Shown here piece by piece: positions 1 through 64,000 of a stretch of DNA of 64,000 nt (positions are counted from its first letter, which is position 1; each line of letters begins with the position of its first letter). Source of the stretch: Candidatus Bathyarchaeota archaeon (GTDB taxonomy: Archaea; Thermoproteota; Bathyarchaeia; 40CM-2-53-6; RBG-13-38-9). The stretch spans positions 448,001-512,000 of the forward strand of contig CAWECG010000001.1 of assembly GCA_963807605.1 (NCBI GenBank). Reading direction: 5' to 3'. Under the pieces are notes generated by a model. It worked only from the letters and a program-made list of their open reading frames with translations, was not told where the DNA came from and ran no database searches. A program made the position numbers and the translations under genes.

Positions 1-1848
1 ATAAATGAGAATCTAGTGCCGGTGCAAGTTGAGGTCTTCCCGAATAAAGCGCGTTACGTCTACAGCTCATCAGGTGGGCTGTTTAAAGCCGAATTAAACA
101 CGACCGACATCAAAGATCTCGGGCCCGTCCTAATTCTGTCAGTGAACAGAAAATGCACCTTAGCACCGTTAGTAGACATCAGAGGCGTCTATGAAAAAAC
201 CAATTTGAATGACATAATTGTCGACTATCAGAAAGACTACACCGAAATCAGAGGCAAAGAAACTTCACTGATAATGTTCGGCTTGCAGAATTTTGAGAAA
301 GCAACGACAACTCTCAGTTGGCACTACAAATATGATGATGGGTTCAGAAAGAAAGAGAATGGGTTAATCTCGTTCAAAGGCGCTGACAGGGAAGTCTTAG
401 CAGCCGGTTACGGCATTGCCGATCAACATGTGCTCATCAAACCCTGCGAGAAAGGAGCAGAACAAGAGACTGCCAAGACTCTTTCGAAAGTTGAACCTTC
501 ATCGTTGATAGAGAAAGAAGAAGAGAGATTAGACAGGATATTAGATTCTGTAAGAATAGACACCGGAATAGAATTGACCGATGTAGCCTTGGCAGGCCGT
601 ATTCTGACTTTAACTTCTTTCGGTCTTCCCGTGAATGGAAACGTAATTCCGGAAGCAGGAAGCTGGTGGTTTAGAAATTTGTGGGCACGAGATGCCCTTG
701 AGGGAATCTTTTGGAATATAGAGACCTATGTGAAGATATTAGGAATGAAGGAATTTGTTAGGTCGACCTTGCGTTTTCTTCTGTCAACACTGAAATTAAG
801 CAAAGCTGGCTTTTTGCCCGCTGTTATGACTCCTAACCCAGCAGGAGTGTCAGCAGACGGAACCATTCTACTTTTCTCTGCAATAGCAAAGTACAGCGAT
901 GTTACTGGTGAAAAGGAGCTTTTCCTTGAAGCCAGAGAGATTCTAAGGAATCTCGCGGTTATCCTTCAGAATAACAGCGCAGACGTGGAGGGAGGACCTC
1001 CAGTTCTGGGAGAGAATTGTCTGTTGGCCTGTGCTCCAAATCAATCATGGACAGACAGCGTAAAACATGTCTCAGTAGGTTATGCTTCTTACCCTGGTTT
1101 TCCCTCAAGGATTCCAGACGAGTGGATAATCAAAGACATAGGGAGGATAGGGCCAGAAAAGGCTAGAGGAAGAGCCTTATCTCCAAAGTTCCTCCTTCCG
1201 GAGATCAACGCTCTTTGGATAAAAGTTTTGGAGAAATATGAAATCGAAAATCTGCTGCCAGATGCTGAAACGAATTTCCGTAAGATCTTCTGGAATGGCA
1301 ATTTCATAAACAACCTAGTCTCAATGGAAGGCGGGACGGATCCAACGGTCACCTCAATGGGAGTCGTGACTCTATCACTGCTTAAACACCTTTTCAATCA
1401 GAATGAGATCGACAGAGCTTGGAGTATAGTCAAAGAGAGACTCCTGATCCGCAGGCTTCCGGTGAGTTTCGGATCTTCACCTGTCCCATTCGGTATTCTT
1501 GTGAAGGATTCAGCGAAGAGGATCTACTTTGACGATGACGAGTATCATGAGGCTGTCGTTTGGCCCAGGGACATACCTTACCTGCTGGAGCTGGCTAAGA
1601 CAGCTGGTGAACCCGATCTAAGGAACTTACTTCTTAACGTTCTTGACGAGAGCCTATCCGAAGGCGCCTTGTTTTACACTGGCGAACTTTATTCTTTACC
1701 TGAAGGGGAAAATCCCAACCCGAACTCGCCTCTATCAGATAATCCCGTTCCAGTCAAGAACCAGATTCAATATTGGAGTCACTGGTGTGACCCCTTCTTA
1801 GACTTCAGCCTTTTAGCTCAGAAATACGATATTAATTCAAGAAAGTAA
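1..1848 (+). CDS. Archaeal-type glycogen debranching enzyme (amylo-alpha-1,6-glucosidase); may start upstream of the window
   Basis: Motifs EAGSWWFRNLWARDAL, SADGT, QSWTDS, PEINALW, YHEAVVWP and QYWS typical of the GDE_C (alpha/alpha)6 family; frame is open from base 1; glycogen-cluster context. Confidence 0.8.
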   Translation: MNENLVPVQVEVFPNKARYVYSSSGGLFKAELNTTDIKDLGPVLILSVNRKCTLAPLVDIRGVYEKTNLNDIIVDYQKDYTEIRGKETSLIMFGLQNFEKATTTLSWHYKYDDGFRKKENGLISFKGADREVLAAGYGIADQHVLIKPCEKGAEQETAKTLSKVEPSSLIEKEEERLDRILDSVRIDTGIELTDVALAGRILTLTSFGLPVNGNVIPEAGSWWFRNLWARDALEGIFWNIETYVKILGMKEFVRSTLRFLLSTLKLSKAGFLPAVMTPNPAGVSADGTILLFSAIAKYSDVTGEKELFLEAREILRNLAVILQNNSADVEGGPPVLGENCLLACAPNQSWTDSVKHVSVGYASYPGFPSRIPDEWIIKDIGRIGPEKARGRALSPKFLLPEINALWIKVLEKYEIENLLPDAETNFRKIFWNGNFINNLVSMEGGTDPTVTSMGVVTLSLLKHLFNQNEIDRAWSIVKERLLIRRLPVSFGSSPVPFGILVKDSAKRIYFDDDEYHEAVVWPRDIPYLLELAKTAGEPDLRNLLLNVLDESLSEGALFYTGELYSLPEGENPNPNSPLSDNPVPVKNQIQYWSHWCDPFLDFSLLAQKYDINSRK

Positions 1849-1988
1849 CAATGACTCGAACATTTCTCTTTTGTAGGATCTTCGAGCGCGCGCCTATCGA
1901 ACAGGTGTATACAAAACACTGATTAGTACCAGCACACCAAGTAAAAAATAACGCATCGTCAATCTTTTGGTTTGCAGGAAAATATCGA

Positions 1989-2309
1989 TTATATTGCCCT
2001 AACTAACTCTCTTTTAGCTTCCTCTGGCGGCAGATTTTGCTCTCTAATACCTTTTATTGTTGCGGCTAGAGCTTCGTCTTTCAACATTTCTGATACCCAT
2101 TTCTCGAAGTCTCCCCTGTCGAGATGGAAAGCTATCGATTTACTGTCTACGGCCTTCAAGCATTCTTTGAACTCTTTTAGCGTAGAAGCTGATTTGTTAG
2201 CGGGCACGCCCACGTCCAGATAGAAATGGAACTCTCTACCCGGAGGAGCTCTGGCCACTTTGGCTATTTGAGTTCGTCTTCTACCTGCGGTTGTTGACAA
2301 GAAAATCAC
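1989..2309 (-). CDS. Stand-alone DUF5752-like domain protein
   Basis: EFHFY...A..LKEFKECLKAVDSKSIAFHLDRGDFEKWV closely parallels the C-terminal domain of the GH57 at 7587-9125 (AFHFR...SIEYHFARGDFEKWI). Confidence 0.7.
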   Translation of the reverse strand: MIFLSTTAGRRRTQIAKVARAPPGREFHFYLDVGVPANKSASTLKEFKECLKAVDSKSIAFHLDRGDFEKWVSEMLKDEALAATIKGIREQNLPPEEAKRELVRAI

Positions 2310-2543
2310 CTCGAATGAATCCTAAAATGTACTATGATATTCACGGAAGATAAAAGGGTGTAGGTGGGTCGACCAGATTTCGGAGTTGTTATGCATCAGT
2401 ACTGAGACAGACGAGAAATTCGTAAACCATCCCAGTCACGCGCTTCTTTTATCTCTATGCCTACTGATTCAGAACTAGAAAGTGTCCTTTCCATATTCAC
2501 ATGAAAATGATTTGCGGGATTATTCTAAGCTAATACCTTTTAG

Positions 2544-3878
2544 GTGCTTTCTCTGAAAGTCATAGATAATATCGATATAACAACAGTCAATTTGCTGTTG
2601 ATAGAATTGGCCACGGGTACCACGACCGATTATGACCCTGGATCCTTAGTGACAATAATTCCTATTGGCGGGGAGGCGAAACGTTTACTCCCACTCACAG
2701 CGGAGGTCGCCAAGCCGTGCATTAGGCTGCTAAACCGCCCCATTGTTGAGATGTCACTGTTATCCCTTACAAGTCAAGGAGTAAGAAACTTCATCTTTGG
2801 AGTTAAGGGCTATACCAACTACAGGAGTCTTTACGATTACTTCCAGTCAGGCGTTGACTTCTCAGCAAGATACAAGGTCGATCCACCTGTTCACATCAAG
2901 TATCAGCCCAACGTAGAAGACTGTGGAAGCGCTGACTCAGCCAGAATAAATATTGAATATTATGATATTGAAAAACCGATATTGATTATTCAAGGCGACA
3001 ATATTCTCGACGTTGACCTCAAAGATCTCCTGACTTTTCACCAAGCTAGAAGAGCCTACATGACGATTGGACTTGTACCCGTAACCGACGTTACAGGATA
3101 CGGCATAGCCGATATCGATAAGGACATGAGGATATCAAGGTTTGTTGAGAAACCTAGTCCAAATGAGGCACCATCAAATCTAGCGAACGCGGGACTCTAC
3201 TTGATCTCTCCAAAGATCAGGAGGATCTTCAAAGAGAAGACGATTCAAGAGAAGATTCTAAACAAGCGGTTAGATTTTGGCTACGATCTGATACCCTACT
3301 TGGTAGATGCTGGGATACGTGTCTTTGGGTATGTCCTGAAGGGAACATGGTTTGATGTAGGAACGCCGGAAAGATATCTTGAGGCGATGAAGGCTATACT
3401 TCACGGTCAACTGAAAGCCTTGCAGGACTTCGGCAGTAAGACATCTGAGAATCCTGCTGTGTGGATCCAGGGGGAGAGTATCGAATCCATTCGCACTAGG
3501 GAAGAGATAATGCAGAAGATCACTAGAGGCAAGATCAAGGTTGAAGGTCCCGTCCTTATAGGTAGACACTGCAGGATATCTGACGGAGCTAGAATAGTCG
3601 AATCGTGCATTGACAACTATTCACAGATCGGCAAGAATGTGATCGTAGAGAGATCAGCTGTGATGGACCGCGTAATAGTCGAAGACAACGCCGAGATACG
3701 TGAAAGCATCATAGGAAGACACTCAACCATCAAATCCTGCAGAGCCAAGCCTACAAAGATCCTCCAAACTTCAGTCTTGGCGGACGATGTTACAGTCGAA
3801 GCAGGATGTAACCTTGTAAGCGCAAGAATTTACCCACACAAGTACGTTTCCGAATTCGGCTACACCGACAAGAGATGA
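2544..3878 (+). CDS. NDP-sugar pyrophosphorylase (glucose-1-phosphate nucleotidyltransferase family) with C-terminal left-handed beta-helix
   Basis: IPIGGEAKRLLPLT, QGDN, RFVEKP, ANAGLY, WFDVGTP and hexapeptide repeats; true start may be TTG at 2607. Confidence 0.85.
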   Translation: MLSLKVIDNIDITTVNLLLIELATGTTTDYDPGSLVTIIPIGGEAKRLLPLTAEVAKPCIRLLNRPIVEMSLLSLTSQGVRNFIFGVKGYTNYRSLYDYFQSGVDFSARYKVDPPVHIKYQPNVEDCGSADSARINIEYYDIEKPILIIQGDNILDVDLKDLLTFHQARRAYMTIGLVPVTDVTGYGIADIDKDMRISRFVEKPSPNEAPSNLANAGLYLISPKIRRIFKEKTIQEKILNKRLDFGYDLIPYLVDAGIRVFGYVLKGTWFDVGTPERYLEAMKAILHGQLKALQDFGSKTSENPAVWIQGESIESIRTREEIMQKITRGKIKVEGPVLIGRHCRISDGARIVESCIDNYSQIGKNVIVERSAVMDRVIVEDNAEIRESIIGRHSTIKSCRAKPTKILQTSVLADDVTVEAGCNLVSARIYPHKYVSEFGYTDKR

Positions 3879-3939
3879 GACAGATGCATCACGAGCACTG
3901 TCATATCGACTAATAGCAGACTCAGGAGTATCCAAAACA

Positions 3940-5860
3940 TTGGCAGATGAAGCGAACATTATAGAAAATACGCCGGGAGACGAACTACGACAGCGAGTAA
4001 AGGAACTCTCATGCTTGTATGGAATTGAAAAACTAATCGAACCAGGAGCAGACATCGACAGGATTCTGAACGGGGTGACCTCTCTAATTCCTTCCGCTTG
4101 GCATCAAGCTGATATCGCGTGTGCTAGGATCGTCTACGCTGGGCAGAAATTCGAAACAGCCAACTTCAAGGAGACCTTGTGGAGACAGTCAGCAGATATC
4201 AAAATTCTCGGAAAGAAAGTTGGCGCCGTAGAGGTCTACTATCTGGAAGAGAAACCTGAATTTCATGAAGACCCATTCTTCAAAGAAGAAAGAAATCTGA
4301 TAAATACAATTGCAGGAAGACTCAGCAGATTTCTTGAACGCAAGCAACTAGAGAAGACATTATCGGAAACTAAAGAGTTGCTGGAGAAGGTCTTCTCTAG
4401 CATCGACATCATGATCGTCTACATGGATAGAGATTTCAACTTCATACGTGTGAATCGGGCCTACGCCGAGGCTAACAGACATGAACCCGAGTTCTTCGTT
4501 GGCAAGAACCACTTTGATCTCTATCCAAGCAAGGAGAATGAGGAGATATTCCGAAGGGTCGTTGAGACCGCCGAACCCTATTTCACCTACGCTAAACCGT
4601 TCAAGAACCCTCTACGGCCCGAGCTTGAGATAACCTATTGGGATTGGGGCCTCCAACCCGTGAAAGAAACCGACGGAAGAGTAAGCGGATTAGTCCTAAG
4701 TCTCATTGATGTAACTGAGCGCCAGCAGGCACAGGCAGAGCTTGAGCGTTACCACAAACACTTGGAAGAACTGACTGAAGAGCGAACTAGGGACCTGAAG
4801 CATAGCGAGGCCCGTTACCGCGGAATCGTCGAAGACCTGACCGAACTGGTCTGCCGTTTCTCACCCGACGGCAAACTCACCTTTGTCAATGACGTTTACT
4901 GTCTATACTTCGGCAAAAGACGCGAGGAACTGGTAGGGTACAGCTTCATACCTCTCATCCATCAAGAGGACCGTGAAAGAATAGAGAAACAGATCGCATC
5001 CCTTAGCCCGGAGAGACCTTTAGCTGAGATTGAAGAACGCATTATAATGCCCAGTGGGGAGATTCGCTGGCAAGAGTGGACCAACCGAGCCATTTTCGAC
5101 GATCAGATGCGCTTGATAGAGATACAGTCAGTAGGACGCGACATCACCGAACGCAAGAATCTAGCCGAAATAAAAAACCGATTCATATCAGCCGTCACCC
5201 ATGAACTCCGAACTCCCCTCGTCTCAATTGGCGGGTACTTGGATTACATCCTTATGGGAAAGAGGGGGGCGGTGCCAGAAAATATTCAAGAGAGCCTCAA
5301 AATTGTCAAACGAAACGCTGACATGCTCCTCAGGTTAACGAATGACCTTTTGGAGATTCAACGCATCGAGTCCGGAAAGTTCAGTCTGAAGTTGGAGACT
5401 CTCGATCTTAGGAAAGTTATAGATCGATGCGTTGAAGAGATTCACATTCCTATCGAGAAGAAAAATCAGAACTTTCATCTAAAGATTCCTGAGGGATCCA
5501 TGCCAGTTAAGGGGGACTGGGAGAGGCTGAGCCAAGCCCTAATGAACCTACTCTATAACGCCAACAAGTTCACACCCGAGGGGGGGAATATAGTTCTTCA
5601 GGTGGAAGAGGATGAAGCCACCTTCAGAGATCCAAGTCTCTGATACAGGGCTCGGTATTCGGAAAGAGAATCTAGAGACAGTCTTTGAACCCTTTGCCGA
5701 CATCGAGAAACCAGAATACTTTAGAGGAACAGGATTAGGCCTGAGCGTCACCAAGGGCCTGATTGAGGCTCACGGAGGCAGGATATGGGCTGATTCAGAA
5801 GGGGAAGGCAAAGGATCTACCTTTAGCTTCGAAATACCCAAATTAATGGGCGAGGGATAA
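3940..5860 (+). CDS. PAS-PAS sensor histidine kinase, split by a 1-nt frameshift near 5629
   Basis: Two PAS domains, H-box THELRTPL and N-box NLLYNANKF in ORF 3940-5643; G1 (VSDTGLGI), F-box and G2 (GTGLGL) continue in ORF 5612-5860. Confidence 0.85.
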
Positions 5861-5867
5861 TTCTTTC

Positions 5868-7485
5868 TTGCCAGATAGAATTCTTGTAGTAGACGATGAA
5901 CCCGACATTCTCAATCTGGCCCAGATGATTCTTGAAGGATGGAGGATACGATGTCCTGGTAGCCTCCAATGGGGAGGAGGCCATCCAGAGGGCAGAAGTG
6001 GAGATGCCAGACCTTATCCTCTTGGATGTCGTGATGCCTGGCAAGAGCGGCCTCGAAGTCTGCAAGACCCTAAAGACAAGACTGAGGACTCGGCTCATCC
6101 CGATAGTCATCTTTACTGTTCTAGGTCGCGATGTTGACCGCAAGAATATCATCGATGCTGGGGCGGATGGCCACTTCACGAAGCCCTTTACGCCTGAAGG
6201 TCTTCTATCAGAGGTTAAAAGACACCTTGAGAAGGCCAGAGCATCAAGACCTGCAAAACCCCTAGAAATGGAAGTCAAGGATTTAGGACGTCACCATTTC
6301 AAGGTGGCTATGCTGGCTTGGGAATCACTCTACACTGTTCGTATTGGAGGCCTTGCCGTGGCTGCTACCAGGTTGGCAGAGGAATTAGCCGAGGCGGGTC
6401 ACGTAATCCACTTCTTCACAAGAAGAGCGCCTGGACAGCCCCAATATATGACGATAAACCATGTCAACTATTATACTTGCGTATCAGATCCCGGCAATAA
6501 CAGCTTGGAATTCGCTCGTAACATGTCCAAGGCATTGGTTGCGGGCGTCCATGAAGTTCAGAGATATGAGGGCAAGTTTGACGTAATTCATGGTCATGAC
6601 TGGCTTGTCGTCGACGCTTTACACGATCTCAAAAATGAGGGCTATCCAGTAGTCCTCACTTACCACTCGACTGAGTACGGGCGTCAAGGCGGGAGCTTTG
6701 GTGACTGGTGGGAGTTCAAGGAGATCTCAGGCAAAGAATGGTACGGAGGGTACATCGCGAACAGAGTTACCACAGTCTCCAATTATATGAAGAATGAGTT
6801 GAACTGGCTTTACAAGATCCCTCTTGACAAGATAGAAGTGATTCCAAACGCAATCGATCCAACCGGATACAAACTGAATCTTGATCCTGGTAAAATAAAA
6901 GAGAAGTACGACATTCATCCCTTGGCTCCAATGGTCGGGTTCATCGGCAGGCTAGAAAGTCAGAAGGGCCCTGACCTTCTGGTCGAAGCCATACCAAAAG
7001 TGCTCGCAAACAGATGGGATACCAAATTCATTTTCATAGGACAAGGCAGTATGCGGGGCTACTTGGAGAATAGAGCCAAGGAGCTGGGCATAGCAGACTC
7101 AGCCAGATTTCTGGATTTTGTGCCCTATTGGCATTTTCGAGAGCTTATCAACGCATGTGACATCATCTGTCTCCCCAGCAGGAACGAACCCTTTGGGATA
7201 GCCTTGTTGGAGGCTTGGGCAGCCGGGAAGCCAGTTGTAGCGGCTGACGTTGGTGGCTTACGCGAGAATATAGATAATTTTGTTAATGGAATAAAGGTCT
7301 ACACAACCCCAGAGTCCGTGGCTTGGGGTATAAACTACCTCCTCAACTCACCTGATGCAATGAAGAAACTGTCTGAGGAGGCATCAAAGAAAGTATTGGC
7401 CTTCAAGTGGGAGAATACGATCAACAAACTAGTCGATACCTATTCCCATGCAATTGGCACACAGCTCTCCGGCAAGGTTCCATAG
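5868..7485 (+). CDS. Receiver (REC) domain fused to GT4 glycosyltransferase (glycogen synthase-like); 1-nt frameshift at about 5931-5940
   Basis: RILVVDDEPD (5868 frame) continues as GYDVLVASNG..LLDVVMP..FTVLG..TKPF in the 5932 frame, then in frame AWES..GGL, HGHDW, TYHSTE and EPFGIALLEA. Confidence 0.85.
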
Positions 7486-7586
7486 TTCGTGGACTCTTTT
7501 GATAAGGCTTGAACCCGACTCTGGCGCTTATGTCCCCATTGTCCTAATTGCGAGCAAGTGCTAAAGAAACTGACTTTAGGATCTTC

Positions 7587-9125
7587 CTATATCAGGGCTC
7601 TCAATTCCGATACTCTTTGATTTACACGGTCATGGAGAGTCTTTCTGAGCTCCGCGGCATTTGACTTTCGGATGTTTTCTATTCGATTTGCGAGTTGGTC
7701 ATCTCCTATAACTTTACTGATCCATTTCTCAAAGTCTCCACGAGCGAAGTGATACTCAATAGATCTGTCAGAAGCGATCAAGATAGCTTCTTTGAACTCA
7801 TCCATTGAGTGTGCTGACAGGCTAATGTATTTGCCGTTCTCACGAAAGTGAAAAGCCTCGTCGGGTGGCACTATTCGGAGCACATATGCAGATGTTCTCT
7901 CCGGCTCAGCAAGGTTGTCAGCCACTTTCGCATAAAAGTCCGAAAGGATCCGGGTAAACGCCCAGAAAGCCTGCACAGGAGGTTGATTGCTGAAGTATCC
8001 GTGCACCAAACCTGAAGCCCCTGGCTCCGTGTACATATAGTAAAGATGATCGCTTATCTGCAATAGCCTCCATAATTTTAGAATCTTCTCGTTTCGAGTC
8101 TTCTTTACGTAAGGTTCCAGACACTTTAGAGCGCTGTAGCACGTCCTCTGCATATCGTTGCCAAACCAAGCGTTTGTACTTCGTTCAACATCTGCCCAAG
8201 AGACTGTATTGAAGTCGTTCACAGATACTACTCCCACCGGAGCATGTGAGGATACGAGTTCAGAGGGAGTCTTGAACTGGAGGTTGTTGTATTTCAGAAT
8301 CTCCCCTGGTATCCACTTAAGGAACTCAAGTATTCCTGTTTCGGGCCATTGATGCTCACCGAAAGTCTCGTAGTCGATGAACATGTTTATGCATTGGCCT
8401 GGTGTCGCCGATAGCCATGCGGCGTACTTGTCGGCGGTCAAAGGCCATCCAACCCAGTCTCTAGCGGAGAACCTGAAGGCTACATCATCTGAGAGTCTAT
8501 TGTTTCGCAAGAGAACCACTATGTCTGTTTGGTCTGCTTTATAGACATAGTCGGGCGACCTCCATCCAAGAATACGCTCAGCCCCTTCTGTAAATACTCC
8601 CTGATACCCCATACAATCCAGCGTCTTCGCGATAGAATTGTTGTAGATGAACTCCGTATTCTCGAATACTCGTGGAACATAACCGAAGAGCTCTTCCATG
8701 AGCTGCCTGTGAAGACGCACCTGTTCAATAAATTCCTCTCTATTTGCCGAGAATAGACTTGAAATCGAATGATAATATGTCTGGTCAAGGAACTCCACGC
8801 AACCGCTATCAGCCAATTGTTTGAATAGATCTAAAGCTTCTGGCGCCCAGCGTTCTAGCTGTTCAATTAAAACTCCTGAAATACTATAAGCTACCTTGAA
8901 TTTCTTCTTTTCTTTCTTGAATTTATCGATATTCTTTAAGACTATTTCGTTGGCAGGGATGTAACATTTCCTGGCAACTCTTTTCAGGATGTCTCTGTTC
9001 CATTCATTATCAAAGTAAATTTCAAAGAGCTCTTCGGCCTTTTTGCCCTTGCTCAGGTCTTCGTTGAAATCTTTGAGGATTCTGAAAGGTTGGTGGACTT
9101 CGAAACCAAAACAGACATCAGGCAT
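7587..9125 (-). CDS. Glycoside hydrolase family 57 (alpha-amylase) with C-terminal DUF5752-like domain
   Basis: FEVHQP, QTYYHS, FENTE (nucleophile), DYETFGEH (acid/base), SWAD and QISDHLYYM. Confidence 0.9.
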   Translation of the reverse strand: MPDVCFGFEVHQPFRILKDFNEDLSKGKKAEELFEIYFDNEWNRDILKRVARKCYIPANEIVLKNIDKFKKEKKKFKVAYSISGVLIEQLERWAPEALDLFKQLADSGCVEFLDQTYYHSISSLFSANREEFIEQVRLHRQLMEELFGYVPRVFENTEFIYNNSIAKTLDCMGYQGVFTEGAERILGWRSPDYVYKADQTDIVVLLRNNRLSDDVAFRFSARDWVGWPLTADKYAAWLSATPGQCINMFIDYETFGEHQWPETGILEFLKWIPGEILKYNNLQFKTPSELVSSHAPVGVVSVNDFNTVSWADVERSTNAWFGNDMQRTCYSALKCLEPYVKKTRNEKILKLWRLLQISDHLYYMYTEPGASGLVHGYFSNQPPVQAFWAFTRILSDFYAKVADNLAEPERTSAYVLRIVPPDEAFHFRENGKYISLSAHSMDEFKEAILIASDRSIEYHFARGDFEKWISKVIGDDQLANRIENIRKSNAAELRKTLHDRVNQRVSELRALI

Positions 9126-9300
9126 TCAATCACCATACTCCTCCATCAAAACGGCGGCACACGTAACAATTCATCTTGCCTGCTTAGAAACTTAGCTTAC
9201 AATTAACAACTAGGTGAAAATTCGCAAGAAATCCTGAACGGAGATGTCTTGAAGACGATTCTTCCTGAAGTTATGATTGAAATCGTCTTTCTTTAATCTC

Positions 9301-10545
9301 TTACCCGGAATTCTCACTTATTTCTCCATAACACCTTAGAGTCTGGTCTGCCGCCTTGTCCCAAGTGAAATACTTGAGGACTCTTTCCCTACCATTCTTT
9401 CCCCACTTTCTAGCAGTGTCTTTGTCGGACAGTACCGCCATAATTCCCCACGCGATATCTTGTGCGTTGTTGCCGTCCACATGTACACCACACTGGTCTT
9501 TTCCTGAAGGAACCACTTGTTCCCTGAAACCGACGACACCTCTAGCACCCACGACTGTCGGTTTTTCCATTGCCATTGCCTCAAGGCTCACTATGCCGAA
9601 GGGCTCATAGATCGAGGGGAAGACGCAGACGTCTGATGCCGCATAGTTAAGTATTCTCTCACTTTCGCTGACAAATTCGAACCTATATTGCACTTTATCT
9701 TCTATCCTTAGTCTTGAGGCAAGATCCATTATATCTCTCTGTTCTTCGCCTTTGCCCAAGATCAAGAGTTTCGAGTTTGGATATTTCTCCAATACAGTGG
9801 GCATGGCTTGAATCAGGTTCCTGACACCCTTAACCCAGGTCAAGCGCCCTATGAACAAGATTAGATTGTCATCGTCATTAACGCCATACTTAGCCCTCAA
9901 GGCCTTCACATCGTCGGCTCTGGAATTTTCAGGGTTGTACTTGTCAGGATCAACCCCGTTCCAAGCAACATGTATCTTCTCTTCAGGCCAACGGTGCCTA
10001 GCCAAATCTTCCTTCATGGCGTGGCTTACTGTAATCACGCCATCTGCTTCGTCAGCAGCCTTCTTCTCTAGGGCCGTGATAATATTAGAACCGTTTCCAC
10101 TTCTACCCCATTCGGTTGAGTGGACATGAAATACTGTGGGAATCCCGAGCTCATCTTTGCCGATTATGCTTGCTACGCTGTTAAGCCAGTCGTGAAAACA
10201 TATCAGATCGTACTTGTAACCTTGTTTCTTCACCAGGTCATTGACTAGTTTCGATATCGATAGCGTATTGTACATGAAGAAATCGCTAAAGAACTTGACG
10301 TGGGAACCCCAGCTCTCCAAATCTTTGGATAACAAAGGAAAGATCTTTGAGGCATCTGTCAGGATTGGTCTGTGAACTTCTACTCCTCTTAGAATCTCAT
10401 TAGTCGGTAAATCTCCGGTATTCATGGCGAAGACTGTAACGTCATGGTCTCGCTCCACATATTTCCTAGTTATATTCTCGGCATAGGTACCCAATCCGCC
10501 AACGACAAATGGAGGGTACTCCCATGCAAAGAACGCGATCCTCAT
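9301..10545 (-). CDS. GT4 glycosyltransferase (glycogen synthase-like)
   Basis: AWEYPP..GGLG, FHDW, HVHSTEWGR and YEPFGIVSLEAMA. Confidence 0.88.
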   Translation of the reverse strand: MRIAFFAWEYPPFVVGGLGTYAENITRKYVERDHDVTVFAMNTGDLPTNEILRGVEVHRPILTDASKIFPLLSKDLESWGSHVKFFSDFFMYNTLSISKLVNDLVKKQGYKYDLICFHDWLNSVASIIGKDELGIPTVFHVHSTEWGRSGNGSNIITALEKKAADEADGVITVSHAMKEDLARHRWPEEKIHVAWNGVDPDKYNPENSRADDVKALRAKYGVNDDDNLILFIGRLTWVKGVRNLIQAMPTVLEKYPNSKLLILGKGEEQRDIMDLASRLRIEDKVQYRFEFVSESERILNYAASDVCVFPSIYEPFGIVSLEAMAMEKPTVVGARGVVGFREQVVPSGKDQCGVHVDGNNAQDIAWGIMAVLSDKDTARKWGKNGRERVLKYFTWDKAADQTLRCYGEISENSG

Positions 10546-10695
10546 CCTTGAAACCTTTGAGCAGTATCAGAGATAGTGATGAAAAACCAGAGTCCATTTA
10601 AGACTTTTGTCAGTTTCCACGAGATATCGAATATAATTGAAAATCCAGTTCTTCCTTGAAAAAGTGCAAGTGACTTATACTGCTGGCAGACTTCC

Positions 10696-11115
10696 TTAAA
10701 GCGAGTGTTTATGACTGTTTAGAGACTTGCCACTCTTTTCCCCCAGAAATTTCTCTAATTCTGCAGAGACTTCGTCACCGCCTCCAACCTTTAAGCCACG
10801 GGCGACGTCGTAAAGTACGATTCGGTGCTGCAAATCCTCAGACTCCTCGATCTCACTAACAATCTCACCCGGTAGATTTTCAGACACGAAGATCATAAGT
10901 CTAGCATCCTCTACTTTCCAAAACTCTCTCTCCCGAATAGACATTCTCCCACTCCTAATCATTGATCGGAGAGTGTGTGGGCTCATGCTTCTGCTGCAAA
11001 TTATCATGTGATAGCCTTGATGATCTTTAACCCATTCGCCTTCCTCGCCGAGCTGCCAACCTTCTTTGCCTGCACAGAACTGCTTAAACTCCTTCGGTAT
11101 ACGAGAAAGGTTCAA
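10696..11115 (-). CDS. Hypothetical protein
   Basis: 139-aa ORF with globular composition filling the gap between GT4 and galT-like gene; no motif recognised. Confidence 0.5.
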   Translation of the reverse strand: MNLSRIPKEFKQFCAGKEGWQLGEEGEWVKDHQGYHMIICSRSMSPHTLRSMIRSGRMSIREREFWKVEDARLMIFVSENLPGEIVSEIEESEDLQHRIVLYDVARGLKVGGGDEVSAELEKFLGEKSGKSLNSHKHSL

Positions 11116-11345
11116 GAAAGTCTACCATAAAAAAGTAAGTTGCGCACAGATAAACCTTCTTGGAGTGGTTGCAGCTTATGTCGAGTTCACGTGTCTATTC
11201 ATCGGTCTCGGCGCACAAAGACCTGCAATTCTACTAAGATACTTATCAGTTCCAATCAATCTCATTATATCATAGGAGCTGAGGACTTCCTCAGATTCCT
11301 CCACATTTGCAGCAAAATGTTTCGAAAAAATGGAGATACAACTGT

Positions 11346-12389
11346 TTGACAATCGTTTTTGAGAAATTGTTTCAGGAAGCAAGTCTGCGAAGCCCTCTCC
11401 AAGGCCTCAAGGAAGTCCATCAAAGGATTGAGATCAGAAAGGATCCCTTGACTGGAAGACGGTGCAGAATAAATATCGACAGATCCAGGAGGCCTAAGCA
11501 GGTTTCAACTGGAACTGATGAGCTGGCCCAATTTTTCAAGAGTTCGAGAGCGAAATGTTTCTTCTGTCCAGAGAACATTGAGAAGATGACGCCCACCTTT
11601 GTCGGAACACTTCCCGAAAGGATCAAGATGGGAGCGTCTTGGCTTTTTCCAAATCTGTTCCCATTCGCAGGATTCCATGCCGTTGCAGTTTTCTCAAGTG
11701 ATCATCATCTTGAGCTGAACAGATTTTCTCCGAAGCTAATTGGGAATTGCCTTAAGGCGTCATTGGAATATTTCAGACTGATTAAGGCTCAACATCCGGA
11801 GGCCAGGTATTGGAGTATTAATTGGAATTACATGCCTCCCGCTGCCGCCAGCATTGTTCATCCTCATCTTCAGGTGATAGCTGATCCCGATCCGAGCCAA
11901 AACACCCTCCAACTACTTGATGCAAGCAAATCCTACCATGATAAGCGCAGACGCAATTACTGGCGTGACCTCGCAGAAGTAGAGCAACAGAAAGGGGAGA
12001 GATTCATCGGAAGGATCGGCTCAGTGAGCTGGTTAGCCAGTTTTGCTCCACAAGGGAATCGTGAGGTCCAAGGAATATTCTCTAACATATCAAGCCTCGA
12101 TCAGTTAGGAGAGAAGGAACTGAACGAATTGTCCACTGGCCTATCCTTCATATTGAGAGGATACTATTCATGTGGAGTCAAGAGTCTCAATATGGCTACT
12201 TTCTCAGCACCCTGCGATGAGGATCTGAGCGATTTCTTTCTTCTGAATTTTAGACTTATATCGAGACCCTTCCCGGCTTGCCTTTATGTCAGCGACAACG
12301 GTTTCATGGAGACTCTTCATAGGGAACCGATCATCGAGACAATTCCTGAGGATCTTAGCATAGAGCTGAAGCGATCTTTTCTTGAATGA
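11346..12389 (+). CDS. galT: GalT-like (HIT superfamily) sugar-1-phosphate nucleotidyltransferase
   Basis: EIRKDPLTG, RSRRP, CFFCP, FPNLFP and AASIVHPHLQ; TTG start at 11346 after GGAGAT. Confidence 0.8.
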   Translation: MTIVFEKLFQEASLRSPLQGLKEVHQRIEIRKDPLTGRRCRINIDRSRRPKQVSTGTDELAQFFKSSRAKCFFCPENIEKMTPTFVGTLPERIKMGASWLFPNLFPFAGFHAVAVFSSDHHLELNRFSPKLIGNCLKASLEYFRLIKAQHPEARYWSINWNYMPPAAASIVHPHLQVIADPDPSQNTLQLLDASKSYHDKRRRNYWRDLAEVEQQKGERFIGRIGSVSWLASFAPQGNREVQGIFSNISSLDQLGEKELNELSTGLSFILRGYYSCGVKSLNMATFSAPCDEDLSDFFLLNFRLISRPFPACLYVSDNGFMETLHREPIIETIPEDLSIELKRSFLE

Positions 12390-12598
12390 AGATCGCCGAT
12401 AAAATCGGTAACCGTATTCTAACAGGGTGACGAAGCGATTTCGAGTGCGGTCGACCGACCTTGGGCGCGAATATCAAATATGTGCTTGGGTTGCTGAGCT
12501 GGTTTATCTCACGCGCGCGCGTTAATCGACAAGCTCAAAGAAGAGAAGCCAAAATGACTGGTTCTGAAACGCCACGTGTCAGATTCTAGAAGGATTGT

Positions 12599-13018
12599 TC
12601 ATTTAGGACGTCGTCGATTCTTCGGCTGCTTGAAAGGATTCTTCTCATCACTCTCCTTAAGGCGCCTTATCACTTCCGCCAGGAGATCTTCAGGCGTGAA
12701 GGGCTTGACGAAGTAACCGTCGCATCCACTCTCCTCGGCGAGCTTGTGGTCAACATCTCTGCCCAGAACGGTGAACATGACTACGGGGACGAATCTGGCA
12801 ATTGTTTCGGTCTTTAGGATCCTGCAAACTTCCAGACCGCTCATTCCAGGCATTACTATGTCAAGGAGCACAAGATCAGGATTCTCTTCCTCAGCTTTTT
12901 GGATGGCCTCTGCTCCATTGGATGCGGTGACGACATTGTATCCCTCTCGCTCTAAGATCATCTGAGCTAAACTGCGAATAGGCTCTTCGTCATCTACGAC
13001 GAGGATCTTAGCTGTCAA
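12599..13018 (-). CDS. Single-domain response regulator (REC)
   Basis: ILVVDDE, LLDIVMP, FTVLG and VKPF; close paralogue of the REC domain at 5868. Confidence 0.9.
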   Translation of the reverse strand: MTAKILVVDDEEPIRSLAQMILEREGYNVVTASNGAEAIQKAEEENPDLVLLDIVMPGMSGLEVCRILKTETIARFVPVVMFTVLGRDVDHKLAEESGCDGYFVKPFTPEDLLAEVIRRLKESDEKNPFKQPKNRRRPK

Positions 13019-13417
13019 AAGTCAATGCCTCTTTTCCTTCGCCATAACACTTGCCTAGTGCCAATGTTGGTCTGAATTAACCCTTTTGATACCTTCAGAT
13101 TCCGGCTAGATCCCCTAATATAAGCTACTCAATGCTGGAATGACGTCGATCAGCAGGGTCTCTGTCGATAAACTGTCGACCGTCAACGATACGAAGCCGA
13201 AGGTTGAAGACTCGTATGGCTCTCTTGCTACACTAATGGTCCCATTTACTTCGTATACCATCAGTACTGCTTTCCTCAGAGTACTTTGCGTCAAGAGATG
13301 GATCACTTCGTCTGCCAACAATGTTCTTGCGAATTGAAGGATGTCACTTCATCCGCGAAGTGCCTAGATCCGAGCGTTATGCACGCGAATTGTTGATTAT
13401 TTTAGCGAATGCATTTT

Positions 13418-13593
13418 TGTCATTTTCAACGTCAACTGCTCCGTCAACTTTCATTTTCGTTTCCTTTGTTTAGGAGAATATTTGGGAAAATCCTAGCATA
13501 CTACTAACTATTCTTGAATGTGAGTCAATTTGACGACGAAGATGACAATGTTCTTGACGGGAAGATGAAACTTTTTTGACGATGGAATTGACG
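13418..13593. repeat. Cluster of TTGACG(nn GAAGATGA) motifs in both orientations
   Basis: TTGACGACGAAGATGACA 13530-13547, TTGACGGGAAGATGAAA 13554-13570, TTGACG at 13576 and 13588; inverted TGTCATTTTCAACGTCAA 13418-13435 and CCGTCAA 13441. Confidence 0.55.
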
Positions 13594-13688
13594 TAAATTG
13601 ATAATATTAATGCTTCAATCTGAGGGTAGCTGCCTCAGCACGTGCTGGAGAAATAGTGGAAAGAGGGACGCGATTTGGACTCGAATTC

Positions 13689-13725
13689 TGGTGCGAGGAG
13701 GCGGATTTGGGCACCAATCTACTAG
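13689..13725 (-). repeat. Diverged tRNA-3'-end palindromic (att-like) repeat, copy 5 (outermost)
   Basis: TGGTGCGAGGAGGCGGATTTG-GGCACCAATCTACTAG versus consensus TGGTGCGGGGAGTGGGATTCG-CGCACCAGTTTACCAG. Confidence 0.65.
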
Positions 13726-13835
13726 GAAACTCAGATGAGCTTCGTTGGGCGCAGTAAATAAGGCACTAACACTCAAGCGCACGCCAAAAAAAGAGTAAGC
13801 CCCAACTAAAAGCGGACAGACTGACTGTGGGGCAT

Positions 13836-13982
13836 CTACTTCTTCACCATCGGCTTCTCGCAACATATCAGGGGTCCACAGGTGGGACACGACTCCTCAG
13901 TACATCCCTTGGTGACTGTGACTTCAATATCACAGTCTGGATGATCACAGACGTAGACGTCTCCTTTCTTGTACGTTACCAA
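13836..13982 (-). CDS. 48-aa Cys-rich desulforedoxin-like metal-binding protein (below ORF-track cutoff)
   Basis: MVTYKKGDVYVCDHPDCDIEVTVTKGCTEESCPTCGPLICCEKPMVKK; GGGGTGAG RBS; KG.VY.C...C...L.CC.KPM desulforedoxin pattern. Confidence 0.75.
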   Translation of the reverse strand: MVTYKKGDVYVCDHPDCDIEVTVTKGCTEESCPTCGPLICCEKPMVKK

Positions 13983-14061
13983 ACATTCTCACCCCCTGCG
14001 CTCTATCAATATTAAAATAGCAAGCCCAATTTAACCTATTTGCTGTTTGAAGTGACTACAG

Positions 14062-14592
14062 ATGGTTGACTTGGATGAGCCGGCACCGAATTTCTCAGTA
14101 ACTACGACTAAGGGCAAAATATCACTGTCTGATTTCAAGGGTAAATGGGTGGTTCTCTTCGCTTACCCTGCAGACTTCACCCCCATATGTGAAGCTGATA
14201 CAATCGGTTTCGCAAGAAAGAAGTTCGAGTTTGATGAGTTAGGAGTCCAATTTGTAGGCTGGAGTGTCGACTCAGTCGAGACACACCTAAGATGGATAAA
14301 GGAAATAAAAGATAGAGTTGGAGTGCAGATAGGCTATCCATTAATAGCAGACATCGACAAGAAACTTGCAGAGAAATACGGTATACTCCACAAGACTAAA
14401 GGAGTCACATACAGAGGAGTATTCATAATAGATCCCGACGGCATTTTAAGATTCGCCGCCACCTATCCTCTAGAGGTAGGAAGAAACACAAAGGAAATCG
14501 AGAGAATCATCAAGGTTCTACAAAGGGCCAGAGAGCTCAGTCACCTCAAAGAATTGGACCGGGCAAGAGAACTGAGCAAGTATAATGAGTAG
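14062..14592 (+). CDS. Peroxiredoxin (AhpC/TSA family), single Cys
   Basis: YPADFTPIC, SVDSVETH, RGVFIIDPDG and VGRN. Confidence 0.9.
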   Translation: MVDLDEPAPNFSVTTTKGKISLSDFKGKWVVLFAYPADFTPICEADTIGFARKKFEFDELGVQFVGWSVDSVETHLRWIKEIKDRVGVQIGYPLIADIDKKLAEKYGILHKTKGVTYRGVFIIDPDGILRFAATYPLEVGRNTKEIERIIKVLQRARELSHLKELDRARELSKYNE

Positions 14593-15411
14593 CATCAAGG
14601 TGTAGACCAATCTTTCTAGGTACCGATGGATAACACAAAAAAGCTCAAGACTTTTGAGATCGCTGCCAGAGGTACGTTAGTATGATGACGACGTACGTCA
14701 TGAAGGCTGTAGAATGTTTGAACATCTTGAAGGAGTGTCGCCAATTGCCGCGCTGATTTCACCCATGGACATATGGTAAAAAATATCCGTTATTAAAGAA
14801 CCTAAACCTACTATTGCCTAAACAAGAGATACATTCCAAGCAAGTGCTTTCTTCTTTTCAGACTTGGACACGGAAATCAGCTCAGATGGAGGGAATATAA
14901 TCTCACTTTAATCTCTTAGGATTTAGGGATTGGTCATTCACGACTACGAACAAACCTCGAAAAATCTAGGAGATTAAGCGGACTCTCGTCCTAATGATTG
15001 TGCCCCGGAAAGCGTTTGTGCTAAGGCTGATGAGGGGGTATAGATGACTAGCGCTATGAGTGATGGAATGAATGTCACGATTAGTGCCGTTATGAGTTGA
15101 TGTTGCCACAGCAGGTAGAAAGCAGCTAAGCAGTACCAACGTCCTTGAAGACTTTAAGTGGATGGATTTCATGGTAGCGCGCGCGAATCTACCTTCATCA
15201 TAAACGCTATGATTAGCTTCCTAATCTGCGCAGATTAGCATTTAACGCAGCAACAATTATCATACAGTTCCCAAGGAACTCCAAGTAAGTATAAGTATGG
15301 CATATATACGCGCGTACATGGAGAATGCGATTAATCGACACGTAATGTTTAATATGCGACGGACTATTCGGTGGAGTTTCAACCTAGAAATTTGGAGTAC
15401 AGGATCGATGA

Positions 15412-15717
15412 TTGACCTTGGCACGTCTTCTGGCCTTCGTAGACATTTTTGTAGAGTCACCCACTATGGACGACGTCATCAAAGCTCTCGAGCAATTCCC
15501 TAACGTAGAAGAACTCTACTTTGTAACAGGGGAATTCGACATTGTCACACTTGTCTCAGCAGCAGACATAGAGGAATTCCGGGACTTTCTGAAAAACAAG
15601 ATTCTGAAGATAAAAGGCGTAAAGAGCACAGTATCCTCCATCGTGCTAGAGACACACAAAGGCCACAGACACAGAAGCCACGCAGAACCTGCAGCATCCA
15701 AATCGACCTCGCAGTAA
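15412..15717 (+). CDS. Lrp/AsnC ligand-binding (RAM) domain protein without HTH
   Basis: LAFVDI, VEELYFVTGEFDI and IKGVKSTVSSIVL. Confidence 0.8.
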   Translation: MTLARLLAFVDIFVESPTMDDVIKALEQFPNVEELYFVTGEFDIVTLVSAADIEEFRDFLKNKILKIKGVKSTVSSIVLETHKGHRHRSHAEPAASKSTSQ

Positions 15718-15804
15718 CAGCAACCTTACTTATGCATCGAGGTTGAATCCTTCAATCCATACTATTGATGAAAATTCTCGAAGAGAGTTTGGTGTTGAAC
15801 CGAA

Positions 15805-17460
15805 TTGATCGATCCCATTCAAGGGGCTGTCGTGATTCTGATCTTGGGCTCAGTGATCGCCATAGGCCGTTTCCTCGCACCATATGTTACCCGAGTCTTT
15901 GCTCGTACCCCTGGCCGTCTCGACAGAGTCTTGAATCCAATCGAGAACTGGATCTATAGGCTTGGAGGCGTAAATCCAACCCATTCAATGAATTGGAAGA
16001 AATACTTCCTATCGTTGATGTTACTCAACGTTTTCCAAATGGCCCTTGCGTTTCTAATATTCGTATTCCAAGGGAGACTCCCGCTTAATCCTCAAGGGTT
16101 TCCAGGCCTAACATGGGACCTTGCCTTCATGCAAGTCATCTCATTCGGCAGTAATACTAATCTTCAACATTACAATGGCGAGGTTGCGCTTTCGTATTTG
16201 AGTCAAATGGGGGCGGTTCAGTTTCTCCAATTCACCTCAGCCGCGTCCGGAATTAGCGTTGCGGTAGCCTTTGTGAGAGGTTTTGCAAGCGGCTCCAAGG
16301 ACTTAGGCAATTTCTACGTTGACTTTGTGAGGTCTCTGACCAGAGTTCTGTTCCCACTATGCCTTGTAGCGTCTCTGGTCTTTGTTTGGCTCGGCGTGCC
16401 TCAGACCCTTAGCGGGTACACAACAGTGAAGACGGTGGAGGGTGCGACACAACTGATTCTCGTCGGTCCTGTCGCATCTCTAGTCTCTATCATGCAGATT
16501 GGCACTAACGGGGGAGGCTATTATGGAGCCAATTCCGCCTACCCTTTCCAGAATCCAAATCCTGCGTCAAATGTTCTTGAGATCATTCTAATGTTGCTCA
16601 TGCCAACAGTGATGATCTTCATGTATGGCGAGATACTTGGAAAGAAGAGGGAGAGCAGACCCATACTCTGGGCTTCATACGCACTCTTCGTAATCGATCT
16701 CATTATCGCATTTATTCCCAATCCAATATTGGGTCCAGGGATGGAGGTTCGGTTTGGAGGATTCTTCTCAACTTTCTGGACTGTTGTTACGACTGCCGTG
16801 ACGACAGGTTCAGTCAACGCTTCGCTCAATGCCATTCATCCACTCGCCATACTCTCCGCTTTCATGGGGATGCTGATTCAGGCAACGCCAGGGGGCAAGG
16901 GTGTTGGATTGATGTACATGGTCATGTACGTGGTGATCACCGTATTCATCGTTGGGCTCATGTCAGGCAGAACCCCAGAATACTTGGGAATGAAAATCAA
17001 CGCAAGAGACGTTACTCTCGTAATGTGTGCCTTTCTGGTTCACCCGATCATCATACTGATTCCCACGGTACTTGCATACGCAGCAGGAGCCGCAAACGCG
17101 ATAGGTGTAGGAGGCAACTCGATCGGCTACACTCAAATTCTGTGGGAGTTCACATCAGCCGCAGCAAACAACGGCGCAGACTTCCTCGGTGCATCTGCGA
17201 ACACAGTATTCTTCAACATATCAACCGCCCTAGTAATGTTTGCAGGTCGTTTCGCACCAATTGGTTTCCTGATTGCACTTGGAGGCTCGATGATTGGGAG
17301 GAAGAGAAGCGCCGAAGTTGGATTGAAGACTGACAGCATAACGTTCTCCATAGTTCTTGTAGGAAGCACGTTGATCCTTGTTGTTCTGACGTTCTTCCCG
17401 TTCCTCGCACTCGGACCAATCCTTTCCTACTTCCAAGGCCACCTGAACGGGTTCGGGTAA
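15805..17460 (+). CDS. kdpA: K+-transporting ATPase subunit A
   Basis: SNTNLQHY, QIGTNGGG, NSAYPFQNP, TGSVN, GRTPEYLG and SAAANNG. Confidence 0.95.
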   Translation: MIDPIQGAVVILILGSVIAIGRFLAPYVTRVFARTPGRLDRVLNPIENWIYRLGGVNPTHSMNWKKYFLSLMLLNVFQMALAFLIFVFQGRLPLNPQGFPGLTWDLAFMQVISFGSNTNLQHYNGEVALSYLSQMGAVQFLQFTSAASGISVAVAFVRGFASGSKDLGNFYVDFVRSLTRVLFPLCLVASLVFVWLGVPQTLSGYTTVKTVEGATQLILVGPVASLVSIMQIGTNGGGYYGANSAYPFQNPNPASNVLEIILMLLMPTVMIFMYGEILGKKRESRPILWASYALFVIDLIIAFIPNPILGPGMEVRFGGFFSTFWTVVTTAVTTGSVNASLNAIHPLAILSAFMGMLIQATPGGKGVGLMYMVMYVVITVFIVGLMSGRTPEYLGMKINARDVTLVMCAFLVHPIIILIPTVLAYAAGAANAIGVGGNSIGYTQILWEFTSAAANNGADFLGASANTVFFNISTALVMFAGRFAPIGFLIALGGSMIGRKRSAEVGLKTDSITFSIVLVGSTLILVVLTFFPFLALGPILSYFQGHLNGFG

Positions 17461-17470
17461 TTGTGAAAGG

Positions 17471-19633
17471 ATGAAAGAAATGTCAACCAAAAATCATCGA
17501 ACCAGTCTACGGACAGGATTAATGTCCAGCAAGACACTGACCGACTCCTTAGTGAGACTAAACCCCATCTCACTTATCGCAAACCCAGTCATGTTCGTCG
17601 TTGAAGTCACCTTCCTTGTCGTAGCAGCGATGGCTATCTATCCTCAAGGTTTCCTTCCCGTGGCAAGCCCTGGCGAGCGGATCTTCTACATCGAAGTTGC
17701 AGTCATACTGCTCATTACCGTCTGGTTTAGCACACTCTCAGATTCCCTCGCTGAGACACAGGCAAAGAACACTGCGAACAGTCTAAGAAAGCTCGAGACG
17801 GAATCCATGACCAAGAAAATAGTGACAAAAAGTAAGGAGCAGGGAGAAGGCAGACAAGAGGAAAGGACAGTCATTCTTACTCCTTCGACTCAGCTGCGAC
17901 GAGGAGACGTGATCCTGCTTGAGAAAGGAGACATGATTCCTATCGACGCCGAGGTTACCGAAGGCATAGCAATGGTTGACGAATCTCTTCTCACCGGTGA
18001 ATCGATCCCTGTCAGAAAAGCACCTAGTGACCCCTTGATCGGAGGCTCGAAGCTTATCAGTGATACATTGACAGCTAGAGTCACCGTGAATCCTGAAGAC
18101 AGCTACATTAACCAGATGATCCGACTGGTAGAGTCATCAAAGAGACCAAAAACTCCAAACGAACAAGCGGTAGTAATAGTTCTGATAGGTCTCACCGCCA
18201 TCTTTACCATAATCATTTTCGCACTTCTCGGCATATCAGTTGTGCTCAGCCTCGGAGCTGACCTTTCAGTCCTAATCGCATTATACGTTTGCCTTCTCCC
18301 AACCACAATAGGGGCGCTTCTTCCAGCAATCGGTCTCTCTGGGATGTCCAGACTGTATGCGAGAAAGATTGTTGCAAAGTCAGGTAGAGCAATCGAGACA
18401 GCTGGCGACACGGACACAATTCTCCTCGACAAGACCGGCACGATAACTGTTGGAAGTCGACAGGCGATCGAGTTCATACCGTTCGAGGGTCATTCAGAGC
18501 AAGAAGTTGGAGAAGCAGCGTTTCTAGCATCCTGGCACGATGACACTCCAGAAGGGCGTAGCATAATCAGGTTAGCTTACAACAGCGGTTTGATACCGAG
18601 AGATCTGAACGCTCTAGCTCTCTCGGAATCCTACGAGTTTTCCGCTACGACCCGAACAAGCGGAGTGAAGTTCACCGGTGGCACCGGCTTCCTGTTACCG
18701 AAGGGCGCCAAGGAAAGGCGAAGATTTAGACGGAAATTCACGAGTTCCCTAAACGGCTCCATAGGACCCAGCGAAGTTGAGATAATCAAAGGAGCCCCCG
18801 ACGCAATAAAGCAGATCGCAAAATCTTACCCCAATGACTTCGATGCCGTCATCAACAGGATTTCCAATGAAGGCGACAGCCCCGTCGCCATCGCTAAGAA
18901 CCGTGAGATAATCGGCATCATTCGGCTAAAAGACATCCTGAAGACAGGCATCGAAGAGAAGATTCAAGCCGTCAAAGCAATGGGCATACGACCCGTGATG
19001 ATAACTGGAGACCATCCACTCACTGCCAGAAGCATCGCAGCTGAGGTTGGGATCGATGAGTATGTGCCGCAAGCAAAGCCTGAGGACAAGCATGGAATAG
19101 TCCTCCGAGAGCAAGCCAACACGAGAATTGTTGCGATGATAGGCGACGGAACCAACGACGCACCCGCCCTCGCCGTTGCCGACGTAGGCCTCGCTATGAA
19201 CTCTGGAACACAGGCAGCAAAGGAAGCGGCGAACATGGTGGATCTTGAGTCCAACCCTGCAAAGATCATAGAGGTCGTTATGCTTGGGAAACAGCTCCTC
19301 ATGACTCGTGGAGCTGTAACTACCTTCAGCATCGCAAATGACGTTGCGAAATACTTCGCAATAGTACCGGTTCTCTTTACAGTTGTCCCCGTACTTCAAG
19401 CCCTGAATATTCTGCATCTCGGATTGCACAGCGCAGTGCTCTCGGCGTTGATATTCAACGCAATCATAATCCCGCTTCTAATTCCTTTAGCCATGAAGGG
19501 CGTATCCTTCAAGCCCTCAGACACAATGACCTTGTTCCTGAAGAACACAATGATCTATGGTGTAGGCGGGGTCATAGTTCCATTTGTCGGAATCAAGCTG
19601 ATAGACATCGCCCTCGAGGCGATTCACGTTTAG
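17471..19633 (+). CDS. kdpB: K+-transporting ATPase subunit B
   Basis: NPVMFVVE, TGES, CLLPTTIG, DKTGT, GDGTND and TFSIANDVAKYF. Confidence 0.95.
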   Translation: MKEMSTKNHRTSLRTGLMSSKTLTDSLVRLNPISLIANPVMFVVEVTFLVVAAMAIYPQGFLPVASPGERIFYIEVAVILLITVWFSTLSDSLAETQAKNTANSLRKLETESMTKKIVTKSKEQGEGRQEERTVILTPSTQLRRGDVILLEKGDMIPIDAEVTEGIAMVDESLLTGESIPVRKAPSDPLIGGSKLISDTLTARVTVNPEDSYINQMIRLVESSKRPKTPNEQAVVIVLIGLTAIFTIIIFALLGISVVLSLGADLSVLIALYVCLLPTTIGALLPAIGLSGMSRLYARKIVAKSGRAIETAGDTDTILLDKTGTITVGSRQAIEFIPFEGHSEQEVGEAAFLASWHDDTPEGRSIIRLAYNSGLIPRDLNALALSESYEFSATTRTSGVKFTGGTGFLLPKGAKERRRFRRKFTSSLNGSIGPSEVEIIKGAPDAIKQIAKSYPNDFDAVINRISNEGDSPVAIAKNREIIGIIRLKDILKTGIEEKIQAVKAMGIRPVMITGDHPLTARSIAAEVGIDEYVPQAKPEDKHGIVLREQANTRIVAMIGDGTNDAPALAVADVGLAMNSGTQAAKEAANMVDLESNPAKIIEVVMLGKQLLMTRGAVTTFSIANDVAKYFAIVPVLFTVVPVLQALNILHLGLHSAVLSALIFNAIIIPLLIPLAMKGVSFKPSDTMTLFLKNTMIYGVGGVIVPFVGIKLIDIALEAIHV

Positions 19634-19645
19634 GAGATTATCAAA

Positions 19646-20083
19646 TTGAACAAGCATGATTATGGGCCCACCGTCAGACTGGCTATTATCTCACTTGTAT
19701 TATGCGGGCTAATCTTTCCCCTGTTCGTAACAGGATTAGCGCAACTCCTGCTACCCTATCAAGCAAACGGGGAGATAATCCAGTTCAATGGACGTTATGT
19801 CGGTTCCATTCTGATTGCACAGAATTTCAGTTCACCCATGCTCTTCCATCCAAGAAATGATTCAGCTTCCGGCGTGGATCCCGACATTACTCTTCAGGAC
19901 GGTTATTCTCAGATTCCAAGGATCCAGGCAGCAACTGGAATCCCCTCGGAAGTACTCAAACACGTTGTTGATGAAAACGTCGAGAGAACGTTATGGGTTG
20001 TTGGCGAACCATACGTTAACGTCCTCAGACTCAACCTGGTACTTGTCAAGGAAAACCCTTCAATTTACAAGTCATTCAGCTGA
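19646..20083 (+). CDS. kdpC: K+-transporting ATPase subunit C (short form)
   Basis: N-terminal TM, QANG, GSILIAQNF, SASGVDPDI and GEPYVNVLRLN. Confidence 0.92.
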   Translation: MNKHDYGPTVRLAIISLVLCGLIFPLFVTGLAQLLLPYQANGEIIQFNGRYVGSILIAQNFSSPMLFHPRNDSASGVDPDITLQDGYSQIPRIQAATGIPSEVLKHVVDENVERTLWVVGEPYVNVLRLNLVLVKENPSIYKSFS

Positions 20084-20238
20084 CACTTACCACATTAGAA
20101 TGCTGTCAATGTTCGATGGTGTTGGCTTTTCTCGTTGCAAGTTACGCGCATGAGTTAAGCCCTCCCACACTAGGCCACACTATAGTCTAGGACAGACAAA
20201 ATACTTGTATAACCTCGTGACTCTAAATTAAGACAAAT

Positions 20239-21279
20239 TTGTGTCTTGGGGCAGTCCTAATGAATGGAAAGCTCCACCAGCAGATTCTGATCTGGTGGCG
20301 GGCCTTCAGATATCACTTCGTACCACCAAGTATATTTCCAGCTACATTGGGGGCGGCGATCAGTTTGAGTGTTGATAAAACCTTTTCCACGGAGATTTTC
20401 TTTCTCGTTCTGCTAGGTGTGGTCGTGAATCATTTTGCTCTAAACATGACAGATGACTATTATGACTTCAAACACGCTGTAGATCAACAGAAACCCGGAG
20501 AAAAGAACCCGTACACTGGTGGAAGTGGCACCCTAAGCAGCGGCCTCATAACGCCACATCACATGTTGATGGCTTTTGTCGTATGCTACGGCATTACAAC
20601 TGGAATCGGAATTTACCTTGCTTGGATTAAAGGCTGGCCCATCTTGGCATTTGGAATGTTTGGCGTTTTCTGCTCGATCTTTTACACGATGCCTCCCATA
20701 AGTTACTCTCATCATGGGTTAGGCGAGCTAGGTCTCCTTGTGAACTTTGGATCAATCATAGGTTTAGGCTCCTATTTCGTTCAAGCTCACAAGCTCTCGC
20801 TGCAGGCTTTTCTAGCAACGTTACCTATGGGAATAATGCTATTCTCCATGATAGTGATAAACGAAATTCCAGACTATGAGACAGACAAGATGGCGGGAAA
20901 ACTGACTCTTGTCGCTAGATACGGTAAGAAGGCGGGCATAAAAATCTACATTTTGAGCTGGATCTGCACTTATTCAGTGATAATCGGCGCCGTTGCCCTT
21001 CAGTTAATCCCCAGGCTCTGTGTAATCGCGCTGGCCTCGGTCCCTCTGGCCTACAGATCAATCGAGTTTCTGAAACATCACTATAACAGCCCCACGGAGT
21101 TGGCACCGGCAAATCTTGATATGATCAAGGCTCACAGCGTCACCTCCATAGGCCTTATCGCCGCTTATGCTCTACAAGGGTTGATCAATGGAGCCAGCGC
21201 TGTCCAGTTGGGCATAATTATCCTGCTATTGGTGGGGTTCTACGCCCCAGCGGCGATCCCTCTGCTGAAAAAGCACTAA
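20239..21279 (+). CDS. UbiA-family prenyltransferase, MenA-like
   Basis: NMTDDYYD, TGGSG, GLGELG and NEIPDYETDKMAGKLTL; multiple TM helices; start may be ATG 20260. Confidence 0.8.
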   Translation: MCLGAVLMNGKLHQQILIWWRAFRYHFVPPSIFPATLGAAISLSVDKTFSTEIFFLVLLGVVVNHFALNMTDDYYDFKHAVDQQKPGEKNPYTGGSGTLSSGLITPHHMLMAFVVCYGITTGIGIYLAWIKGWPILAFGMFGVFCSIFYTMPPISYSHHGLGELGLLVNFGSIIGLGSYFVQAHKLSLQAFLATLPMGIMLFSMIVINEIPDYETDKMAGKLTLVARYGKKAGIKIYILSWICTYSVIIGAVALQLIPRLCVIALASVPLAYRSIEFLKHHYNSPTELAPANLDMIKAHSVTSIGLIAAYALQGLINGASAVQLGIIILLLVGFYAPAAIPLLKKH

Positions 21280-21446
21280 AGGTGACAGACTCATTTGCTG
21301 CTACACGCGGTGCCCAGCCATCAAGATGCCTAGGAAGTCTACGCTTGTTGTCAGCGGACCTCAAATTATAGAACCTCCACAATATTTTTTATTAATGAAT
21401 GATTGAGTAACCTGCCAGCCTTAGGGCGTATGACGAGGATCAGGCT

Positions 21447-22316
21447 ATGAAAAAGCTGCTAGGTTTCATAAAAATGACCAGACCATACGTCCTTCTATCT
21501 TCAAGTTTCATTTTCATCGGTTCCGCATTCCTTGGTGTTAAAGGCATCCCATCCGCGTGGCCTTTCTTCATAGGCTATTTGGCAGTAGTCTTGGCGACAG
21601 CAGCCGTACACACATTCAATGATTATTCCGATTGGAAAACCGATGCCAAGAACCCGAGAACTTCAAAACGGCCGATCCCAACTGGTTTGATATCGCCGAA
21701 CGAAGCTCTCTTGGCTGCGCTGGCTTACGGGTTGGGCGCACTTGCATTGGCTCTTCTGCTTAATACCCCTTCATTCTTGATAGCTCTAGTTGCCGTTCCT
21801 ACACCCTTCGTTTACGCCTACTTCAAAAGACATAGAATTCCCTTCGGCTTCATCTGCCCAGCAGCCGCGGCAATTCTCCTAACACTCTTCGGAGCCGCAA
21901 CATTGACAGGTGAAGTCATGGCTGGCCAAGTGTGGCTCTTATTAGTTGTGAATCTACTTTGGGAGCCTGGGCGCGATTTCATTAGCGAGATCCAAGACTC
22001 GTCAGTCGATAAGACCTCAGGGTTCCTCACATTGCCAGTCATCTTGTCGCCAAAAGGAGCCGCTAAATGTGTTCTTGCTCTTTTTGTAATGACCTCAATT
22101 GCAGGTGTACTAGCAGGAATACCTGCAAGACTTGGAGGTCCATATCTCATTATTGCCTTGTTAGCGGGTATTTGGCTGACTTACAGAAGTACAGAGATTG
22201 TTAAAGAGCCGACCACTAAGAATGCTGTGAAGATGCGGATCCGTGCTCCGAGATACCTGATGGCAATTGTTATTGCCATCATAATTGGCCACATCATTGG
22301 TGGCAGCATAATATAA
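21447..22316 (+). CDS. UbiA-family prenyltransferase (DGGGP synthase/UbiA-like)
   Basis: MTRP, NDYSDWKTD, RPIPTG and EIQDSSVD..GFLTLP. Confidence 0.82.
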   Translation: MKKLLGFIKMTRPYVLLSSSFIFIGSAFLGVKGIPSAWPFFIGYLAVVLATAAVHTFNDYSDWKTDAKNPRTSKRPIPTGLISPNEALLAALAYGLGALALALLLNTPSFLIALVAVPTPFVYAYFKRHRIPFGFICPAAAAILLTLFGAATLTGEVMAGQVWLLLVVNLLWEPGRDFISEIQDSSVDKTSGFLTLPVILSPKGAAKCVLALFVMTSIAGVLAGIPARLGGPYLIIALLAGIWLTYRSTEIVKEPTTKNAVKMRIRAPRYLMAIVIAIIIGHIIGGSII

Positions 22317-22687
22317 TCCAGAATAGTGGCAGAGAAACCGCGAGCGTAATTATTTTGATTTGGATTGTTTGGCCTAACGGTTTCTTTATCCTCAATCCTA
22401 TTATCACTATTGAGGCTAAAACAACTGCTAATGTAATTGCCGCGAAATAGACTGACCATGATGTTTCTGTCTTATTCGTCGTTTCCGTCCTTGTCTGATT
22501 GTTTGTTGCTTTCGCGCGCGCTAGCGACGCTTGTGTCGTATTTGTGGACATGCATCATTGCTGCTTCTACCGTGGCTCATAGTAGTCATCCGCTTCCTTC
22601 ACGTGTTACACTTCTATGTCCGGCTATCCCAGATGAAGTGGTAGGGGCTAGCCCAGCATAGCTGTATAGTCCTCTAGCGCGCGTTAC

Positions 22688-23989
22688 TCACAGACATTGA
22701 CCCTCAGTTTTCAGCGCTTCCTTCAAGATCTTTACGGCACAATATCCGGAGCACATTGAACACGTCTCGGGATTTTTCAGTCTGATTCTGTCGCGAATCT
22801 TCGCGGCTTTCTCTGGATCCAAGGCATTCTCCAGCTGACTTTCCCAATCAAGGTTCGCTCTAGCTTTTGCCATGGCCAAGTCACGAGCGGCCGCTTTTGA
22901 TCCAAGCTTTGCAATGTCGACTGCGTGTGCCGATATTTTGGTAGCCATAACACCTTCTTTAACATCTTCTAAAAGGGGCAAACCCAGATGCTCTGAAGGC
23001 GTCAGGTAACAAAGGAAGTCAGCTCCGGCGAGTCCTGCAAGGGCTCCACCGATAGCTCCAACGATGTGGTCGTATCCCGGTGCTATCTCAGTTCCAAGGG
23101 GACCTAGTACATAGAGAGGCGCCCCCTTGCATATCGACTTTGCAAGCAGAACATTTGATTCTATTTCGTTAAGCGGTAGATGCCCAGGTCCTTCAACTAT
23201 AGCTTGTACATTTGCAGTCCTGGCTCTTTCCACGAGTTCTCCTATTGTGAGCAACTCCTGAATTTGAGGCCAGTCGGTTGAATCGAAAATGCATCCTGGT
23301 CTAAGGCCATCGCCTAGGCTTAGTGCAAAGTCGTATTTTGCAGCCAATTCCAGAAGGTAGTCGTAGTTTGCGTACAAGGGATTTTCTTTATTATGATGCA
23401 GGATCCATGCGGCTAGAAAGGTGCCTCCGCGGCTGACAATTCCCATCAGGCGTGGGTGCTTTGCTATCCGTTTGACGATTTGTTGTGTTACCCCGCAATG
23501 GACTGTCATGAAGTCAACGCCATCTTTGGCGTGTTCTTCTATCGTGTTGAAGATGTCATCTTCGGTCATGTGTATAATTGAGCCCCTCTTCTCAGATGCT
23601 TCGATAGCGGTTTGATATATGGGGACGGTTCCAATTGGAACATTAACATTCCTAAGAATCGACCTTCGTATATCATTCAAGTTGCCGCTTGTGCTAAGAT
23701 CCATAATGGTGTCTGTGCCATACTTGACAGCGATCTTAGCCTTCTCGATTTCTAAATTGAGATCACATAAGTCAGGGCTTGTTCCTATGTTTGTGTTGAT
23801 TTTGGTGCGCAGCCCTTTTCCAATTCCAATTGGATGAACATTTTCGCGTTGATTATTTCTGGCTATGATTACGGTTCCTTCAGCTATTCGTTGACATATC
23901 GTTGAAGGCAGCTCATCTTCATCCTTGGCTACTGTACGCATTTCTTCTGTTATTTGTCCCTTCTTCGCAAATCCTATTTGGGTTGCCAA
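22688..23989 (-). CDS. thiC: Phosphomethylpyrimidine synthase
   Basis: TKINTNIGTS, DTIMDLS, GTVPIYQ, SRGG, EGPGHLP, PGYDHI and C-terminal CSMCSGYC. Confidence 0.93.
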   Translation of the reverse strand: MATQIGFAKKGQITEEMRTVAKDEDELPSTICQRIAEGTVIIARNNQRENVHPIGIGKGLRTKINTNIGTSPDLCDLNLEIEKAKIAVKYGTDTIMDLSTSGNLNDIRRSILRNVNVPIGTVPIYQTAIEASEKRGSIIHMTEDDIFNTIEEHAKDGVDFMTVHCGVTQQIVKRIAKHPRLMGIVSRGGTFLAAWILHHNKENPLYANYDYLLELAAKYDFALSLGDGLRPGCIFDSTDWPQIQELLTIGELVERARTANVQAIVEGPGHLPLNEIESNVLLAKSICKGAPLYVLGPLGTEIAPGYDHIVGAIGGALAGLAGADFLCYLTPSEHLGLPLLEDVKEGVMATKISAHAVDIAKLGSKAAARDLAMAKARANLDWESQLENALDPEKAAKIRDRIRLKNPETCSMCSGYCAVKILKEALKTEGQCL

Positions 23990-24064
23990 ATTGATTTATC
24001 GCTCCAACCCAAGAAAAGCCGAGTTAGATCTGAGTTAGAGTGCACCAAATCAGGAATTCGGTAC

Positions 24065-24156
24065 ACGCCCCCTCCGCCAGCATTATCTGAATGAGGTTCT
24101 AGGGTCGGCGGTTCACCAGACCGCCCTCTCAGCCGGCTAACCAGCTCCCCTGGCGC
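24065..24156 (-). promoter_or_regulatory. TPP (THI-box) riboswitch upstream of thiC
   Basis: Minus strand GCGCCAGGGGAGC...GCTGAGAGGGCGG..CCGCCGACCCTAGAACCTCATTCAGATAATGCTGGCGGAGGGGGCGT: conserved GCUGAGA, ACCC, GAACCU, UAAUGC and GCGGAGG elements; P1 GCGCC/GGCGT. Confidence 0.92.
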
Positions 24157-24402
24157 TTGCTTGTCTGAAATCGACAATACTCCGGAATTTAAAGTCTTTT
24201 GTAGATACCTGCATAACTGTTCTAGCGCGCGCCTGAAGTATATGTCGGCTGGATAGAGATAACCGTGCGCGCTGACGTCGAGGAAGGTTCATATGTGCAA
24301 TATCGGAAGGGGTAGGCATTGTTAGCTCCTCAGTGAGCGTTAGCCGAAAAAGAGTCGGTAGACAAAGGGTCGCGATATCACAATAATCATGATGAAAGAG
24401 AT

Positions 24403-27393
24403 TTGCTCACAGGACACGCCTCGCTTCAAGAAGAACTAGAAGACATTGAGACATACGCACAGCCTTTATCCAAAATATCAGAAAAGTGGGGTTCAGATCT
24501 TGAACGTGGTCTCTCCGACAATGAAGCCAAAGAAAGACTTCGAGAATATGGTCTGAACCTAATTCCAAAGATAAAGCCTAGCTTTTACAGGATATATCTT
24601 GCACCCTTCCTCAATTGGCTGATAGATATCTATTTGATTATTAGCATAGTCTTGGCATTTCTTGCATTCTTCGTGCTGCATGAGGCTTATGGGCCAGTAA
24701 CCTTCTGGCTCTCAGTGATTAGTGTCAACGCCGTCGTAGCCGTGGTGCAGGAGGCCAGAGCGCAAAAGAAAATGGAGGCGCTCCAGAAGCTTTCCGCTTC
24801 AAAGAGCAAAGTAGTCCGAAAGGGTAGGCTCCTCGAAATACCATCAGAGCAGATAGTTCCAGGAGATATCATAAGACTTGAACAGGGAGACAGAATCCCT
24901 GGTGATGCTAGGATCATCAACGCGTCGAGCCTCAGGGTGAATGAAGCATCTCTAACTGGAGAGTCTGAAGAAGTAGAAAAATTCGAGGACGACACACCAG
25001 TTGAACAGGGCACTCCTATTCCCGGAAGGAGAGACATGGTATTTCTAGGCACATTCGTGATTGCAGGCACGGCAAAGGCACTGATAACACAGACTGGAAG
25101 AGCAACTCAACTCGGAAGAATAGCAGGGAACATGGAAGGCCTTGACACTTATGAAATACCTCTACGCACTAAAGTCAACCGGCTGGCAAAATATCTTGGG
25201 CTTGCTGTTTTGACTTATCTCAGCATCTCGCTAACATATCACATAACTTCTCTTTACTTGCACAATAACCTCTTCGTAGCGGGTATCTTCAACACACCAT
25301 TAGTAGCAAGAAGAGTAGTCGAAAGCTTGATCACGGCTATGTCGATCATGCCAATCAATATCCCATTTTTAATTACAGTTGTTCTTCTCACCGGTGTTTT
25401 GACTATGGCCAATAAGCAAGTCATAATACGCGATTTGAATGCCGTTGAGAGCCTTGGTCGAGTATCCATAGTTTGCTCCGACAAAACTGGTACCATCACT
25501 AGAAACGAAATGACGGTAAAGTGGATTTGTTTACTTTCTAGTCGAAAAGATTACCTTTTCGGTGTCACGGGTGTCGGATTCCGCCCCAACGGAAGGATCA
25601 TAGAAATCGATCCAGATTCAAGTTTCGAAGAGACTATTAAAAAAGAGCCCGAACTTCATCATGGAAATGAGATCGAAATAGGATCTGAAACGCCTCTTGA
25701 ATACCTTATCGTATCAGGATTGCTCAACAACGACAGCACAATCACCAAAGGAATGGTGGAGAGCCCTGACGAGGAGAGAGAGGAAGATGCTTACCGTCCC
25801 TTAGGCGATACTACTGACGCCTCGATAGTAACATTATTCCACAAATCAAAACTCCAGGAAGAAATATACAGATCTAGATTTCAAGAAGCCTTCAATTATC
25901 CGTTTGATTCAAATTTAAAGCGTACAACAAGAATCCTCAGAGACAACAAGAACAACCGATATGCTGTTTTTACGAAAGGAGCTACCGAGATCCTCCTACC
26001 ATTTTGTAACTACATCACAAAAGGCGTCGTCACTGAAGTGGACATCCTAACAGACAAGGAGAGGGCTCAAATCTGCACAAGAGCCGATGGTTTCGCGTCG
26101 TCAGGTTATAGGGTCATCTCATTTGCTTTCAAGTATCTGGAAGAACTACCGTCGGCCAGTAAGAGCGTAAGAGAACTTGCTGAGGATAATCTAACCTATC
26201 TCGGCTTCGTGGCCATCATCGACCCCCCAAGGAAGGATGTTCACGAATCGGTGCTTGAGGCTAAGAGCGCAGGAATAAAACCTGTCATGATAACCGGCGA
26301 CAACTTGAAAACGGCGCGAAGCATCGCAGAGCAAGTAGGAATCGCCGGAGAACTCGATTTGGCTGTCGAAGGACATGAAATCCAGACCCTACCCGATGAA
26401 GATTTCTTGAGAACGTCTGTGTTTGCTAGAGTCACTCCAGAACATAAAATGAGTATAGTGGAACGTTACAAGAGACAGGATCACGTTGTGGTGGCAACTG
26501 GCGACGGTGTCAACGATGCACTGGCGATCTCTGTAGCTGATGTCGGCATCGCTATGGGCATTACTGGAACGGACGTTGCAAAAGAGGCTGCAGACATTGT
26601 AATAGCAGACGACTCGTTCAACTCAATTATTAGAGGTATCCGTGAGGGCCGAGGTCTCTTTCAGAAAATTCGAGCCATAATTTTCTTTTACATAGCGGTA
26701 AACCTCGCGGAAGCCTTGATCTATTTTGGTTCTTCATTAATCCCCAGCTTTCATCTACTGAACATGGCGCAACGTATCTATATCTTCACTACAGCGCATA
26801 CGATACCACCACTCGGGATTATTGTAGATCGCGTAAGTAAGGATGTGATGAAAGAAAAGCCACGAGACACAGAAGCCATTTTGAATAAACGACTGGTTAT
26901 CGCGCTCCTACTCTTTTCAGCATCATTGGGACTCATGCTTTATGCTGTCTATTTCTTCACCCTGGGCGGTACCATTCCTGTCTTCGCAGGAAACAGAATA
27001 GGATATGTTCCGGACTTCAATCCCAACAATCTCTTAGACTCAGTTAATTGGAGTCAGGCGAAGGCTCGCACAATGCTGCTTACGGTCATATTTGTGGCAG
27101 AGTGCGCATTGGTAATCTCCTTAAGAAGGATGAACAAATCGTTCAGCAAAATATTAAAAGAAGACAATTATTGGATTATCTGGCCGCTCATACTGTTCGT
27201 TCCACTAGCTCATGTGTTATTGATGTATGTCCCAGCGATTCAATTGTTTCTGGCAGTTCGCTTAGGTATTGATCTCGAACTTATTACACTTACATGGATC
27301 GATTGGATTATTGCTTTCGCTGTTGGATTGACTCCTATCGCGTTATTGGAGGCTTGCAAATATTGGGTGCGCAAGAAAAGATCCAACTTTTAG
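24403..27393 (+). CDS. P-type ATPase with P2A-like scaffold and non-canonical transport site
   Basis: TGES, DKTGT, KGATE, DPPR, MITGD and GDGVND intact; M4 reads MPINIP rather than IPEGLP. Confidence 0.88.
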   Translation: MLTGHASLQEELEDIETYAQPLSKISEKWGSDLERGLSDNEAKERLREYGLNLIPKIKPSFYRIYLAPFLNWLIDIYLIISIVLAFLAFFVLHEAYGPVTFWLSVISVNAVVAVVQEARAQKKMEALQKLSASKSKVVRKGRLLEIPSEQIVPGDIIRLEQGDRIPGDARIINASSLRVNEASLTGESEEVEKFEDDTPVEQGTPIPGRRDMVFLGTFVIAGTAKALITQTGRATQLGRIAGNMEGLDTYEIPLRTKVNRLAKYLGLAVLTYLSISLTYHITSLYLHNNLFVAGIFNTPLVARRVVESLITAMSIMPINIPFLITVVLLTGVLTMANKQVIIRDLNAVESLGRVSIVCSDKTGTITRNEMTVKWICLLSSRKDYLFGVTGVGFRPNGRIIEIDPDSSFEETIKKEPELHHGNEIEIGSETPLEYLIVSGLLNNDSTITKGMVESPDEEREEDAYRPLGDTTDASIVTLFHKSKLQEEIYRSRFQEAFNYPFDSNLKRTTRILRDNKNNRYAVFTKGATEILLPFCNYITKGVVTEVDILTDKERAQICTRADGFASSGYRVISFAFKYLEELPSASKSVRELAEDNLTYLGFVAIIDPPRKDVHESVLEAKSAGIKPVMITGDNLKTARSIAEQVGIAGELDLAVEGHEIQTLPDEDFLRTSVFARVTPEHKMSIVERYKRQDHVVVATGDGVNDALAISVADVGIAMGITGTDVAKEAADIVIADDSFNSIIRGIREGRGLFQKIRAIIFFYIAVNLAEALIYFGSSLIPSFHLLNMAQRIYIFTTAHTIPPLGIIVDRVSKDVMKEKPRDTEAILNKRLVIALLLFSASLGLMLYAVYFFTLGGTIPVFAGNRIGYVPDFNPNNLLDSVNWSQAKARTMLLTVIFVAECALVISLRRMNKSFSKILKEDNYWIIWPLILFVPLAHVLLMYVPAIQLFLAVRLGIDLELITLTWIDWIIAFAVGLTPIALLEACKYWVRKKRSNF

Positions 27394-27472
27394 TCTCGTT
27401 GGAATCTTCTGAGGTCAATGTTTTACAGACACAAAAAATTCGAGCACGCTAGAGCTTCGTATTCGTGTGTAC

Positions 27473-27516
27473 AGTAAAATGGTGCGGGGGAGGGGATTCG
27501 CGCACTACTTTATTAG
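27473..27516 (-). repeat. Diverged tRNA-3'-end palindromic (att-like) repeat, copy 4; overlaps aglB stop
   Basis: AGTAAAATGGTGCGGGGGAGGGGATTCG-CGCACTACTTTATTAG versus AGTAAATTGGTGCGGGGAGTGGGATTCG-CGCACCAGTTTACCAG. Confidence 0.75.
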
Positions 27517-30249
27517 CTTGCTCACGGTCACTACCACTATCTTGCTTGTCATAGCCGCGTATTCTGCCGTTCCGGTCCACGATGCTCGCACATAATAGAC
27601 ACCTGCAGCCTCGGGAAGCCATTGAGGCGTGAAGACACCTTCTGCGGGCTGCCCAACTATCGTTGGAACCCAAGTCTTATTGTCCTTGCTCGTCTCAACG
27701 GTCACCTGCCCCTCTGAGAGCGGCGGAGATATCCTTACATCAACGCTCACATTCTTGCCGAAACCGACTATTGTTGGCGCCACAATCAACTTCACCTCTG
27801 GCATTCCCTTAGTGACGTTTAGTGCCTGGTAGGGGCTTGTTGCTGACGCATATTTGTCAGGAAGACCATCCCACCGAGCCCTGACCAAGTATCCGCCAAT
27901 AGATGGCGCCCAGACGTAACTGTAAGTTCCGTTCCCAGCCGTCTGGACGTCTTTTATGGAGAGCCAAGTACGGCCTTGATCCTCGGAGGATTGAAGATGC
28001 ACCGTTCGGTTGCCTAAAGGCCTTGACTCCTGATCGACGAGATTTCCTGAAAGCTGCTCCTTCTCAGGAAAGCTCACATTCATGCTTGCCAAGTTCAAGG
28101 TCATGTTGGTCCTTGTCAAGTATTTTACGTCATAGACTAGCACGAACCTATTTGATGAAATGAAGACAGGTCTGAAGAATTCATTCCCTTGAACCGGGGA
28201 GTAAGCGCCGGCCATCAACAGTCCGAGCAGTGTTGAGTTTGAGACTCCAACGTTATTGACTATGGTCTTGTTTGAGACAATCTTGTCAGCCACAGTTAGT
28301 ATACGGTCGTATCGTGTGTAGGCTGCCTGTCCTTCACCGACCCTCCTCGCGTAGTAGTATACAGTCTCGCCATCGAGTGTAGAGCCGTTGCTTATCCTAG
28401 CCATCCAATACCATTTGCTATCTTCACCAAAGCCGTAGAAGTGGACAGTATTGTTGCTGTTATACCAGGTTACTAGCAAAGTGATGTCGCTCACATTGTA
28501 TCTCTTCAGTATGGGCAGGGCTGTATCCAGATCAGAAAGAAAAGCGCGGCCAGTAACCGATATTTGGGTTGTGTTCATCGTTCCGTTATCTGTAAGAGTC
28601 TTCTTACCGCCAACGGTTGTTATCCAGTAGCCATAGTCCCACCAGGCAAGGACGACAGCATTGTTTGGGAGATTATCCTTCATCCACGTTAAAGCTTCAA
28701 GCCAGTCTCCAGGCGGGTTACTCACGACGGGAAGACTCGAAGTGACTATAGTGGCTGGAACATAAGCTGACTGGACGGCGCCAATAAATGTTGGTGTGAT
28801 TATCAAGAGCAGAACAAACATTATGGCAACACCGAATTCCTTGCCGACCTTTGTTGTGAAGCGGGTCTTTCTCTTTGGGAATATTACTTGTTCTCTTATG
28901 ATGTCCATAGCGGGTGTAGCAATCTGAGTGACCGCAATCGCTGCTAGAAGCGCAATAGCAGGCGCCATTATCGTCGAAGTTCTTACAAGGGACGCTCCAA
29001 AATATATGGTGGTGAGCCCAAAGACAATTATGAATATGTCACTGTTCCTGTGACGTTGAATAGCGAAGTAGAACCCGAATAGTGCAAGCAGAGGATATAT
29101 GCCAAGCTCGTGGTATATGCTGGCCCATGTGGCCATACGATTTTCTGCGACAGACTCTACTATCGGCATGTCAACTCTGTTTGAAGGATAAAGGACTGTC
29201 CAAAACTTGCCACCCAGTTCACTTATCAAGTGATGTTGTTGAAGGATAAAGGCTCCAACTATTAGAAGCAGAAGAACAGCTAAAATCCCTGACAGTCTAG
29301 TCCTATTGTTCTTGACTCTTTGGAAGAATTCGTATCCACAGAGTATTACAAATACCCCCGGGATAGCGTAGGTTGTCCATTCGCTTAGTGCTTGATAGCC
29401 TAGGTTTGGAAGCTGCACCATCACTAAGAAAGCAGAGCCGTAAGTGATTCCATAGGTCCAAAGGAGACGGCCATAGTATCTACCGAAAAGAGCAAGAACG
29501 AATACGAAAAGTGGTATAAGCGACAGTGCATACCGATAGGCCCCCCATCCTGCGCCGAGATAAGCCAAAGAGAGTCCCGACAGAAGTGAGCAGATTATGC
29601 CTGACCTTAAGGAACGTTCAGGAGAGATAGCCTTCAAATAGAAGTAAAATGCAAGAATAACCGTAAACACTCCTATTGTGTCATCCCCAAAGAAGCCTGC
29701 ACTCGTACGAAAGATATGCGCTGAATTGAAAGCTAGAAAGAGTGCCGAGAATATTCCGACACCGCGCCCCCACATGTCTCTTGAAAAAAGATAAAGGGCA
29801 ACGCATGCAGCTGTACCAAGGATTACTGGGAAGATTACGCAAAGGTCTAGTAAAGTGATCTGAATACCCACCGATTGTAGGAAAAGGTACAGCAACGCTG
29901 CCGTCATGGCCACCCCTGGATAGGCCTGTGTGATGAAGGGGCGGCCCCAAGGGTACCAGCTCATAGTATCGTGCCAACTGAAGTATGAGGTGAATCCATT
30001 GTTCACCATATACTCTGCTTGACGATAATTCACGTAAGGATCAAATTCTGTCAGGTAAAATCCCCATCTCAATGGAAGAATACGAATAAGAGCTGCCAGA
30101 CCAGCTATAACGGCAACACACAGAAAGTTCAGGTATGAAGCTCTTGGGATACTGCCGAGTGAGAGTCTAATATCACTAGCCCTGCGAGGAACCCATTCTT
30201 TCACAAAGGTTCTCACAGAACCTAGGAGCCCGGCTTTATAGTTGGTCAA
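27505..30249 (-). CDS. aglB: STT3/AglB oligosaccharyltransferase with C-terminal Ig-like beta-sandwich repeats
   Basis: EFDPY, SWYPWGR, SVAE, WWDYG and DNGT; multi-TM N-terminus; two repeats ending Y.VRA.W.G. Confidence 0.88.
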   Translation of the reverse strand: MTNYKAGLLGSVRTFVKEWVPRRASDIRLSLGSIPRASYLNFLCVAVIAGLAALIRILPLRWGFYLTEFDPYVNYRQAEYMVNNGFTSYFSWHDTMSWYPWGRPFITQAYPGVAMTAALLYLFLQSVGIQITLLDLCVIFPVILGTAACVALYLFSRDMWGRGVGIFSALFLAFNSAHIFRTSAGFFGDDTIGVFTVILAFYFYLKAISPERSLRSGIICSLLSGLSLAYLGAGWGAYRYALSLIPLFVFVLALFGRYYGRLLWTYGITYGSAFLVMVQLPNLGYQALSEWTTYAIPGVFVILCGYEFFQRVKNNRTRLSGILAVLLLLIVGAFILQQHHLISELGGKFWTVLYPSNRVDMPIVESVAENRMATWASIYHELGIYPLLALFGFYFAIQRHRNSDIFIIVFGLTTIYFGASLVRTSTIMAPAIALLAAIAVTQIATPAMDIIREQVIFPKRKTRFTTKVGKEFGVAIMFVLLLIITPTFIGAVQSAYVPATIVTSSLPVVSNPPGDWLEALTWMKDNLPNNAVVLAWWDYGYWITTVGGKKTLTDNGTMNTTQISVTGRAFLSDLDTALPILKRYNVSDITLLVTWYNSNNTVHFYGFGEDSKWYWMARISNGSTLDGETVYYYARRVGEGQAAYTRYDRILTVADKIVSNKTIVNNVGVSNSTLLGLLMAGAYSPVQGNEFFRPVFISSNRFVLVYDVKYLTRTNMTLNLASMNVSFPEKEQLSGNLVDQESRPLGNRTVHLQSSEDQGRTWLSIKDVQTAGNGTYSYVWAPSIGGYLVRARWDGLPDKYASATSPYQALNVTKGMPEVKLIVAPTIVGFGKNVSVDVRISPPLSEGQVTVETSKDNKTWVPTIVGQPAEGVFTPQWLPEAAGVYYVRASWTGTAEYAAMTSKIVVVTVSKLIK

Positions 30250-30734
30250 CAGGTATTCCTCAAATATGCATGTGCGTCGGTATTGTCAACTCGCAGCGTA
30301 TTCTTCACGAGGAGTGGCATCGGAACTTAAATCTATCGCTAGGCGCCGGTCTATTAGTCATTGTATATTCAGTGTATGGAGCTCGCGATTAGATCTCCTA
30401 ATAGATTTTGATTACCATCTCGGATCAAATCTCGCATATGAAAAATATCTTTCCGATAGGCGTCAGTACTGCAACCTTTAGTCATATGCACGCGTAGCCC
30501 TTCATGACTGCTCTGGAGCTTGCCACATACAGACACGCATTCTCCTCAACAGAAGTCACCGAGACCTTATCCAATAGAGGCGTAGGCTGTCACCATAAGT
30601 CTGAAGTGAATGAAACCATATTCCAAGGTCTATTGATACACTGGATAATCTATGCGATTCCTCTTCCCTACAGCGGCAAGACAGACAAGTTTCAGAACTC
30701 TTGACCAATGCAAGTGCGGGCGCGCGCTTAGTGC

Positions 30735-30755
30735 GGTGGGCCTGACGGGATTCGA
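30735..30755 (-). repeat. Orphan tRNA 3'-end fragment (Ile-like)
   Basis: Minus strand TCGAATCCCGTCAGGCCCACC = T-loop half, T-stem 3' strand and acceptor 3' strand; no rest of tRNA; adjacent to GCGCGCGC tract at 30720. Confidence 0.55.
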
Positions 30756-31049
30756 TGTGTTTTCGGTGCTGGATTTGGGCTCAAAATTAGCTCGGGTTCG
30801 GACCTCGGATGGTTCGCACCAGCGATCTTTTGGACCCGAGATTATCTCTGTGGACAACTCTTGATGGGGTCGTTGGGCCATCTGGCTCGAATCCGCCTGA
30901 CTGCAATGATAATTAGGTGAATCCGAGAGAAATCCAAGCCTGACGTGCATGTAAGAAAAAGGTCTTTCGAGCGCCGTTCACACTTTGAGGGCAGAACTAC
31001 GGAAAGTGAGATTAAGAAGCCGAACACTATTGCGGACGGTGAGTATTGG

Positions 31050-32132
31050 ATGCAAAAGGAGATGGACATTGGAATCCCAGACTCTCGATATGCCTATGTC
31101 CCTGGTGTCAAGACTGAGAAGGTAACCAGAGAATCATGGTTGAAGGCGGCCTTTCCAGAGTGGGGAACCTATCTTAACAAACAGATTGAAAAGACCGTCG
31201 TGAAACCCAAGACCTTTGTCATGTGGTGGTTCGGCGCCTGCGGCTACTTCGTCAAAACACCTAAGTCCAGCATAATAATTGACCAGTATAGCGGGCCCTC
31301 ACTCTACACAACTTTGGAGGATGGATGTGGCGTCTGCAGACAGTCAGGAGCGGAAAGAATAGACTGGTTGCGGCTTAACCCACACGTCATCGATCCATTC
31401 GCCATAAGAGAATGCGATGCCGTCCTCTCAACTCATTTTCATCCCGACCACTGCGACCCCTACACAATCACGCCTTTGGCTGAGAATACCAAGGCAAAAT
31501 TTATTGGTCCAAAGGTCTGCTGCGACAAATTCCGCGACTTCGGTGTTCCAGAAGAAAGAATCATTCAGGTAAAGTGGAACGAGACGGTCAGGATAAATGA
31601 CACAGAGATAGTTGCAACAGAGACCGCTGACAAAACTCTACTCTTCAGCGGAAAAGTCCTTCCGAAGACAATGGAGGAGGGTTCTGTCTGTTACCTGATA
31701 AAGACTCCGGGCGGAAGCATATTCCATAATGGTGACTCACATTACTCGAATCTCTTCTACAAGATTGGTTTAGAACATAACGTTGACGTAGCATGCCTTG
31801 ATTTTGGAGGAAATCCCCCTGGAGTTACAGACAAAATGACTTCCTTTGACTGTTTCAGAGTTGCTGAAGCGCTGAGGGCCAAGGTATTGATTCCTATGCA
31901 CTACGATAACTGGGCAAATATGCAGGGGGATCCAGCTGAGGTGGAATGGATTGTGAAGAACAATGCGCCCTGGATGAAGACTGTTATTCTGCAGTGGGGC
32001 TCCAGATTTGAGTATCCAACAGACCAAGACATTGGAAGGTACAAATATCCCAAGCAGGTTGATAGATGGCGACCAAAATACAGCTGGGAGTACGGAGAAA
32101 AAAGAAGAATAATCACATCAATAGAGGAGTAG
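31050..32132 (+). CDS. ulaG: L-ascorbate-6-phosphate lactonase (UlaG-like MBL fold)
   Basis: VTRESWL..FPEWGT, P.VIDPF.I, THFHPDH, HNGDSHYSN, TDKMT and PMHYDNW; ATG 31050 after GGTGAG. Confidence 0.8.
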   Translation: MQKEMDIGIPDSRYAYVPGVKTEKVTRESWLKAAFPEWGTYLNKQIEKTVVKPKTFVMWWFGACGYFVKTPKSSIIIDQYSGPSLYTTLEDGCGVCRQSGAERIDWLRLNPHVIDPFAIRECDAVLSTHFHPDHCDPYTITPLAENTKAKFIGPKVCCDKFRDFGVPEERIIQVKWNETVRINDTEIVATETADKTLLFSGKVLPKTMEEGSVCYLIKTPGGSIFHNGDSHYSNLFYKIGLEHNVDVACLDFGGNPPGVTDKMTSFDCFRVAEALRAKVLIPMHYDNWANMQGDPAEVEWIVKNNAPWMKTVILQWGSRFEYPTDQDIGRYKYPKQVDRWRPKYSWEYGEKRRIITSIEE

Positions 32133-32446
32133 ATCTCTTCTAATCAGGACTGTCTCGCATAACCGCGAACTCCTACATCCGCTTTTCCGTAATGCGCGTT
32201 TACGATCCTGCGATAAGGCGAGGGTTTAACTGATGTCGCTATGCTCTCCCTGCGAATACTCGCGCACTATCTTTGACACTCGTGGTTTGTATGCGGCTAT
32301 GTCTCAGCCTGCTTTTTCTTAAGATCGAGAGCGCTCCGATGAGTCTTCGAGCATGATGATGAATATCAGAGACTAGCTGCGCGGTCATGAGTAGGGAATT
32401 TTGAACTCGAGACATATTAATAGTATGCAAACTTAACTTAGGTTTA

Positions 32447-32483
32447 GTGCGGGGAGTGGGATTCGCGCACCAGTTTACCAGTA
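32447..32483 (-). repeat. tRNA-Leu 3'-end palindromic (att-like) repeat, copy 3
   Basis: GTGCGGGGAGTGGGATTCGCGCACCAGTTTACCAGTA, 37 bp identical to the copies at 39161 and 39837; different left flank. Confidence 0.9.
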
Positions 32484-32669
32484 AAAAAGCCTCCCTTGGT
32501 GACAGCCCCGCACCGTTTTCGCTTCTAATCGGGCACAAAATTCGCGCAGGTTCGTACCTTGAACGGTTTGAACTTGATTCGCGAAATGCAACGCACATAT
32601 AGAGACACGAGGATTGGCGGTTCATTCTATGTATGGTTAGCGCTCACTCGGAAAGATTATCAGTTCTAG

Positions 32670-33167
32670 CTAGACCATTATGTCCGTGCTTTCCTTAGAT
32701 GTCTCAAAGACTATGCATGTCAAGGTCTTCTCAACCCCATCCATAGTTCTCAAATCATTCATCACAAAATTGCTGAGCTCATCCACATCTTTTCCTTTGA
32801 GTTTGATCAGCATGTCCCAATCACCTGTGATTATATGTACTTCTTGGACTTCCGGGTGTTTCGCGACTTCCTTAGCTATTCTCCTATGAGATGTCAGTCC
32901 TTCTTTGCTAGCGGGGTATGCGAATGAAGCGAAGACAAAGGCGGTTGCAGACCTATCCAAACTCTTTGGGTCTAGAATGGCCTTGTATCCCTTGATTATT
33001 CCGAGTTCCTCCATCTTCCTAACTCTGGCATACGCCGTGGTTACTGGGCCCCCTGTTTCTTCTGCGATATCTTTTGATGATAGGCGCCCATTTGATTGGA
33101 GTAATCTCAATATTGCCCTTTGTTTATCGTCAAGATGCATGATTGTATATTTTACATATTCTATCAT
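32670..33167 (-). CDS. Lrp/AsnC family transcriptional regulator, divergent from the dehydrogenase cluster
   Basis: LDDKQRAIL..LQSNGR HTH, RVRKMEELGIIKGY and VHIITGDWDM; start may be ATG 33140. Confidence 0.92.
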   Translation of the reverse strand: MIEYVKYTIMHLDDKQRAILRLLQSNGRLSSKDIAEETGGPVTTAYARVRKMEELGIIKGYKAILDPKSLDRSATAFVFASFAYPASKEGLTSHRRIAKEVAKHPEVQEVHIITGDWDMLIKLKGKDVDELSNFVMNDLRTMDGVEKTLTCIVFETSKESTDIMV

Positions 33168-33247
33168 AATATTCTTACGTTTTTTGATTTTTTGTTAATT
33201 TTTTTGAAATATTGTTTAAGAGTCACGTCCAATCATAGAGAGAGAAC

Positions 33248-35215
33248 ATGACGGCCCAATGTCTCGGTAACGATACAGATCTTGTTAGGCTCTTTGAGAC
33301 GATGCTGAAGATACGGTGTTTCGAGGAGAAAGTTGCCAAATTATATCTTCAAGGAGATTCCATTGTTGGGCCCCTTCATCTATATGCTGGACAGGAAGCT
33401 GTAGCTGTCGGCGTGTGTTCTAACCTGAGAAGATCTGACTATATAGTCAGCAACCATCGGGGACACGGACATTGCATCGCCAAAGGCGCCAGACTAGACA
33501 AAATGATGGCTGAACTTCTCGGAAAAGAGACGGGCTATAACAAGGGCAGAAGCTCCTCAATGCACGTGATGTCCGCGGATCTCGGGATACTTGGGACAAG
33601 TAGCGTAGTGGCCGCGGGTATGCCAATCGCTGCGGGTATCGGCCTATCGATAAAATTGAGAAGAACTGACCAAGTAGTTGTCTCATTCTTTGGTGACGGT
33701 GCTTCAAACAACGGAAATTTCCATGAAAGTCTAAACCTCGCCGCAATTTGGAAACTGCCAACAATCTTTGTTTGCGAGAACAATATGTACGCAGTTTCTA
33801 CACCAACATACAACTCGACCTCTGTCAAAGACATCAGTGTTAGAGCCTCTGCATACAATATTCCAGGTTTTACTGTAAACGGAATGGACGTTCTTGAGGT
33901 CGCCAAGGTTGTAGGCGAGGCGGTTGAGCGGGCTAGAAAAGACGGCGGACCAACTTTGATCGAGTGCAAAACCTATCGTTTCAGAGCTCACGGTGAGGGG
34001 GAGACACTCAAATACAGAGCCGATAATGAAATCCAAAAATGGAAAGAACGATGTCCTATCCGTACTCTGAGAGAAAGACTTCTTAACGAAAAAAACCTCA
34101 GTGAAGAAAAAGCAAATCATATTGAACAAGAGATCAGGGCACAAGTCGATGATGCAGTTCGATTCGCCGAAGAAAGTCCTTTTCCACAAATCTCTATTGA
34201 AGAAGTTGAAAAGATATCACAGGCCAATCCGGAATTTCAGACTACGAGAGAGATTACGTTTATCGAGGCTTTACGTGAGGCTCTTCGTGAAGAGATGAGA
34301 CGGGACGAAGCCGTCTTCTTATTGGGCGAAGATATTAGGTACGCTCTTTGGGGAGTAACGAAAGGCCTTGTAGACGAATTTGGGAAAGAAAGAGTCCGAG
34401 ACACTCCAATATCTGAGAATACGATAATAGGTGTTGCTTTAGGTTCGGCAATGACCGGAATGCGCCCAGTCGCAGAAATTATGTTTGTGGACTTTTTGCC
34501 TTTATGCATGGATCAAATAGTGAATCAAGCAGCAAAGGTCAGATTTCTATCAGCAAATCAGCTCAATGCACCAATGGTTATAAGATCACCAATCGGTCTA
34601 GGCAGATCAGCTGGACCACAGCACTCTCAAAGCTTCCTATCATGGTTCATGCATGTTCCCGGTATCAAAATTGTAGCACCATCAACTCCACGCGATGCAA
34701 AAGGCCTACTGAAGACAGCGATTAGACAGAATGACCCAGTACTTTTTGTCGAAGCACTATCGCTCTATGGAGTTAGAGGCCCTGTTCCCGAAGAAGAGTA
34801 CACGATTCCCTTCGGCAAAGCAGATGTCAAGAAAGTCGGTGAAGATGTGACTCTCATCGGCATCTCTACAATGATCCCAAAAGCTATCGCGGCCTGCGAA
34901 AAATTGACAAAGAAAGGCATCAACGTCGAGCTGATTGATCCGCGAACCTTATCACCGCTTGATAAGCGAACCATGATAGATTCTGTTAAGAAGACGGGCA
35001 GACTCGTAGTGGCGGAACCTGAATGCAAAATTTGTGGTGTTGGTTCCGAAATTGCAGCTATCATGTCTGAAGAAGCGATCGATTATTTAGACGCACCTAT
35101 AAAACGAGTTGCAGTTCGTGATTCACCGATACCTTGCAGCCCTTCACTGGAGAGATACATCATTCCAAATGAAAATGACATAATGAAGGCGGTTGTTGAA
35201 ATAACCCACAGTTAG
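33248..35215 (+). CDS. Fused E1 alpha/beta subunit of 2-oxoacid (pyruvate/acetoin) dehydrogenase complex
   Basis: HLYAGQEA, NHRGHGH, TPP motif GDGA..ENN and TYRFRAH, followed in frame by DTPISE, GPQHSQS and DPRTLSPLD. Confidence 0.92.
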   Translation: MTAQCLGNDTDLVRLFETMLKIRCFEEKVAKLYLQGDSIVGPLHLYAGQEAVAVGVCSNLRRSDYIVSNHRGHGHCIAKGARLDKMMAELLGKETGYNKGRSSSMHVMSADLGILGTSSVVAAGMPIAAGIGLSIKLRRTDQVVVSFFGDGASNNGNFHESLNLAAIWKLPTIFVCENNMYAVSTPTYNSTSVKDISVRASAYNIPGFTVNGMDVLEVAKVVGEAVERARKDGGPTLIECKTYRFRAHGEGETLKYRADNEIQKWKERCPIRTLRERLLNEKNLSEEKANHIEQEIRAQVDDAVRFAEESPFPQISIEEVEKISQANPEFQTTREITFIEALREALREEMRRDEAVFLLGEDIRYALWGVTKGLVDEFGKERVRDTPISENTIIGVALGSAMTGMRPVAEIMFVDFLPLCMDQIVNQAAKVRFLSANQLNAPMVIRSPIGLGRSAGPQHSQSFLSWFMHVPGIKIVAPSTPRDAKGLLKTAIRQNDPVLFVEALSLYGVRGPVPEEEYTIPFGKADVKKVGEDVTLIGISTMIPKAIAACEKLTKKGINVELIDPRTLSPLDKRTMIDSVKKTGRLVVAEPECKICGVGSEIAAIMSEEAIDYLDAPIKRVAVRDSPIPCSPSLERYIIPNENDIMKAVVEITHS

Positions 35216-35291
35216 TGTTTGTTCCGAGTAACTCACACCAATCATAGCATTAAGATGATGACATTCCGCACGCGCTTGGAGGACAAGAAGA

Positions 35292-36494
35292 ATGGTGACA
35301 GAAATAAAAATGCCAAGATATGGTTGGACGATGACCGAAGGTAAGATTGTTAGGTGGTTGAAGAGAGAGGGCGACCCAATAAAAAGTGGGGAGGCCATAT
35401 TCGAGATAGAAACTGAAAAGGTTGAGACAGAGGTTGAAGCCGTAGCCTCGGGAATACTCTCCAAGATTCTGGTATCAGAGGGGACTGTAGTTTCAGTCGG
35501 TCAACCGATCGGGATAATTTCTGAATCTGGAGAGGAACTGCCTTCGATATCTCCCACTATGGGAGATTTGGAAGTTGAACCGAGAACAACAGAAGCAGCA
35601 CCCTCACACGAGTGTGATACAAAACCCCAACCAAAAAGGGAACTAAGAGTATCGCCGCTAGCCAAGCGACTCGCAGAACAGCATGGCATAGACATTAATA
35701 TGATCAATGGATCGGGGCCCGAAGGAAGAATAGTTAAAGAAGACATCTTGAAAGCAGCTGAACTTCAAAAGAAAGGCTTGGAAATTGGACCGAAACAGGA
35801 ACTTCGTGAGAAGATAATACCTCTGACAGGTACTAGAAAGGTAATCGCAGATCGAATGGCGCAAAGTGCAAAGGCTACGGCACGTGTTTTATACACTATA
35901 GAAGTCGACATGTCCAGAACCGTAAAGCTCCGCCAATCTCTCTTGGAAGAAATTGAAGAAAAAGCGAAGGTACACCTGTCGTTAACAGACATAATTGTAA
36001 AAGCAGTCGCCAAGGCCCTAGAGCAACATCCGATAATGAACTCTATCCTTCTAGAAGATGGGATACATCTAATCGAAGACATCAACATAGGAGTTGCCGT
36101 AGCCTTAGAAGATAACCTGCTGGTGCCCGTAGTGCATAACGCAAGCAAGAAATCACTACTTGAGATCGCCACCCAGTTGACTACTTTGGTTGAGCAAGCA
36201 GAAAAAGGGGAACTTAGTGCTAAAGAGACTACTAGAGGAACATTCACGATTACTAACCCGGGCATGCTTGGAATCGATATACAAATGCCTGTGATCAATA
36301 CGCCTGAAAACTCAATACTCGGCATTGGGACCTTGTGGGATAAACCTGTGGCCGAAAATGACCGAATAGTCATCAGACCAATGATGAGGTTGAATCTAGT
36401 CTTCGACCATCGAGTTATCGACGGTGCCCCCGCAGCCAAATTCCTTCAAACACTGAAGAGCATCCTTGAGAACCCTGACAACCTGCTTCAATGA
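35292..36494 (+). CDS. Dihydrolipoamide acyltransferase (E2)
   Basis: Lipoyl domain IETEKVE, E3-binding SPLAKRLA..GSGPEGRIVKED, catalytic DHRVIDG. Confidence 0.93.
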   Translation: MVTEIKMPRYGWTMTEGKIVRWLKREGDPIKSGEAIFEIETEKVETEVEAVASGILSKILVSEGTVVSVGQPIGIISESGEELPSISPTMGDLEVEPRTTEAAPSHECDTKPQPKRELRVSPLAKRLAEQHGIDINMINGSGPEGRIVKEDILKAAELQKKGLEIGPKQELREKIIPLTGTRKVIADRMAQSAKATARVLYTIEVDMSRTVKLRQSLLEEIEEKAKVHLSLTDIIVKAVAKALEQHPIMNSILLEDGIHLIEDINIGVAVALEDNLLVPVVHNASKKSLLEIATQLTTLVEQAEKGELSAKETTRGTFTITNPGMLGIDIQMPVINTPENSILGIGTLWDKPVAENDRIVIRPMMRLNLVFDHRVIDGAPAAKFLQTLKSILENPDNLLQ

Positions 36495-36537
36495 CATCGG
36501 ACTTTCAATACGTATCTAAGGTAGTTGACATTCAGGG

Positions 36538-37296
36538 TTGGAAATTTGGCGTTTGCTAGATCAAGAGTATGATGACCCTTTCATGAACATGGCTGTCGAA
36601 GAAGCGATTCCAAGAACAGTTGGGAGGGGGATAGTGCCCTGCACATTGAGACTTTGGAGGAATTCGAACGCGGTAGTCGTTGGAAATTTTCAGTCGGTCA
36701 ATCTTGAGGTCAATCTTGACGCTTGTAAGAGATACGACACTCAGATAGTCAGGCGATTCACAGGCGGGGGATCGGTGTATCAGGATCGCGGAAACCTAAA
36801 TTATGCCATCTCAATACCTGCGGATCACAGACTAGTGCCACCAACGGATCCTATTAGAGCATTCAGACACTTCTCAGAGGGGGTTCTTCAGAGCTTAAGA
36901 ATCTTAGGGCTGAGTCCCAAAATCAAATCTCTCAATAGTATAGAGGTTAACGAGAAGAAGCTATGTGGTGCAGCAGGGTCGATAAGATGGGGAACATTGT
37001 TCCATCATTCGTCAATAATCGTGTGCTCTAACCTTGATATCCTTAACCACATCCTGAGATCAGACGATTATGCATTCACACAATATGTCAAAAGTTCTAG
37101 AAAGCCTGTAACTACGATTTCAAAAGAGATTAACAGGCCTATTGCCACTGGTGAGGTTTCGGACATATTGGTCAGATGCTTTGGAGAGATCTTTGGTGTC
37201 AAACTGTGGCATGGAGCTTTGACGAAGAAAGAAAAGAAACTAGCTGATGAACTCTATGAGCGTTGTTCAAGTCATCGGTGGAATTTCAAGATGTAG
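36538..37296 (+). CDS. lplA: Lipoate-protein ligase A family
   Basis: NMAVEEA, RRFTGGGSVYQDRGNLNY and KKLCGAA. Confidence 0.88.
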   Translation: MEIWRLLDQEYDDPFMNMAVEEAIPRTVGRGIVPCTLRLWRNSNAVVVGNFQSVNLEVNLDACKRYDTQIVRRFTGGGSVYQDRGNLNYAISIPADHRLVPPTDPIRAFRHFSEGVLQSLRILGLSPKIKSLNSIEVNEKKLCGAAGSIRWGTLFHHSSIIVCSNLDILNHILRSDDYAFTQYVKSSRKPVTTISKEINRPIATGEVSDILVRCFGEIFGVKLWHGALTKKEKKLADELYERCSSHRWNFKM

Positions 37297-37376
37297 TCCA
37301 AAAAATTAGGGAATAGAAAGCATAGGAAGGCACTGAATTCATGATTCATCTATCCGAAGGAGTTACCTGATAAGTT

Positions 37377-38795
37377 ATGCGGCCAATTCTTGGACCTTAC
37401 GACGTAGCGGTGATCGGCGCTGGACCAGGAGGATACACAGCTGCGATCAGAGCAGCCCAATTCAAAGCGAAAGTCATTCTGATAGAGGAGAAGAAGATCG
37501 GAGGGATCTGCACTAATACTGGATGTATTCCAACCAAGACACTCTTGAATTTTGTTGAATTACTATCTGAAATAAGAAAGGCTGAGAGCTTAGGTCTACC
37601 AAATGACAAAATAGCTGTAGATCTGTCGTCGCTTATTCGCAGAAAAAATGAAGTTGTGACGAGACTTATCCAAGGAATTGAGTTTCTTCTGCAAAGTAAT
37701 GGTATCAAGACAATCTTCGGACGAGGATCCTTAACCAGCGACAGGAGGATAGAGGTTAAACAAAGCGATGGTAACAAACTGACGATAGATGCTCACAAAA
37801 TAATCATAGCTACAGGCTCCAAACCGGCAAGACCTCTTATCCCGGGACTGGAGGACAAGGCCATAGTTTTTGATGAAGATGCATTAAATTTCGGTGAGAT
37901 TCCGTCAAAGCTTGCGATAGCGGGAGGAGGTCCTGAAGGCATCGAATTTGCCCACATATATTCCCAGCTAGGATCAGAGGTCACCATATTTGAGATGATG
38001 CCGCATATACTGCCAAGAGAGGATCGTGAGATTGCTGAATATATTCAACGTAAGATGGTGCAAGAGGGCTTCAAAGTGGAAACCGACACCGAAGTCGTAA
38101 AAGTAGAGGATTCAGCAGGGCTCAAAAGGATTCATGTTCAAACTAGAGGACAAAAGAAGACTATAGAGGCTGAGAAATTCTTGGTTACACTTGGCAGAAT
38201 ACCATTCATAGAGAATCTTGGATTAGAGGAACTAGGAGTGAGAATTGTCGATGGCAAGATTGCAGTCAACGAGAAAATGGAGACGAATATTACAGATGTC
38301 TATGCCATTGGTGATGCCTCCGGAGGAGCTTACGCCCACGAAGCAATGGAAGGAGGAATCGTCGCAGCAGAGAACGCTGTGAAAAAGGAAAACGATTCAA
38401 AGACGAATTGGAGCATTATCCCAAGATGTCTTTACACCGTACCCCAAATTGCGGCGGTAGGCTTAACAGAGGAAGAGGCTAAGAAGCTGGGAGTTAATGT
38501 CAAAGTTGGGCGATTCTACTTTGCTGCCAACGCCAGAGCACTGACAATGAATAACACCGAAGGCTTGGTGAAAATGGTGACCGACGCTGAATCACAAGAA
38601 ATACTTGGAGTGCACATAGTCGGACCAAATGCTTCAGAAATCATCGCTGAAGCAGCACTTGCAATGAAGCTCGAAGCAACCCCTAAAGATATTGCGGAGA
38701 CGATGCATGCTCATCCAACTCTCTCTGAGGCACTCAGAGAAGCCGCAATGGATGTTAACGGAGATTCAATACATAAATTTAAGAGACATTCTTAG
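37377..38795 (+). CDS. lpdA: Dihydrolipoamide dehydrogenase (E3)
   Basis: GAGPGGY, GGICTNTGCIPTK, YAIGD and HAHPTLSE. Confidence 0.94.
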   Translation: MRPILGPYDVAVIGAGPGGYTAAIRAAQFKAKVILIEEKKIGGICTNTGCIPTKTLLNFVELLSEIRKAESLGLPNDKIAVDLSSLIRRKNEVVTRLIQGIEFLLQSNGIKTIFGRGSLTSDRRIEVKQSDGNKLTIDAHKIIIATGSKPARPLIPGLEDKAIVFDEDALNFGEIPSKLAIAGGGPEGIEFAHIYSQLGSEVTIFEMMPHILPREDREIAEYIQRKMVQEGFKVETDTEVVKVEDSAGLKRIHVQTRGQKKTIEAEKFLVTLGRIPFIENLGLEELGVRIVDGKIAVNEKMETNITDVYAIGDASGGAYAHEAMEGGIVAAENAVKKENDSKTNWSIIPRCLYTVPQIAAVGLTEEEAKKLGVNVKVGRFYFAANARALTMNNTEGLVKMVTDAESQEILGVHIVGPNASEIIAEAALAMKLEATPKDIAETMHAHPTLSEALREAAMDVNGDSIHKFKRHS

Positions 38796-39025
38796 ATCAA
38801 AGTACAAGAACTATTTTGCATATTCGATCCCACTGGTAAACTGGGATACAAACAGAATCACCGACCAGACTCAGCCTCAACTGGTTTCATCTCTAGCAAG
38901 ACATGCAGACTGATGACTCCAAGAGATTAGGGGGCTCTTTCCCTAAACGATAGCGCACGCTTGAGATTATGGGTATTATTAAGCGTGCCCACAAGTTTTG
39001 TCGATACGCGTTTTTTGATAATTAA

Positions 39026-39136
39026 GAGGTTGCTGAATAAATGATCAACGATGATGAAGACCGTGTCTTTGTGACAGACGGGAAAGGAAAGCTTCTCGGA
39101 GTAATTGCGAGCATCGATGTGTCTAGGAAATATTAG
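39026..39136 (+). pseudogene. Decayed CBS-domain fragment
   Basis: EVAE*MINDDEDRVFVTDGKGKLLGVIASIDV resembles a CBS repeat; in-frame stops; lies just before repeat copy 2. Confidence 0.45.
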
Positions 39137-39160
39137 AACTCTCTTCATAAAGCCCGTGCC

Positions 39161-39208
39161 AGTAAATTGGTGCGGGGAGTGGGATTCGCGCACCAGTTTA
39201 CCAGTACA
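39161..39208 (-). repeat. tRNA-Leu 3'-end palindromic (attP-like) repeat, copy 2
   Basis: AGTAAATTGGTGCGGGGAGTGGGATTCGCGCACCAGTTTACCAGTACA, 48/48 identical to 39837-39884. Confidence 0.95.
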
Positions 39209-39362
39209 TATAAATAAATTTCGGACTATAAACCATTCTAGCTGTCAAGGCTTTGCAACCACTGTGATGACGATGCGGTAGAACTGCGAAATCTCCAACC
39301 AGCCTAACTCGTCTAATCAACGTTTACAAGTTAGCATGAGGCCCTATTGTCATCAACGTTGA

Positions 39363-39443
39363 TTGTCTACCGCTCATAGAACAGGATGTGTCATTTGCGG
39401 CGAAGAATTGACATACGAAATAGATTACAGTCAGCTAGAGTGA
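39363..39443 (+). pseudogene. Truncated N-terminus of a Cys-rich Zn-ribbon protein (resembles DUF5714-type N-termini)
   Basis: MSTAHRTGCVICGEELTYEIDYSQLE* stops where the next Cys is expected. Confidence 0.35.
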
Positions 39444-39452
39444 GGGTGAAGC

Positions 39453-39779
39453 TTGTTGGATAGTGCTTTGTCGAATGATGTAGAAGCTCGTCAATTGGAT
39501 GTTACCGTCTATACAAAAAAGAATTGTTCAAGATGTGAGGCGCTGAAAGCTTTTCTTGATAAGCATAACATTCCATACAAAGAGAAAGACATACTCAACG
39601 ACGAGGTTGCTAGGGAACTTCTCGGATCAGAGTACATACGAAAAAATTTCTGTGATGAGAAAGGCTGCATAGCGATAACGCCCATCGTTAAGTTAGATGG
39701 AAGCTGGATGTACAAGGAATTCTTCGATGTTGGGGGATTCTCTGAAAAAAGAGCTATGAAGATCTTCAATCTCGTTTGA
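39453..39779 (+). CDS. Glutaredoxin-like protein
   Basis: VTVYTKKNCSRC, IPYKEKDI and TPIV.LDG; additional CDEKGC pair. Confidence 0.8.
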   Translation: MLDSALSNDVEARQLDVTVYTKKNCSRCEALKAFLDKHNIPYKEKDILNDEVARELLGSEYIRKNFCDEKGCIAITPIVKLDGSWMYKEFFDVGGFSEKRAMKIFNLV

Positions 39780-39836
39780 ACTTATGGCCATACTTGAGGA
39801 AGAAGGGTTAGGTTAAATGATGGTTAAATGATTGTG

Positions 39837-39884
39837 AGTAAATTGGTGCGGGGAGTGGGATTCGCGCACCAGTTTACCAGTACA
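39837..39884 (-). repeat. tRNA-Leu 3'-end palindromic (attP-like) repeat, copy 1
   Basis: Identical to 39161-39208; bases 39838-39864 (27 bp) match the tRNA 3' end and flank at 42639-42665. Confidence 0.95.
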
Positions 39885-39942
39885 ACCAACTTACCAGTTT
39901 AATCCTCGCCTCATAACGGGAGCTCGTTTACCAAAAGGATTT

Positions 39943-39965
39943 GCGGGTTCGAATCCCGCCCGGTC
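39943..39965 (+). repeat. Orphan tRNA T-arm/3' fragment (Ala-like)
   Basis: GCGGG-TTCGAAT-CCCGC-CCGGTC; perfect T-arm; no 5' half upstream. Confidence 0.6.
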
Positions 39966-40160
39966 ATATTCATCATTTCAAGTTTATGGATTATTTGGTC
40001 TAGAATAAATTCAATATTATTTTAGAAGTTCTTCAAAGTAGAGACTCATTTCATTCTGCGATCTTCTAGATTTGCTCATTCCTAAAGGAATATATAACGC
40101 AGTTATATATTAATAGTACCTGGGATATTTGAGCGGCAAAAAGGACGTTGGAAAGAATCA

Positions 40161-42448
<2,288 letters not shown>

Positions 42449-42510
42449 AAATCCCCTATGAGATCAGTGAAGTACTGTACTTCTGGGAAGCTGACATACT
42501 TCTTTTTCTG

Positions 42511-42642
42511 TTGTGTGTATATGCCCTAATAGTCATAGGTTTCGGCAACGTCGGTAGATCATTTCTGACCATGATAACAGAGGAGAAGGAGAAAATCGCC
42601 AAGAAATTCAATTCTGAACTGAAAACCGTGGCGCGCTGGTAA
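42511..42642 (+). pseudogene. hom: Truncated 5' end of homoserine dehydrogenase
   Basis: MCVYALIVIGFGNVGRSFLTMITEEKEKIAKKFNSELKTVA-RW*: Rossmann GFGNVG start of HSD after cysK-metY; ends at GCGCGC beside the tRNA 3' end. Confidence 0.75.
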
Positions 42643-42644
42643 AT

Positions 42645-42781
42645 TGGTGCGGGGAGTGGGATTCGAACCCACGAAGGCCTACGCCACAGGGTATCCTAGG
42701 TATATCTTGATACCCCCTAAGCTTGACACATCGCGTCATCCGCGATGCCCTGCCCCTTAGGCCAGACTCGGGTATCCCCGC
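42645..42781 (-). tRNA. tRNA-Leu(TAG) with two BHB introns (30/31: 42723-42748; 37/38: 42693-42715) and encoded CCA
   Basis: Acceptor GCGGGGA/TCCCCGC-A-CCA, D-arm, anticodon stem CAGGG/CCCTG, long variable arm, GTGGGTTCGAATCCCAC; both introns fold as bulge-helix-bulge; mature length 88 nt. Confidence 0.93.
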
Positions 42782-42938
42782 CCGTGCCAATCGATCTAAC
42801 TGACAGCAATCACGTTATATCTTTATCCCGCAATCGAAGACGGTCGCAAGATCATATTTCCGATAAGTTTGATTAGTTGCTTCTAGATTAATTCTACCAC
42901 CTAAGCCTTCCCAGAAACCGGAAAGAGCCTATGTTGAG

Positions 42939-43235
42939 GTGAGAGTCTTGAGCCGAACCCGCAATGAGGACAGGTTTGAGAGCAATTATCTCACTGCCTT
43001 CAGCAACGTGGTAGCCTCGGACATCAAGATCAGAATTGTCTTGTGCCTGAACAAGACGGAGAAAGGCTCATCCAAGGAGGAGTTTCTTAAGACCTCTCTC
43101 GCTGGAAACGAAGGGATCTTTGAATACAATATCAACGAACTTATCAGATCAGGAGTCGTATCATCCGATTCGCCTTACATGCTGACAAAACTTGGAGAAG
43201 TTGTAGCCAAGAATCTACGACAGGTAATACCGTAA
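42939..43235 (+). CDS. Small winged-helix (ArsR-like) protein
   Basis: IKIRIVLCL..., FEYNINELIRSGVV..YMLTKLG pattern. Confidence 0.55.
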   Translation: MRVLSRTRNEDRFESNYLTAFSNVVASDIKIRIVLCLNKTEKGSSKEEFLKTSLAGNEGIFEYNINELIRSGVVSSDSPYMLTKLGEVVAKNLRQVIP

Positions 43236-43314
43236 GACAAAACGTTTGCAATCTGTATTACATTTTTACCGTAGAGCATTTATCACTCTGGTATGCAGGG
43301 CGCACGCGTTGCCC

Positions 43315-43956
43315 TCACCTTACCTTGAATTCGCAACCTAGCTTCTCAGCAATTCTCTCACATTTGGAAATGCCTACGCCCTCAACCTCTACAACTGTCA
43401 ATATGACTTCAGACAGGACTATCTTGCAGTCTCTAGCGAAGTCAAGGACAGCTTGATAGACTCCTGCCAGTGAAGGACTGCAAATCACATCGTATTTCTC
43501 TGAACTTTCGGCATTAAGACTTATCGAGACCGAGTCGATACCAGCATCCTTCAGTTCCGCTGCCACATTCCTCTCCTTATTGATTAGTTGGCCCAGCCCG
43601 TTTGTATTCAAACGGACTTTCAGGCGCGGATATTTCGATCTTATCCTTCGAGTAACCTCAAGGACTATGTCCAATCTTATTGTCGGCTCTCCAAATCCAC
43701 ACCAAACCACTTCCTTATCTGACTCTTTCACCTCATCTTGGAGACCTTTCCAAACCTCATCAACCATCGGTTCCCTGTCGAGTCGCAATCTATAGCCAGA
43801 TAGACCGTCAGAGTGGTTCTTGACACAAAAGGAACATCTGTTTGTGCAACGATTTGTTATGTTCAGATAGATAGTGTCAGGCTTGGGGTCATATCTGTAT
43901 ACGATGCAACCGCCAAGGATGCTTGATTCGTTGGAATTCATTGAACGGATAGTCAT
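43315..43956 (-). CDS. TatD-associated-type radical SAM protein
   Basis: IYLNITNRCTNRCSFC, WCGFGEPT, RLNTNGLG and SISLNA. Confidence 0.88.
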   Translation of the reverse strand: MTIRSMNSNESSILGGCIVYRYDPKPDTIYLNITNRCTNRCSFCVKNHSDGLSGYRLRLDREPMVDEVWKGLQDEVKESDKEVVWCGFGEPTIRLDIVLEVTRRIRSKYPRLKVRLNTNGLGQLINKERNVAAELKDAGIDSVSISLNAESSEKYDVICSPSLAGVYQAVLDFARDCKIVLSEVILTVVEVEGVGISKCERIAEKLGCEFKVR

Positions 43957-44052
43957 CTGATCTCTTAACCATCTCGTAGGAAAAGAACTGACTAAAGAAA
44001 AAGGATATTCATAGCCCGTCCTTACAGTCTGGATTCGCGCGCGCTAGTGTGC

Positions 44053-44613
44053 TCATTTGCTCAGTTTCTTAGTCCAGTCTACCAGCGTCTGCAGAAGATT
44101 CCTAATTCTTTCCTTTTCTTCCGCATTTTTCAGATTGCCGTTTTCGTCAAATTTCGCCGGGGCGTAGGGAATCATCACTTCGGGGGTATTTATTGGAAGC
44201 ATGTTCAGGAATACAAAGCACTGACGAAGATGATATTGAGCTCTTGCAGTGCCAAGCATGCCTGTTGAAGCGCCCATCACAGCAACAGGTTTGCCTTCAA
44301 AAGCATTATCGCCGTACGGTCTTGAAGCACAATCGATGGCATTTTTCAGGACACCAGGAATCGAATAGTTGTATTCGGGGGTTACAATCAGAATCGCATC
44401 AGCTCTCCTAATCCTCTCCTTAAATTCTACCACTTTTGGTCCTGGATTTTGTTCTAGATCCTGGTTGAAGGTGGGCATTCCTTCTAGATCGAAGATTTCT
44501 ACCTCTGCGTCTGTTGGAACCAGTTTCGCCGCAACCTTAAGGGCCATTTTGTTATAGGACCCTTTCCTAAGACTCCCGGCAAAGCCAAGAATTCTGATTT
44601 TTTTATCAGTCAT
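44053..44613 (-). CDS. NADPH-dependent FMN reductase (ChrR-like)
   Basis: GSLRKGSYN, TPEYNYSIPGVLKNAID and GTARAQYHLRQ; ATG at 44613. Confidence 0.92.
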   Translation of the reverse strand: MTDKKIRILGFAGSLRKGSYNKMALKVAAKLVPTDAEVEIFDLEGMPTFNQDLEQNPGPKVVEFKERIRRADAILIVTPEYNYSIPGVLKNAIDCASRPYGDNAFEGKPVAVMGASTGMLGTARAQYHLRQCFVFLNMLPINTPEVMIPYAPAKFDENGNLKNAEEKERIRNLLQTLVDWTKKLSK

Positions 44614-44711
44614 ACTTTCTAAATCTTCTTGAAAAACTAACAGGCTTATCTCTGCAACCAATATTGTACTAGATGTTCTAAGTTCTTTTTGCTTTTCGCT
44701 ATACACGCACC

Positions 44712-44900
44712 TTATCCATGCGCTGGCTCTGACCCCTCTCGGTGTTTCCTCCAAAGTTCAGACATTTCTTCAGCCAAATCTTTGTGGCGAAACTCCCAAG
44801 ACATATGGGCGTCGTGACATTCTGCGCAGAATTTTTTTCCGCAAAACTCGCAGCTTTTCAGTTTTGAGAAATTCTTTCCACATTCATCACATTTCGGCAT
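44712..44900 (-). CDS. Small zinc-finger protein (AN1-like)
   Basis: CDECG..CEFCGKKFCAECH..H; GGGGTGA RBS. Confidence 0.65.
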   Translation of the reverse strand: MPKCDECGKNFSKLKSCEFCGKKFCAECHDAHMSWEFRHKDLAEEMSELWRKHREGSEPAHG

Positions 44901-45131
44901 AGTAACTAATCACCCCGGACGTGGTTTATGAAAGTATGAATTGTCTCAAATTGAGGGTTAGTCTCCTTGATCTTATTAGCGTTACCGGCAGGCGTGTGCT
45001 ATTAAGAATGCATACTTGCCCTTGATGGATATCGACAAAACACTCTTGTCTAACATATCCCACAGTAAATCTCAGTACCCAACTCTTGAACTCCACTCGA
45101 ACAATTTCGAAATCGCTCTGTGACATTCAGG

Positions 45132-45306
45132 ATGACGGCTAAGGGCAAATCGATCAACGCTACCATGAAGATATTCGTGTTATACATCGGGATACTCCTT
45201 ACAAGGGCGGGTTTTGGTTCAATACTTCTTCTCTTCCCGTTGTACCTGAATGTAGGCAGTGTCGAACTGGAGCAGCGTTATCGGGTATCCAATCGCTGAG
45301 TTCGCG
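45132..45306 (+). pseudogene. Truncated, frameshifted N-terminus of an MFS-type transporter
   Basis: MKIFVLYIGILLTRAGFGSILLLFPLYL...GAALS.YPIAEFA (TM1-TM2 pattern); ends exactly at TTCGCGCGCGCTA. Confidence 0.5.
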
Positions 45307-45759
45307 CGCGCTACCGTGAAACCAGAGAAAAACGAGAGATCACACCTAAACCAACTGCGTCATTCAGATCAGCTCTCTCTGAAGTACTAGTTGTCATTTA
45401 TCTCGCTATTGCACGTTTATCTTCAGATAAATCAAGAAATCCTATTGTTTTCTCATTAGCTGAAATTCTTCATACTCTGCATTGACATAATGTGCTCAAA
45501 GGTATTACGAGAAAGGATTAAATGTATTACTTTGGTATACGTAAACCAAGATGTTGGGTAATGATGGAGCTATTAGTCTGTCCACACTGCAGCGAAACCC
45601 TTCGTAATGACGACTACTACCTCCACATCCACCTATGCGCTGCTTGCGCACAAGAATCCGAGACTTGACCGTAGGCGTGCCGCACAAATCATGTGACTGA
45701 AGATCTTTCTCTTAGAACGTTATCTATTTTACGTCTAACTCGTGTGAAGTGTGTAATAG

Positions 45760-46821
45760 GTGGCAGCGGGCAATATCGTTCATGTAGTTGGAACAGGGAC
45801 GATAGGTGAACCGCTGATAGGTCTGCTAGCAGATTTGCGGAAGGATTTAGGCATCGATGAAGTGACCTTCTCTAAGCGCACTCCGTTACTAGTTGATCGA
45901 ACGAAGGTGCAGAATTTAATCAAGCGAGGAGCTAAGCTCTGTATCGAAAAGGAGAAGGTTGACGATTTCAAGAAGTTGGATCTAGACGCAGATTATGAAT
46001 ATGAGGAAGCTATCTCGAGGGCCTCAGTGGTCGTAGACTGCACGCCAGCCGGCTTGAAGAACAAGGATCAGTACTATAGGAGGTTTGAAGACCGGGTCAG
46101 ATGTTTTGCAGCTCAAGGTTCAGAGTTTGGGTTTGGAAAGATGTACGCACTGGGGATAAATGATGAGGCTCTTACCCCAGACGACAGATACATCCAAGTG
46201 ATGAGCTGTAACACACACAACATAGCAGTCATAGTCAAGACCTTAGCTACCGATGGGCAGTCCTCTAAGCTCGCTGAGGGCAGATTTCTGTGCTTAAGAA
46301 GAGCTAACGACCTCAGCCAAGATGGAGGTTACATCCCATCACCCCAAGTTGATGAGCATAGCGATCCTCGTTTTGGAACACATCACGCCCGCGATGTCTA
46401 CTGGCTTTACAGGACCGTTGGGCTCGAGTTAAACCTCTTCTCAAGTTCAATCAAATTGAACACACAGTATATGCACGCAATCTGGTTTGATCTGCACTTA
46501 ACTGATAAGATCGATAAGGATGAGGCTGAGGAACGGTTTAGACGTAACCCTAGAGTTGCAGTTACCTACAAGAATTTGGCTAGCCTAGTCTTCTCTTTTG
46601 GACGCGACTATGGGTATTATGGTCGAATCCTGAATCAAACGGTGGTCGTGCTTCCTACTTTAACTGTTAGAAACGGAAGAGAGGTTATAGGATTCTGCTT
46701 CACTCCTCAAGACGGGAATAGCCTGTTGAGCAGCATAGCCGTTATCGAGCATGCGCTATACCAAGACTCTTGGGAGGAGAATATGAGAAAGCTCGATTCT
46801 TACCTCTTCAGTGAAGTATGA
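45760..46821 (+). CDS. Divergent archaeal (type II) glyceraldehyde-3-phosphate dehydrogenase-like oxidoreductase
   Basis: VVGTGTIG, VVDCTP, QGSE, MSCNTH (catalytic Cys), RRAND and THHARD. Confidence 0.7.
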   Translation: MAAGNIVHVVGTGTIGEPLIGLLADLRKDLGIDEVTFSKRTPLLVDRTKVQNLIKRGAKLCIEKEKVDDFKKLDLDADYEYEEAISRASVVVDCTPAGLKNKDQYYRRFEDRVRCFAAQGSEFGFGKMYALGINDEALTPDDRYIQVMSCNTHNIAVIVKTLATDGQSSKLAEGRFLCLRRANDLSQDGGYIPSPQVDEHSDPRFGTHHARDVYWLYRTVGLELNLFSSSIKLNTQYMHAIWFDLHLTDKIDKDEAEERFRRNPRVAVTYKNLASLVFSFGRDYGYYGRILNQTVVVLPTLTVRNGREVIGFCFTPQDGNSLLSSIAVIEHALYQDSWEENMRKLDSYLFSEV

Positions 46822-46876
46822 TCTCCACGCGGATCCTTAGAGTAGATAACCCATCATTGTAAATATCCGCAGGTTG

Positions 46877-47470
46877 TTAGGCAAATCGTTCTAGTGTCGT
46901 CTTTATTCTCTGAAAATCCTCTTCAAGGAAGGTTCTGTACTTGGCGTTGTACAAAGCTGAAGCGGGATGAAACGTGGGCATTATCGTTACTGGAACACTT
47001 AGGACTGCCTTTTCATAGATTTGTCCTCGAGTCTGAGTCATGCCGGGAAAGTCGATATTCACTTTCGATAAAATGTAACGTGTTGAGTGTCTGCCCAAGG
47101 GTGCTATGAGCTTTGGACTTATTATCTGAATCTGGCGATCAAGATAGGGCACACAGGCCATTATCTCATCTGGCCGCGGGTCCCTGTTCTCAGGAGGCCT
47201 GTGCTTAACCACATTTCCTATGTAGACATCAGTTCTCTTGAGCGCAATACTAGCAAGCAGTTTATCGAGTAGTCTGCCTGCGGTCCCGACGAAGGGTCTA
47301 CCCTCGATATCTTCACGATAACCAGGGGCTTCTCCTATTAGCATGAGAGAAGCGTCTAGGTTTCCCTCGCCCGGGACAGAGTTCTTAGCGCTCCTCCAAA
47401 GCTCACACTTTCGACAGACCCTTGTCTCAGCAACTAACCTATCCATAGGTTCCTGCTTCGACATATTCAC
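46877..47470 (-). CDS. udg: Uracil-DNA glycosylase family 4
   Basis: CRKCEL, GEAPG, GRPFVG, RPPENRDP and FHPASALY. Confidence 0.93.
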   Translation of the reverse strand: MNMSKQEPMDRLVAETRVCRKCELWRSAKNSVPGEGNLDASLMLIGEAPGYREDIEGRPFVGTAGRLLDKLLASIALKRTDVYIGNVVKHRPPENRDPRPDEIMACVPYLDRQIQIISPKLIAPLGRHSTRYILSKVNIDFPGMTQTRGQIYEKAVLSVPVTIMPTFHPASALYNAKYRTFLEEDFQRIKTTLERFA

Positions 47471-47531
47471 AAGAGTCGCCCCAAATAGAGCAAGTCAAAG
47501 TAACAGCGCGCGCTAGTCTCAGTGCGTACAC

Positions 47532-48158
47532 TTATTCAGGGATTTGGTATTTCTTAACCTCTTGCTCGTAGAGGCTCCTGCCATGAGAGTCTATCGCTAC
47601 GATGCAAGGGAAGTCCTCCACATATAATTCTCTAATGCCTTCTGGCCCTAGGTCATCATATGCGATAATCTTCGAGGTCTTGATGGTCTTTGCGAGGAGA
47701 GCTCCTGCTCCACCTGTCGCAGCAAAATAGACTGATTTGTTTCTTATGATAGCTTCTATGACGGCCCTGCTGCGCTGACCCTTGCCGATGGTGCCCTTGA
47801 TTCCAGCATCCAATAGCTGAGGTGTGTATGGATCCATTCGGCCGCTTGTGGTAGGCCCGGCGGAACCAATTACTCCTCCGGGCTTTTCTGGTGTTGGTCC
47901 TACGTAGTAAACCACTTGACCCTTAACCTCAAAGGGCAGGTGCTTTCCCTCCTTGATCAATGGGACGAGTCTTTTGTGGGTAGCATCTCTTGCGGTGTAA
48001 ATCTTGCCTGTAAGAAGGACTTTGTCACCAGCTTCCAGTTTCTCCACATCCTCCGCCTTCAAAGGTGTGTGAAGAACAATCTGTTTAGTCAGACAATTCC
48101 CTCTTTCAAATGATTGCTGTCTTGTGACGTTGAGCATGGCATTGAAGGTTGACTGCAA
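47532..48158 (-). CDS. Fe-S hydro-lyase (fumarate hydratase/tartrate dehydratase) beta subunit
   Basis: IYTARDATH, YYVGP, AGPTTSGRM, IGKG and DLGPEG; true start probably near 48092. Confidence 0.9.
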   Translation of the reverse strand: MQSTFNAMLNVTRQQSFERGNCLTKQIVLHTPLKAEDVEKLEAGDKVLLTGKIYTARDATHKRLVPLIKEGKHLPFEVKGQVVYYVGPTPEKPGGVIGSAGPTTSGRMDPYTPQLLDAGIKGTIGKGQRSRAVIEAIIRNKSVYFAATGGAGALLAKTIKTSKIIAYDDLGPEGIRELYVEDFPCIVAIDSHGRSLYEQEVKKYQIPE

Positions 48159-48964
48159 CAGGCATACTGGCGATATGGCAAGGCATAGTTATGATATGGA
48201 CTGCTAATGCTGTTGTTCTGCCCCCCAAACCTAGGGGTCCTATCCCAAGTCTATTGATCCTTGCCAATAGTTCCTCTTCAACGGCATTCCATCTTGGATC
48301 AGGGTTCTTCATGTCGAGCGGCCTTAGGAGAGCCTTCTTTGACAGGTAGGCGCATTGCTCAAAATTGCCTCCGATGCCTACACCCACCACAACTGGAGGA
48401 CATGGCATTCCGCCAGATCTCCTTACGCGGTCGATGACGAAATCCTTGATCCCCTCAATGCCGTCGGCAGGTTTCATCATCCTGACTTCACTCATATTCT
48501 CTGAGCCAGCCCCTTTTGGAGCCACGGTGATCTTGACATAACTTCCTGGATCAATCTCTGTGTGAATGATGGCGGGGGTATTGGTTTTCGTATTCTTTCG
48601 TTCGAAGACCAGGGTCGTCCACAATCGATTTTCTCAGATAGCCATCCCGATAGCCCTGCCTAACACCCTCATTGATTGCTTCAGTGAAGTCTCCCCCGAT
48701 AATATGCAAATCTTGTCCCAACTCAACGAAAACAACGGCGACCCCTGTGTCCTGACACATAGGCATCTGCTCATTGGCGGCCAATAGAGCATTTACCAAC
48801 AACTGTTCTAAGATCTCTTTTCCGATTGGAGAATCTTCCATCCTCGCGAATTCTTCCATCTTCTCTGTGACGTCTTTATTGAGATAGGTGTTGGCATCCA
48901 TGCATAGCCTTCTAACGACTGAAGTGATTTCGGAAACGTTGATTTCCCTCATATGTTTCCCCAA
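48106..48964 (-). CDS. Fe-S hydro-lyase (fumarate hydratase) alpha subunit, 1-nt frameshift near 48610
   Basis: PMCQDTG and [10 protein letters not shown] in 48551-48964; [27 protein letters not shown] and CHIAS.PVAVN.QCHA in 48106-48624. Confidence 0.88.
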
Positions 48965-49012
48965 TTCTGTAGTCTCAGTGAGTTGGCGATTAACACTAGG
49001 GATCGCTCCTCT

Positions 49013-49837
49013 CTAAGCTAGTCTGGACAAGATCTCTTCTCGTCTGAAGAGCCTTACCCCCATCCGGAATACTAGCAAATCGACTATTGCGAGTAGTACT
49101 ATCAGCCCCGCAACCACCACGGATCCAAAGACTACGACTCCAGCCATCTGGCCAAATACCAACATGAGAATTGGAATCAGCAGGAGACCACTAATTTGCT
49201 GGGCCTCCTTGAAGCCCTTTACTCTGGCGGAGACGATAACCGTCAAACCGATGGCGACAAGCGCGATAGTTGGAGCAAGCCCAAGAATCAACATAATCCA
49301 GACTATATTTGGAAGCAAGAACTTTCCCTGAAGGAGGATTACGGAAACAATGTCCACAACAGTCGAGTAAACCAAGAAAGAGACCAACGTCACTACCATA
49401 GATGGAATGAAAGACACCAATACTTTGCCCAGAAGTAGTTCGCTGTCCGTTATAGGTGTCGCCAAAAGAGCTTCAATCGTTTTCCTTTCTTTCTCTCCGG
49501 CGAAGCTATCTGACGCTATTACGCTTGAGGCCATGACTGGAATAATGAGAAAGAAAGGAGCAAAGTAATACAGAGTCATAACAGATAGCAAGACTTGTTG
49601 AGCCGTCATTCCCTCAAGTTCTTCTTTCACTTGGGTGGGTAAATTAGCAATCATCGCCTCAGTGTTGTTTAACGACGACCCAGGCACGGTAGCTAGGCCA
49701 GGCATAAGCACGACGATTAATGGAAGCACTATCGAAAACATGAACGGTACGAATAGTACTGGAAATATTATCTGCCAGTTTCTGCTGATCTCACGCCAAT
49801 CTTTTCTGAAGACGAGCAAAGCTTTGCGATATCTCAA
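49013..49837 (-). CDS. ABC-2 type transporter permease
   Basis: SFAGEKERKTIEALLATP, LLGK and KEAQQ; multiple TM helices. Confidence 0.88.
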   Translation of the reverse strand: MRYRKALLVFRKDWREISRNWQIIFPVLFVPFMFSIVLPLIVVLMPGLATVPGSSLNNTEAMIANLPTQVKEELEGMTAQQVLLSVMTLYYFAPFFLIIPVMASSVIASDSFAGEKERKTIEALLATPITDSELLLGKVLVSFIPSMVVTLVSFLVYSTVVDIVSVILLQGKFLLPNIVWIMLILGLAPTIALVAIGLTVIVSARVKGFKEAQQISGLLLIPILMLVFGQMAGVVVFGSVVVAGLIVLLAIVDLLVFRMGVRLFRREEILSRLA

Positions 49838-50778
49838 TTTTGTTCCCCATTAACCAGTCTTAGGTAGGCTTCTTCGAGGGATGGCCGAACGATGTTCGCC
49901 GAGAGAATCATTCCGTCAGCATAGACGACGTTCTTGATTACTTCTGGGGTGACCGAATCAATATCATCGACAGTAATCATCAGCTTGGTCCCAGAGGGAT
50001 CTACGCTGACTTCTCTCACGTGTTTGACGGTTCTAACAACTTCAATGATCTTCTCATCCAATTTCCTCAGTGTGAGTTGCAGAATCGGTTGACCGGCTAT
50101 CCTATTCTGAAGTCCTTCGGGTGTTCCTATAACGACACTTTTGCCTTTGTTTATGATCATAACTCTGCTACACAGTTTCTCGGCGTCTTCAAGTCGGTGA
50201 GTACAAAGCAGAATAGTATGCTTCTCTTCCCGAGTCAGCCTTTTCATCAGGTCTCTGATTCCCTTCGCCGATTCCGGGTCAAGACCCGAGGTCGGCTCGT
50301 CCAACAAGAGGATGGGGGGGTTGTGCACTAGCGCTCTCGCAGTTGCGAGTTTCTGTCTCATACCCTTCGAAAAAGCCGCTACTCTATCATTTCTCCGCTC
50401 CCACAGCTCGAATAAATCAAGCAACTCCCTAACCCTCTTCGCTTTCCCTCCTTCATCTGAAAGCCCGTAGGCTTCTGCGAAGAAATCCATATTCTCGTAG
50501 GCCGTCAGCCTATCGTACAGGCATGGGTTTTCAGTCAGGATCCCGACCGTCTGTCTAATCTTCAGCGCATCCCGACCGATCTCGAATCCACCTACGCTAG
50601 CAAAGCCCTCTGAAGGTGAAATAAGGCACGCAAGCAGTCGTACGGTAGTTGTTTTGCCAGCACCATTTGGACCCAAGAGTCCAAAGATCTCCCCCTCCCT
50701 CACCTTGAAGCTTAGGTGGTCTACTGCAGTGAGAGGCCCGAATCTTCTTGTTAGACCCTCAGTTTCGATGCTTGACAT
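49834..50778 (-). CDS. ABC transporter ATP-binding protein
   Basis: GPNGAGKTT, FSKGMRQK, LLDEPTSGLDP and PSLEEAYL. Confidence 0.93.
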   Translation of the reverse strand: MSSIETEGLTRRFGPLTAVDHLSFKVREGEIFGLLGPNGAGKTTTVRLLACLISPSEGFASVGGFEIGRDALKIRQTVGILTENPCLYDRLTAYENMDFFAEAYGLSDEGGKAKRVRELLDLFELWERRNDRVAAFSKGMRQKLATARALVHNPPILLLDEPTSGLDPESAKGIRDLMKRLTREEKHTILLCTHRLEDAEKLCSRVMIINKGKSVVIGTPEGLQNRIAGQPILQLTLRKLDEKIIEVVRTVKHVREVSVDPSGTKLMITVDDIDSVTPEVIKNVVYADGMILSANIVRPSLEEAYLRLVNGEQN

Positions 50779-51162
50779 TCTGATTGTTCTCGCACATTTG
50801 ACAAGGCCGCATCCGCATTACCTGCTTGTCCCAAATTTAACGTCTTCTTGTTATGAGCCATAAGATTAATTCACACGCGCCTTTAAGCTGCTCGAACAGA
50901 CGAAGCAAAGCACGACTTTGTTAGTCTCTAAGCCCCCCACAACGACGTCTTTGAAATCTCCAATTTCCCTGAGCATCAGGTCTTTTCCATGATGTTGAAG
51001 TTCTACACGAGCAACATCACGCAAATGAGAAATGTTCGCGTTGGTTCTAGTCATGGCTGTCAAGCAACAGCGTATATCAGCCAACAAAGTAGAGGGGGTG
51101 CGTGGGTACGCCAACGGTCATTACACATAAAAGTTACGAGCAGGTATTGAGAAGCGATTCTC

Positions 51163-51393
51163 ATGACTTGCTATTTTAGACATCTCAAAGGCATCTTCAA
51201 TGAAGCCGGAATTGAAATCACGAGCGAGAACAAGAAAGAGGTTGACCGAGTCATACACACTCTCGTGGGTGTAGACTATAAGAATTGTCCAGAGGCTTGG
51301 AGAGAAATAAAGAAAAGAATTGCAGAGGATAGAGAAGCCTTCGTTTCTAAACTGAAGAAAGAGCTCAAGACAACTCAAACAATGCGTGCGTAA
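51163..51393 (+). CDS. Small hypothetical protein
   Basis: MTCYFRHLK..AGIE.T.ENKKEVDR..H..VGV.YKNCP..W; helical, charged, gene-like. Confidence 0.65.
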   Translation: MTCYFRHLKGIFNEAGIEITSENKKEVDRVIHTLVGVDYKNCPEAWREIKKRIAEDREAFVSKLKKELKTTQTMRA

Positions 51394-51423
51394 GGCACGC
51401 GCTCGGATATCCAGTTTTAGATT

Positions 51424-51828
51424 TCAGCGGTGGCGTACATAGTCCGTGCTCTGAAATAGTTGACTTGAGATTATTAGATCTGCTGTAGATCTGTTGCAGG
51501 CAGTGGGCACGTTATACAATACCGATATTCTGAGAAGGGCTTTAACATCGACGTCATGGGGATGCGATGAGAGCGGATCCCAGAAGAAGATTAGGTAGTC
51601 CAGTTTCTCATTGGCGATCATGGCTCCGAGTTCCATGTCTCCGCCGTAGGGGCCGCCTTTGAGCAAAGTAACTTTCAAACCTATTTTCTCCATAATTCTC
51701 TTGCCGGTTTCTCCAGTGGCGTACAGGTTGTGAAATCCCAGCGTTCCCTTATTGAAATTCACCCATTCTACCAAATCGTCTTTCTTGTTGTCATGCGCGA
51801 CTAGGGCGATGTTTCTCTTAGGGATCAA
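51424..51828 (-). CDS. mgsA: Methylglyoxal synthase
   Basis: IALVAHDNKK, ATGETG, GPYGGD, FFWDPL, PHDVDVKAL and ACNRSTAD. Confidence 0.95.
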   Translation of the reverse strand: MIPKRNIALVAHDNKKDDLVEWVNFNKGTLGFHNLYATGETGKRIMEKIGLKVTLLKGGPYGGDMELGAMIANEKLDYLIFFWDPLSSHPHDVDVKALLRISVLYNVPTACNRSTADLIISSQLFQSTDYVRHR

Positions 51829-51947
51829 AATCTCACCGTTTCCAAATTGGTCTGGACACCCGAATATAACCGTTCGTCTCTTAAACTAGGGTAACGCGAG
51901 CTTGGACGACGGTAAATGCAACTGCTATGGAAGGTTGAAGGAGTGAT

Positions 51948-52538
51948 TTACGCGCGGTTATTCTGATCTGTGTCTTTGACCTTCCTGATGAGCCAGACCA
52001 TTTTCTTCCCGAAGTTCTTTGCAGTCAGTAGACCCTCCTCGTCTTTGGTTACTTCCCCTTTTTCTCTGCCAAAGGCTACATTCCAGTAGGTGGAGCCTGG
52101 AACGATCATCCCCTGATGAAGAAGGAAAAACAAAAGTTGGGCAAAGGTAAAGTTGTGTCCTGCTCTCCTCGCGACAACCACCGCCCCACCGATTTTGTTT
52201 TCGAAGACTCTGTTTCTGGCTCCTGACAGTTCTCCAGCTCTGTCGATTAGTGCCTTTATTTGAGGTGTCGCCGAACCGAAGTAAACGGGAGAGGATAAGA
52301 TTATGCCGTCTGCCTCGACCATCTTGTCAAAGATAGGCCTAAAGTCGTCCTTTATTTTGCATTCACCTGTCTTTTTGCAGGATAGGCAAGCATCGCACGG
52401 CTTGATCTCTCTGTTCGCTAAGCTGATCAGTTCTGTTTCAGCACCATCCTCTTTCGCTGCTTTCAGTGTCTCAGCGACTAGACGTTCGGTGTTTCCCCCC
52501 ACTCGAGGGCTTCCAACGATACCCAGTATGCGGATCAT
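51948..52538 (-). CDS. Iron-sulfur flavoprotein (flavodoxin-fold)
   Basis: GSPRVGGNT, CDACLSC.....C, SPVYFG, RRAG and GSTYWN. Confidence 0.9.
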   Translation of the reverse strand: MIRILGIVGSPRVGGNTERLVAETLKAAKEDGAETELISLANREIKPCDACLSCKKTGECKIKDDFRPIFDKMVEADGIILSSPVYFGSATPQIKALIDRAGELSGARNRVFENKIGGAVVVARRAGHNFTFAQLLFFLLHQGMIVPGSTYWNVAFGREKGEVTKDEEGLLTAKNFGKKMVWLIRKVKDTDQNNRA

Positions 52539-52609
52539 AAATAGAGCACGCTACAAGGTTCATCCTCTTACTATTGAATCCTGCGCCTCCAGCATAGTAT
52601 ATTTACGCG

Positions 52610-53137
52610 CTACCTGCGTGCCCAACAATCCAACGTCTGTTGGGAAGGACTGAAAGCGGCCCTTGTCATGCTATCTGCCCAATAATGCGACTGGAATTCC
52701 CGCTCAACATGTTTCCTATTAGCAGGGTTTGGGCTTTGGAGTCTTGGCTTGACTATCTCTTTGATATCATATCTTCTTTGGGATCGATTCCTAGAGGCGA
52801 TCCAGATCCCTGTACCGAGACGGATAATATCGTAGATTCTCTTTCCCCTTGAGTTGAGAGAAACACCAGATCTTCCTTTTCTAGGTATTTCGGCCAGCAA
52901 GATGACGTAGTCGAATGAATTTCTATAGTTCGCAATTTGTTTGACTGCTCTGCTTATAGGATCTCCAGAGCTTTTGTACTCAAATGCATAGAATCTCCCG
53001 TTTCGATAAGCGGCAACATCCACCCAATGATTCTGATCGTGAGGGTTATTGTGATATCCACATCTTAGCTCGGTTGGATAAACGACGTAGCCGATTCTCT
53101 TGAGTTGATCAACGAGAAATCCGTGGTCCGTGACCAT
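52610..53137 (-). CDS. PD-(D/E)XK nuclease-fold protein
   Basis: E..(VYPTELR), VDVAA..FYAFEYKS and Q..NY; ATG 53137 assumed. Confidence 0.65.
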   Translation of the reverse strand: MVTDHGFLVDQLKRIGYVVYPTELRCGYHNNPHDQNHWVDVAAYRNGRFYAFEYKSSGDPISRAVKQIANYRNSFDYVILLAEIPRKGRSGVSLNSRGKRIYDIIRLGTGIWIASRNRSQRRYDIKEIVKPRLQSPNPANRKHVEREFQSHYWADSMTRAAFSPSQQTLDCWARR

Positions 53138-53228
53138 AGGAGGACTCAAGAACTGATAATTCTGATAGAATAATAAGATCATAGATTAGCGAAAGTACGC
53201 CCGCGTTCGCTCCATTCTAGAGTGCAGG

Positions 53229-53579
53229 CTATTCACTTTCTTGGCGAATATTTGGAACCATGCAGAGAAACTTCAAAATCGTATTGCTGGTATTGGTTAT
53301 CTGATGCCTTTCATTGGGTGCTATGAATACTACGTCCCCTTTCCTCAGTGGGTATTCGCCTTCCTCACTCGTTATTGTCCCTTCTCCTTCGAGCAGGTAT
53401 ACTTCATGCTCCCACGGATGATGGTGTAGTGGACTGAAACCTTCGGGGTCGATCTCGAAGAGCCGCATGGCAAAATTTGGTGCACCAATCTTTTCAGTTA
53501 TCAACCACCTGACGTGGACTCCTTCAGCCCCCTCTGCCTCGGTATCTGCAGGGATGCTTTCATAACTGAAGATTTTCAT
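53229..53579 (-). CDS. Cupin-domain protein
   Basis: GAPNFAMR, PLHHHPWEHE and PNERHQ. Confidence 0.9.
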   Translation of the reverse strand: MKIFSYESIPADTEAEGAEGVHVRWLITEKIGAPNFAMRLFEIDPEGFSPLHHHPWEHEVYLLEGEGTITSEEGEYPLRKGDVVFIAPNERHQITNTSNTILKFLCMVPNIRQESE

Positions 53580-53627
53580 TATAGTCTCCCTTCTACGGGT
53601 ATCAACTCACACGTTCTATTCGCATTA

Positions 53628-54764
53628 TTATAGTTCGAAAACGAAGACTGCTCTGTTGAGAATGTCCCTTATTGGTAGTTGTTGTGGGCAGAGAGTTTCA
53701 CATCTTCCGCATCTGGCACATTTCTTGGCTTGACTCTTGGATGGGATATTCTTCCTGTATTTCTTCTTGATCGCGTCGCCCCTATCTTTAGCATAGTATT
53801 CGTTGTAGAGCGCGATTATCTGGGGGATGTTCACCCCCTCAGGGCAAGGCATACAATACCCGCAGCCTGTGCAACCAATGTATCCAAGTTCTCTGTATCT
53901 CTGTGTGAGTTGATTGACGAGGTTGAGTGCTTTTTTCGATAAAGTGCCCGGTCCGGAATGTTCGGCTGTCTCCAGGTTCTCTATAACCTGCTTCATCGTG
54001 CTCATGCCGCTCAGAACAACTGATACCTCTGGACGATTCCAAACCCATTGAAGGGCTAACCTCGCTGGTGTACTCTTGACTCCCGATTGATCCCAGAGAG
54101 TTTCTATTGCGGAGGGCGGCTTGACCGCCAGGTTTCCGCCAGCTAAGGGTTCCATGACAACGATTCCGAGACCTTTCGAAGCCGCGTATCTGAGCCCTTT
54201 TGTTCCTGCTTGATACTCGGTATCTGTATAGTTGTACTGGATCTGACAGAAAACCCACCTGTCGTAGCTATCTATGATATCCTTGAACACTGGATACTCA
54301 TCATGGAAGCTGAAACCGAGGTGTCTGATCTTGCCCTCGTCAATCTTCTTCTCAGCCCACTCAGTTACTTTGAATTTCTGTAGCTTTGACCAGCTCCCCT
54401 TGTTGAGCCCATGAAGTAGATAAAAATCTACATAGTCCACTTGAAGCCTGCCGAGCTGTTCATTCAAATACTTATCCATGTCTTGTTGAGACTTGATTAA
54501 CCAGCTTGGCATCTTCGTTGCTAACTTGATCTTCTTACGATAACCATCCTGCAATACTTTGCCAACTAAGACTTCACTTGTTCCTCGGTGGTACGGGTAA
54601 GCTGTGTCTATGTAGTTAACGCCATTATCTATAGCGTATCGCATCATCTTGATCGCTAGTGGCTCATTGATCTTTACATCCCCAGCGACGAGGGGCAACC
54701 TCATTGCCCCGAATCCTAGAACAGACACTTTCCAGTTAAGTTTCCCGAATCTTCTGTATCTCAT
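53628..54764 (-). CDS. Aldo/keto reductase with C-terminal 4Fe-4S dicluster
   Basis: LGFGAMRLP, DTAYPYH, LATK, YLLH, CTGCGYCMPCP and CARCGRCETLCP. Confidence 0.92.
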   Translation of the reverse strand: MRYRRFGKLNWKVSVLGFGAMRLPLVAGDVKINEPLAIKMMRYAIDNGVNYIDTAYPYHRGTSEVLVGKVLQDGYRKKIKLATKMPSWLIKSQQDMDKYLNEQLGRLQVDYVDFYLLHGLNKGSWSKLQKFKVTEWAEKKIDEGKIRHLGFSFHDEYPVFKDIIDSYDRWVFCQIQYNYTDTEYQAGTKGLRYAASKGLGIVVMEPLAGGNLAVKPPSAIETLWDQSGVKSTPARLALQWVWNRPEVSVVLSGMSTMKQVIENLETAEHSGPGTLSKKALNLVNQLTQRYRELGYIGCTGCGYCMPCPEGVNIPQIIALYNEYYAKDRGDAIKKKYRKNIPSKSQAKKCARCGRCETLCPQQLPIRDILNRAVFVFEL

Positions 54765-54907
54765 TGCAATACCTTGCAGGACTTGTCAGGACCAGTCAGT
54801 CATCCGGGCGGAATATGCACAAACTGAAATGATGCCAAGGAGATGTAATCGCTATTGATACGCCTTAAAGTTACTATTAGAGCTATGTGAAGCGCGTGTA
54901 TCCGTCA

Positions 54908-55819
54908 CTATGTGTGGCTGAGGCCTGCCATTTCCTTCATTACTTCCATTACCACAGAGTAATCCAGATCGCCTTTTCCTTTTGCCTTCGCTATCGTGTA
55001 TATCTCGTTTACAATACTTGCGGTGGGAGTTGGCACATCTAGATTTCGAGTTTCTTCTTTTACAAGGTTCATATCTTTGCACATGAGTCTTAATGCAAAG
55101 GCAGTCTCATAGTTGCCACTTATCATCGATTTACCTTTTACTTCGCTTCCGCCCGATTTAGCTCCAGTTGAATTTATTATTTCAACCATCAACTCGGGGT
55201 CTAATCCAGCTTTCATGCCAAAGACAAGAGCCTCAGCTAGGGCTTGAAGATTAATGGCATTGAGCATGTTATTAACGAGTTTCATGTACGACCCCATTCC
55301 ATTTTTTCCGACATAGAAGGTTTTTTTGCCCATCGCCATCAGGATTTCCAAATTCTTCTCGTATACCTGTTTCTTACCGCCAACTAGGAAAATCAGAGTT
55401 CCTTCTTCAGCCTGTCTTTTGCTTCCTGTAACTGGAGCGTCGAGCATTCCGATACCTTTCTTTTCTGCTTCATTAGCAATCTTTACTGAAGATCTCGGGG
55501 AGATGGTGCTGCAGTCTATTATGGCAGCACCTTCCATAACTCCTTCCAACACTCCATTATTTCCGAGTATTACATCCTCCACCGCGGGAGAATCACTAAG
55601 CATAGTTACAATCGTGTCAGACTTCGCACCCACTTCTTTAGGTGACTTTGCCACGAACGCACCCATTTTCCTTAACTCCTCGGCCTTTTCTAGAGATCTA
55701 TTGTAAACACTCAGTGAATATCCAGCTTTGATTAAGTTCTTGGCCATTCTGCTTCCCATAATCCCCAAACCGATAAAGCCAATTTTCTTTGACACTTTCG
55801 TTCCCAAAACACCTTTCAC
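54908..55819 (-). CDS. 3-hydroxyisobutyrate dehydrogenase/2-hydroxy-3-oxopropionate reductase family
   Basis: GFIGLGIMG, DAPVTG, KLVNN and KD..L. Confidence 0.9.
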   Translation of the reverse strand: MKGVLGTKVSKKIGFIGLGIMGSRMAKNLIKAGYSLSVYNRSLEKAEELRKMGAFVAKSPKEVGAKSDTIVTMLSDSPAVEDVILGNNGVLEGVMEGAAIIDCSTISPRSSVKIANEAEKKGIGMLDAPVTGSKRQAEEGTLIFLVGGKKQVYEKNLEILMAMGKKTFYVGKNGMGSYMKLVNNMLNAINLQALAEALVFGMKAGLDPELMVEIINSTGAKSGGSEVKGKSMISGNYETAFALRLMCKDMNLVKEETRNLDVPTPTASIVNEIYTIAKAKGKGDLDYSVVMEVMKEMAGLSHT

Positions 55820-56042
55820 CTGTTTCGCTTAAGTACCTATCTTTCTTCTAGAGCGCTTGTTCCAAATAATGGGCGGGGATCCTTGGACCTTTGAAACCTA
55901 AAGCTCTCTTTGTGTTCCTGACAGTCACATCTTGACACAACCTCTATACATCTTGCCAGTAAACACACTATAGCGCCCACCGATCATGGTCCACCCTTAT
56001 TCTTTTATATTGACATCAATGAAACTTCGAAGATGACGGACT

Positions 56043-56732
56043 TTGGAAATCATAAAGGGCATACATGAGGTAGACGATGTCAATGGCCACGTCTATCTTG
56101 TAGTTGATGATGCTGAGTTGGTTCTTATTGATACAGGGATGCCACGGAGTGCAAGGAAGATTATCGATTACATTACTAAGATAAATAAAGAGCCCTCAGA
56201 GGTCAAATGGATCGTACTCACCCACTGCCACTTAGATCACATAGGCAGTGTACAGAAGCTTAAAGCTCTTACAGGAGCGGCAGTTGCCGTTCATGAAGGC
56301 GATGCCGAATTTGTCGCGGGAAAGAAGATCATGCCATCCCCAAAAGGTGTTATCGGCATTCTCATTAAAGTCGCCTCATTCTTCTTCAAGACGACACCAG
56401 TTCAGCCGGACATAATCCTACACGAAGGGGACAGAATCGGTAAGCTGACCGTTATTCATACACCTGGCCATACACCCGGGAGCATTTCGCTATATGACTC
56501 TCAGAGGAAAGTAATCTTTGTCGGGGACGCTTTAAGATTCGTCGACGGCAAAATTGAGAGCCCACCGGAGCGATTCACAATCGATATGGATGAAGCTTTG
56601 AAATCTATTGGGAAGATATGTCAGCTGGAGTTTGATGTGATGTTGAGTGGACATGGAGAGCCACTGAAACCAGACGCGTCACATAGGGTGAAAGAGTTCT
56701 ACACATCTGTACAAAATGACTCCCCTGCTTAG
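56043..56732 (+). CDS. MBL-fold metallo-hydrolase
   Basis: LIDTG, THCHLDHIG, HTPGHTPGS, VGD and SGHG. Confidence 0.9.
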   Translation: MEIIKGIHEVDDVNGHVYLVVDDAELVLIDTGMPRSARKIIDYITKINKEPSEVKWIVLTHCHLDHIGSVQKLKALTGAAVAVHEGDAEFVAGKKIMPSPKGVIGILIKVASFFFKTTPVQPDIILHEGDRIGKLTVIHTPGHTPGSISLYDSQRKVIFVGDALRFVDGKIESPPERFTIDMDEALKSIGKICQLEFDVMLSGHGEPLKPDASHRVKEFYTSVQNDSPA

Positions 56733-56793
56733 GGCACGGAATTCAGTCACTGCATTGACAGGTATAATTAAGCTACACCTGAGACGTATACTA

Positions 56794-56816
56794 TAGCGCG
56801 CACGCCCCGCGCGCTA
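56794..56816. repeat. Perfect 8-bp inverted repeat TAGCGCGC-N7-GCGCGCTA
   Basis: Two head-to-head copies of the recurrent (CG)n-TA motif. Confidence 0.7.
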
Positions 56817-56862
56817 CATTTTTAAGATTATCTTTTGATCGAAGGCACAGGTTGGACTCGTA

Positions 56863-58131
56863 TTGCCAGTTGATCTTTCAAGTGATATTTGTGGCGTTCA
56901 CTTCACAAACCCGTTCATACTCTCGTCAGCCACGCCCACAAAGACTGCCAAAAACATTCTTAGAGGGATAGAAGCCGGTTGGGGTGGAGCTGTTGTTAAA
57001 GCGCTTTCTCCTCTAGATTATAATAGGCTCTATCCTAGACCAAGATTCAAGATCTATTGGCTTAAAGATCAGGGAGCATACCCCAAGATCCTTCCCAGAG
57101 CACTGACGATAACAGACATTGAGGAATCCTCCCATCTGGCTCCTGAAGATTGGGTGAAAGAGCTGGACGAAGCAAAGAAGCTTGCAGGCGACGAGGCCGT
57201 GATCATCGGGCAAATAACCGCTGGCGACATGGAGACTTGGGAGAGTTACATTGAGCTGGTGAACGGTTCAAGAGCGGACATGTTAGAGCTAAACTTCTCA
57301 TGCCCATATGCTGGAGAGCCTGGAACACAGAAGAAGGGGGAGAAGATCGGATGGCCTCTGATGTACATGGCTGAAGAGGTCATAAGGCTTGCTAAGAGGA
57401 AATGCGCCATACCATTTAGCCCCAAGATCTCCTCCCAAACAGGGGAGGTTGATGAGTGGGCAACAAGATTTGAGAGTGCAGGTGCACCGTGCCTAACTCT
57501 GTCGCATAGAATCTCAACCTTGGACATTGACATAAAGACTGCAAAGCCCGTGCCATTCGGCTGCATCATGGGCTTCGGTGGACCCTACCTAGTCGGATTT
57601 TCACTCAAATGGATCGCGAAAACAGCGCCGAAAGTGAATGTGCCAATAATGTCGAATATGGGGATGCTTGAATGGAGTGATGCGGTGAAGTACATAATGG
57701 TCGGCGCCTCAGCAGTCCAGAGCTGCTCCGCAGTGATGGTTCAAGGCTATGATGTTGTCAAGCCTTGGCTTACAATGCTGAGCAAATTCATGGAAGAGCA
57801 AGGCTATTCATCAATAAAGGAAATGAAAGGTCTAGCTTTGCCCCACATAGTCCCACCGAGCATGGTTGAGAGAGGAAATGAAGGCGTCTACGCCGTTGTA
57901 AATCCGTCCAAGTGCACAGGATGTGGAATATGTAAACGCTGTTGCTTCTACTTTGCCATAGATCTCAAAAGTGGAAAAGCAGATGTTGATCTCAAGAAGT
58001 GTGACGGATGTGGGCTATGTCAAGAAGTCTGCCCAGAAGACGCGATTGAGGCTAAGAAAATAGCGGATAGAGACATCTATCCTAGACCGGACTCAAAACC
58101 ATACCATAGACACTACATACCCGGCGCATAG
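56863..58131 (+). CDS. Dihydropyrimidine dehydrogenase PreA-like FMN enzyme with C-terminal ferredoxin
   Basis: NPFILSS, AGWGGAVVK, ELNFSCP, GASAVQ, CTGCGIC...C and CDGCGLCQEVCP. Confidence 0.8.
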   Translation: MPVDLSSDICGVHFTNPFILSSATPTKTAKNILRGIEAGWGGAVVKALSPLDYNRLYPRPRFKIYWLKDQGAYPKILPRALTITDIEESSHLAPEDWVKELDEAKKLAGDEAVIIGQITAGDMETWESYIELVNGSRADMLELNFSCPYAGEPGTQKKGEKIGWPLMYMAEEVIRLAKRKCAIPFSPKISSQTGEVDEWATRFESAGAPCLTLSHRISTLDIDIKTAKPVPFGCIMGFGGPYLVGFSLKWIAKTAPKVNVPIMSNMGMLEWSDAVKYIMVGASAVQSCSAVMVQGYDVVKPWLTMLSKFMEEQGYSSIKEMKGLALPHIVPPSMVERGNEGVYAVVNPSKCTGCGICKRCCFYFAIDLKSGKADVDLKKCDGCGLCQEVCPEDAIEAKKIADRDIYPRPDSKPYHRHYIPGA

Positions 58132-58362
58132 TGAAAACAAGAATACATATGCGTGCGAATTCTGGTGCTCCTTCGCGTGTGAATCTATCGCGGGACGCAT
58201 AAGGGCGAATAAGAGCATATTTCTGTATATAGAAAAAATGATTCCTCGTCTTGCAGTATATAGAAGGATTAGGGAGGCGTCTACATCGACCCGTGGTTCT
58301 TTGGCCGTGATAGCGCGCACTCAGAGACTAAGCTCGCAAAAGAACTGACAGTTTTGCTTGAC

Positions 58363-59008
58363 TCATTGTCCGAGAAAAGATTTCATCATGCTTTGGGCGA
58401 TGAGACCGCCTGACGCCTGACCTGGTGAGGATGCTTGGAGTGGATTTCCCCCCCATCACCGCTCGCATGGCGGCTTGCATTGCCGCTGATGAAGTAGGGG
58501 CGCCTGATGCCTTAGCACTCATGAATGACATGGCGGCCGGTGCCAGTTTACTTACAAGATCATTCCCTCCGGGCGTTGCTTGTTGTGACTTTCCAGAGAG
58601 CCTACCGAGCAGCCCCTGCAAGCCGCCAGCACTTGGTTGTGATCCGGTTTGGCTTTGGGAAGCTGATCCGAGCATGTTGTGCAAAAGTAATCCAACGTCA
58701 TTGTTGCTCAGGTTCTGCTGGCCTTGAAACTGGTTAGCGGCTGCTTGAAGCCCCTGCGCATACTGTGAAGAAGTGCTGCCCTGTCCTTGCTCACTCAATT
58801 TTTGAGCAGCGTAACGCAACGCGTCAGAAGGAGGCTGAGATTGCTGAGATTCCAATGCGCTCTTGACGATTCCCAGATTGTTGGCTACATGGTCTCCGTG
58901 ATCGGGGTGGTTGTCTGCATCCATGCTGTTAAGCGTTTCCCGATTACTGTTGACGGCGTTCATTGCTACACCAAACAGTTTAGCGAGATCTGGAGTTGAT
59001 TGAGACAT
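58363..59008 (-). CDS. DhaL/DAK2-like N-terminal domain plus Gly/Gln-rich helical tail; probable 1-nt frameshift in the G7 run at 58448-58454
   Basis: NRETLNSMD...DHGDH..NN resembles the DhaL LN.LD...GDHG.N motif; corrected frame ends MGGNPLQASSPGQASGGLIAQSMMKSFLGQ*. Confidence 0.55.
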
Positions 59009-59318
59009 ATACCATCATCACTGAATCAATCTACATAGGTGCTATTATTGCTATGGGTAGCGTGGGCTTCGCAATCGTCACCCACGTACAGCACGTGTGG
59101 ACTCCGCGCCCTATAAGATCTTTTGGAAGTAGATGAGACATGTTATGATACCGATGAGGTGATGAGTTCATCATCGTCCCATCGGGTTTGAGGATCTTGT
59201 TTGCGGAGATCTTTGTATCGGAGACATTATGCTATCGATGTCACATCAACGACGCGACGAGTGATTGAGCCCAATACGCGCGCGCGTGAACGTCGATAGC
59301 AGCTTGCACTAAGCATCG

Positions 59319-59726
59319 CTACTCTGTAGTTCGTCCGTCAAAGTGCTCCTCACTCGCCATTGCCTCCATTTTGGTGTGACGCACTACTCCGTCTTGGTGC
59401 TCGGGCGGAGAGTAGATCGTGTAGAGTCTGAGGTTTGCTCGCTTAGAAATGTTGACCACATTATGCCTAGCCCCCGCGGGAACGATGACACCATTCCCGT
59501 CTTTGATACGGTGTTCTACGCCGTCAATAATCACTTTTCCTACTCCTGCTTCAAATCTAAAGAATTGATCAACATCCTCGTGGGTCTCTTCACCTATTTC
59601 TTCTCCAGGCTTAAGGCTCATGAGTACGAGTTGACTGTGCTTCCCTGTATACAGCACCCGACGAAAATCAGTGTTCTTCTTGGTCTCTTTCTCAAGACTG
59701 ATTACGTATCCTTTCATTTTTATCAC
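59319..59726 (-). CDS. Cupin-domain protein
   Basis: FRRVLYTG.HSQLVLMSL.PGEEIGEETH..DQFF, HNVVN and LYTIYSPPEH. Confidence 0.9.
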   Translation of the reverse strand: MIKMKGYVISLEKETKKNTDFRRVLYTGKHSQLVLMSLKPGEEIGEETHEDVDQFFRFEAGVGKVIIDGVEHRIKDGNGVIVPAGARHNVVNISKRANLRLYTIYSPPEHQDGVVRHTKMEAMASEEHFDGRTTE

Positions 59727-59871
59727 CGTAAGTTAATTCAACATCCGAGTTCTTATCAATTTAGCTCTTGTCAAAGAGAAGGAATTGTATGAGCAGCCTC
59801 ACATGTATGTGGGCTGTCAAGCGAACCAGATATCAAGTTTTGTCGAGTGCGTGTGGAGAACCTGAGTATAA

Positions 59872-61344
59872 TCAATTCAACTGTTCTTCATTTGAATTGA
59901 TTTTAACCCATTTTTCTTTCTGATGTGTAATTCTTCTTTCAAGATAGCCTAGAGCATGAGCGAGGAATCTTCCCTCTTGTCTGTACGCTCTTCTTAACGT
60001 AGAATCTCGGGACAAGAGTACTTCCTTGAGTTCTGTCATCTCTTTCTTCGGAGAATACTTGACGTAGATTGGTACCCCGATAGCAAGAAGGGCTAGTCCT
60101 ATCGCGATCTGGACAATTGTACATTGAGATATCAGGAATAAAGAGAATATTATTCCTAAGCTTGGGACTGCTAAGCCCCCTCGAAGGTGGTACTTGGGTT
60201 TCATACTCTTCTTTAGAGAGAATACGGATGCGCTAGTCGCTGGGTATGCAACTGCCATAAAGAAAACGGAACTTGCTATGAGCATGCTAAGATTTCCTAC
60301 AATTGAGGCTATCAGCGCCGTAACAGCTTGTGCCAAGACTGCGAGGTAGGGCGTTTTAAATTTCGGATGAATCTTTGCAAAGATACGTGGGAAAAGACCA
60401 TCTACAGCAAGGGCATACGCAAGCCTAGACGTTCCAATCATGCCCGATTCATCAGAACCAGCAACCGAAAAGAGTGCTCCAACACCAACTATTGCTGCAC
60501 CGATCAGCATCAAAGTGGCATTTGCGCTTAGCATAGTCGTGGTTGCTGACGCCAAAGGTGCAACGTCCGAGGCGAGTTGACTCCATGGTCGAACTCCGAA
60601 AAGCACAAAGTTCGTCGTCAAGTAAAAAACGGTTACAATAGATATCCCAAGTACTATGGCCCTTGGAATAGTCTTACCTGGCTCTCTTATTTCATCAGCC
60701 GGTATAGTCGAAATCTCAAACCCTGCATAAGCCCAGAATATCAGCACCAATGCTGCTCCGAAATTTCCCGCCCCATAAGGAAAGAATGGCGAGAAATTTG
60801 ATATGGTGCCAATAGGATGTAGAAGCATATAGATCAATCCGGCTCCTACAAAGAAAACGAGAGGAGTGAGTTTGATAACTGTTAGAACATCGTTGGTTTT
60901 GCCTGCAGCCCTCACTCCTATAATGTTTGAAATTGCCAGAAAAGCCACAAAAAGCACCTTGACTATAGTCTGGACGGTCCATCCAAGATCTGGGTAGAAG
61001 AACATCAAATAGCGGGTAAAGGCAACTGGAAAAACTGCTAGCGAAATCCACTCAGCAAGCCAAAGTGACCAACCAACAATGAACCCGGCAAAAGGACCCT
61101 ATGCCTCCTTAGCGTATGCATATGGTCCTCCAACCTTAGGAAGCATGGCCGCACATTGAGAGAAACTCAATGCGATCACGATGGTCATTATGCCGGCTAT
61201 TATCCAAACAATTAGTGAAGATGGACCAAGGTACCCTGCTCCAAAAGAAGAGGCCACATAGATATCTGCTCCTATTATGGCTCCTACCACAAGATTTGTC
61301 ACGTCAAAGAGTGAAAGCTCTGACCGAAGATCGATCTTCGTCAT
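59872..61344 (-). pseudogene. APC-family amino-acid permease interrupted by an in-frame TAG at 61099-61101
   Basis: GAIIGADIY, GGPYAYAKEA*GPFAGFIVGW, FWAYAGFE and HPKFKTP; both ORF pieces are in the same frame. Confidence 0.85.
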
Positions 61345-61532
61345 TTGCCATCACCGTCTTCGTCTAGGTATCATAGGACTGTCAATCTTTATCTTGCCTG
61401 CGATCCTTTTCTGACATGACCTACGTTAGTTGTATCCGAGTTCAATCTCGCTAAGATCGGTCCGCTCAATAGGAGTGGTTTGATCCTAAGAGGACTCGCT
61501 TATGGAGTGTTGTGTGTCATCGGTTTCGAAGT

Positions 61533-62873
61533 TTAATGTCTTGCTAATGAGCCCAGCGGGTCCCAAAAGGGCAGGACCACCGGCTTGGTGTCAAGGATTT
61601 TCAGGAGTTCTGGAGCGAGATACTCTTTCCTTACTACTACCTCGTAGACGTATTGGTCGAACCATTCATCTATCATATACATGTATCCCTGATCTCCTAT
61701 CGTAGCTCCCCAACTGTTTTCAACGCGCCATTTCTGGGGATTGCCTTTCTCATCGAGGTCAACCCCCGTGATTACCATGGCGTGAGTCATCTCACTATCT
61801 TCATACTCCAATCTTGAAGCCTTATCAAGTTGGAACTTTGTGCTGTAGACTAGTTCATAGTCGTAGATGCTTAGATCCATTGCGCCCATGTCCGTCTGCA
61901 GCATTTTGGCTACGTCACATCCGAACCATACCGCATGATTACCTTTTATCATGTCGACGGTTGCTTTCTTCAGTGTTATCAAGTCGACATTTAGGTAAAG
62001 AGTATCTTGCCCACCGATTACGTTGCCAAGATACTGGACGGTATATGATTTGTCGAAGGGTTTGTCTTTTGTTGGGGCATTGATTAGACTAACATAATTA
62101 TTAAGATCTAATCCTACATATTCATTGTAGAATTCGACTGGCGTAATGTTTCCCCTTCTGTGGAAATTGCCGTCTTTGTCCCGCCACTCCCAGTAAAATG
62201 TCTCTGGAGGGATGCCAAGGTTGATGCACAGTAACCTATAGAATTCTTCCATTAATTCTCTTTTTTTCTTTCTTAGTTCAGTCGTGGAAGCCCTTTCCTG
62301 GTTCATCTCTCGGAGTACTTTGGCATATTCTCTTAGTTTCGTATTGAGCAGAGCATTCATTGGTTCGGAATAGTTGCTATTGGCTGTTTCCGGCATGAAC
62401 GTTTTTGGCATAACGCCGTACTTTTTCAGTAGGTTCACAAACATGTTCCATTGGCCGCCATCTGACATTGGGTCTGAGAGAAGCGCCCCAACTAGCCTGC
62501 CATTCAAGGGCTCTTCCTTCGTTTCAATCACATTTTCCAGGAGGTAGTTGGCTTTCTCCAGTTTGTCCCAAAACATCTGGTATATTTCAGAGAGCTCAAA
62601 TGTTCTCAGATTCAATTTTTTCATGGCTTCAAGAGCCAGTATACTTAGTCCAGAAAATAGCCAGCATCTTCCTGATCTTTCTTGGTTCGTAGCATCTGGC
62701 GACTCGATGAGATCGCTAAAGGTGAAGTTTTGTCTGTCCACTTCTTTTCTACTTAAGGCAACCGCGGCTATACCATTTTCTGTGACGGCATTCATGGAGA
62801 GTATGTTTCTTGGGTCTTTGTTGAAGGATCGTGAAAAAAGTCTCAAATCTTCAATGCATAAACATTTTTCCAA
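61533..62873 (-). CDS. pepC: Aminopeptidase C / bleomycin hydrolase (C1B)
   Basis: NQERSGRCWLF, DGGQW, VWFGCDV, THAMVITG and WRVENSWG; TTG 62873 assumed as start. Confidence 0.92.
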   Translation of the reverse strand: MEKCLCIEDLRLFSRSFNKDPRNILSMNAVTENGIAAVALSRKEVDRQNFTFSDLIESPDATNQERSGRCWLFSGLSILALEAMKKLNLRTFELSEIYQMFWDKLEKANYLLENVIETKEEPLNGRLVGALLSDPMSDGGQWNMFVNLLKKYGVMPKTFMPETANSNYSEPMNALLNTKLREYAKVLREMNQERASTTELRKKKRELMEEFYRLLCINLGIPPETFYWEWRDKDGNFHRRGNITPVEFYNEYVGLDLNNYVSLINAPTKDKPFDKSYTVQYLGNVIGGQDTLYLNVDLITLKKATVDMIKGNHAVWFGCDVAKMLQTDMGAMDLSIYDYELVYSTKFQLDKASRLEYEDSEMTHAMVITGVDLDEKGNPQKWRVENSWGATIGDQGYMYMIDEWFDQYVYEVVVRKEYLAPELLKILDTKPVVLPFWDPLGSLARH

Positions 62874-63173
62874 AAGATACCCTCTGAATATCTTTTTCTT
62901 GTTATAAGATATAAGATAGCTATAAGATGTTGCAAGTCGTTGAAGCATCACATCATTTGTTTCATTGCTAACGGAACGAATTACAGCTGAGGAACACTCA
63001 TTATTCAGATCATTTTGCCACATGATCTCGAAGAGGGAGGCCAGTTCAGCCAGCCCATACCTAGATGGGGACTAGTATATTGAAGAGAAGAAATTACCTA
63101 CGATTAAAGTGTAGGCATAGGACGCTATCTTGCCATCTGATCATTCTCTCTGTAATATCTGGACGCGTCTTAG

Positions 63174-63438
63174 TCATCTTTCCTTGAATAGGAAAAATAT
63201 TATCGAGATTGCCAAAACAGTGGCCGCCACTATCTTGAGTTGAAAACTCGTTTTACGGGTCTTGTGATGAAATGCAAACATCCCCAACAACTCCGCCAAA
63301 GCCTCCTGCCAGAGAGATCAAGAAGAACCACATTTCTGGCACTCTTTCAGAGTCCATCTTTGCACTGAACTTATCGAAACCCATCAGGAGAAGACTGCCG
63401 ACGTTTACAATGAGTAGATAGATCCAGATTAGGTCCAA
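63174..63438 (-). CDS. DUF1294-family membrane protein, frameshifted near 63285
   Basis: LMGFDK..A...RVPE..F..SLAGG..G continues in another frame as GMFAFHHKTRK.SF. Confidence 0.75.
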
Positions 63439-63489
63439 GTTTGGGATCGGCTCACCTTAGTGGAGAAGTGACTACGCCCACCGCGCGCT

Positions 63490-63620
63490 TAGTAAGGCTT
63501 GTTAAGGCTTGTCGAAGCTTACCAACATGCTTCTCTAGCATTCACCAGAACTGTATACAAATACAGCACATAAGCCTAGTAAGCTTCAGAAGGCTTTGGT
63601 AAGCTTATGATAAGGCTTGT
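63490..63620. repeat. Cluster of short (T)AAG(G)CTT repeats
   Basis: TAAGGCTTGT twice in tandem, AAGCTT, TAAGCCT, TAAGCTT, AAGGCTT, TAAGCTT and TAAGGCTTGT within 130 bp. Confidence 0.5.
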
Positions 63621-63898
63621 TTGATACGCTTTTGTAGCTTCAGTATGCTAATGTGTACCACTGAAGTATACACTTTGAGACACTTGAACACTGTATCCTT
63701 AGGCATTGAAGACACACTAATCATCATCTGCAAGCACTATCTCAGGCTCAAGTATGTGTACATATGTACGCCTAGCGACCATGACCATAGGATAGAGATG
63801 AACCATAGTAGAATGTACTATGTACTAAGTACCTCGTTGCCGGCCAGAAAGTACAGCACGCGCGCGCGTAAAAAGATGCACGAGTGACGGAGTGTAGG

Positions 63899-64000
63899 AT
63901 GGCCATGTCTAGCCATGAATCACTCTTGGCTCAGTTGCAACGAGCCATACCGAAAAGGCCGTTTGTTCCCACGGTTCTTGAGGTTGCGGGCGCCGCAATT
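63899..64000 (+). CDS. 5' end of an ORF running off the window
   Basis: ATG after GGAG-containing leader; open to window end. Confidence 0.35.
   Translation, partial: MAMSSHESLLAQLQRAIPKRPFVPTVLEVAGAAI

Follow-up and report, generated by a model that had tools for sequence, protein, structure and literature searches.

The 64-kb window, that is, the whole stretch of DNA analysed here, which comes from an uncultured archaeon (Bathyarchaeia), carries short tracts in which C and G strictly alternate. A scan for maximal runs located them at 1886, 24225, 30720 and 47506 (8 nt), at 15177, 22513, 44036 and 45303 (9 nt) and at 12512, 59277 and 63859 (10 nt); these are exactly the 11 tracts of 8-10 nt listed by an earlier reading made from the letters alone (the sequence-only reading). 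Its shorter tracts were recovered at 22677 (7 nt), 42631 (6 nt), 56796 (6 nt), 56808 (7 nt), 58313 (6 nt) and 63482 (7 nt), except that "52606" is just ACGCGCT, a 5-nt run, and extra 6-nt runs absent from its list lie at 15309, 24267 and 51951. The pattern CGCGCGCG matches 10 times in the window against 0.26 expected from shuffling (10 was reached in 0/100 shuffles), the rough estimate of the sequence-only reading having been less than one per window; the GC content, assumed to be about 45%, was measured at 44-49%. The 13-mer TTCGCGCGCGCTA said to be common to four sites is exact at 15175 (reverse strand), 22511, 44034 and 45301, and all five copies of the exact 13-mer lie within one island. 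By our own crude gene calls, 0 of the 11 long tracts falls in a well-scoring ORF, as had been judged by eye, and the only one inside any ORF is 22513, where the ORF is weak (85 codons).

In the left part of the window, the GC tract at 1886..1893 separates two convergent gene ends, and the gene to its right (1989-2309, minus strand) codes for a DUF5752 protein's C-terminal half alone. The CG tract at 12512..12521 also has convergent genes on either side, the right one being a receiver-domain gene with paralogues, and the GC tract at 15177..15185, the reverse-strand copy of TTCGCGCGCGCTA, has a peroxiredoxin gene on one side and an AsnC-type gene on the other. It is followed by a short TA-flanked CG tract (15309..15314), the length of which is compatible with chance. 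The CG tract at 22513..22521 is a joint: homology to the sister genome (G001:C32) stops 5 nt short of it, and the G001 copy continues past this breakpoint and is cut elsewhere by a tract of its own. The thiC stop codon lies 4 nt from the GC tract at 22677..22683. The GC tract at 24225..24232 is the joint between the thiC/TPP-riboswitch block and a P-type ATPase gene; a 96%-identical segment common to the window and G001:C333 stops at 24217, 8 nt ahead of it, and the short GC tract at 24267..24272 is possibly due to chance.

Further to the right, the GC tract at 30720..30727 lies in a divergent intergenic region, and a tRNA-3′-like fragment, of which further copies occur on contigs C2 and C4, starts 11 nt on. 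The 6-nt GC tract at 42631..42636 truncates a gene fragment: in blastx, similarity to a protein of 342 residues (encoded at C3:916700-917728) covers its residues 5-40 and stops at the tract, and 51-nt repeats begin 3 nt past it. It also adjoins a tRNA 3′ end (42648); this tRNA is on the minus strand, has its CCA end 11 nt away from the tract and is overlooked by both ARAGORN and Rfam. The claimed adjacency to tRNA ends holds at 42631, and at 30720 it holds for a tRNA-like fragment. The suggested kinship of the tracts with the tRNA-end junction GATTCGCGCACYA is unsupported: nothing was found to link the two, and GATTCGCGCACYA is a feature apart, which stems from tRNA ends. The CG tract at 44036..44044 is another joint: immediately after it begins the homology to a 95.8%-identical paralogous copy on C2 (44341-44957), which is itself tract-free. 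Adjacency to stop codons, likewise claimed, was found at 22677 and at 44036 (8 nt away), and the third case, 52606, has its 5-nt run only. The CG tract at 45303..45311 lies in a 1-kb gene-free stretch, and G001 synteny is broken across it; the GC tract at 47506..47513 has a uracil-DNA-glycosylase gene on one side and a fumarase gene on the other, and 2 nt past it begins a repeat of 68 nt with 98.5% identity to C4:22216-22283.

In the right part, the 6-nt CG tract at 51951..51956 lies at a stop codon, with G001 homology beginning 12 nt beyond. The tract pair at 56796..56814 (6 + 7 nt, spaced by 6 nt) is a joint: 1 nt past its second member begins homology to G001:C32, and the matching position of G001 is tract-free. 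A stop codon lies 10 nt from the TA-flanked GC tract at 58313..58318, and the CG tract at 59277..59286 is intergenic. At the joint of the CG tract at 63482..63488, repeats in common with C1:134434-134769 and C3:73978-74128 begin 7 nt past the tract, and the last CG tract (63859..63868) is 15 nt upstream of a long gene extending beyond the window.

The whole genome contains 320 alternating tracts of at least 8 nt with the consensus (T)A(GC)4T(A), and runs of 6, 7, 8, 9, 10 and at least 11 nt number 321, 127, 198, 74, 36 and 12, respectively; for comparison, there are only 12 AT runs of 8 nt. The flanking base is A in 82%, and the phase A-GC (331 flanks) is in the majority over A-CG (172 flanks). 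As for location, 279 tracts (87%) are intergenic, 38 are coding and 3 lie on an edge, in a genome that is 78% coding by the crude gene calls. The genome-wide count proposed by the sequence-only reading gives an approximately 26-fold intergenic enrichment. The tracts are also clumped in mosaic accessory islands (index of dispersion 5.9).

Comparison of the genome with itself shows where the tracts stand. Ends of self-alignments fall within 6 nt of a tract 129 times, compared with 30.3 +/- 9.5 under random intergenic placement (about 4 times), and in 152 of 186 alignment ends at tracts the partner copy has no tract. At 11 tracts homology stops on both flanks, and 8 of the 11 connect two loci which are unrelated and themselves tract-free. 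At the deletion joint C3:253659-253666, AGCGCGCGCT stands where the paralogue has about 253 bp (C3:49266 to 49519). Ordinary chromosomal deletions and gene fragments, besides mobile elements, are bounded by tracts, and old tract copies bear point mutations. A transposon target-site duplication or excision footprint, being copied from its target, would differ between sites, which does not fit the identical sequence at hundreds of unrelated sites and at simple deletions.

The same picture is obtained with the sister genome, in which a 233-bp ATPase-gene fragment has a tract at each end, exactly at the limits of its 96-98% homology to the window; at those positions the window has the gene whole and without tracts, and a second tract-bounded pair of this sort maps to G001:C32. 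Homology between the window and G001 breaks at tracts with single-nucleotide precision, and the version without the break is tract-free. Lack of intergenic enrichment, or alignment running through the motifs, had been named as telling against a scar; the enrichment is about 26-fold, and of the 31 tracts in G001 not one has an alignment running across it. Breakpoints coincide with tracts both within the genome and against the sister genome, and the idea of a recombination or capture scar at module junctions is borne out by tracts which lie at homology breakpoints, bound truncated genes and are missing from unbroken versions. In short, the tracts lie at joints and were newly written there.

A gene outside the window, at G000:C3:72237-73127, encodes a PriS-like primase from the superfamily of archaeo-eukaryotic primases (AEP), and a second copy, now decayed, is found at C1:380.2-381.4 kb, also outside the window. 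Comparison with PDB entries gives a match to PriS both in sequence (4e-11) and in fold (5e-10), and TIGR00335 is matched at 4e-13; the protein's match to solved LigD polymerase domains (PolDom) is weaker (about 1e-5), and reverse transcriptases gave no match in sequence or fold comparison. Its AlphaFold model (mean pLDDT 82) has archaeal PriS as best PDB matches; across 27 homologues neither the DxD nor the SGxGFH motif varies, and D96, D98 and the S148/H154 block are unchanged throughout alignment A3. Because its scores fall under the cut-offs of Pfam (24 vs 26.8 bits) and NCBIfam (49 vs 143 bits), the protein is, as judged by sequence, a divergent paralogue in the PriS branch; a regular PriS is encoded elsewhere in the genome. 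Among 75 loci no conserved neighbour family was found beside the gene, Ku and ligase included, which does not fit Ku/LigD-type non-homologous end joining, where the AEP polymerase domain is encoded together with these two. Nor do the loci compared share a neighbouring gene like that of PriL, the heterodimer partner in the PriS branch.

At the 3′ end of this gene, on the same strand, a conserved structured RNA is found in 83 of 95 related loci, so that gene and RNA are inherited as a unit. Base pairing holds in 95.6% of cells, both partners have changed in 9 of the 11 pairs, and compensatory cells number 92, compared with 22 in shuffles (reached in 0/500). No Rfam family matches it at E up to 1. 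It contains conserved CUGA and GAUGA boxes; in box C/D (k-turn) small RNAs, guide regions are framed by C (RUGAUGA) and D (CUGA) boxes, and one might guess at binding by L7Ae. One of its unpaired stretches carries a short core, complementary to itself, with (U)AAA behind it, and the core differs between contigs (GCGC, AGCU, GGCC, GCAU) and is always palindromic.

Core and tract type vary in step from contig to contig. Tracts of at least 8 nt were counted in the same contigs as the RNA, with the RNA masked, and sorted into the classes GC/AGCT/GGCC/GCAT. The counts were 110/5/2/5 for GC cores (41 loci), 2/13/0/0 for AGCU cores (3 loci), 1/0/5/0 for GGCC cores (2 loci) and 16/0/1/13 for GCAU cores (23 loci). 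Fisher tests of core class against tract class gave p = 2.8e-13, 2e-7 and 6.7e-8, values which overstate independence because loci in one core class may be related. The flanking base also tracks the RNA base adjoining the core: it is A in 87/168 flanks with GCGC-UA, T in 23/30 with CGCAU-AAA and T in 20/50 with GCGC-AAA. It tells against this picture that in this genome the RNA next to the intact gene predicts the minority phase, A-CG; the majority phase, A-GC, agrees with the RNA next to the decayed copy. A few tracts on other contigs are longer than twice the core. Also against it, in G149 the gene and a GGCC-core RNA are present but matching tracts are few (CGGCCGGCCG, 3 copies vs 0 in the control), with no enriched word within 400 kb. 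No intact gene was found in several tract-rich relatives, namely G002, G004, G007, G010 and G015, and G003, G009 and G013 have gene fragments or weak RNA copies only; this is weak counter-evidence, because all of these are fragmentary metagenome assemblies.

Taken together, we consider it likely, at roughly 70%, that the intergenic GCGCGCGC tracts are newly written joint scars whose sequence is set by the RNA of the PriS-like primase gene. Since the tract sequence is that of the RNA stretch beside the gene, telomerase-like end gluing is suggested; from these comparisons we infer that the primase would be the enzyme, that the RNA would be copied into DNA and that end joining would be the purpose. 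The primase would bind the RNA and copy its unpaired core (e.g., GCGC plus (U)AAA) onto broken DNA 3′ ends, the A or T at tract edges being the copy of the base adjoining the core. Such tails being complementary to themselves, any pair of ends that carry them could anneal, and fill-in and ligation would leave a palindromic tract, here (T)A(GC)nT(A), at joints arising after deletion, truncation, insertion or capture of foreign DNA. We lean towards a primase-family ribonucleoprotein (RNP) with a built-in RNA template that would make self-complementary sticky tails on any broken end. Against the copying step counts the characterised AEP enzyme AgaPP, which with Mg2+ shows almost no primer extension on RNA templates (PMC11724360).

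Other readings were weighed against this one. A guide RNA that directs a nuclease, recombinase or integrase to cut or recombine at pre-existing tracts would likewise produce the match between core and tract, flanking base included, and two IS-like elements with GC tracts on both flanks look as if inserted into such a site; but the unbroken versions are tract-free at the C3:253659 deletion joint, at the G001 ATPase fragment and at most partner copies (152/186), and the protein is a primase-family polymerase, neither nuclease nor recombinase, with no conserved partner gene, so that this is unlikely. The earlier suggestion that the tracts are targets of the same machinery may still describe a secondary role, because a single island holds all five 13-mer copies, a hint that tracts are re-used. 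It is also doubtful that the primase and its RNA are telomere makers that supply linear plasmids, viruses or transposons with terminal repeats, the chromosomal tracts being by-products of integration or break healing: the majority of homologues are on short contigs and the tracts are clumped in accessory islands, but on long contigs the gene sits among housekeeping genes (eIF5A, SRP54, PCNA, GrpE), ordinary deletions and gene fragments are tract-bounded too, and this genome showed no linear element that ends in tracts.

Self-complementary RNA segments are known dimerisation signals, and the core is palindromic in all cases, as would be expected if it served, for example, dimerisation through a palindromic loop while slippage or a sequence-biased terminal transferase made the tracts; this is highly improbable, as it leaves unexplained that four core classes and the flanking base track the tract type. 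A regulatory or structural DNA element (the site of a dimeric protein, a Z-DNA former or part of a terminator, all offered by the sequence-only reading) would suit a palindromic, intergenic and over-represented tract, but it is largely refuted and extremely improbable: genome-wide, by crude gene calls, no distance to gene starts or stops is preferred, which disfavours a protein-binding site or terminator part; Z-DNA leaves tracts newly written at deletion joints unexplained; and the tracts vary in length and phase, lie at breakpoints and do not keep their positions in the sister genome. Conservation extending no more than 2 nt into the flanks, together with the 0/31 spanned, does not fit a regulatory palindrome or a REP/HIP1-like element, which would keep its position in relatives or belong to a larger repeat unit. 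Junctions of unrelated DNA are also what chimeric joins or other assembly and sequencing artefacts would yield, but tracts occur in many independent JGI, ENA and NCBI assemblies, follow the RNA on the same contig and have acquired point mutations in old copies, which makes an artefact practically negligible.

If the RNA-templated reading is correct, this would be an undescribed kind of system, an analogue of telomerase with an origin independent of reverse transcriptases, with which Bathyarchaeia could glue DNA universally; the gene-cassette mosaic of these genomes would also be driven by it, and its product could be reprogrammed by a mere change of the RNA core. No published description of RNA-specified joint tracts was found in the literature. 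HIP1 of cyanobacteria and REP of enterobacteria are likewise short palindromes hugely over-represented in a genome; HIP1 occurs also in coding DNA, REP are hairpin-forming units tied to a transposase, and, unlike the tracts here, neither is to our knowledge a newly written breakpoint scar. Filler DNA made by polymerase theta, or by terminal transferase in V(D)J joining, resembles the tracts in that joint nucleotides are encoded by neither flank, but such fillers either have a random sequence or are copies of DNA close by, whereas here one fixed lineage-specific sequence is found.

Within the same superfamily, archaeal PriS/PriL/PriX act in double-strand-break repair (PMC12019639), and AgaPP is a mobile-element enzyme of the primase family with end-joining activity (PMC11724360); these and the bacterial and archaeal LigD polymerase domain share terminal transfer and end joining through short microhomology, but work without an RNA partner or a constant filler, whereas here the microhomology would be made from RNA. 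In the bacterial defence system DRT10, a reverse transcriptase and a non-coding RNA make tandem-repeat DNA (bioRxiv 10.1101/2025.10.16.682844); a polymerase-associated RNA that dictates short repeat DNA is the likeness, while DRT10 is described as a protein-primed, anti-phage system and ours concerns an archaeal primase-family protein and chromosomal joints. With telomerase (TERT and telomerase RNA), the candidate system would share a polymerase coupled to an RNA of its own, the specification of the DNA added to 3′ ends by a short unpaired part of that RNA, and a product that appears to change with that part, judging by the correlation of core and flanking base with the tracts. The differences are that the protein has a PriS-like AEP fold and TERT a reverse-transcriptase fold, that processive repeat addition is not evident here, because nearly all tracts of at least 8 nt (308/320) are 8-10 nt long, and that the sequence added is self-complementary and found at internal joints, whereas the product of telomerase is found at chromosome ends.

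The short alternating C/G tracts that the sequence-only reading had located between the genes of the window are all present there. The word CGCGCGCG is matched 10 times in the window, against 0.26 matches expected from shuffles, and the 13-mer TTCGCGCGCGCTA, which four tracts were said to share, has four exact copies (15175, 22511, 44034 and 45301). In the genome holding the window (G000; 2.65 Mb, five contigs, 47% GC; the window is C1:448001–512000), there are five exact copies of this 13-mer, all in one island of C1 (the fifth at C1:349534); the chance of four of the five falling in the window is about 1e-5, and the clustering may stem from a single RNA variant that gave rise to them in a burst, or from old tracts being used again. 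Genome-wide, the number of alternating C/G runs declines normally to 6 nt (321 runs) and then climbs again, with 127 runs of 7 nt, 198 of 8 nt, 74 of 9 nt, 36 of 10 nt and 12 of 11 nt or more; the genome has only 12 alternating A/T runs of 8 nt. An A precedes 82% of the tracts, and the next base outward is T in 43%; since no conservation is found farther out, the unit is the palindrome (T)A(GC)4T(A) by itself rather than a portion of a larger repeat.

The avoidance of coding sequence, noticed by eye in the window, extends to the whole genome: of the tracts, 279 lie between genes, 38 in coding DNA and 3 at an edge, that is, an approximately 26-fold enrichment in density according to our own, crude gene calls (78% of the genome coding), and most of the 'coding' tracts lie no more than 60 nt from an ORF end. 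Across the genome, the tracts keep no particular spacing from the starts or stops of genes. The tracts are clumped (index of dispersion 5.9 per 50 kb), and the window sits inside a hot island at C1 350–600 kb. In a comparison of 31 relatives, AGCGCGCGCT proved abundant only in the organism's own family (16–119 copies) and rare in the other families of the order (0–3). Apart from the GC tracts, the genome also has a strong excess of long (CA)n and (TG)n microsatellites, which reach 116 nt. At first the organism was taken for a halophile, on account of its low GC content and sparse coding, and the tract was read as a site for Z-DNA or protein binding; this interpretation was abandoned in view of the analyses of flanks, distances and breakpoints.

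Comparison of the genome with itself places the tracts at joints, that is to say, at points where DNA ends have been rejoined. Self-alignments end within 6 nt of a tract in 129 cases, compared with 30.3 ± 9.5 (maximum 64) under random intergenic placement, and at 152 of the 186 tract-adjacent alignment ends the partner copy has no tract at the matching point. Homology stops on both flanks at 11 tracts, 8 of which join two unrelated loci that both lack the tract. In the cleanest joint (C3:253659–253666), AGCGCGCGCT replaces about 253 bp retained by the paralogue between C3:49266 and 49519. The tracts are thus new DNA at joints. Two IS-like elements with inverted terminal repeats, one of about 1.12 kb and the other of about 1.14 kb (C3:162626–163746, with further copies elsewhere; C1:359514–360652 and C1:381536–382674) were also observed, each copy with GCGCGC tracts on both sides.

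The same conclusion is reached with the sister genome G001, which belongs to the same genus and whose coding DNA is 66–81% identical. Since DNA alignment to it works only in coding DNA, where most ends are gene ends, only the stretches of 79–98% identity are informative. Window 23817–24217 is 96% identical to G001:C333:1–401 and window 27185–27417 is 98% identical to C333:588–820, which, against 66–81% elsewhere, suggests recent DNA exchange between the lineages. The 233-bp tail of a P-type ATPase gene in G001 carries a tract on both sides, exactly where homology starts and stops, while the gene is whole in the window (24403–27393), without a tract at the corresponding points. A second pair of window segments, 22408–22508 and 56815–56966, each ending at a tract (22513 and 56808), adjoin each other in G001:C32, where a separate tract interrupts the copy at another point than in the window. 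In 35 kb of G001, none of 31 tracts is spanned by an alignment to G000, and 6 of the 31 have an alignment end within 8 nt (1.6 ± 1.6 by chance). The expectation that synteny would break at the tracts is therefore borne out, and with it their reading as joints or scars; the joining events took place separately in each lineage, and the process has continued to act since their divergence. In window 40–60 kb nearly each gene-sized block maps to another G001 contig, and 6 or 7 of about 10 breaks lie at a tract, although almost every spacer there is a break, so that this region alone cannot prove that breaks are tract-specific.

Within the window, evidence of a joint was found for the tracts at 22513, 24225, 42631 (at the end of a 36-codon gene fragment, 11 nt from a tRNA end), 44036, 47506, 56808 and 63482. 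Those at 1886, 12512, 15177, 30720, 45303, 59277 and 63859 are intergenic between functionally unrelated genes, and no informative homologue was found for them. Several neighbouring features were recorded: a tRNA gene at about 42648–42790 (minus strand), missed by ARAGORN and Rfam, that encodes its CCA end and apparently contains a long intron; an ORF of 106 codons at 1989–2309 (minus strand), a gene fragment matching only the C-terminal half of DUF5752 (profile 105–206 of 208); and a TPP riboswitch (Rfam RF00059, 61.8 bits) at 24053–24161 (minus strand), upstream of thiC (22688–23989, minus strand). Moreover, GATTCGCGCACYA units from tRNA ends occur at 27495, 32460, 39183 and 39859 (4 matches, 0.09 expected), and repeats of 48–51 nt at 39161–39213 and 39837–39884 are also present on contig C2; both look like attachment-site remnants of integrated elements. 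The resemblance proposed between the GC tracts and this tRNA-end motif is not supported: no link between the two was found.

The candidate for the source of the tracts is a gene–RNA pair. Besides its regular PriS, the genome has another PriS-like gene, which is divergent and 297 codons long (C3:72237–73127), and a decayed copy of it at C1:381 kb. At least 132 homologues occur in metagenomes, and the DxD and SGxGFH motifs of the active site do not vary in 27 homologues. Among solved proteins, archaeal PriS come closest, both by sequence (4e-11) and by fold (5e-10; model pLDDT 82), and LigD end-joining polymerase domains rank after them (about 1e-5 against the model); a search of the genome for the Prim-Pol family PF09250 (Pfam) gave no match. 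A conserved element, at C3:72265–72378 in G000, extends over the gene's 3′ end into the DNA directly downstream, and consists in order of the first strand of P1, CUGA, hairpin P2, GAUGAAA, an unpaired stretch, a stem, the second strand of P1, CGAUGAC and the closing strand of the stem. With an RNA covariance model built from nine copies, it was found at the gene 3′ end, on the same strand, at 83 of 95 further loci. Over these 83 sequences pairing holds in 95.6% of cells (32–48% in slid controls), both sides change in 9 of 11 pairs, and compensatory cells number 92 versus 22 in shuffles (reached in 0 of 500). Because the stop codon lies before, inside or after the element depending on the locus, the element is an RNA and not a protein tail; gene and RNA form one unit. 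In nine sequences a possible helix P3 can be seen that would form a pseudoknot with P1. The CUGA and GAUGA boxes hint at a k-turn, which, at a guess, might be bound by L7Ae. No Rfam family matches the RNA. When 400 Bathyarchaeia genomes were screened with a strict sequence pattern for the RNA, most matches arose by chance in coding DNA, and only those in G000 and G001 were real. On long contigs the pair sits amid housekeeping genes, and no conserved partner gene was found beside it.

The unpaired stretch contains a short core followed by (U)A-rich sequence. Cores differ by lineage and are always self-complementary: GCGC or CGCGCG, AGCUAGCU, CGGCCG, and GCAUGC or CGCAU. When tracts of at least 8 nt were counted on the same contigs with the RNA masked, the 41 loci with GC cores of both subclasses (259 kb) had 110 GC, 5 AGCT, 2 GGCC and 5 GCAT tracts; the 3 loci with AGCU cores (19 kb) had 2, 13, 0 and 0, respectively; the 2 with GGCC cores (9 kb) had 1, 0, 5 and 0; and the 23 with GCAU cores (112 kb) had 16, 0, 1 and 13. 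For own-type tracts versus the rest, Fisher's test gives p = 2.8e-13, 2e-7 and 6.7e-8, where loci sharing a core class may be related. The flanking base also tracks the RNA base beside the core: with GCGC-UA, 87 of 168 flanks have A, whereas T is present at 23 of 30 flanks with CGCAU-AAA and at 20 of 50 with GCGC-AAA. The RNA variants of G000 are GCGCG-UA and CGCGC-UA, and both predicted phases are seen (A-CG at 172 flanks, A-GC at 331), the commoner agreeing with the RNA beside the decayed gene copy. The RNA core thus predicts the tract.

Some genomes depart from this correspondence. G149 has the pair but few scars: its (GGCC)n tract is of the correct form, present yet rare, the forecast word TACGGCCGTA is not enriched, and an unbiased word count on 400 kb gave nothing. 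A seemingly intact homologue at G229:C53:7061–7816 stands in a genome with little motif excess, and no RNA element is recognisable after it. No clear enrichment of AGCGCGCGCT was found in genomes of family f22 that hold the gene or its remnants. In several tract-rich relatives no intact gene was found; they are known from fragmentary assemblies, and scars would persist after loss of the gene.

We infer that the primase would use the unpaired stretch as a template, starting at or beside the U/A after the core, and would extend 3′ ends by a few nucleotides; two such tails could anneal because they are self-complementary, and gap filling and sealing would finish the joint. Cores of 5 nt on two tails would give joints of up to 10 nt, which fits the sharp fall in tract counts past 10 nt. 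If the RNA instead served as a guide to tracts, the covariation of core and tract would be accounted for, but the new tracts at deletions would be left unexplained.

Neither the literature searched nor Rfam yielded a description of the motif, of the RNA or of the primase–RNA pair. If copying of the core is true, RNA-templated DNA synthesis would here be seen for the first time in a primase-family enzyme, and archaea without Ku would have a defined route of double-strand-break joining; the process would also account for the cassette-like, patchwork gene order of Bathyarchaeia genomes. Each past break would leave a readable mark, usable to map and date rearrangements in uncultured organisms, and an enzyme writing a programmable short tail on DNA ends would be a possible laboratory tool. 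Primase-family enzymes are already known to join ends via microhomology (PMC12019639, PMC11724360), but with no RNA and no fixed filler, unlike the proposed system. In principle the latter is similar to telomerase and to the bacterial defence system DRT10 (bioRxiv 10.1101/2025.10.16.682844), except that the protein here is a primase and not a reverse transcriptase; that is to say, the telomerase principle would have been invented a second time, independently.

Follow-up and report, generated by a model that had tools for sequence, protein, structure and literature searches.

A 64,000-nucleotide stretch of DNA from a Candidatus Bathyarchaeota genome (the window) encodes a P-type ATPase that, judged by its sequence, belongs to an offshoot of the calcium-pump family with a transport site matching no described subfamily. 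P-type ATPase subfamilies are defined by transport-site residues, and the offshoot, which we call the PINIP/His family, is descended from PEGL-type P2A Ca2+ pumps. Its cargo is probably some small ion but not calcium; none of our tests marks the pump as a lipid flippase. Full-text searches on the motif and on Asgard P-type ATPases turned up no description of the PINIP/His family. A 2023 review by Palmgren notes that much of the prokaryotic P-type diversity awaits description, and no entry in it resembles this family (PMC10654040).

The pump gene and its locus

The pump gene is an uninterrupted open reading frame on the plus strand (positions 24403 to 27393) that opens with a TTG codon and encodes a 996-residue P2-type ATPase of the PINIP/His family, as given by the open reading frame list and its translation. 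Reading the window directly, we located the A-domain dephosphorylation motif TGES (residues 185 to 188; positions 24955 to 24966) in the context LTGESEEV (residues 184 to 191), the phosphorylation motif DKTGT with D360 (25480 to 25494), and the P-domain hinge motif GDGVND (26500 to 26517), all on the plus strand. On the same strand, P317-I318-N319-I320-P321 in M4 (25351 to 25365) stands in place of PEGLP, and M6 reads QRIYIFTTAHTIPP (Q790...F795...H799-T-I-P802; 26770 to 26811), with an aromatic residue at the position of N796 and a His at that of D800. The intact catalytic motifs, the PINIP sequence, and the M6 His had been reported in the earlier note and are confirmed by this reading. The features that define the P-type ATPase superfamily are all present (DKTGT, a TGES-type loop, TGD/GDGxND, and the M4 proline); the protein scores 265.9 bits against the superfamily model TIGR01494 (cut-off, 62.3), and its Pfam architecture of Cation_ATPase_N, E1-E2_ATPase, Cation_ATPase, Hydrolase, and Cation_ATPase_C is that of a complete P2-type pump.

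The DKTGT motif, G186 and E187 of the TGES loop, and G700, D701, G702, N704, and D705 of the hinge motif are invariant in an alignment of 47 diverse relatives. Because the catalytic residues are all invariant in these relatives, the window pump looks active, which bears out, at the motif level, the earlier claim of an active pump. We predict a catalytically competent, stand-alone P-type pump. Over 185 family members, 168 columns reach 90% conservation or more; the window protein differs from the consensus at just 6 of these (family median, 4), indicating that it is not a decaying copy.

Two UbiA genes (20239 to 21279 and 21447 to 22316) and an STT3/AglB gene on the minus strand (27505 to 30249) are annotated in the window. 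In the window, segments abut at GCGCGCGC motifs to form a mosaic, in which the neighbors are either separated from the pump gene or share its segment. One such motif (24225 to 24232) separates the pump gene from the thiC leader and marks the point where similarity to the sister genome ends. A 13.8-kb block bracketed by 28-bp palindromes found no support: a repeat search did not pair positions 13689 and 27480, which have just the opening TGGTGCG in common. All that is left of the pump gene in this same-genus genome (G087) corresponds to the last 207 nt of the reading frame and 24 nt downstream (27187 to 27417, plus strand); this remnant, with its 207-nt 3' stub, is 98% identical and adjoins thiC at the same site. 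Since the same-genus relative keeps only this stub, the pump gene is accessory here.

We also retrieved 78 related metagenome loci with the pattern MPINIPLLTT and found no UbiA, AglB, or ThiC homologues within four genes of the pump in any of them. The two UbiA genes and aglB are thus present beside the window pump, as previously pointed out, but they do not recur, and the suggestion of a lipid or organic substrate that had been drawn from them is not supported. Genes that do recur in the 78 loci (for an S8 subtilase, an MFS transporter, panB, a PHP protein, and LonB) look like lineage synteny and offer no functional clue, and polyamine or amine metabolism genes show no recurrence near the pump in the related loci. 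An Rfam search of 16 loci found no family. In the window, the only hit was the thiC TPP riboswitch, which is on the strand opposite to the pump, and no metal-responsive regulator or riboswitch was found near the pump.

The transport site and the membrane domain

HMMER alignments to SERCA2 and to Listeria LMCA1 reproduced the equivalences to SERCA that had earlier been drawn by eye: E309 becomes I318, G310 becomes N319, N796 becomes F795, T799 becomes A798, and D800 becomes H799, while the equivalents of N768, E771, and E908 are retained as N767, E770, and E900. Of the retained site I ligands, N767 and E770 lie in the M5 motif NLAE (26701 to 26712, plus strand), and E900 (codon 27100 to 27102) lies in M8 (27061 to 27129, plus strand), which is flanked by K887 and R908-R909. 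All three side-chain ligands of Ca2+ site II (E309, N796, and D800) are replaced, in agreement with the earlier claim, and the replacement is conserved family-wide. The N319/N767/E770/H799/E900 signature occurs in approximately 165 of 185 nonidentical members, down to ~33% identity, with E770 present in all 185 and H799 in 184. M4 is similarly constrained across 140 relatives (P317, 100%; N319, 96%; I318, 92%), and conservation at the other site residues is 96% for N767, 99% for Q790, and 92% for E900. The position of N796 holds Phe, Tyr, Trp, or Val across the family and that of T799 holds Ala, Val, or Thr; a few members read PISIP, PVSIP, or PWSFP in M4. The PINIP/His change is therefore a conserved family trait, and close homologues do not retain PEGL. 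Drift in a single copy was rejected as an explanation, as the homologues share the PINIP/His changes.

Natural variation within the family follows the same residues. One lineage (P0122) carries N319S, N767S, H799Q, and E900Q, changed together, and keeps E770, while its sister lineage (P0061) has N319, N767, H799, and E900 all present; this joint change and joint retention indicate that the site residues form one functional unit. Where E900 is replaced by Ile, in a Hodarchaeales subclade, H893 is always present. The SERCA equivalences and this covariation suggest that the five site side chains converge. An AF2 model (pLDDT, 84; pTM, 0.76) breaks the M4 helix at residues 316 to 318 and M6 at residues 797 to 800, unwinding them exactly at N319 and H799, with pLDDT values of 81 to 95 in these unwound blocks.

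The surrounding membrane domain has also changed in composition. Counted over the M1-M6 columns, the family has on average 3.2 acidic residues compared to 9.5 in PEGL relatives, a loss that speaks against Ca2+ and other hard divalent cations, while aromatic residues average 23.4 compared to 14.8. Over the membrane domain as a whole, acidic residues are half as numerous as in PEGL relatives and aromatics are more numerous. The acidic residues lost from M1 and M2 are those of the Ca2+ entry and exit paths, with amides at the equivalent positions (among them D59 to N, E109 to Q, and E113 to Q), and the membrane domain of the family is amide-rich. Aromatic gains cluster around the site, at positions 763 (Tyr or Phe; Leu in relatives), 774 (Tyr; Ile or Val), 795 (Phe, Tyr, or Trp; Asn), and 897 (Phe or Tyr). 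The M7-M8 loop carries an insert that is conserved in the family.

Placement and distribution of the family

The best match of the window protein to solved Ca2+-ATPases has an E value of 1.5e-114, and it passes none of the NCBIfam subfamily cut-offs. It scores 392.9 bits against TIGR01116 (P2A, SERCA type; cut-off, 703.4) and 418.6 bits against TIGR01522 (PMR1 type; cut-off, 798.3), for which ordinary PEGL relatives score 725 to 778. None of the 47 members fares much better with the P2A equivalog models (best E value, 3e-162). Scores against the other models were 348 bits for TIGR01647 (P3A; cut-off, 615.5), 216 bits for TIGR01657 (P5; cut-off, 618), mostly over the cytoplasmic domains, and 114 bits for TIGR01652 (P4; cut-off, 431), the lowest among the P-type subfamily models tried. 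All 47 members have the P2 architecture with Cation_ATPase_N and Cation_ATPase_C, and none of the 47 matches PhoLip_ATPase_N or PhoLip_ATPase_C at an E value of 0.01 or less. With TGES in the A domain, no PhoLip_ATPase domains, and 114 bits for P4 against 418 for the PMR1 type, the pump is not a true P4 ATPase, as had already been recognized from TGES.

In both trees the PINIP/His clade lies within the prokaryotic PEGL P2A radiation, where it is monophyletic (support, 100), and outside P3A, P3B, KdpB, P1B, and the host genome's own P2C-like, P3A, and P3B pumps. The named outgroup consisted of ordinary P2A pumps from a scan of genome contigs with the DKTGT and TGDGVND patterns. The phylogeny, a check called for in the earlier note, compares the family with PEGL P2A, P2C-like, P3A, P3B, KdpB, and P1B pumps. 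The fold of the AF2 model is SPCA1/SERCA-like (TM-score up to 0.77), and P4 structures are absent among the best 50 fold matches. These data indicate that the family is descended from PEGL-type P2A Ca2+ pumps. According to the trees, it is old and comprises several subfamilies.

The family is large and centered on Asgard archaea, with a patchy distribution outside them. In the subclade of the window protein, sequences from Odin-, Njord-, and Atabeyarchaeia stand beside those from Nitrososphaeria, Bathyarchaeia, and a Dehalogenimonas: an orthologue (P0050) is carried by Dehalogenimonas formicexedens on a 2.09-Mb contig. A search of 300 other Bathyarchaeia genomes yielded no member of the family. 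This mixed subclade and the stub in the same-genus genome fit a self-contained function in ion homeostasis or resistance. Public annotation lists the family proteins as Ca2+-transporting ATPases, and a census of Asgard transporters took orthologues of a "putative Ca2+ ATPase" as support for Ca2+ signaling (PMC7997004). If these orthologues belong to the PINIP/His family, that conclusion would have to be revisited.

Candidate cargoes and comparison with known systems

Cargo, direction of transport, and the role of His799 we infer from the residues described above, and we somewhat favor an active pump whose single, rebuilt site serves a small cation that is not Ca2+. Site II is filled in by Ile at the position of E309 and by Phe, Tyr, Trp, or Val at that of N796, the shared Asp800 has become His799, and the M1 and M2 acidic residues lining the Ca2+ paths have given way to amides; N767 and E770 in M5 and E900 in M8 are kept, joined by the new Asn, N319, in the unwound M4. 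Cytoplasmic cargo would enter the single occluded site in E1 and be expelled in E2P, and the usual TGES-driven dephosphorylation would reset the pump. The invariant E770, together with 99% His and 92% Glu at site I positions, favors an ionic cargo over a lipid. Within this reading, H+ or a monovalent ion is quite possible as the cargo without being probable; in that case, the E770-H799 pair would play the role of Asp684-Arg655 in P3A pumps, with the protonated His as a built-in counter-charge. Borderline divalent metals (Zn, Fe, Co, Ni, or Mn) are more doubtful. The ligands would be one imidazole, two carboxylates, and two amides; against such a cargo, metal-binding tails rich in His or Cys were not found, with no His-rich stretch in 140 members and CxxC in only 6.

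The other pumps of the host bear on these choices. Its genome encodes two P3A H+ pumps, two P3B Mg2+ pumps, KdpFABC, one P2C-like pump, and five P1B pumps. Both P3A pumps (L016 and L017) pass the P3A cut-off and read P-V-A-L-P in M4, and an extra H+ pump would therefore be redundant. No canonical P2A Ca2+ pump (PEGLP/N...D) was found in the genome, which leaves room for Ca2+ or Mn2+. The protein would then be the host's sole Ca2+/Mn2+-type P-ATPase. Still, it is improbable that it remains a Ca2+ (or Mn2+/Mg2+) pump, with a modified site I made up of N767, E770, E900, N319, and M4 carbonyls and with His799 doing no more than shape the site. In its favor, SERCA has five site I ligands, of which three are retained, and the top HMM and fold matches come from the Ca2+- and Mn2+-carrying PMR1/SPCA-type pumps; against this stand the replacement of every site II side-chain ligand, two of them by hydrophobic or aromatic residues, the missing M1 and M2 path residues, and the fall in M1-M6 acidic residues from 9.5 to 3.2. 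His is a poor ligand of Ca2+ and Mg2+, and to our knowledge all known single-site Ca2+ pumps use site II. Loss of D800 by itself does not exclude Ca2+, since CtpE (P6) transports Ca2+ without the M6 Asp (PMC10654040).

We regard as unlikely a pump for an organic cation or polar solute, such as a polyamine or quaternary amine, bound by Glu/His and an aromatic cage in the manner of P5B. The aromatics and amides of the membrane core would be suited to organic cations and to polar head groups, with the gains at 763, 774, 795, and 897, the raised aromatic count in M1-M6, and two carboxylates kept, but the aromatics may merely occupy space vacated by site II, the weak P5 score comes mostly from cytoplasmic domains, M4 lacks PPxxP, and no amine or polyamine genes recur nearby. 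Less credible still is a flippase for lipids or lipid-linked glycans, an archaeal analogue or forerunner of the eukaryotic P4 pumps. Such a role would fit the Ile after the M4 Pro as in PISL (or the PISIP, PVSIP, and PWSFP variants), the acid-poor and amide-rich membrane domain, the adjoining aglB and nearby UbiA genes, and the Asgard center of the family. It is contradicted by TGES in place of DGET, by the Pfam domains (PhoLip_ATPase_N/C in 0 of 47, Cation_ATPase_N/C in 47 of 47), by the P4 model score and the fold matches, by the position of the clade inside PEGL P2A, by the conserved buried E770, H799, and E900, and by the missing UbiA and AglB genes in the 78 loci. In P3A proton pumps, too, the M4 Pro is followed by a hydrophobic residue. 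The flippase idea comes down to one isoleucine. Least plausible of all is a protein without transport, a sensor, regulator, or decaying gene: the gene is mostly deleted in the same-genus relative, but the 168 conserved columns include the catalytic and site residues, the window copy is off at very few of them, and the family is old with several subfamilies.

We see little likelihood overall that the clade is a separate Asgard P-type ATPase family carrying something other than inorganic cations, whether organic amines, polar lipid head groups, or lipid-linked glycans. If true, no prokaryotic P-type pump of such a kind would be known before it, and it might be related to the P4/P5 pumps found only in eukaryotes, or be their forerunner in function; the Bathyarchaeia copy would then have been acquired by horizontal transfer. 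Identifying the cargo would reveal a need for some ion or solute that Asgard archaea share and would show how a Ca2+ site can be converted into a different transport site; usable starting points are the Bathyarchaeia copy, the D. formicexedens orthologue, and the natural deletion in the sister genome.

Among known systems, the P2A pumps (Listeria LMCA1, PDB 9euq, 6zhf, and 6zhh; SPCA1/PMR1; SERCA) are closest by sequence and fold and share the ten-helix architecture, Pfam domains, and catalytic motifs, yet the family differs from them in its replaced site II, about one-third of the M1-M6 acidic residues, and the M7-M8 insert. P3A H+-ATPases (AHA2/Pma1; L016/L017) resemble the family in the hydrophobic residue after the M4 Pro, the lack of a polar ligand at the N796 position, the single protonatable residue in M6, and the conserved M2 Asn (N109). 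This resemblance is the basis for considering a proton pump; however, in the family M6 has His rather than Asp, the Glu residues of M5 and M8 are retained, and the M5 Arg is missing, and the family lies in another clade. P4 flippases (PISL) likewise have Ile after the M4 Pro and an acid-poor, amide-rich membrane core, whereas the family, compared here by motifs, domains, and model scores, has TGES rather than DGET, lacks PhoLip_ATPase domains, and keeps the buried Glu and His. P5 pumps differ in M4, which is PPxLP rather than PINIP. P1B-4 pumps for Co, Zn, or Fe carry HEGxT in M6, where a His beside carboxylates ligates a borderline metal; with eight helices and an SPC motif in M4, they are another class than the PINIP/His family, and for a metal cargo the likeness would be a chemical analogy only. 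Mycobacterial CtpE (P6) represents another P2-like line of prokaryotic pumps in which the M6 Asp is gone, and it is recognized as a family of its own (PMC10654040). In the description given there, PEGL is retained in CtpE and Ile takes the place of the Asp (PMC10654040), whereas the PINIP/His family has lost PEGL and has His. CtpE is bacterial; the PINIP/His family is Asgard-centered.

The PINIP/His signature and its conservation

The pump is encoded by a single unbroken frame of 996 codons (window 24403-27393, + strand), and its product carries the complete set of P2/P3-type Pfam domains (Cation_ATPase_N, E1-E2_ATPase, Cation_ATPase, Hydrolase, and Cation_ATPase_C). The motifs read from the DNA at computed coordinates are TGES, PINIP, DKTGT, GDGVND, NLAE in M5, a Glu in M8, and an M6 segment of QRIYIFTTAHTIPP. 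Residue equivalences were taken from HMMER alignments of the pump to Listeria LMCA1 and SERCA2, and these bear out the SERCA equivalences that an earlier note on this DNA had assigned by eye: E309, N796, T799, and D800 are replaced by I318, F795, A798, and H799 in the window protein, while N768, E771, and E908 are kept as N767, E770, and E900. SERCA G310 corresponds to N319. The note had also described the catalytic motifs as intact, and the catalytic residues are all invariant in an alignment of 47 diverse members of the PINIP/His family. Judged from sequence, the catalytic engine is intact.

Relatives were gathered with a word-indexed search and by running HMMER exhaustively over 1.84 billion cluster representatives. 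Every relative scoring above ~450 bits has the M4 pattern P-[IVLFMW]-N-[ILF]-[PIV] and the M6 pattern T-x-H-[ST]-x-P, and PEGLP proteins appear only below ~450 bits. Across 140 full-length members, conservation is 100% for P317 and E770, 99% for Q790, H799, and P802, 96% for N319 and N767, and 92% for E900. When the homologue set was combined with the proteins of 78 metagenome loci (185 non-identical sequences), E770 was present in all 185 and H799 in 184, and about 165 had the complete N-N-E-H-E signature. Conservation reaches at least 90% in 168 alignment columns; the window copy deviates at 6 of them, compared with a family median of 4. The earlier note had proposed that PEGL in close homologues would mark this copy as drifted; because the close homologues share the PINIP/His pattern and the window copy lies near the family median, the alignments indicate that the site is a family trait and not drift.

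Ancestry and the transport site

Among NCBIfam models, the pump passes only the generic TIGR01494 cutoff. Its best subfamily HMM is the PMR1-type model (418 bits), followed by the SERCA-type, P2D, P2B, P2C, P3A (348 bits), and P3B models and, far below these, by P5 (216 bits), P1B, and P4 (114 bits). The 47 diverse members do not differ in which models they match, and their best E values fall in almost identical order. The PEGL relatives, ordinary prokaryotic P2A-like pumps used as an outgroup, score 725 to 778 bits on the PMR1-type model, so the family is far more divergent from it. An AF2 model of the pump (pLDDT 84, pTM 0.76) has SPCA1 and SERCA as its best fold matches (TM-score up to 0.77), with Na,K-ATPases next and no P4 or P5 structures among the top 50. 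In both a FastTree tree (83 rows) and an IQ-TREE tree (45 rows), the family forms one clade (support 100, stem about 0.32) nested within the prokaryotic PEGL pump radiation, and the P2C-like, P3A, and P3B pumps of the host genome fall outside it. Kinship to eukaryotic P4 and P5 pumps, whose sequences are in neither tree, was judged by HMMs, domains, and fold alone; the absence of PhoLip_ATPase domains from the 47 members and the last place of the P4 model agree with the earlier statement that the pump is not a true P4. The family is a derived offshoot of P2A-like pumps in which an ancestral PEGL/N...D site has been replaced.

Family-specific membrane changes were scored against 39 PEGL relatives. 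In the family, the E309 position is hydrophobic, G310 is Asn, N796 is Phe, Tyr, Trp, or Val, T799 is Ala, Val, or Thr, and D800 is His; aromatics are added at positions 763, 774, and 897, and N767, E770, and E900 are retained. The AF2 model is unwound at residues 316-318 in M4 and 797-800 in M6, which puts N319 and H799 at the usual location of ion sites in P-type pumps. Asn or Gln takes the place of SERCA D59, E109, and E113 and of an exoplasmic M2 Asp/Glu. Counted over all M1-M6 columns, without selection of positions, acidic residues average 3.2 in the family versus 9.5 in the PEGL relatives, and aromatic residues average 23.4 versus 14.8. This region is also less acidic than in the P2C-like, P3A, and P3B pumps of the host genome. 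Both Ca2+ site II and the acidic funnels are lost in the family.

Exceptions to the signature are themselves patterned. The JGI metagenome protein P0122 carries N319S, N767S, H799Q, and E900Q together and keeps E770, and the partial sequence P0157, which groups with it, shows the same block (S319, S767, E770, Q799, Q900); P0061, the sister of P0122, keeps N319, N767, H799, and E900. The P0122/P0157 lineage is a putative natural specificity variant. In a Hodarchaeales-type subclade (P0076, P0077, P0080, P0083, P0090, P0106, P0115, P0120, and P0123), E900I is always accompanied by His893, two helix turns along M8. The block change and the E900I/His893 pairing indicate that the site residues are tied together, and we regard the five residues as a predicted site that is conserved, covarying, and at the canonical position. 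His893, a second membrane His, occurs in about one-third of the entire family.

In the M7-M8 outer loop (residues 856-886, window about 26968-27060), the family has an insert of its own, absent from PEGL relatives, in which N864 and P870 are conserved. In Na,K-ATPase, this loop binds the beta subunit, and by analogy the family could conceivably have a partner protein or an outer gate.

Genomic context and distribution

Neighbors of the pump in the window are kdpABC, two UbiA genes, thiC with a TPP riboswitch, and aglB. None of the kdpABC, UbiA, thiC, or aglB genes recurs beside family members in the 78 metagenome loci, where the recurrent neighbors are uninformative on function. The kdpA-kdpB-kdpC operon lies upstream of the pump (window 15805-20083, + strand), and its KdpC frame is short (145 amino acids versus a 182-position Pfam model). 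The riboswitch (window 24053-24161, - strand; Rfam RF00059, 61.8 bits versus a gathering score of 54.3) precedes thiC and is unusual for an archaeon.

In a same-genus genome (G087), contig C333 first matches the 5' end of thiC and its leader, with 96% identity to window 23817-24216. After some 186 unrelated bases come a GCGCGCGC motif, the final 207 nt (69 codons) of the pump ORF together with the next 24 nt, and then another GCGCGCGC motif. The pump stub (L183, 588-820), which lies beside the thiC leader, matches window 27185-27417 at 98% identity. The pump was therefore once present at this site, and the sister species has recently lost all but a stub of this accessory gene by deletion. GCGCGCGC is a palindromic octamer found 11 times in the window versus 0.37 expected (positions 1886, 12513, 15177, 22514, 24225, 30720, 44037, 45304, 47506, 59278, and 63860). 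The copies at 22514 and 24225 bracket thiC, those at 24225 and 30720 bracket the pump and aglB, and the motif falls between the gene blocks kdp plus ubiA, thiC, and pump with aglB. The motif resembles a signature left at the junctions of a cassette or recombination system, and the pump gene is accessory here, within a recombination-prone mosaic.

Named relatives are overwhelmingly from Asgard archaea (Odin, Njord, Atabey, Hod, Thor, Heimdall, Prometheo/Loki, and Hel). Other archaeal relatives are single cases in Korarchaeota, Nitrososphaeria, and Bathyarchaeia, and the sole named bacterial relative is from Dehalogenimonas formicexedens; a scan of 401 Chloroflexota genomes gave no match. The host genome (2.65 Mb, 94% complete) is alone among 301 genomes of its class in having a match at an E value of ≤1e-150. 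In about a dozen of the 78 metagenome loci (L103, L128, L139, L150, L153, L159, L161, L164, and L167, among others), two family paralogues form a tandem pair on the same strand; the PINIP type follows downstream of the PINLP type, and each has the Asn/Glu/His site. These could reflect a division of labor or a two-pump unit.

Candidate cargoes and relation to known pumps

The host genome also encodes two P3A H+ pumps, two P3B Mg2+ pumps, KdpB, five P1B pumps, and one P2C-like pump, and no canonical PEGLP Ca2+ pump was found in it. The P2C-like pump (contig C1, 386655-389429; L013, 1156-3930) has VPEGLQ in M4, SHNWAE in M5, and IDLGID in M6 and clusters with a Methanobacterium protein; it is consistent with the archaeal group of Na,K-ATPase-like pumps treated in Palmgren 2023 (PMC10654040). 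A CPC-type P1B pump is present in two near-identical copies 265 kb apart (contig C3, 310333-311850 and 575221-576738), and two further P1B-like pumps have an odd M4 (SCPS in L004; GACG, without CPx, in L005).

On balance, we lean toward a pump with a single site, whose cargo would be a small cation and not Ca2+. Within that reading, H+ or a monovalent ion is a tentative candidate: the acidic funnel of the path is gone and two carboxylates are left. The E770-H799 pair could play the part that Asp and Arg play in P3A pumps, with the protonated His as a built-in counter-charge that would release the proton and trigger dephosphorylation. A borderline divalent metal is a less probable candidate within the same reading; its ligands would be an imidazole, two carboxylates, and two amides, a classical set whose charge balance is -2. 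Against a small cation stand redundancy with the two P3A pumps of the host genome and the fact that metal tails, regulators, and riboswitches were not found.

The added aromatics could, together with the Glu and His, hold an organic cation, which we consider improbable. Retention of N767, E770, and E900 would suit a Ca2+, Mn2+, or Mg2+ pump using a modified site I; we give this little credence. A lipid or glycolipid flippase is very improbable given the HMM, domain, and fold comparisons with P4 pumps, and a non-transporting protein, which the invariant catalytic residues speak against, is scarcely credible.

The Palmgren 2023 review covers P1 to P5, a new P6, and two orphan mycobacterial pumps and expects more prokaryotic P-type families; nothing in it matches the PINIP/His motif, and its P6 pump, CtpE, retains PEGL with the M6 Asp changed to Ile (PMC10654040). 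Full-text literature searches for PINIP and Asgard P-type ATPases, with incomplete coverage and hence giving absence of evidence only, returned no description. With P4 pumps, the family has one residue in common and is not a member. Its M4 and M6 chemistry resembles that of P3A pumps, to which it likewise does not belong. The nearest known systems are the prokaryotic and eukaryotic P2A Ca2+ pumps, which have the same scaffold; however, the family lacks their defining Ca2+ ligands and falls below the equivalog cutoffs and is therefore not filed as a Ca2+-ATPase.
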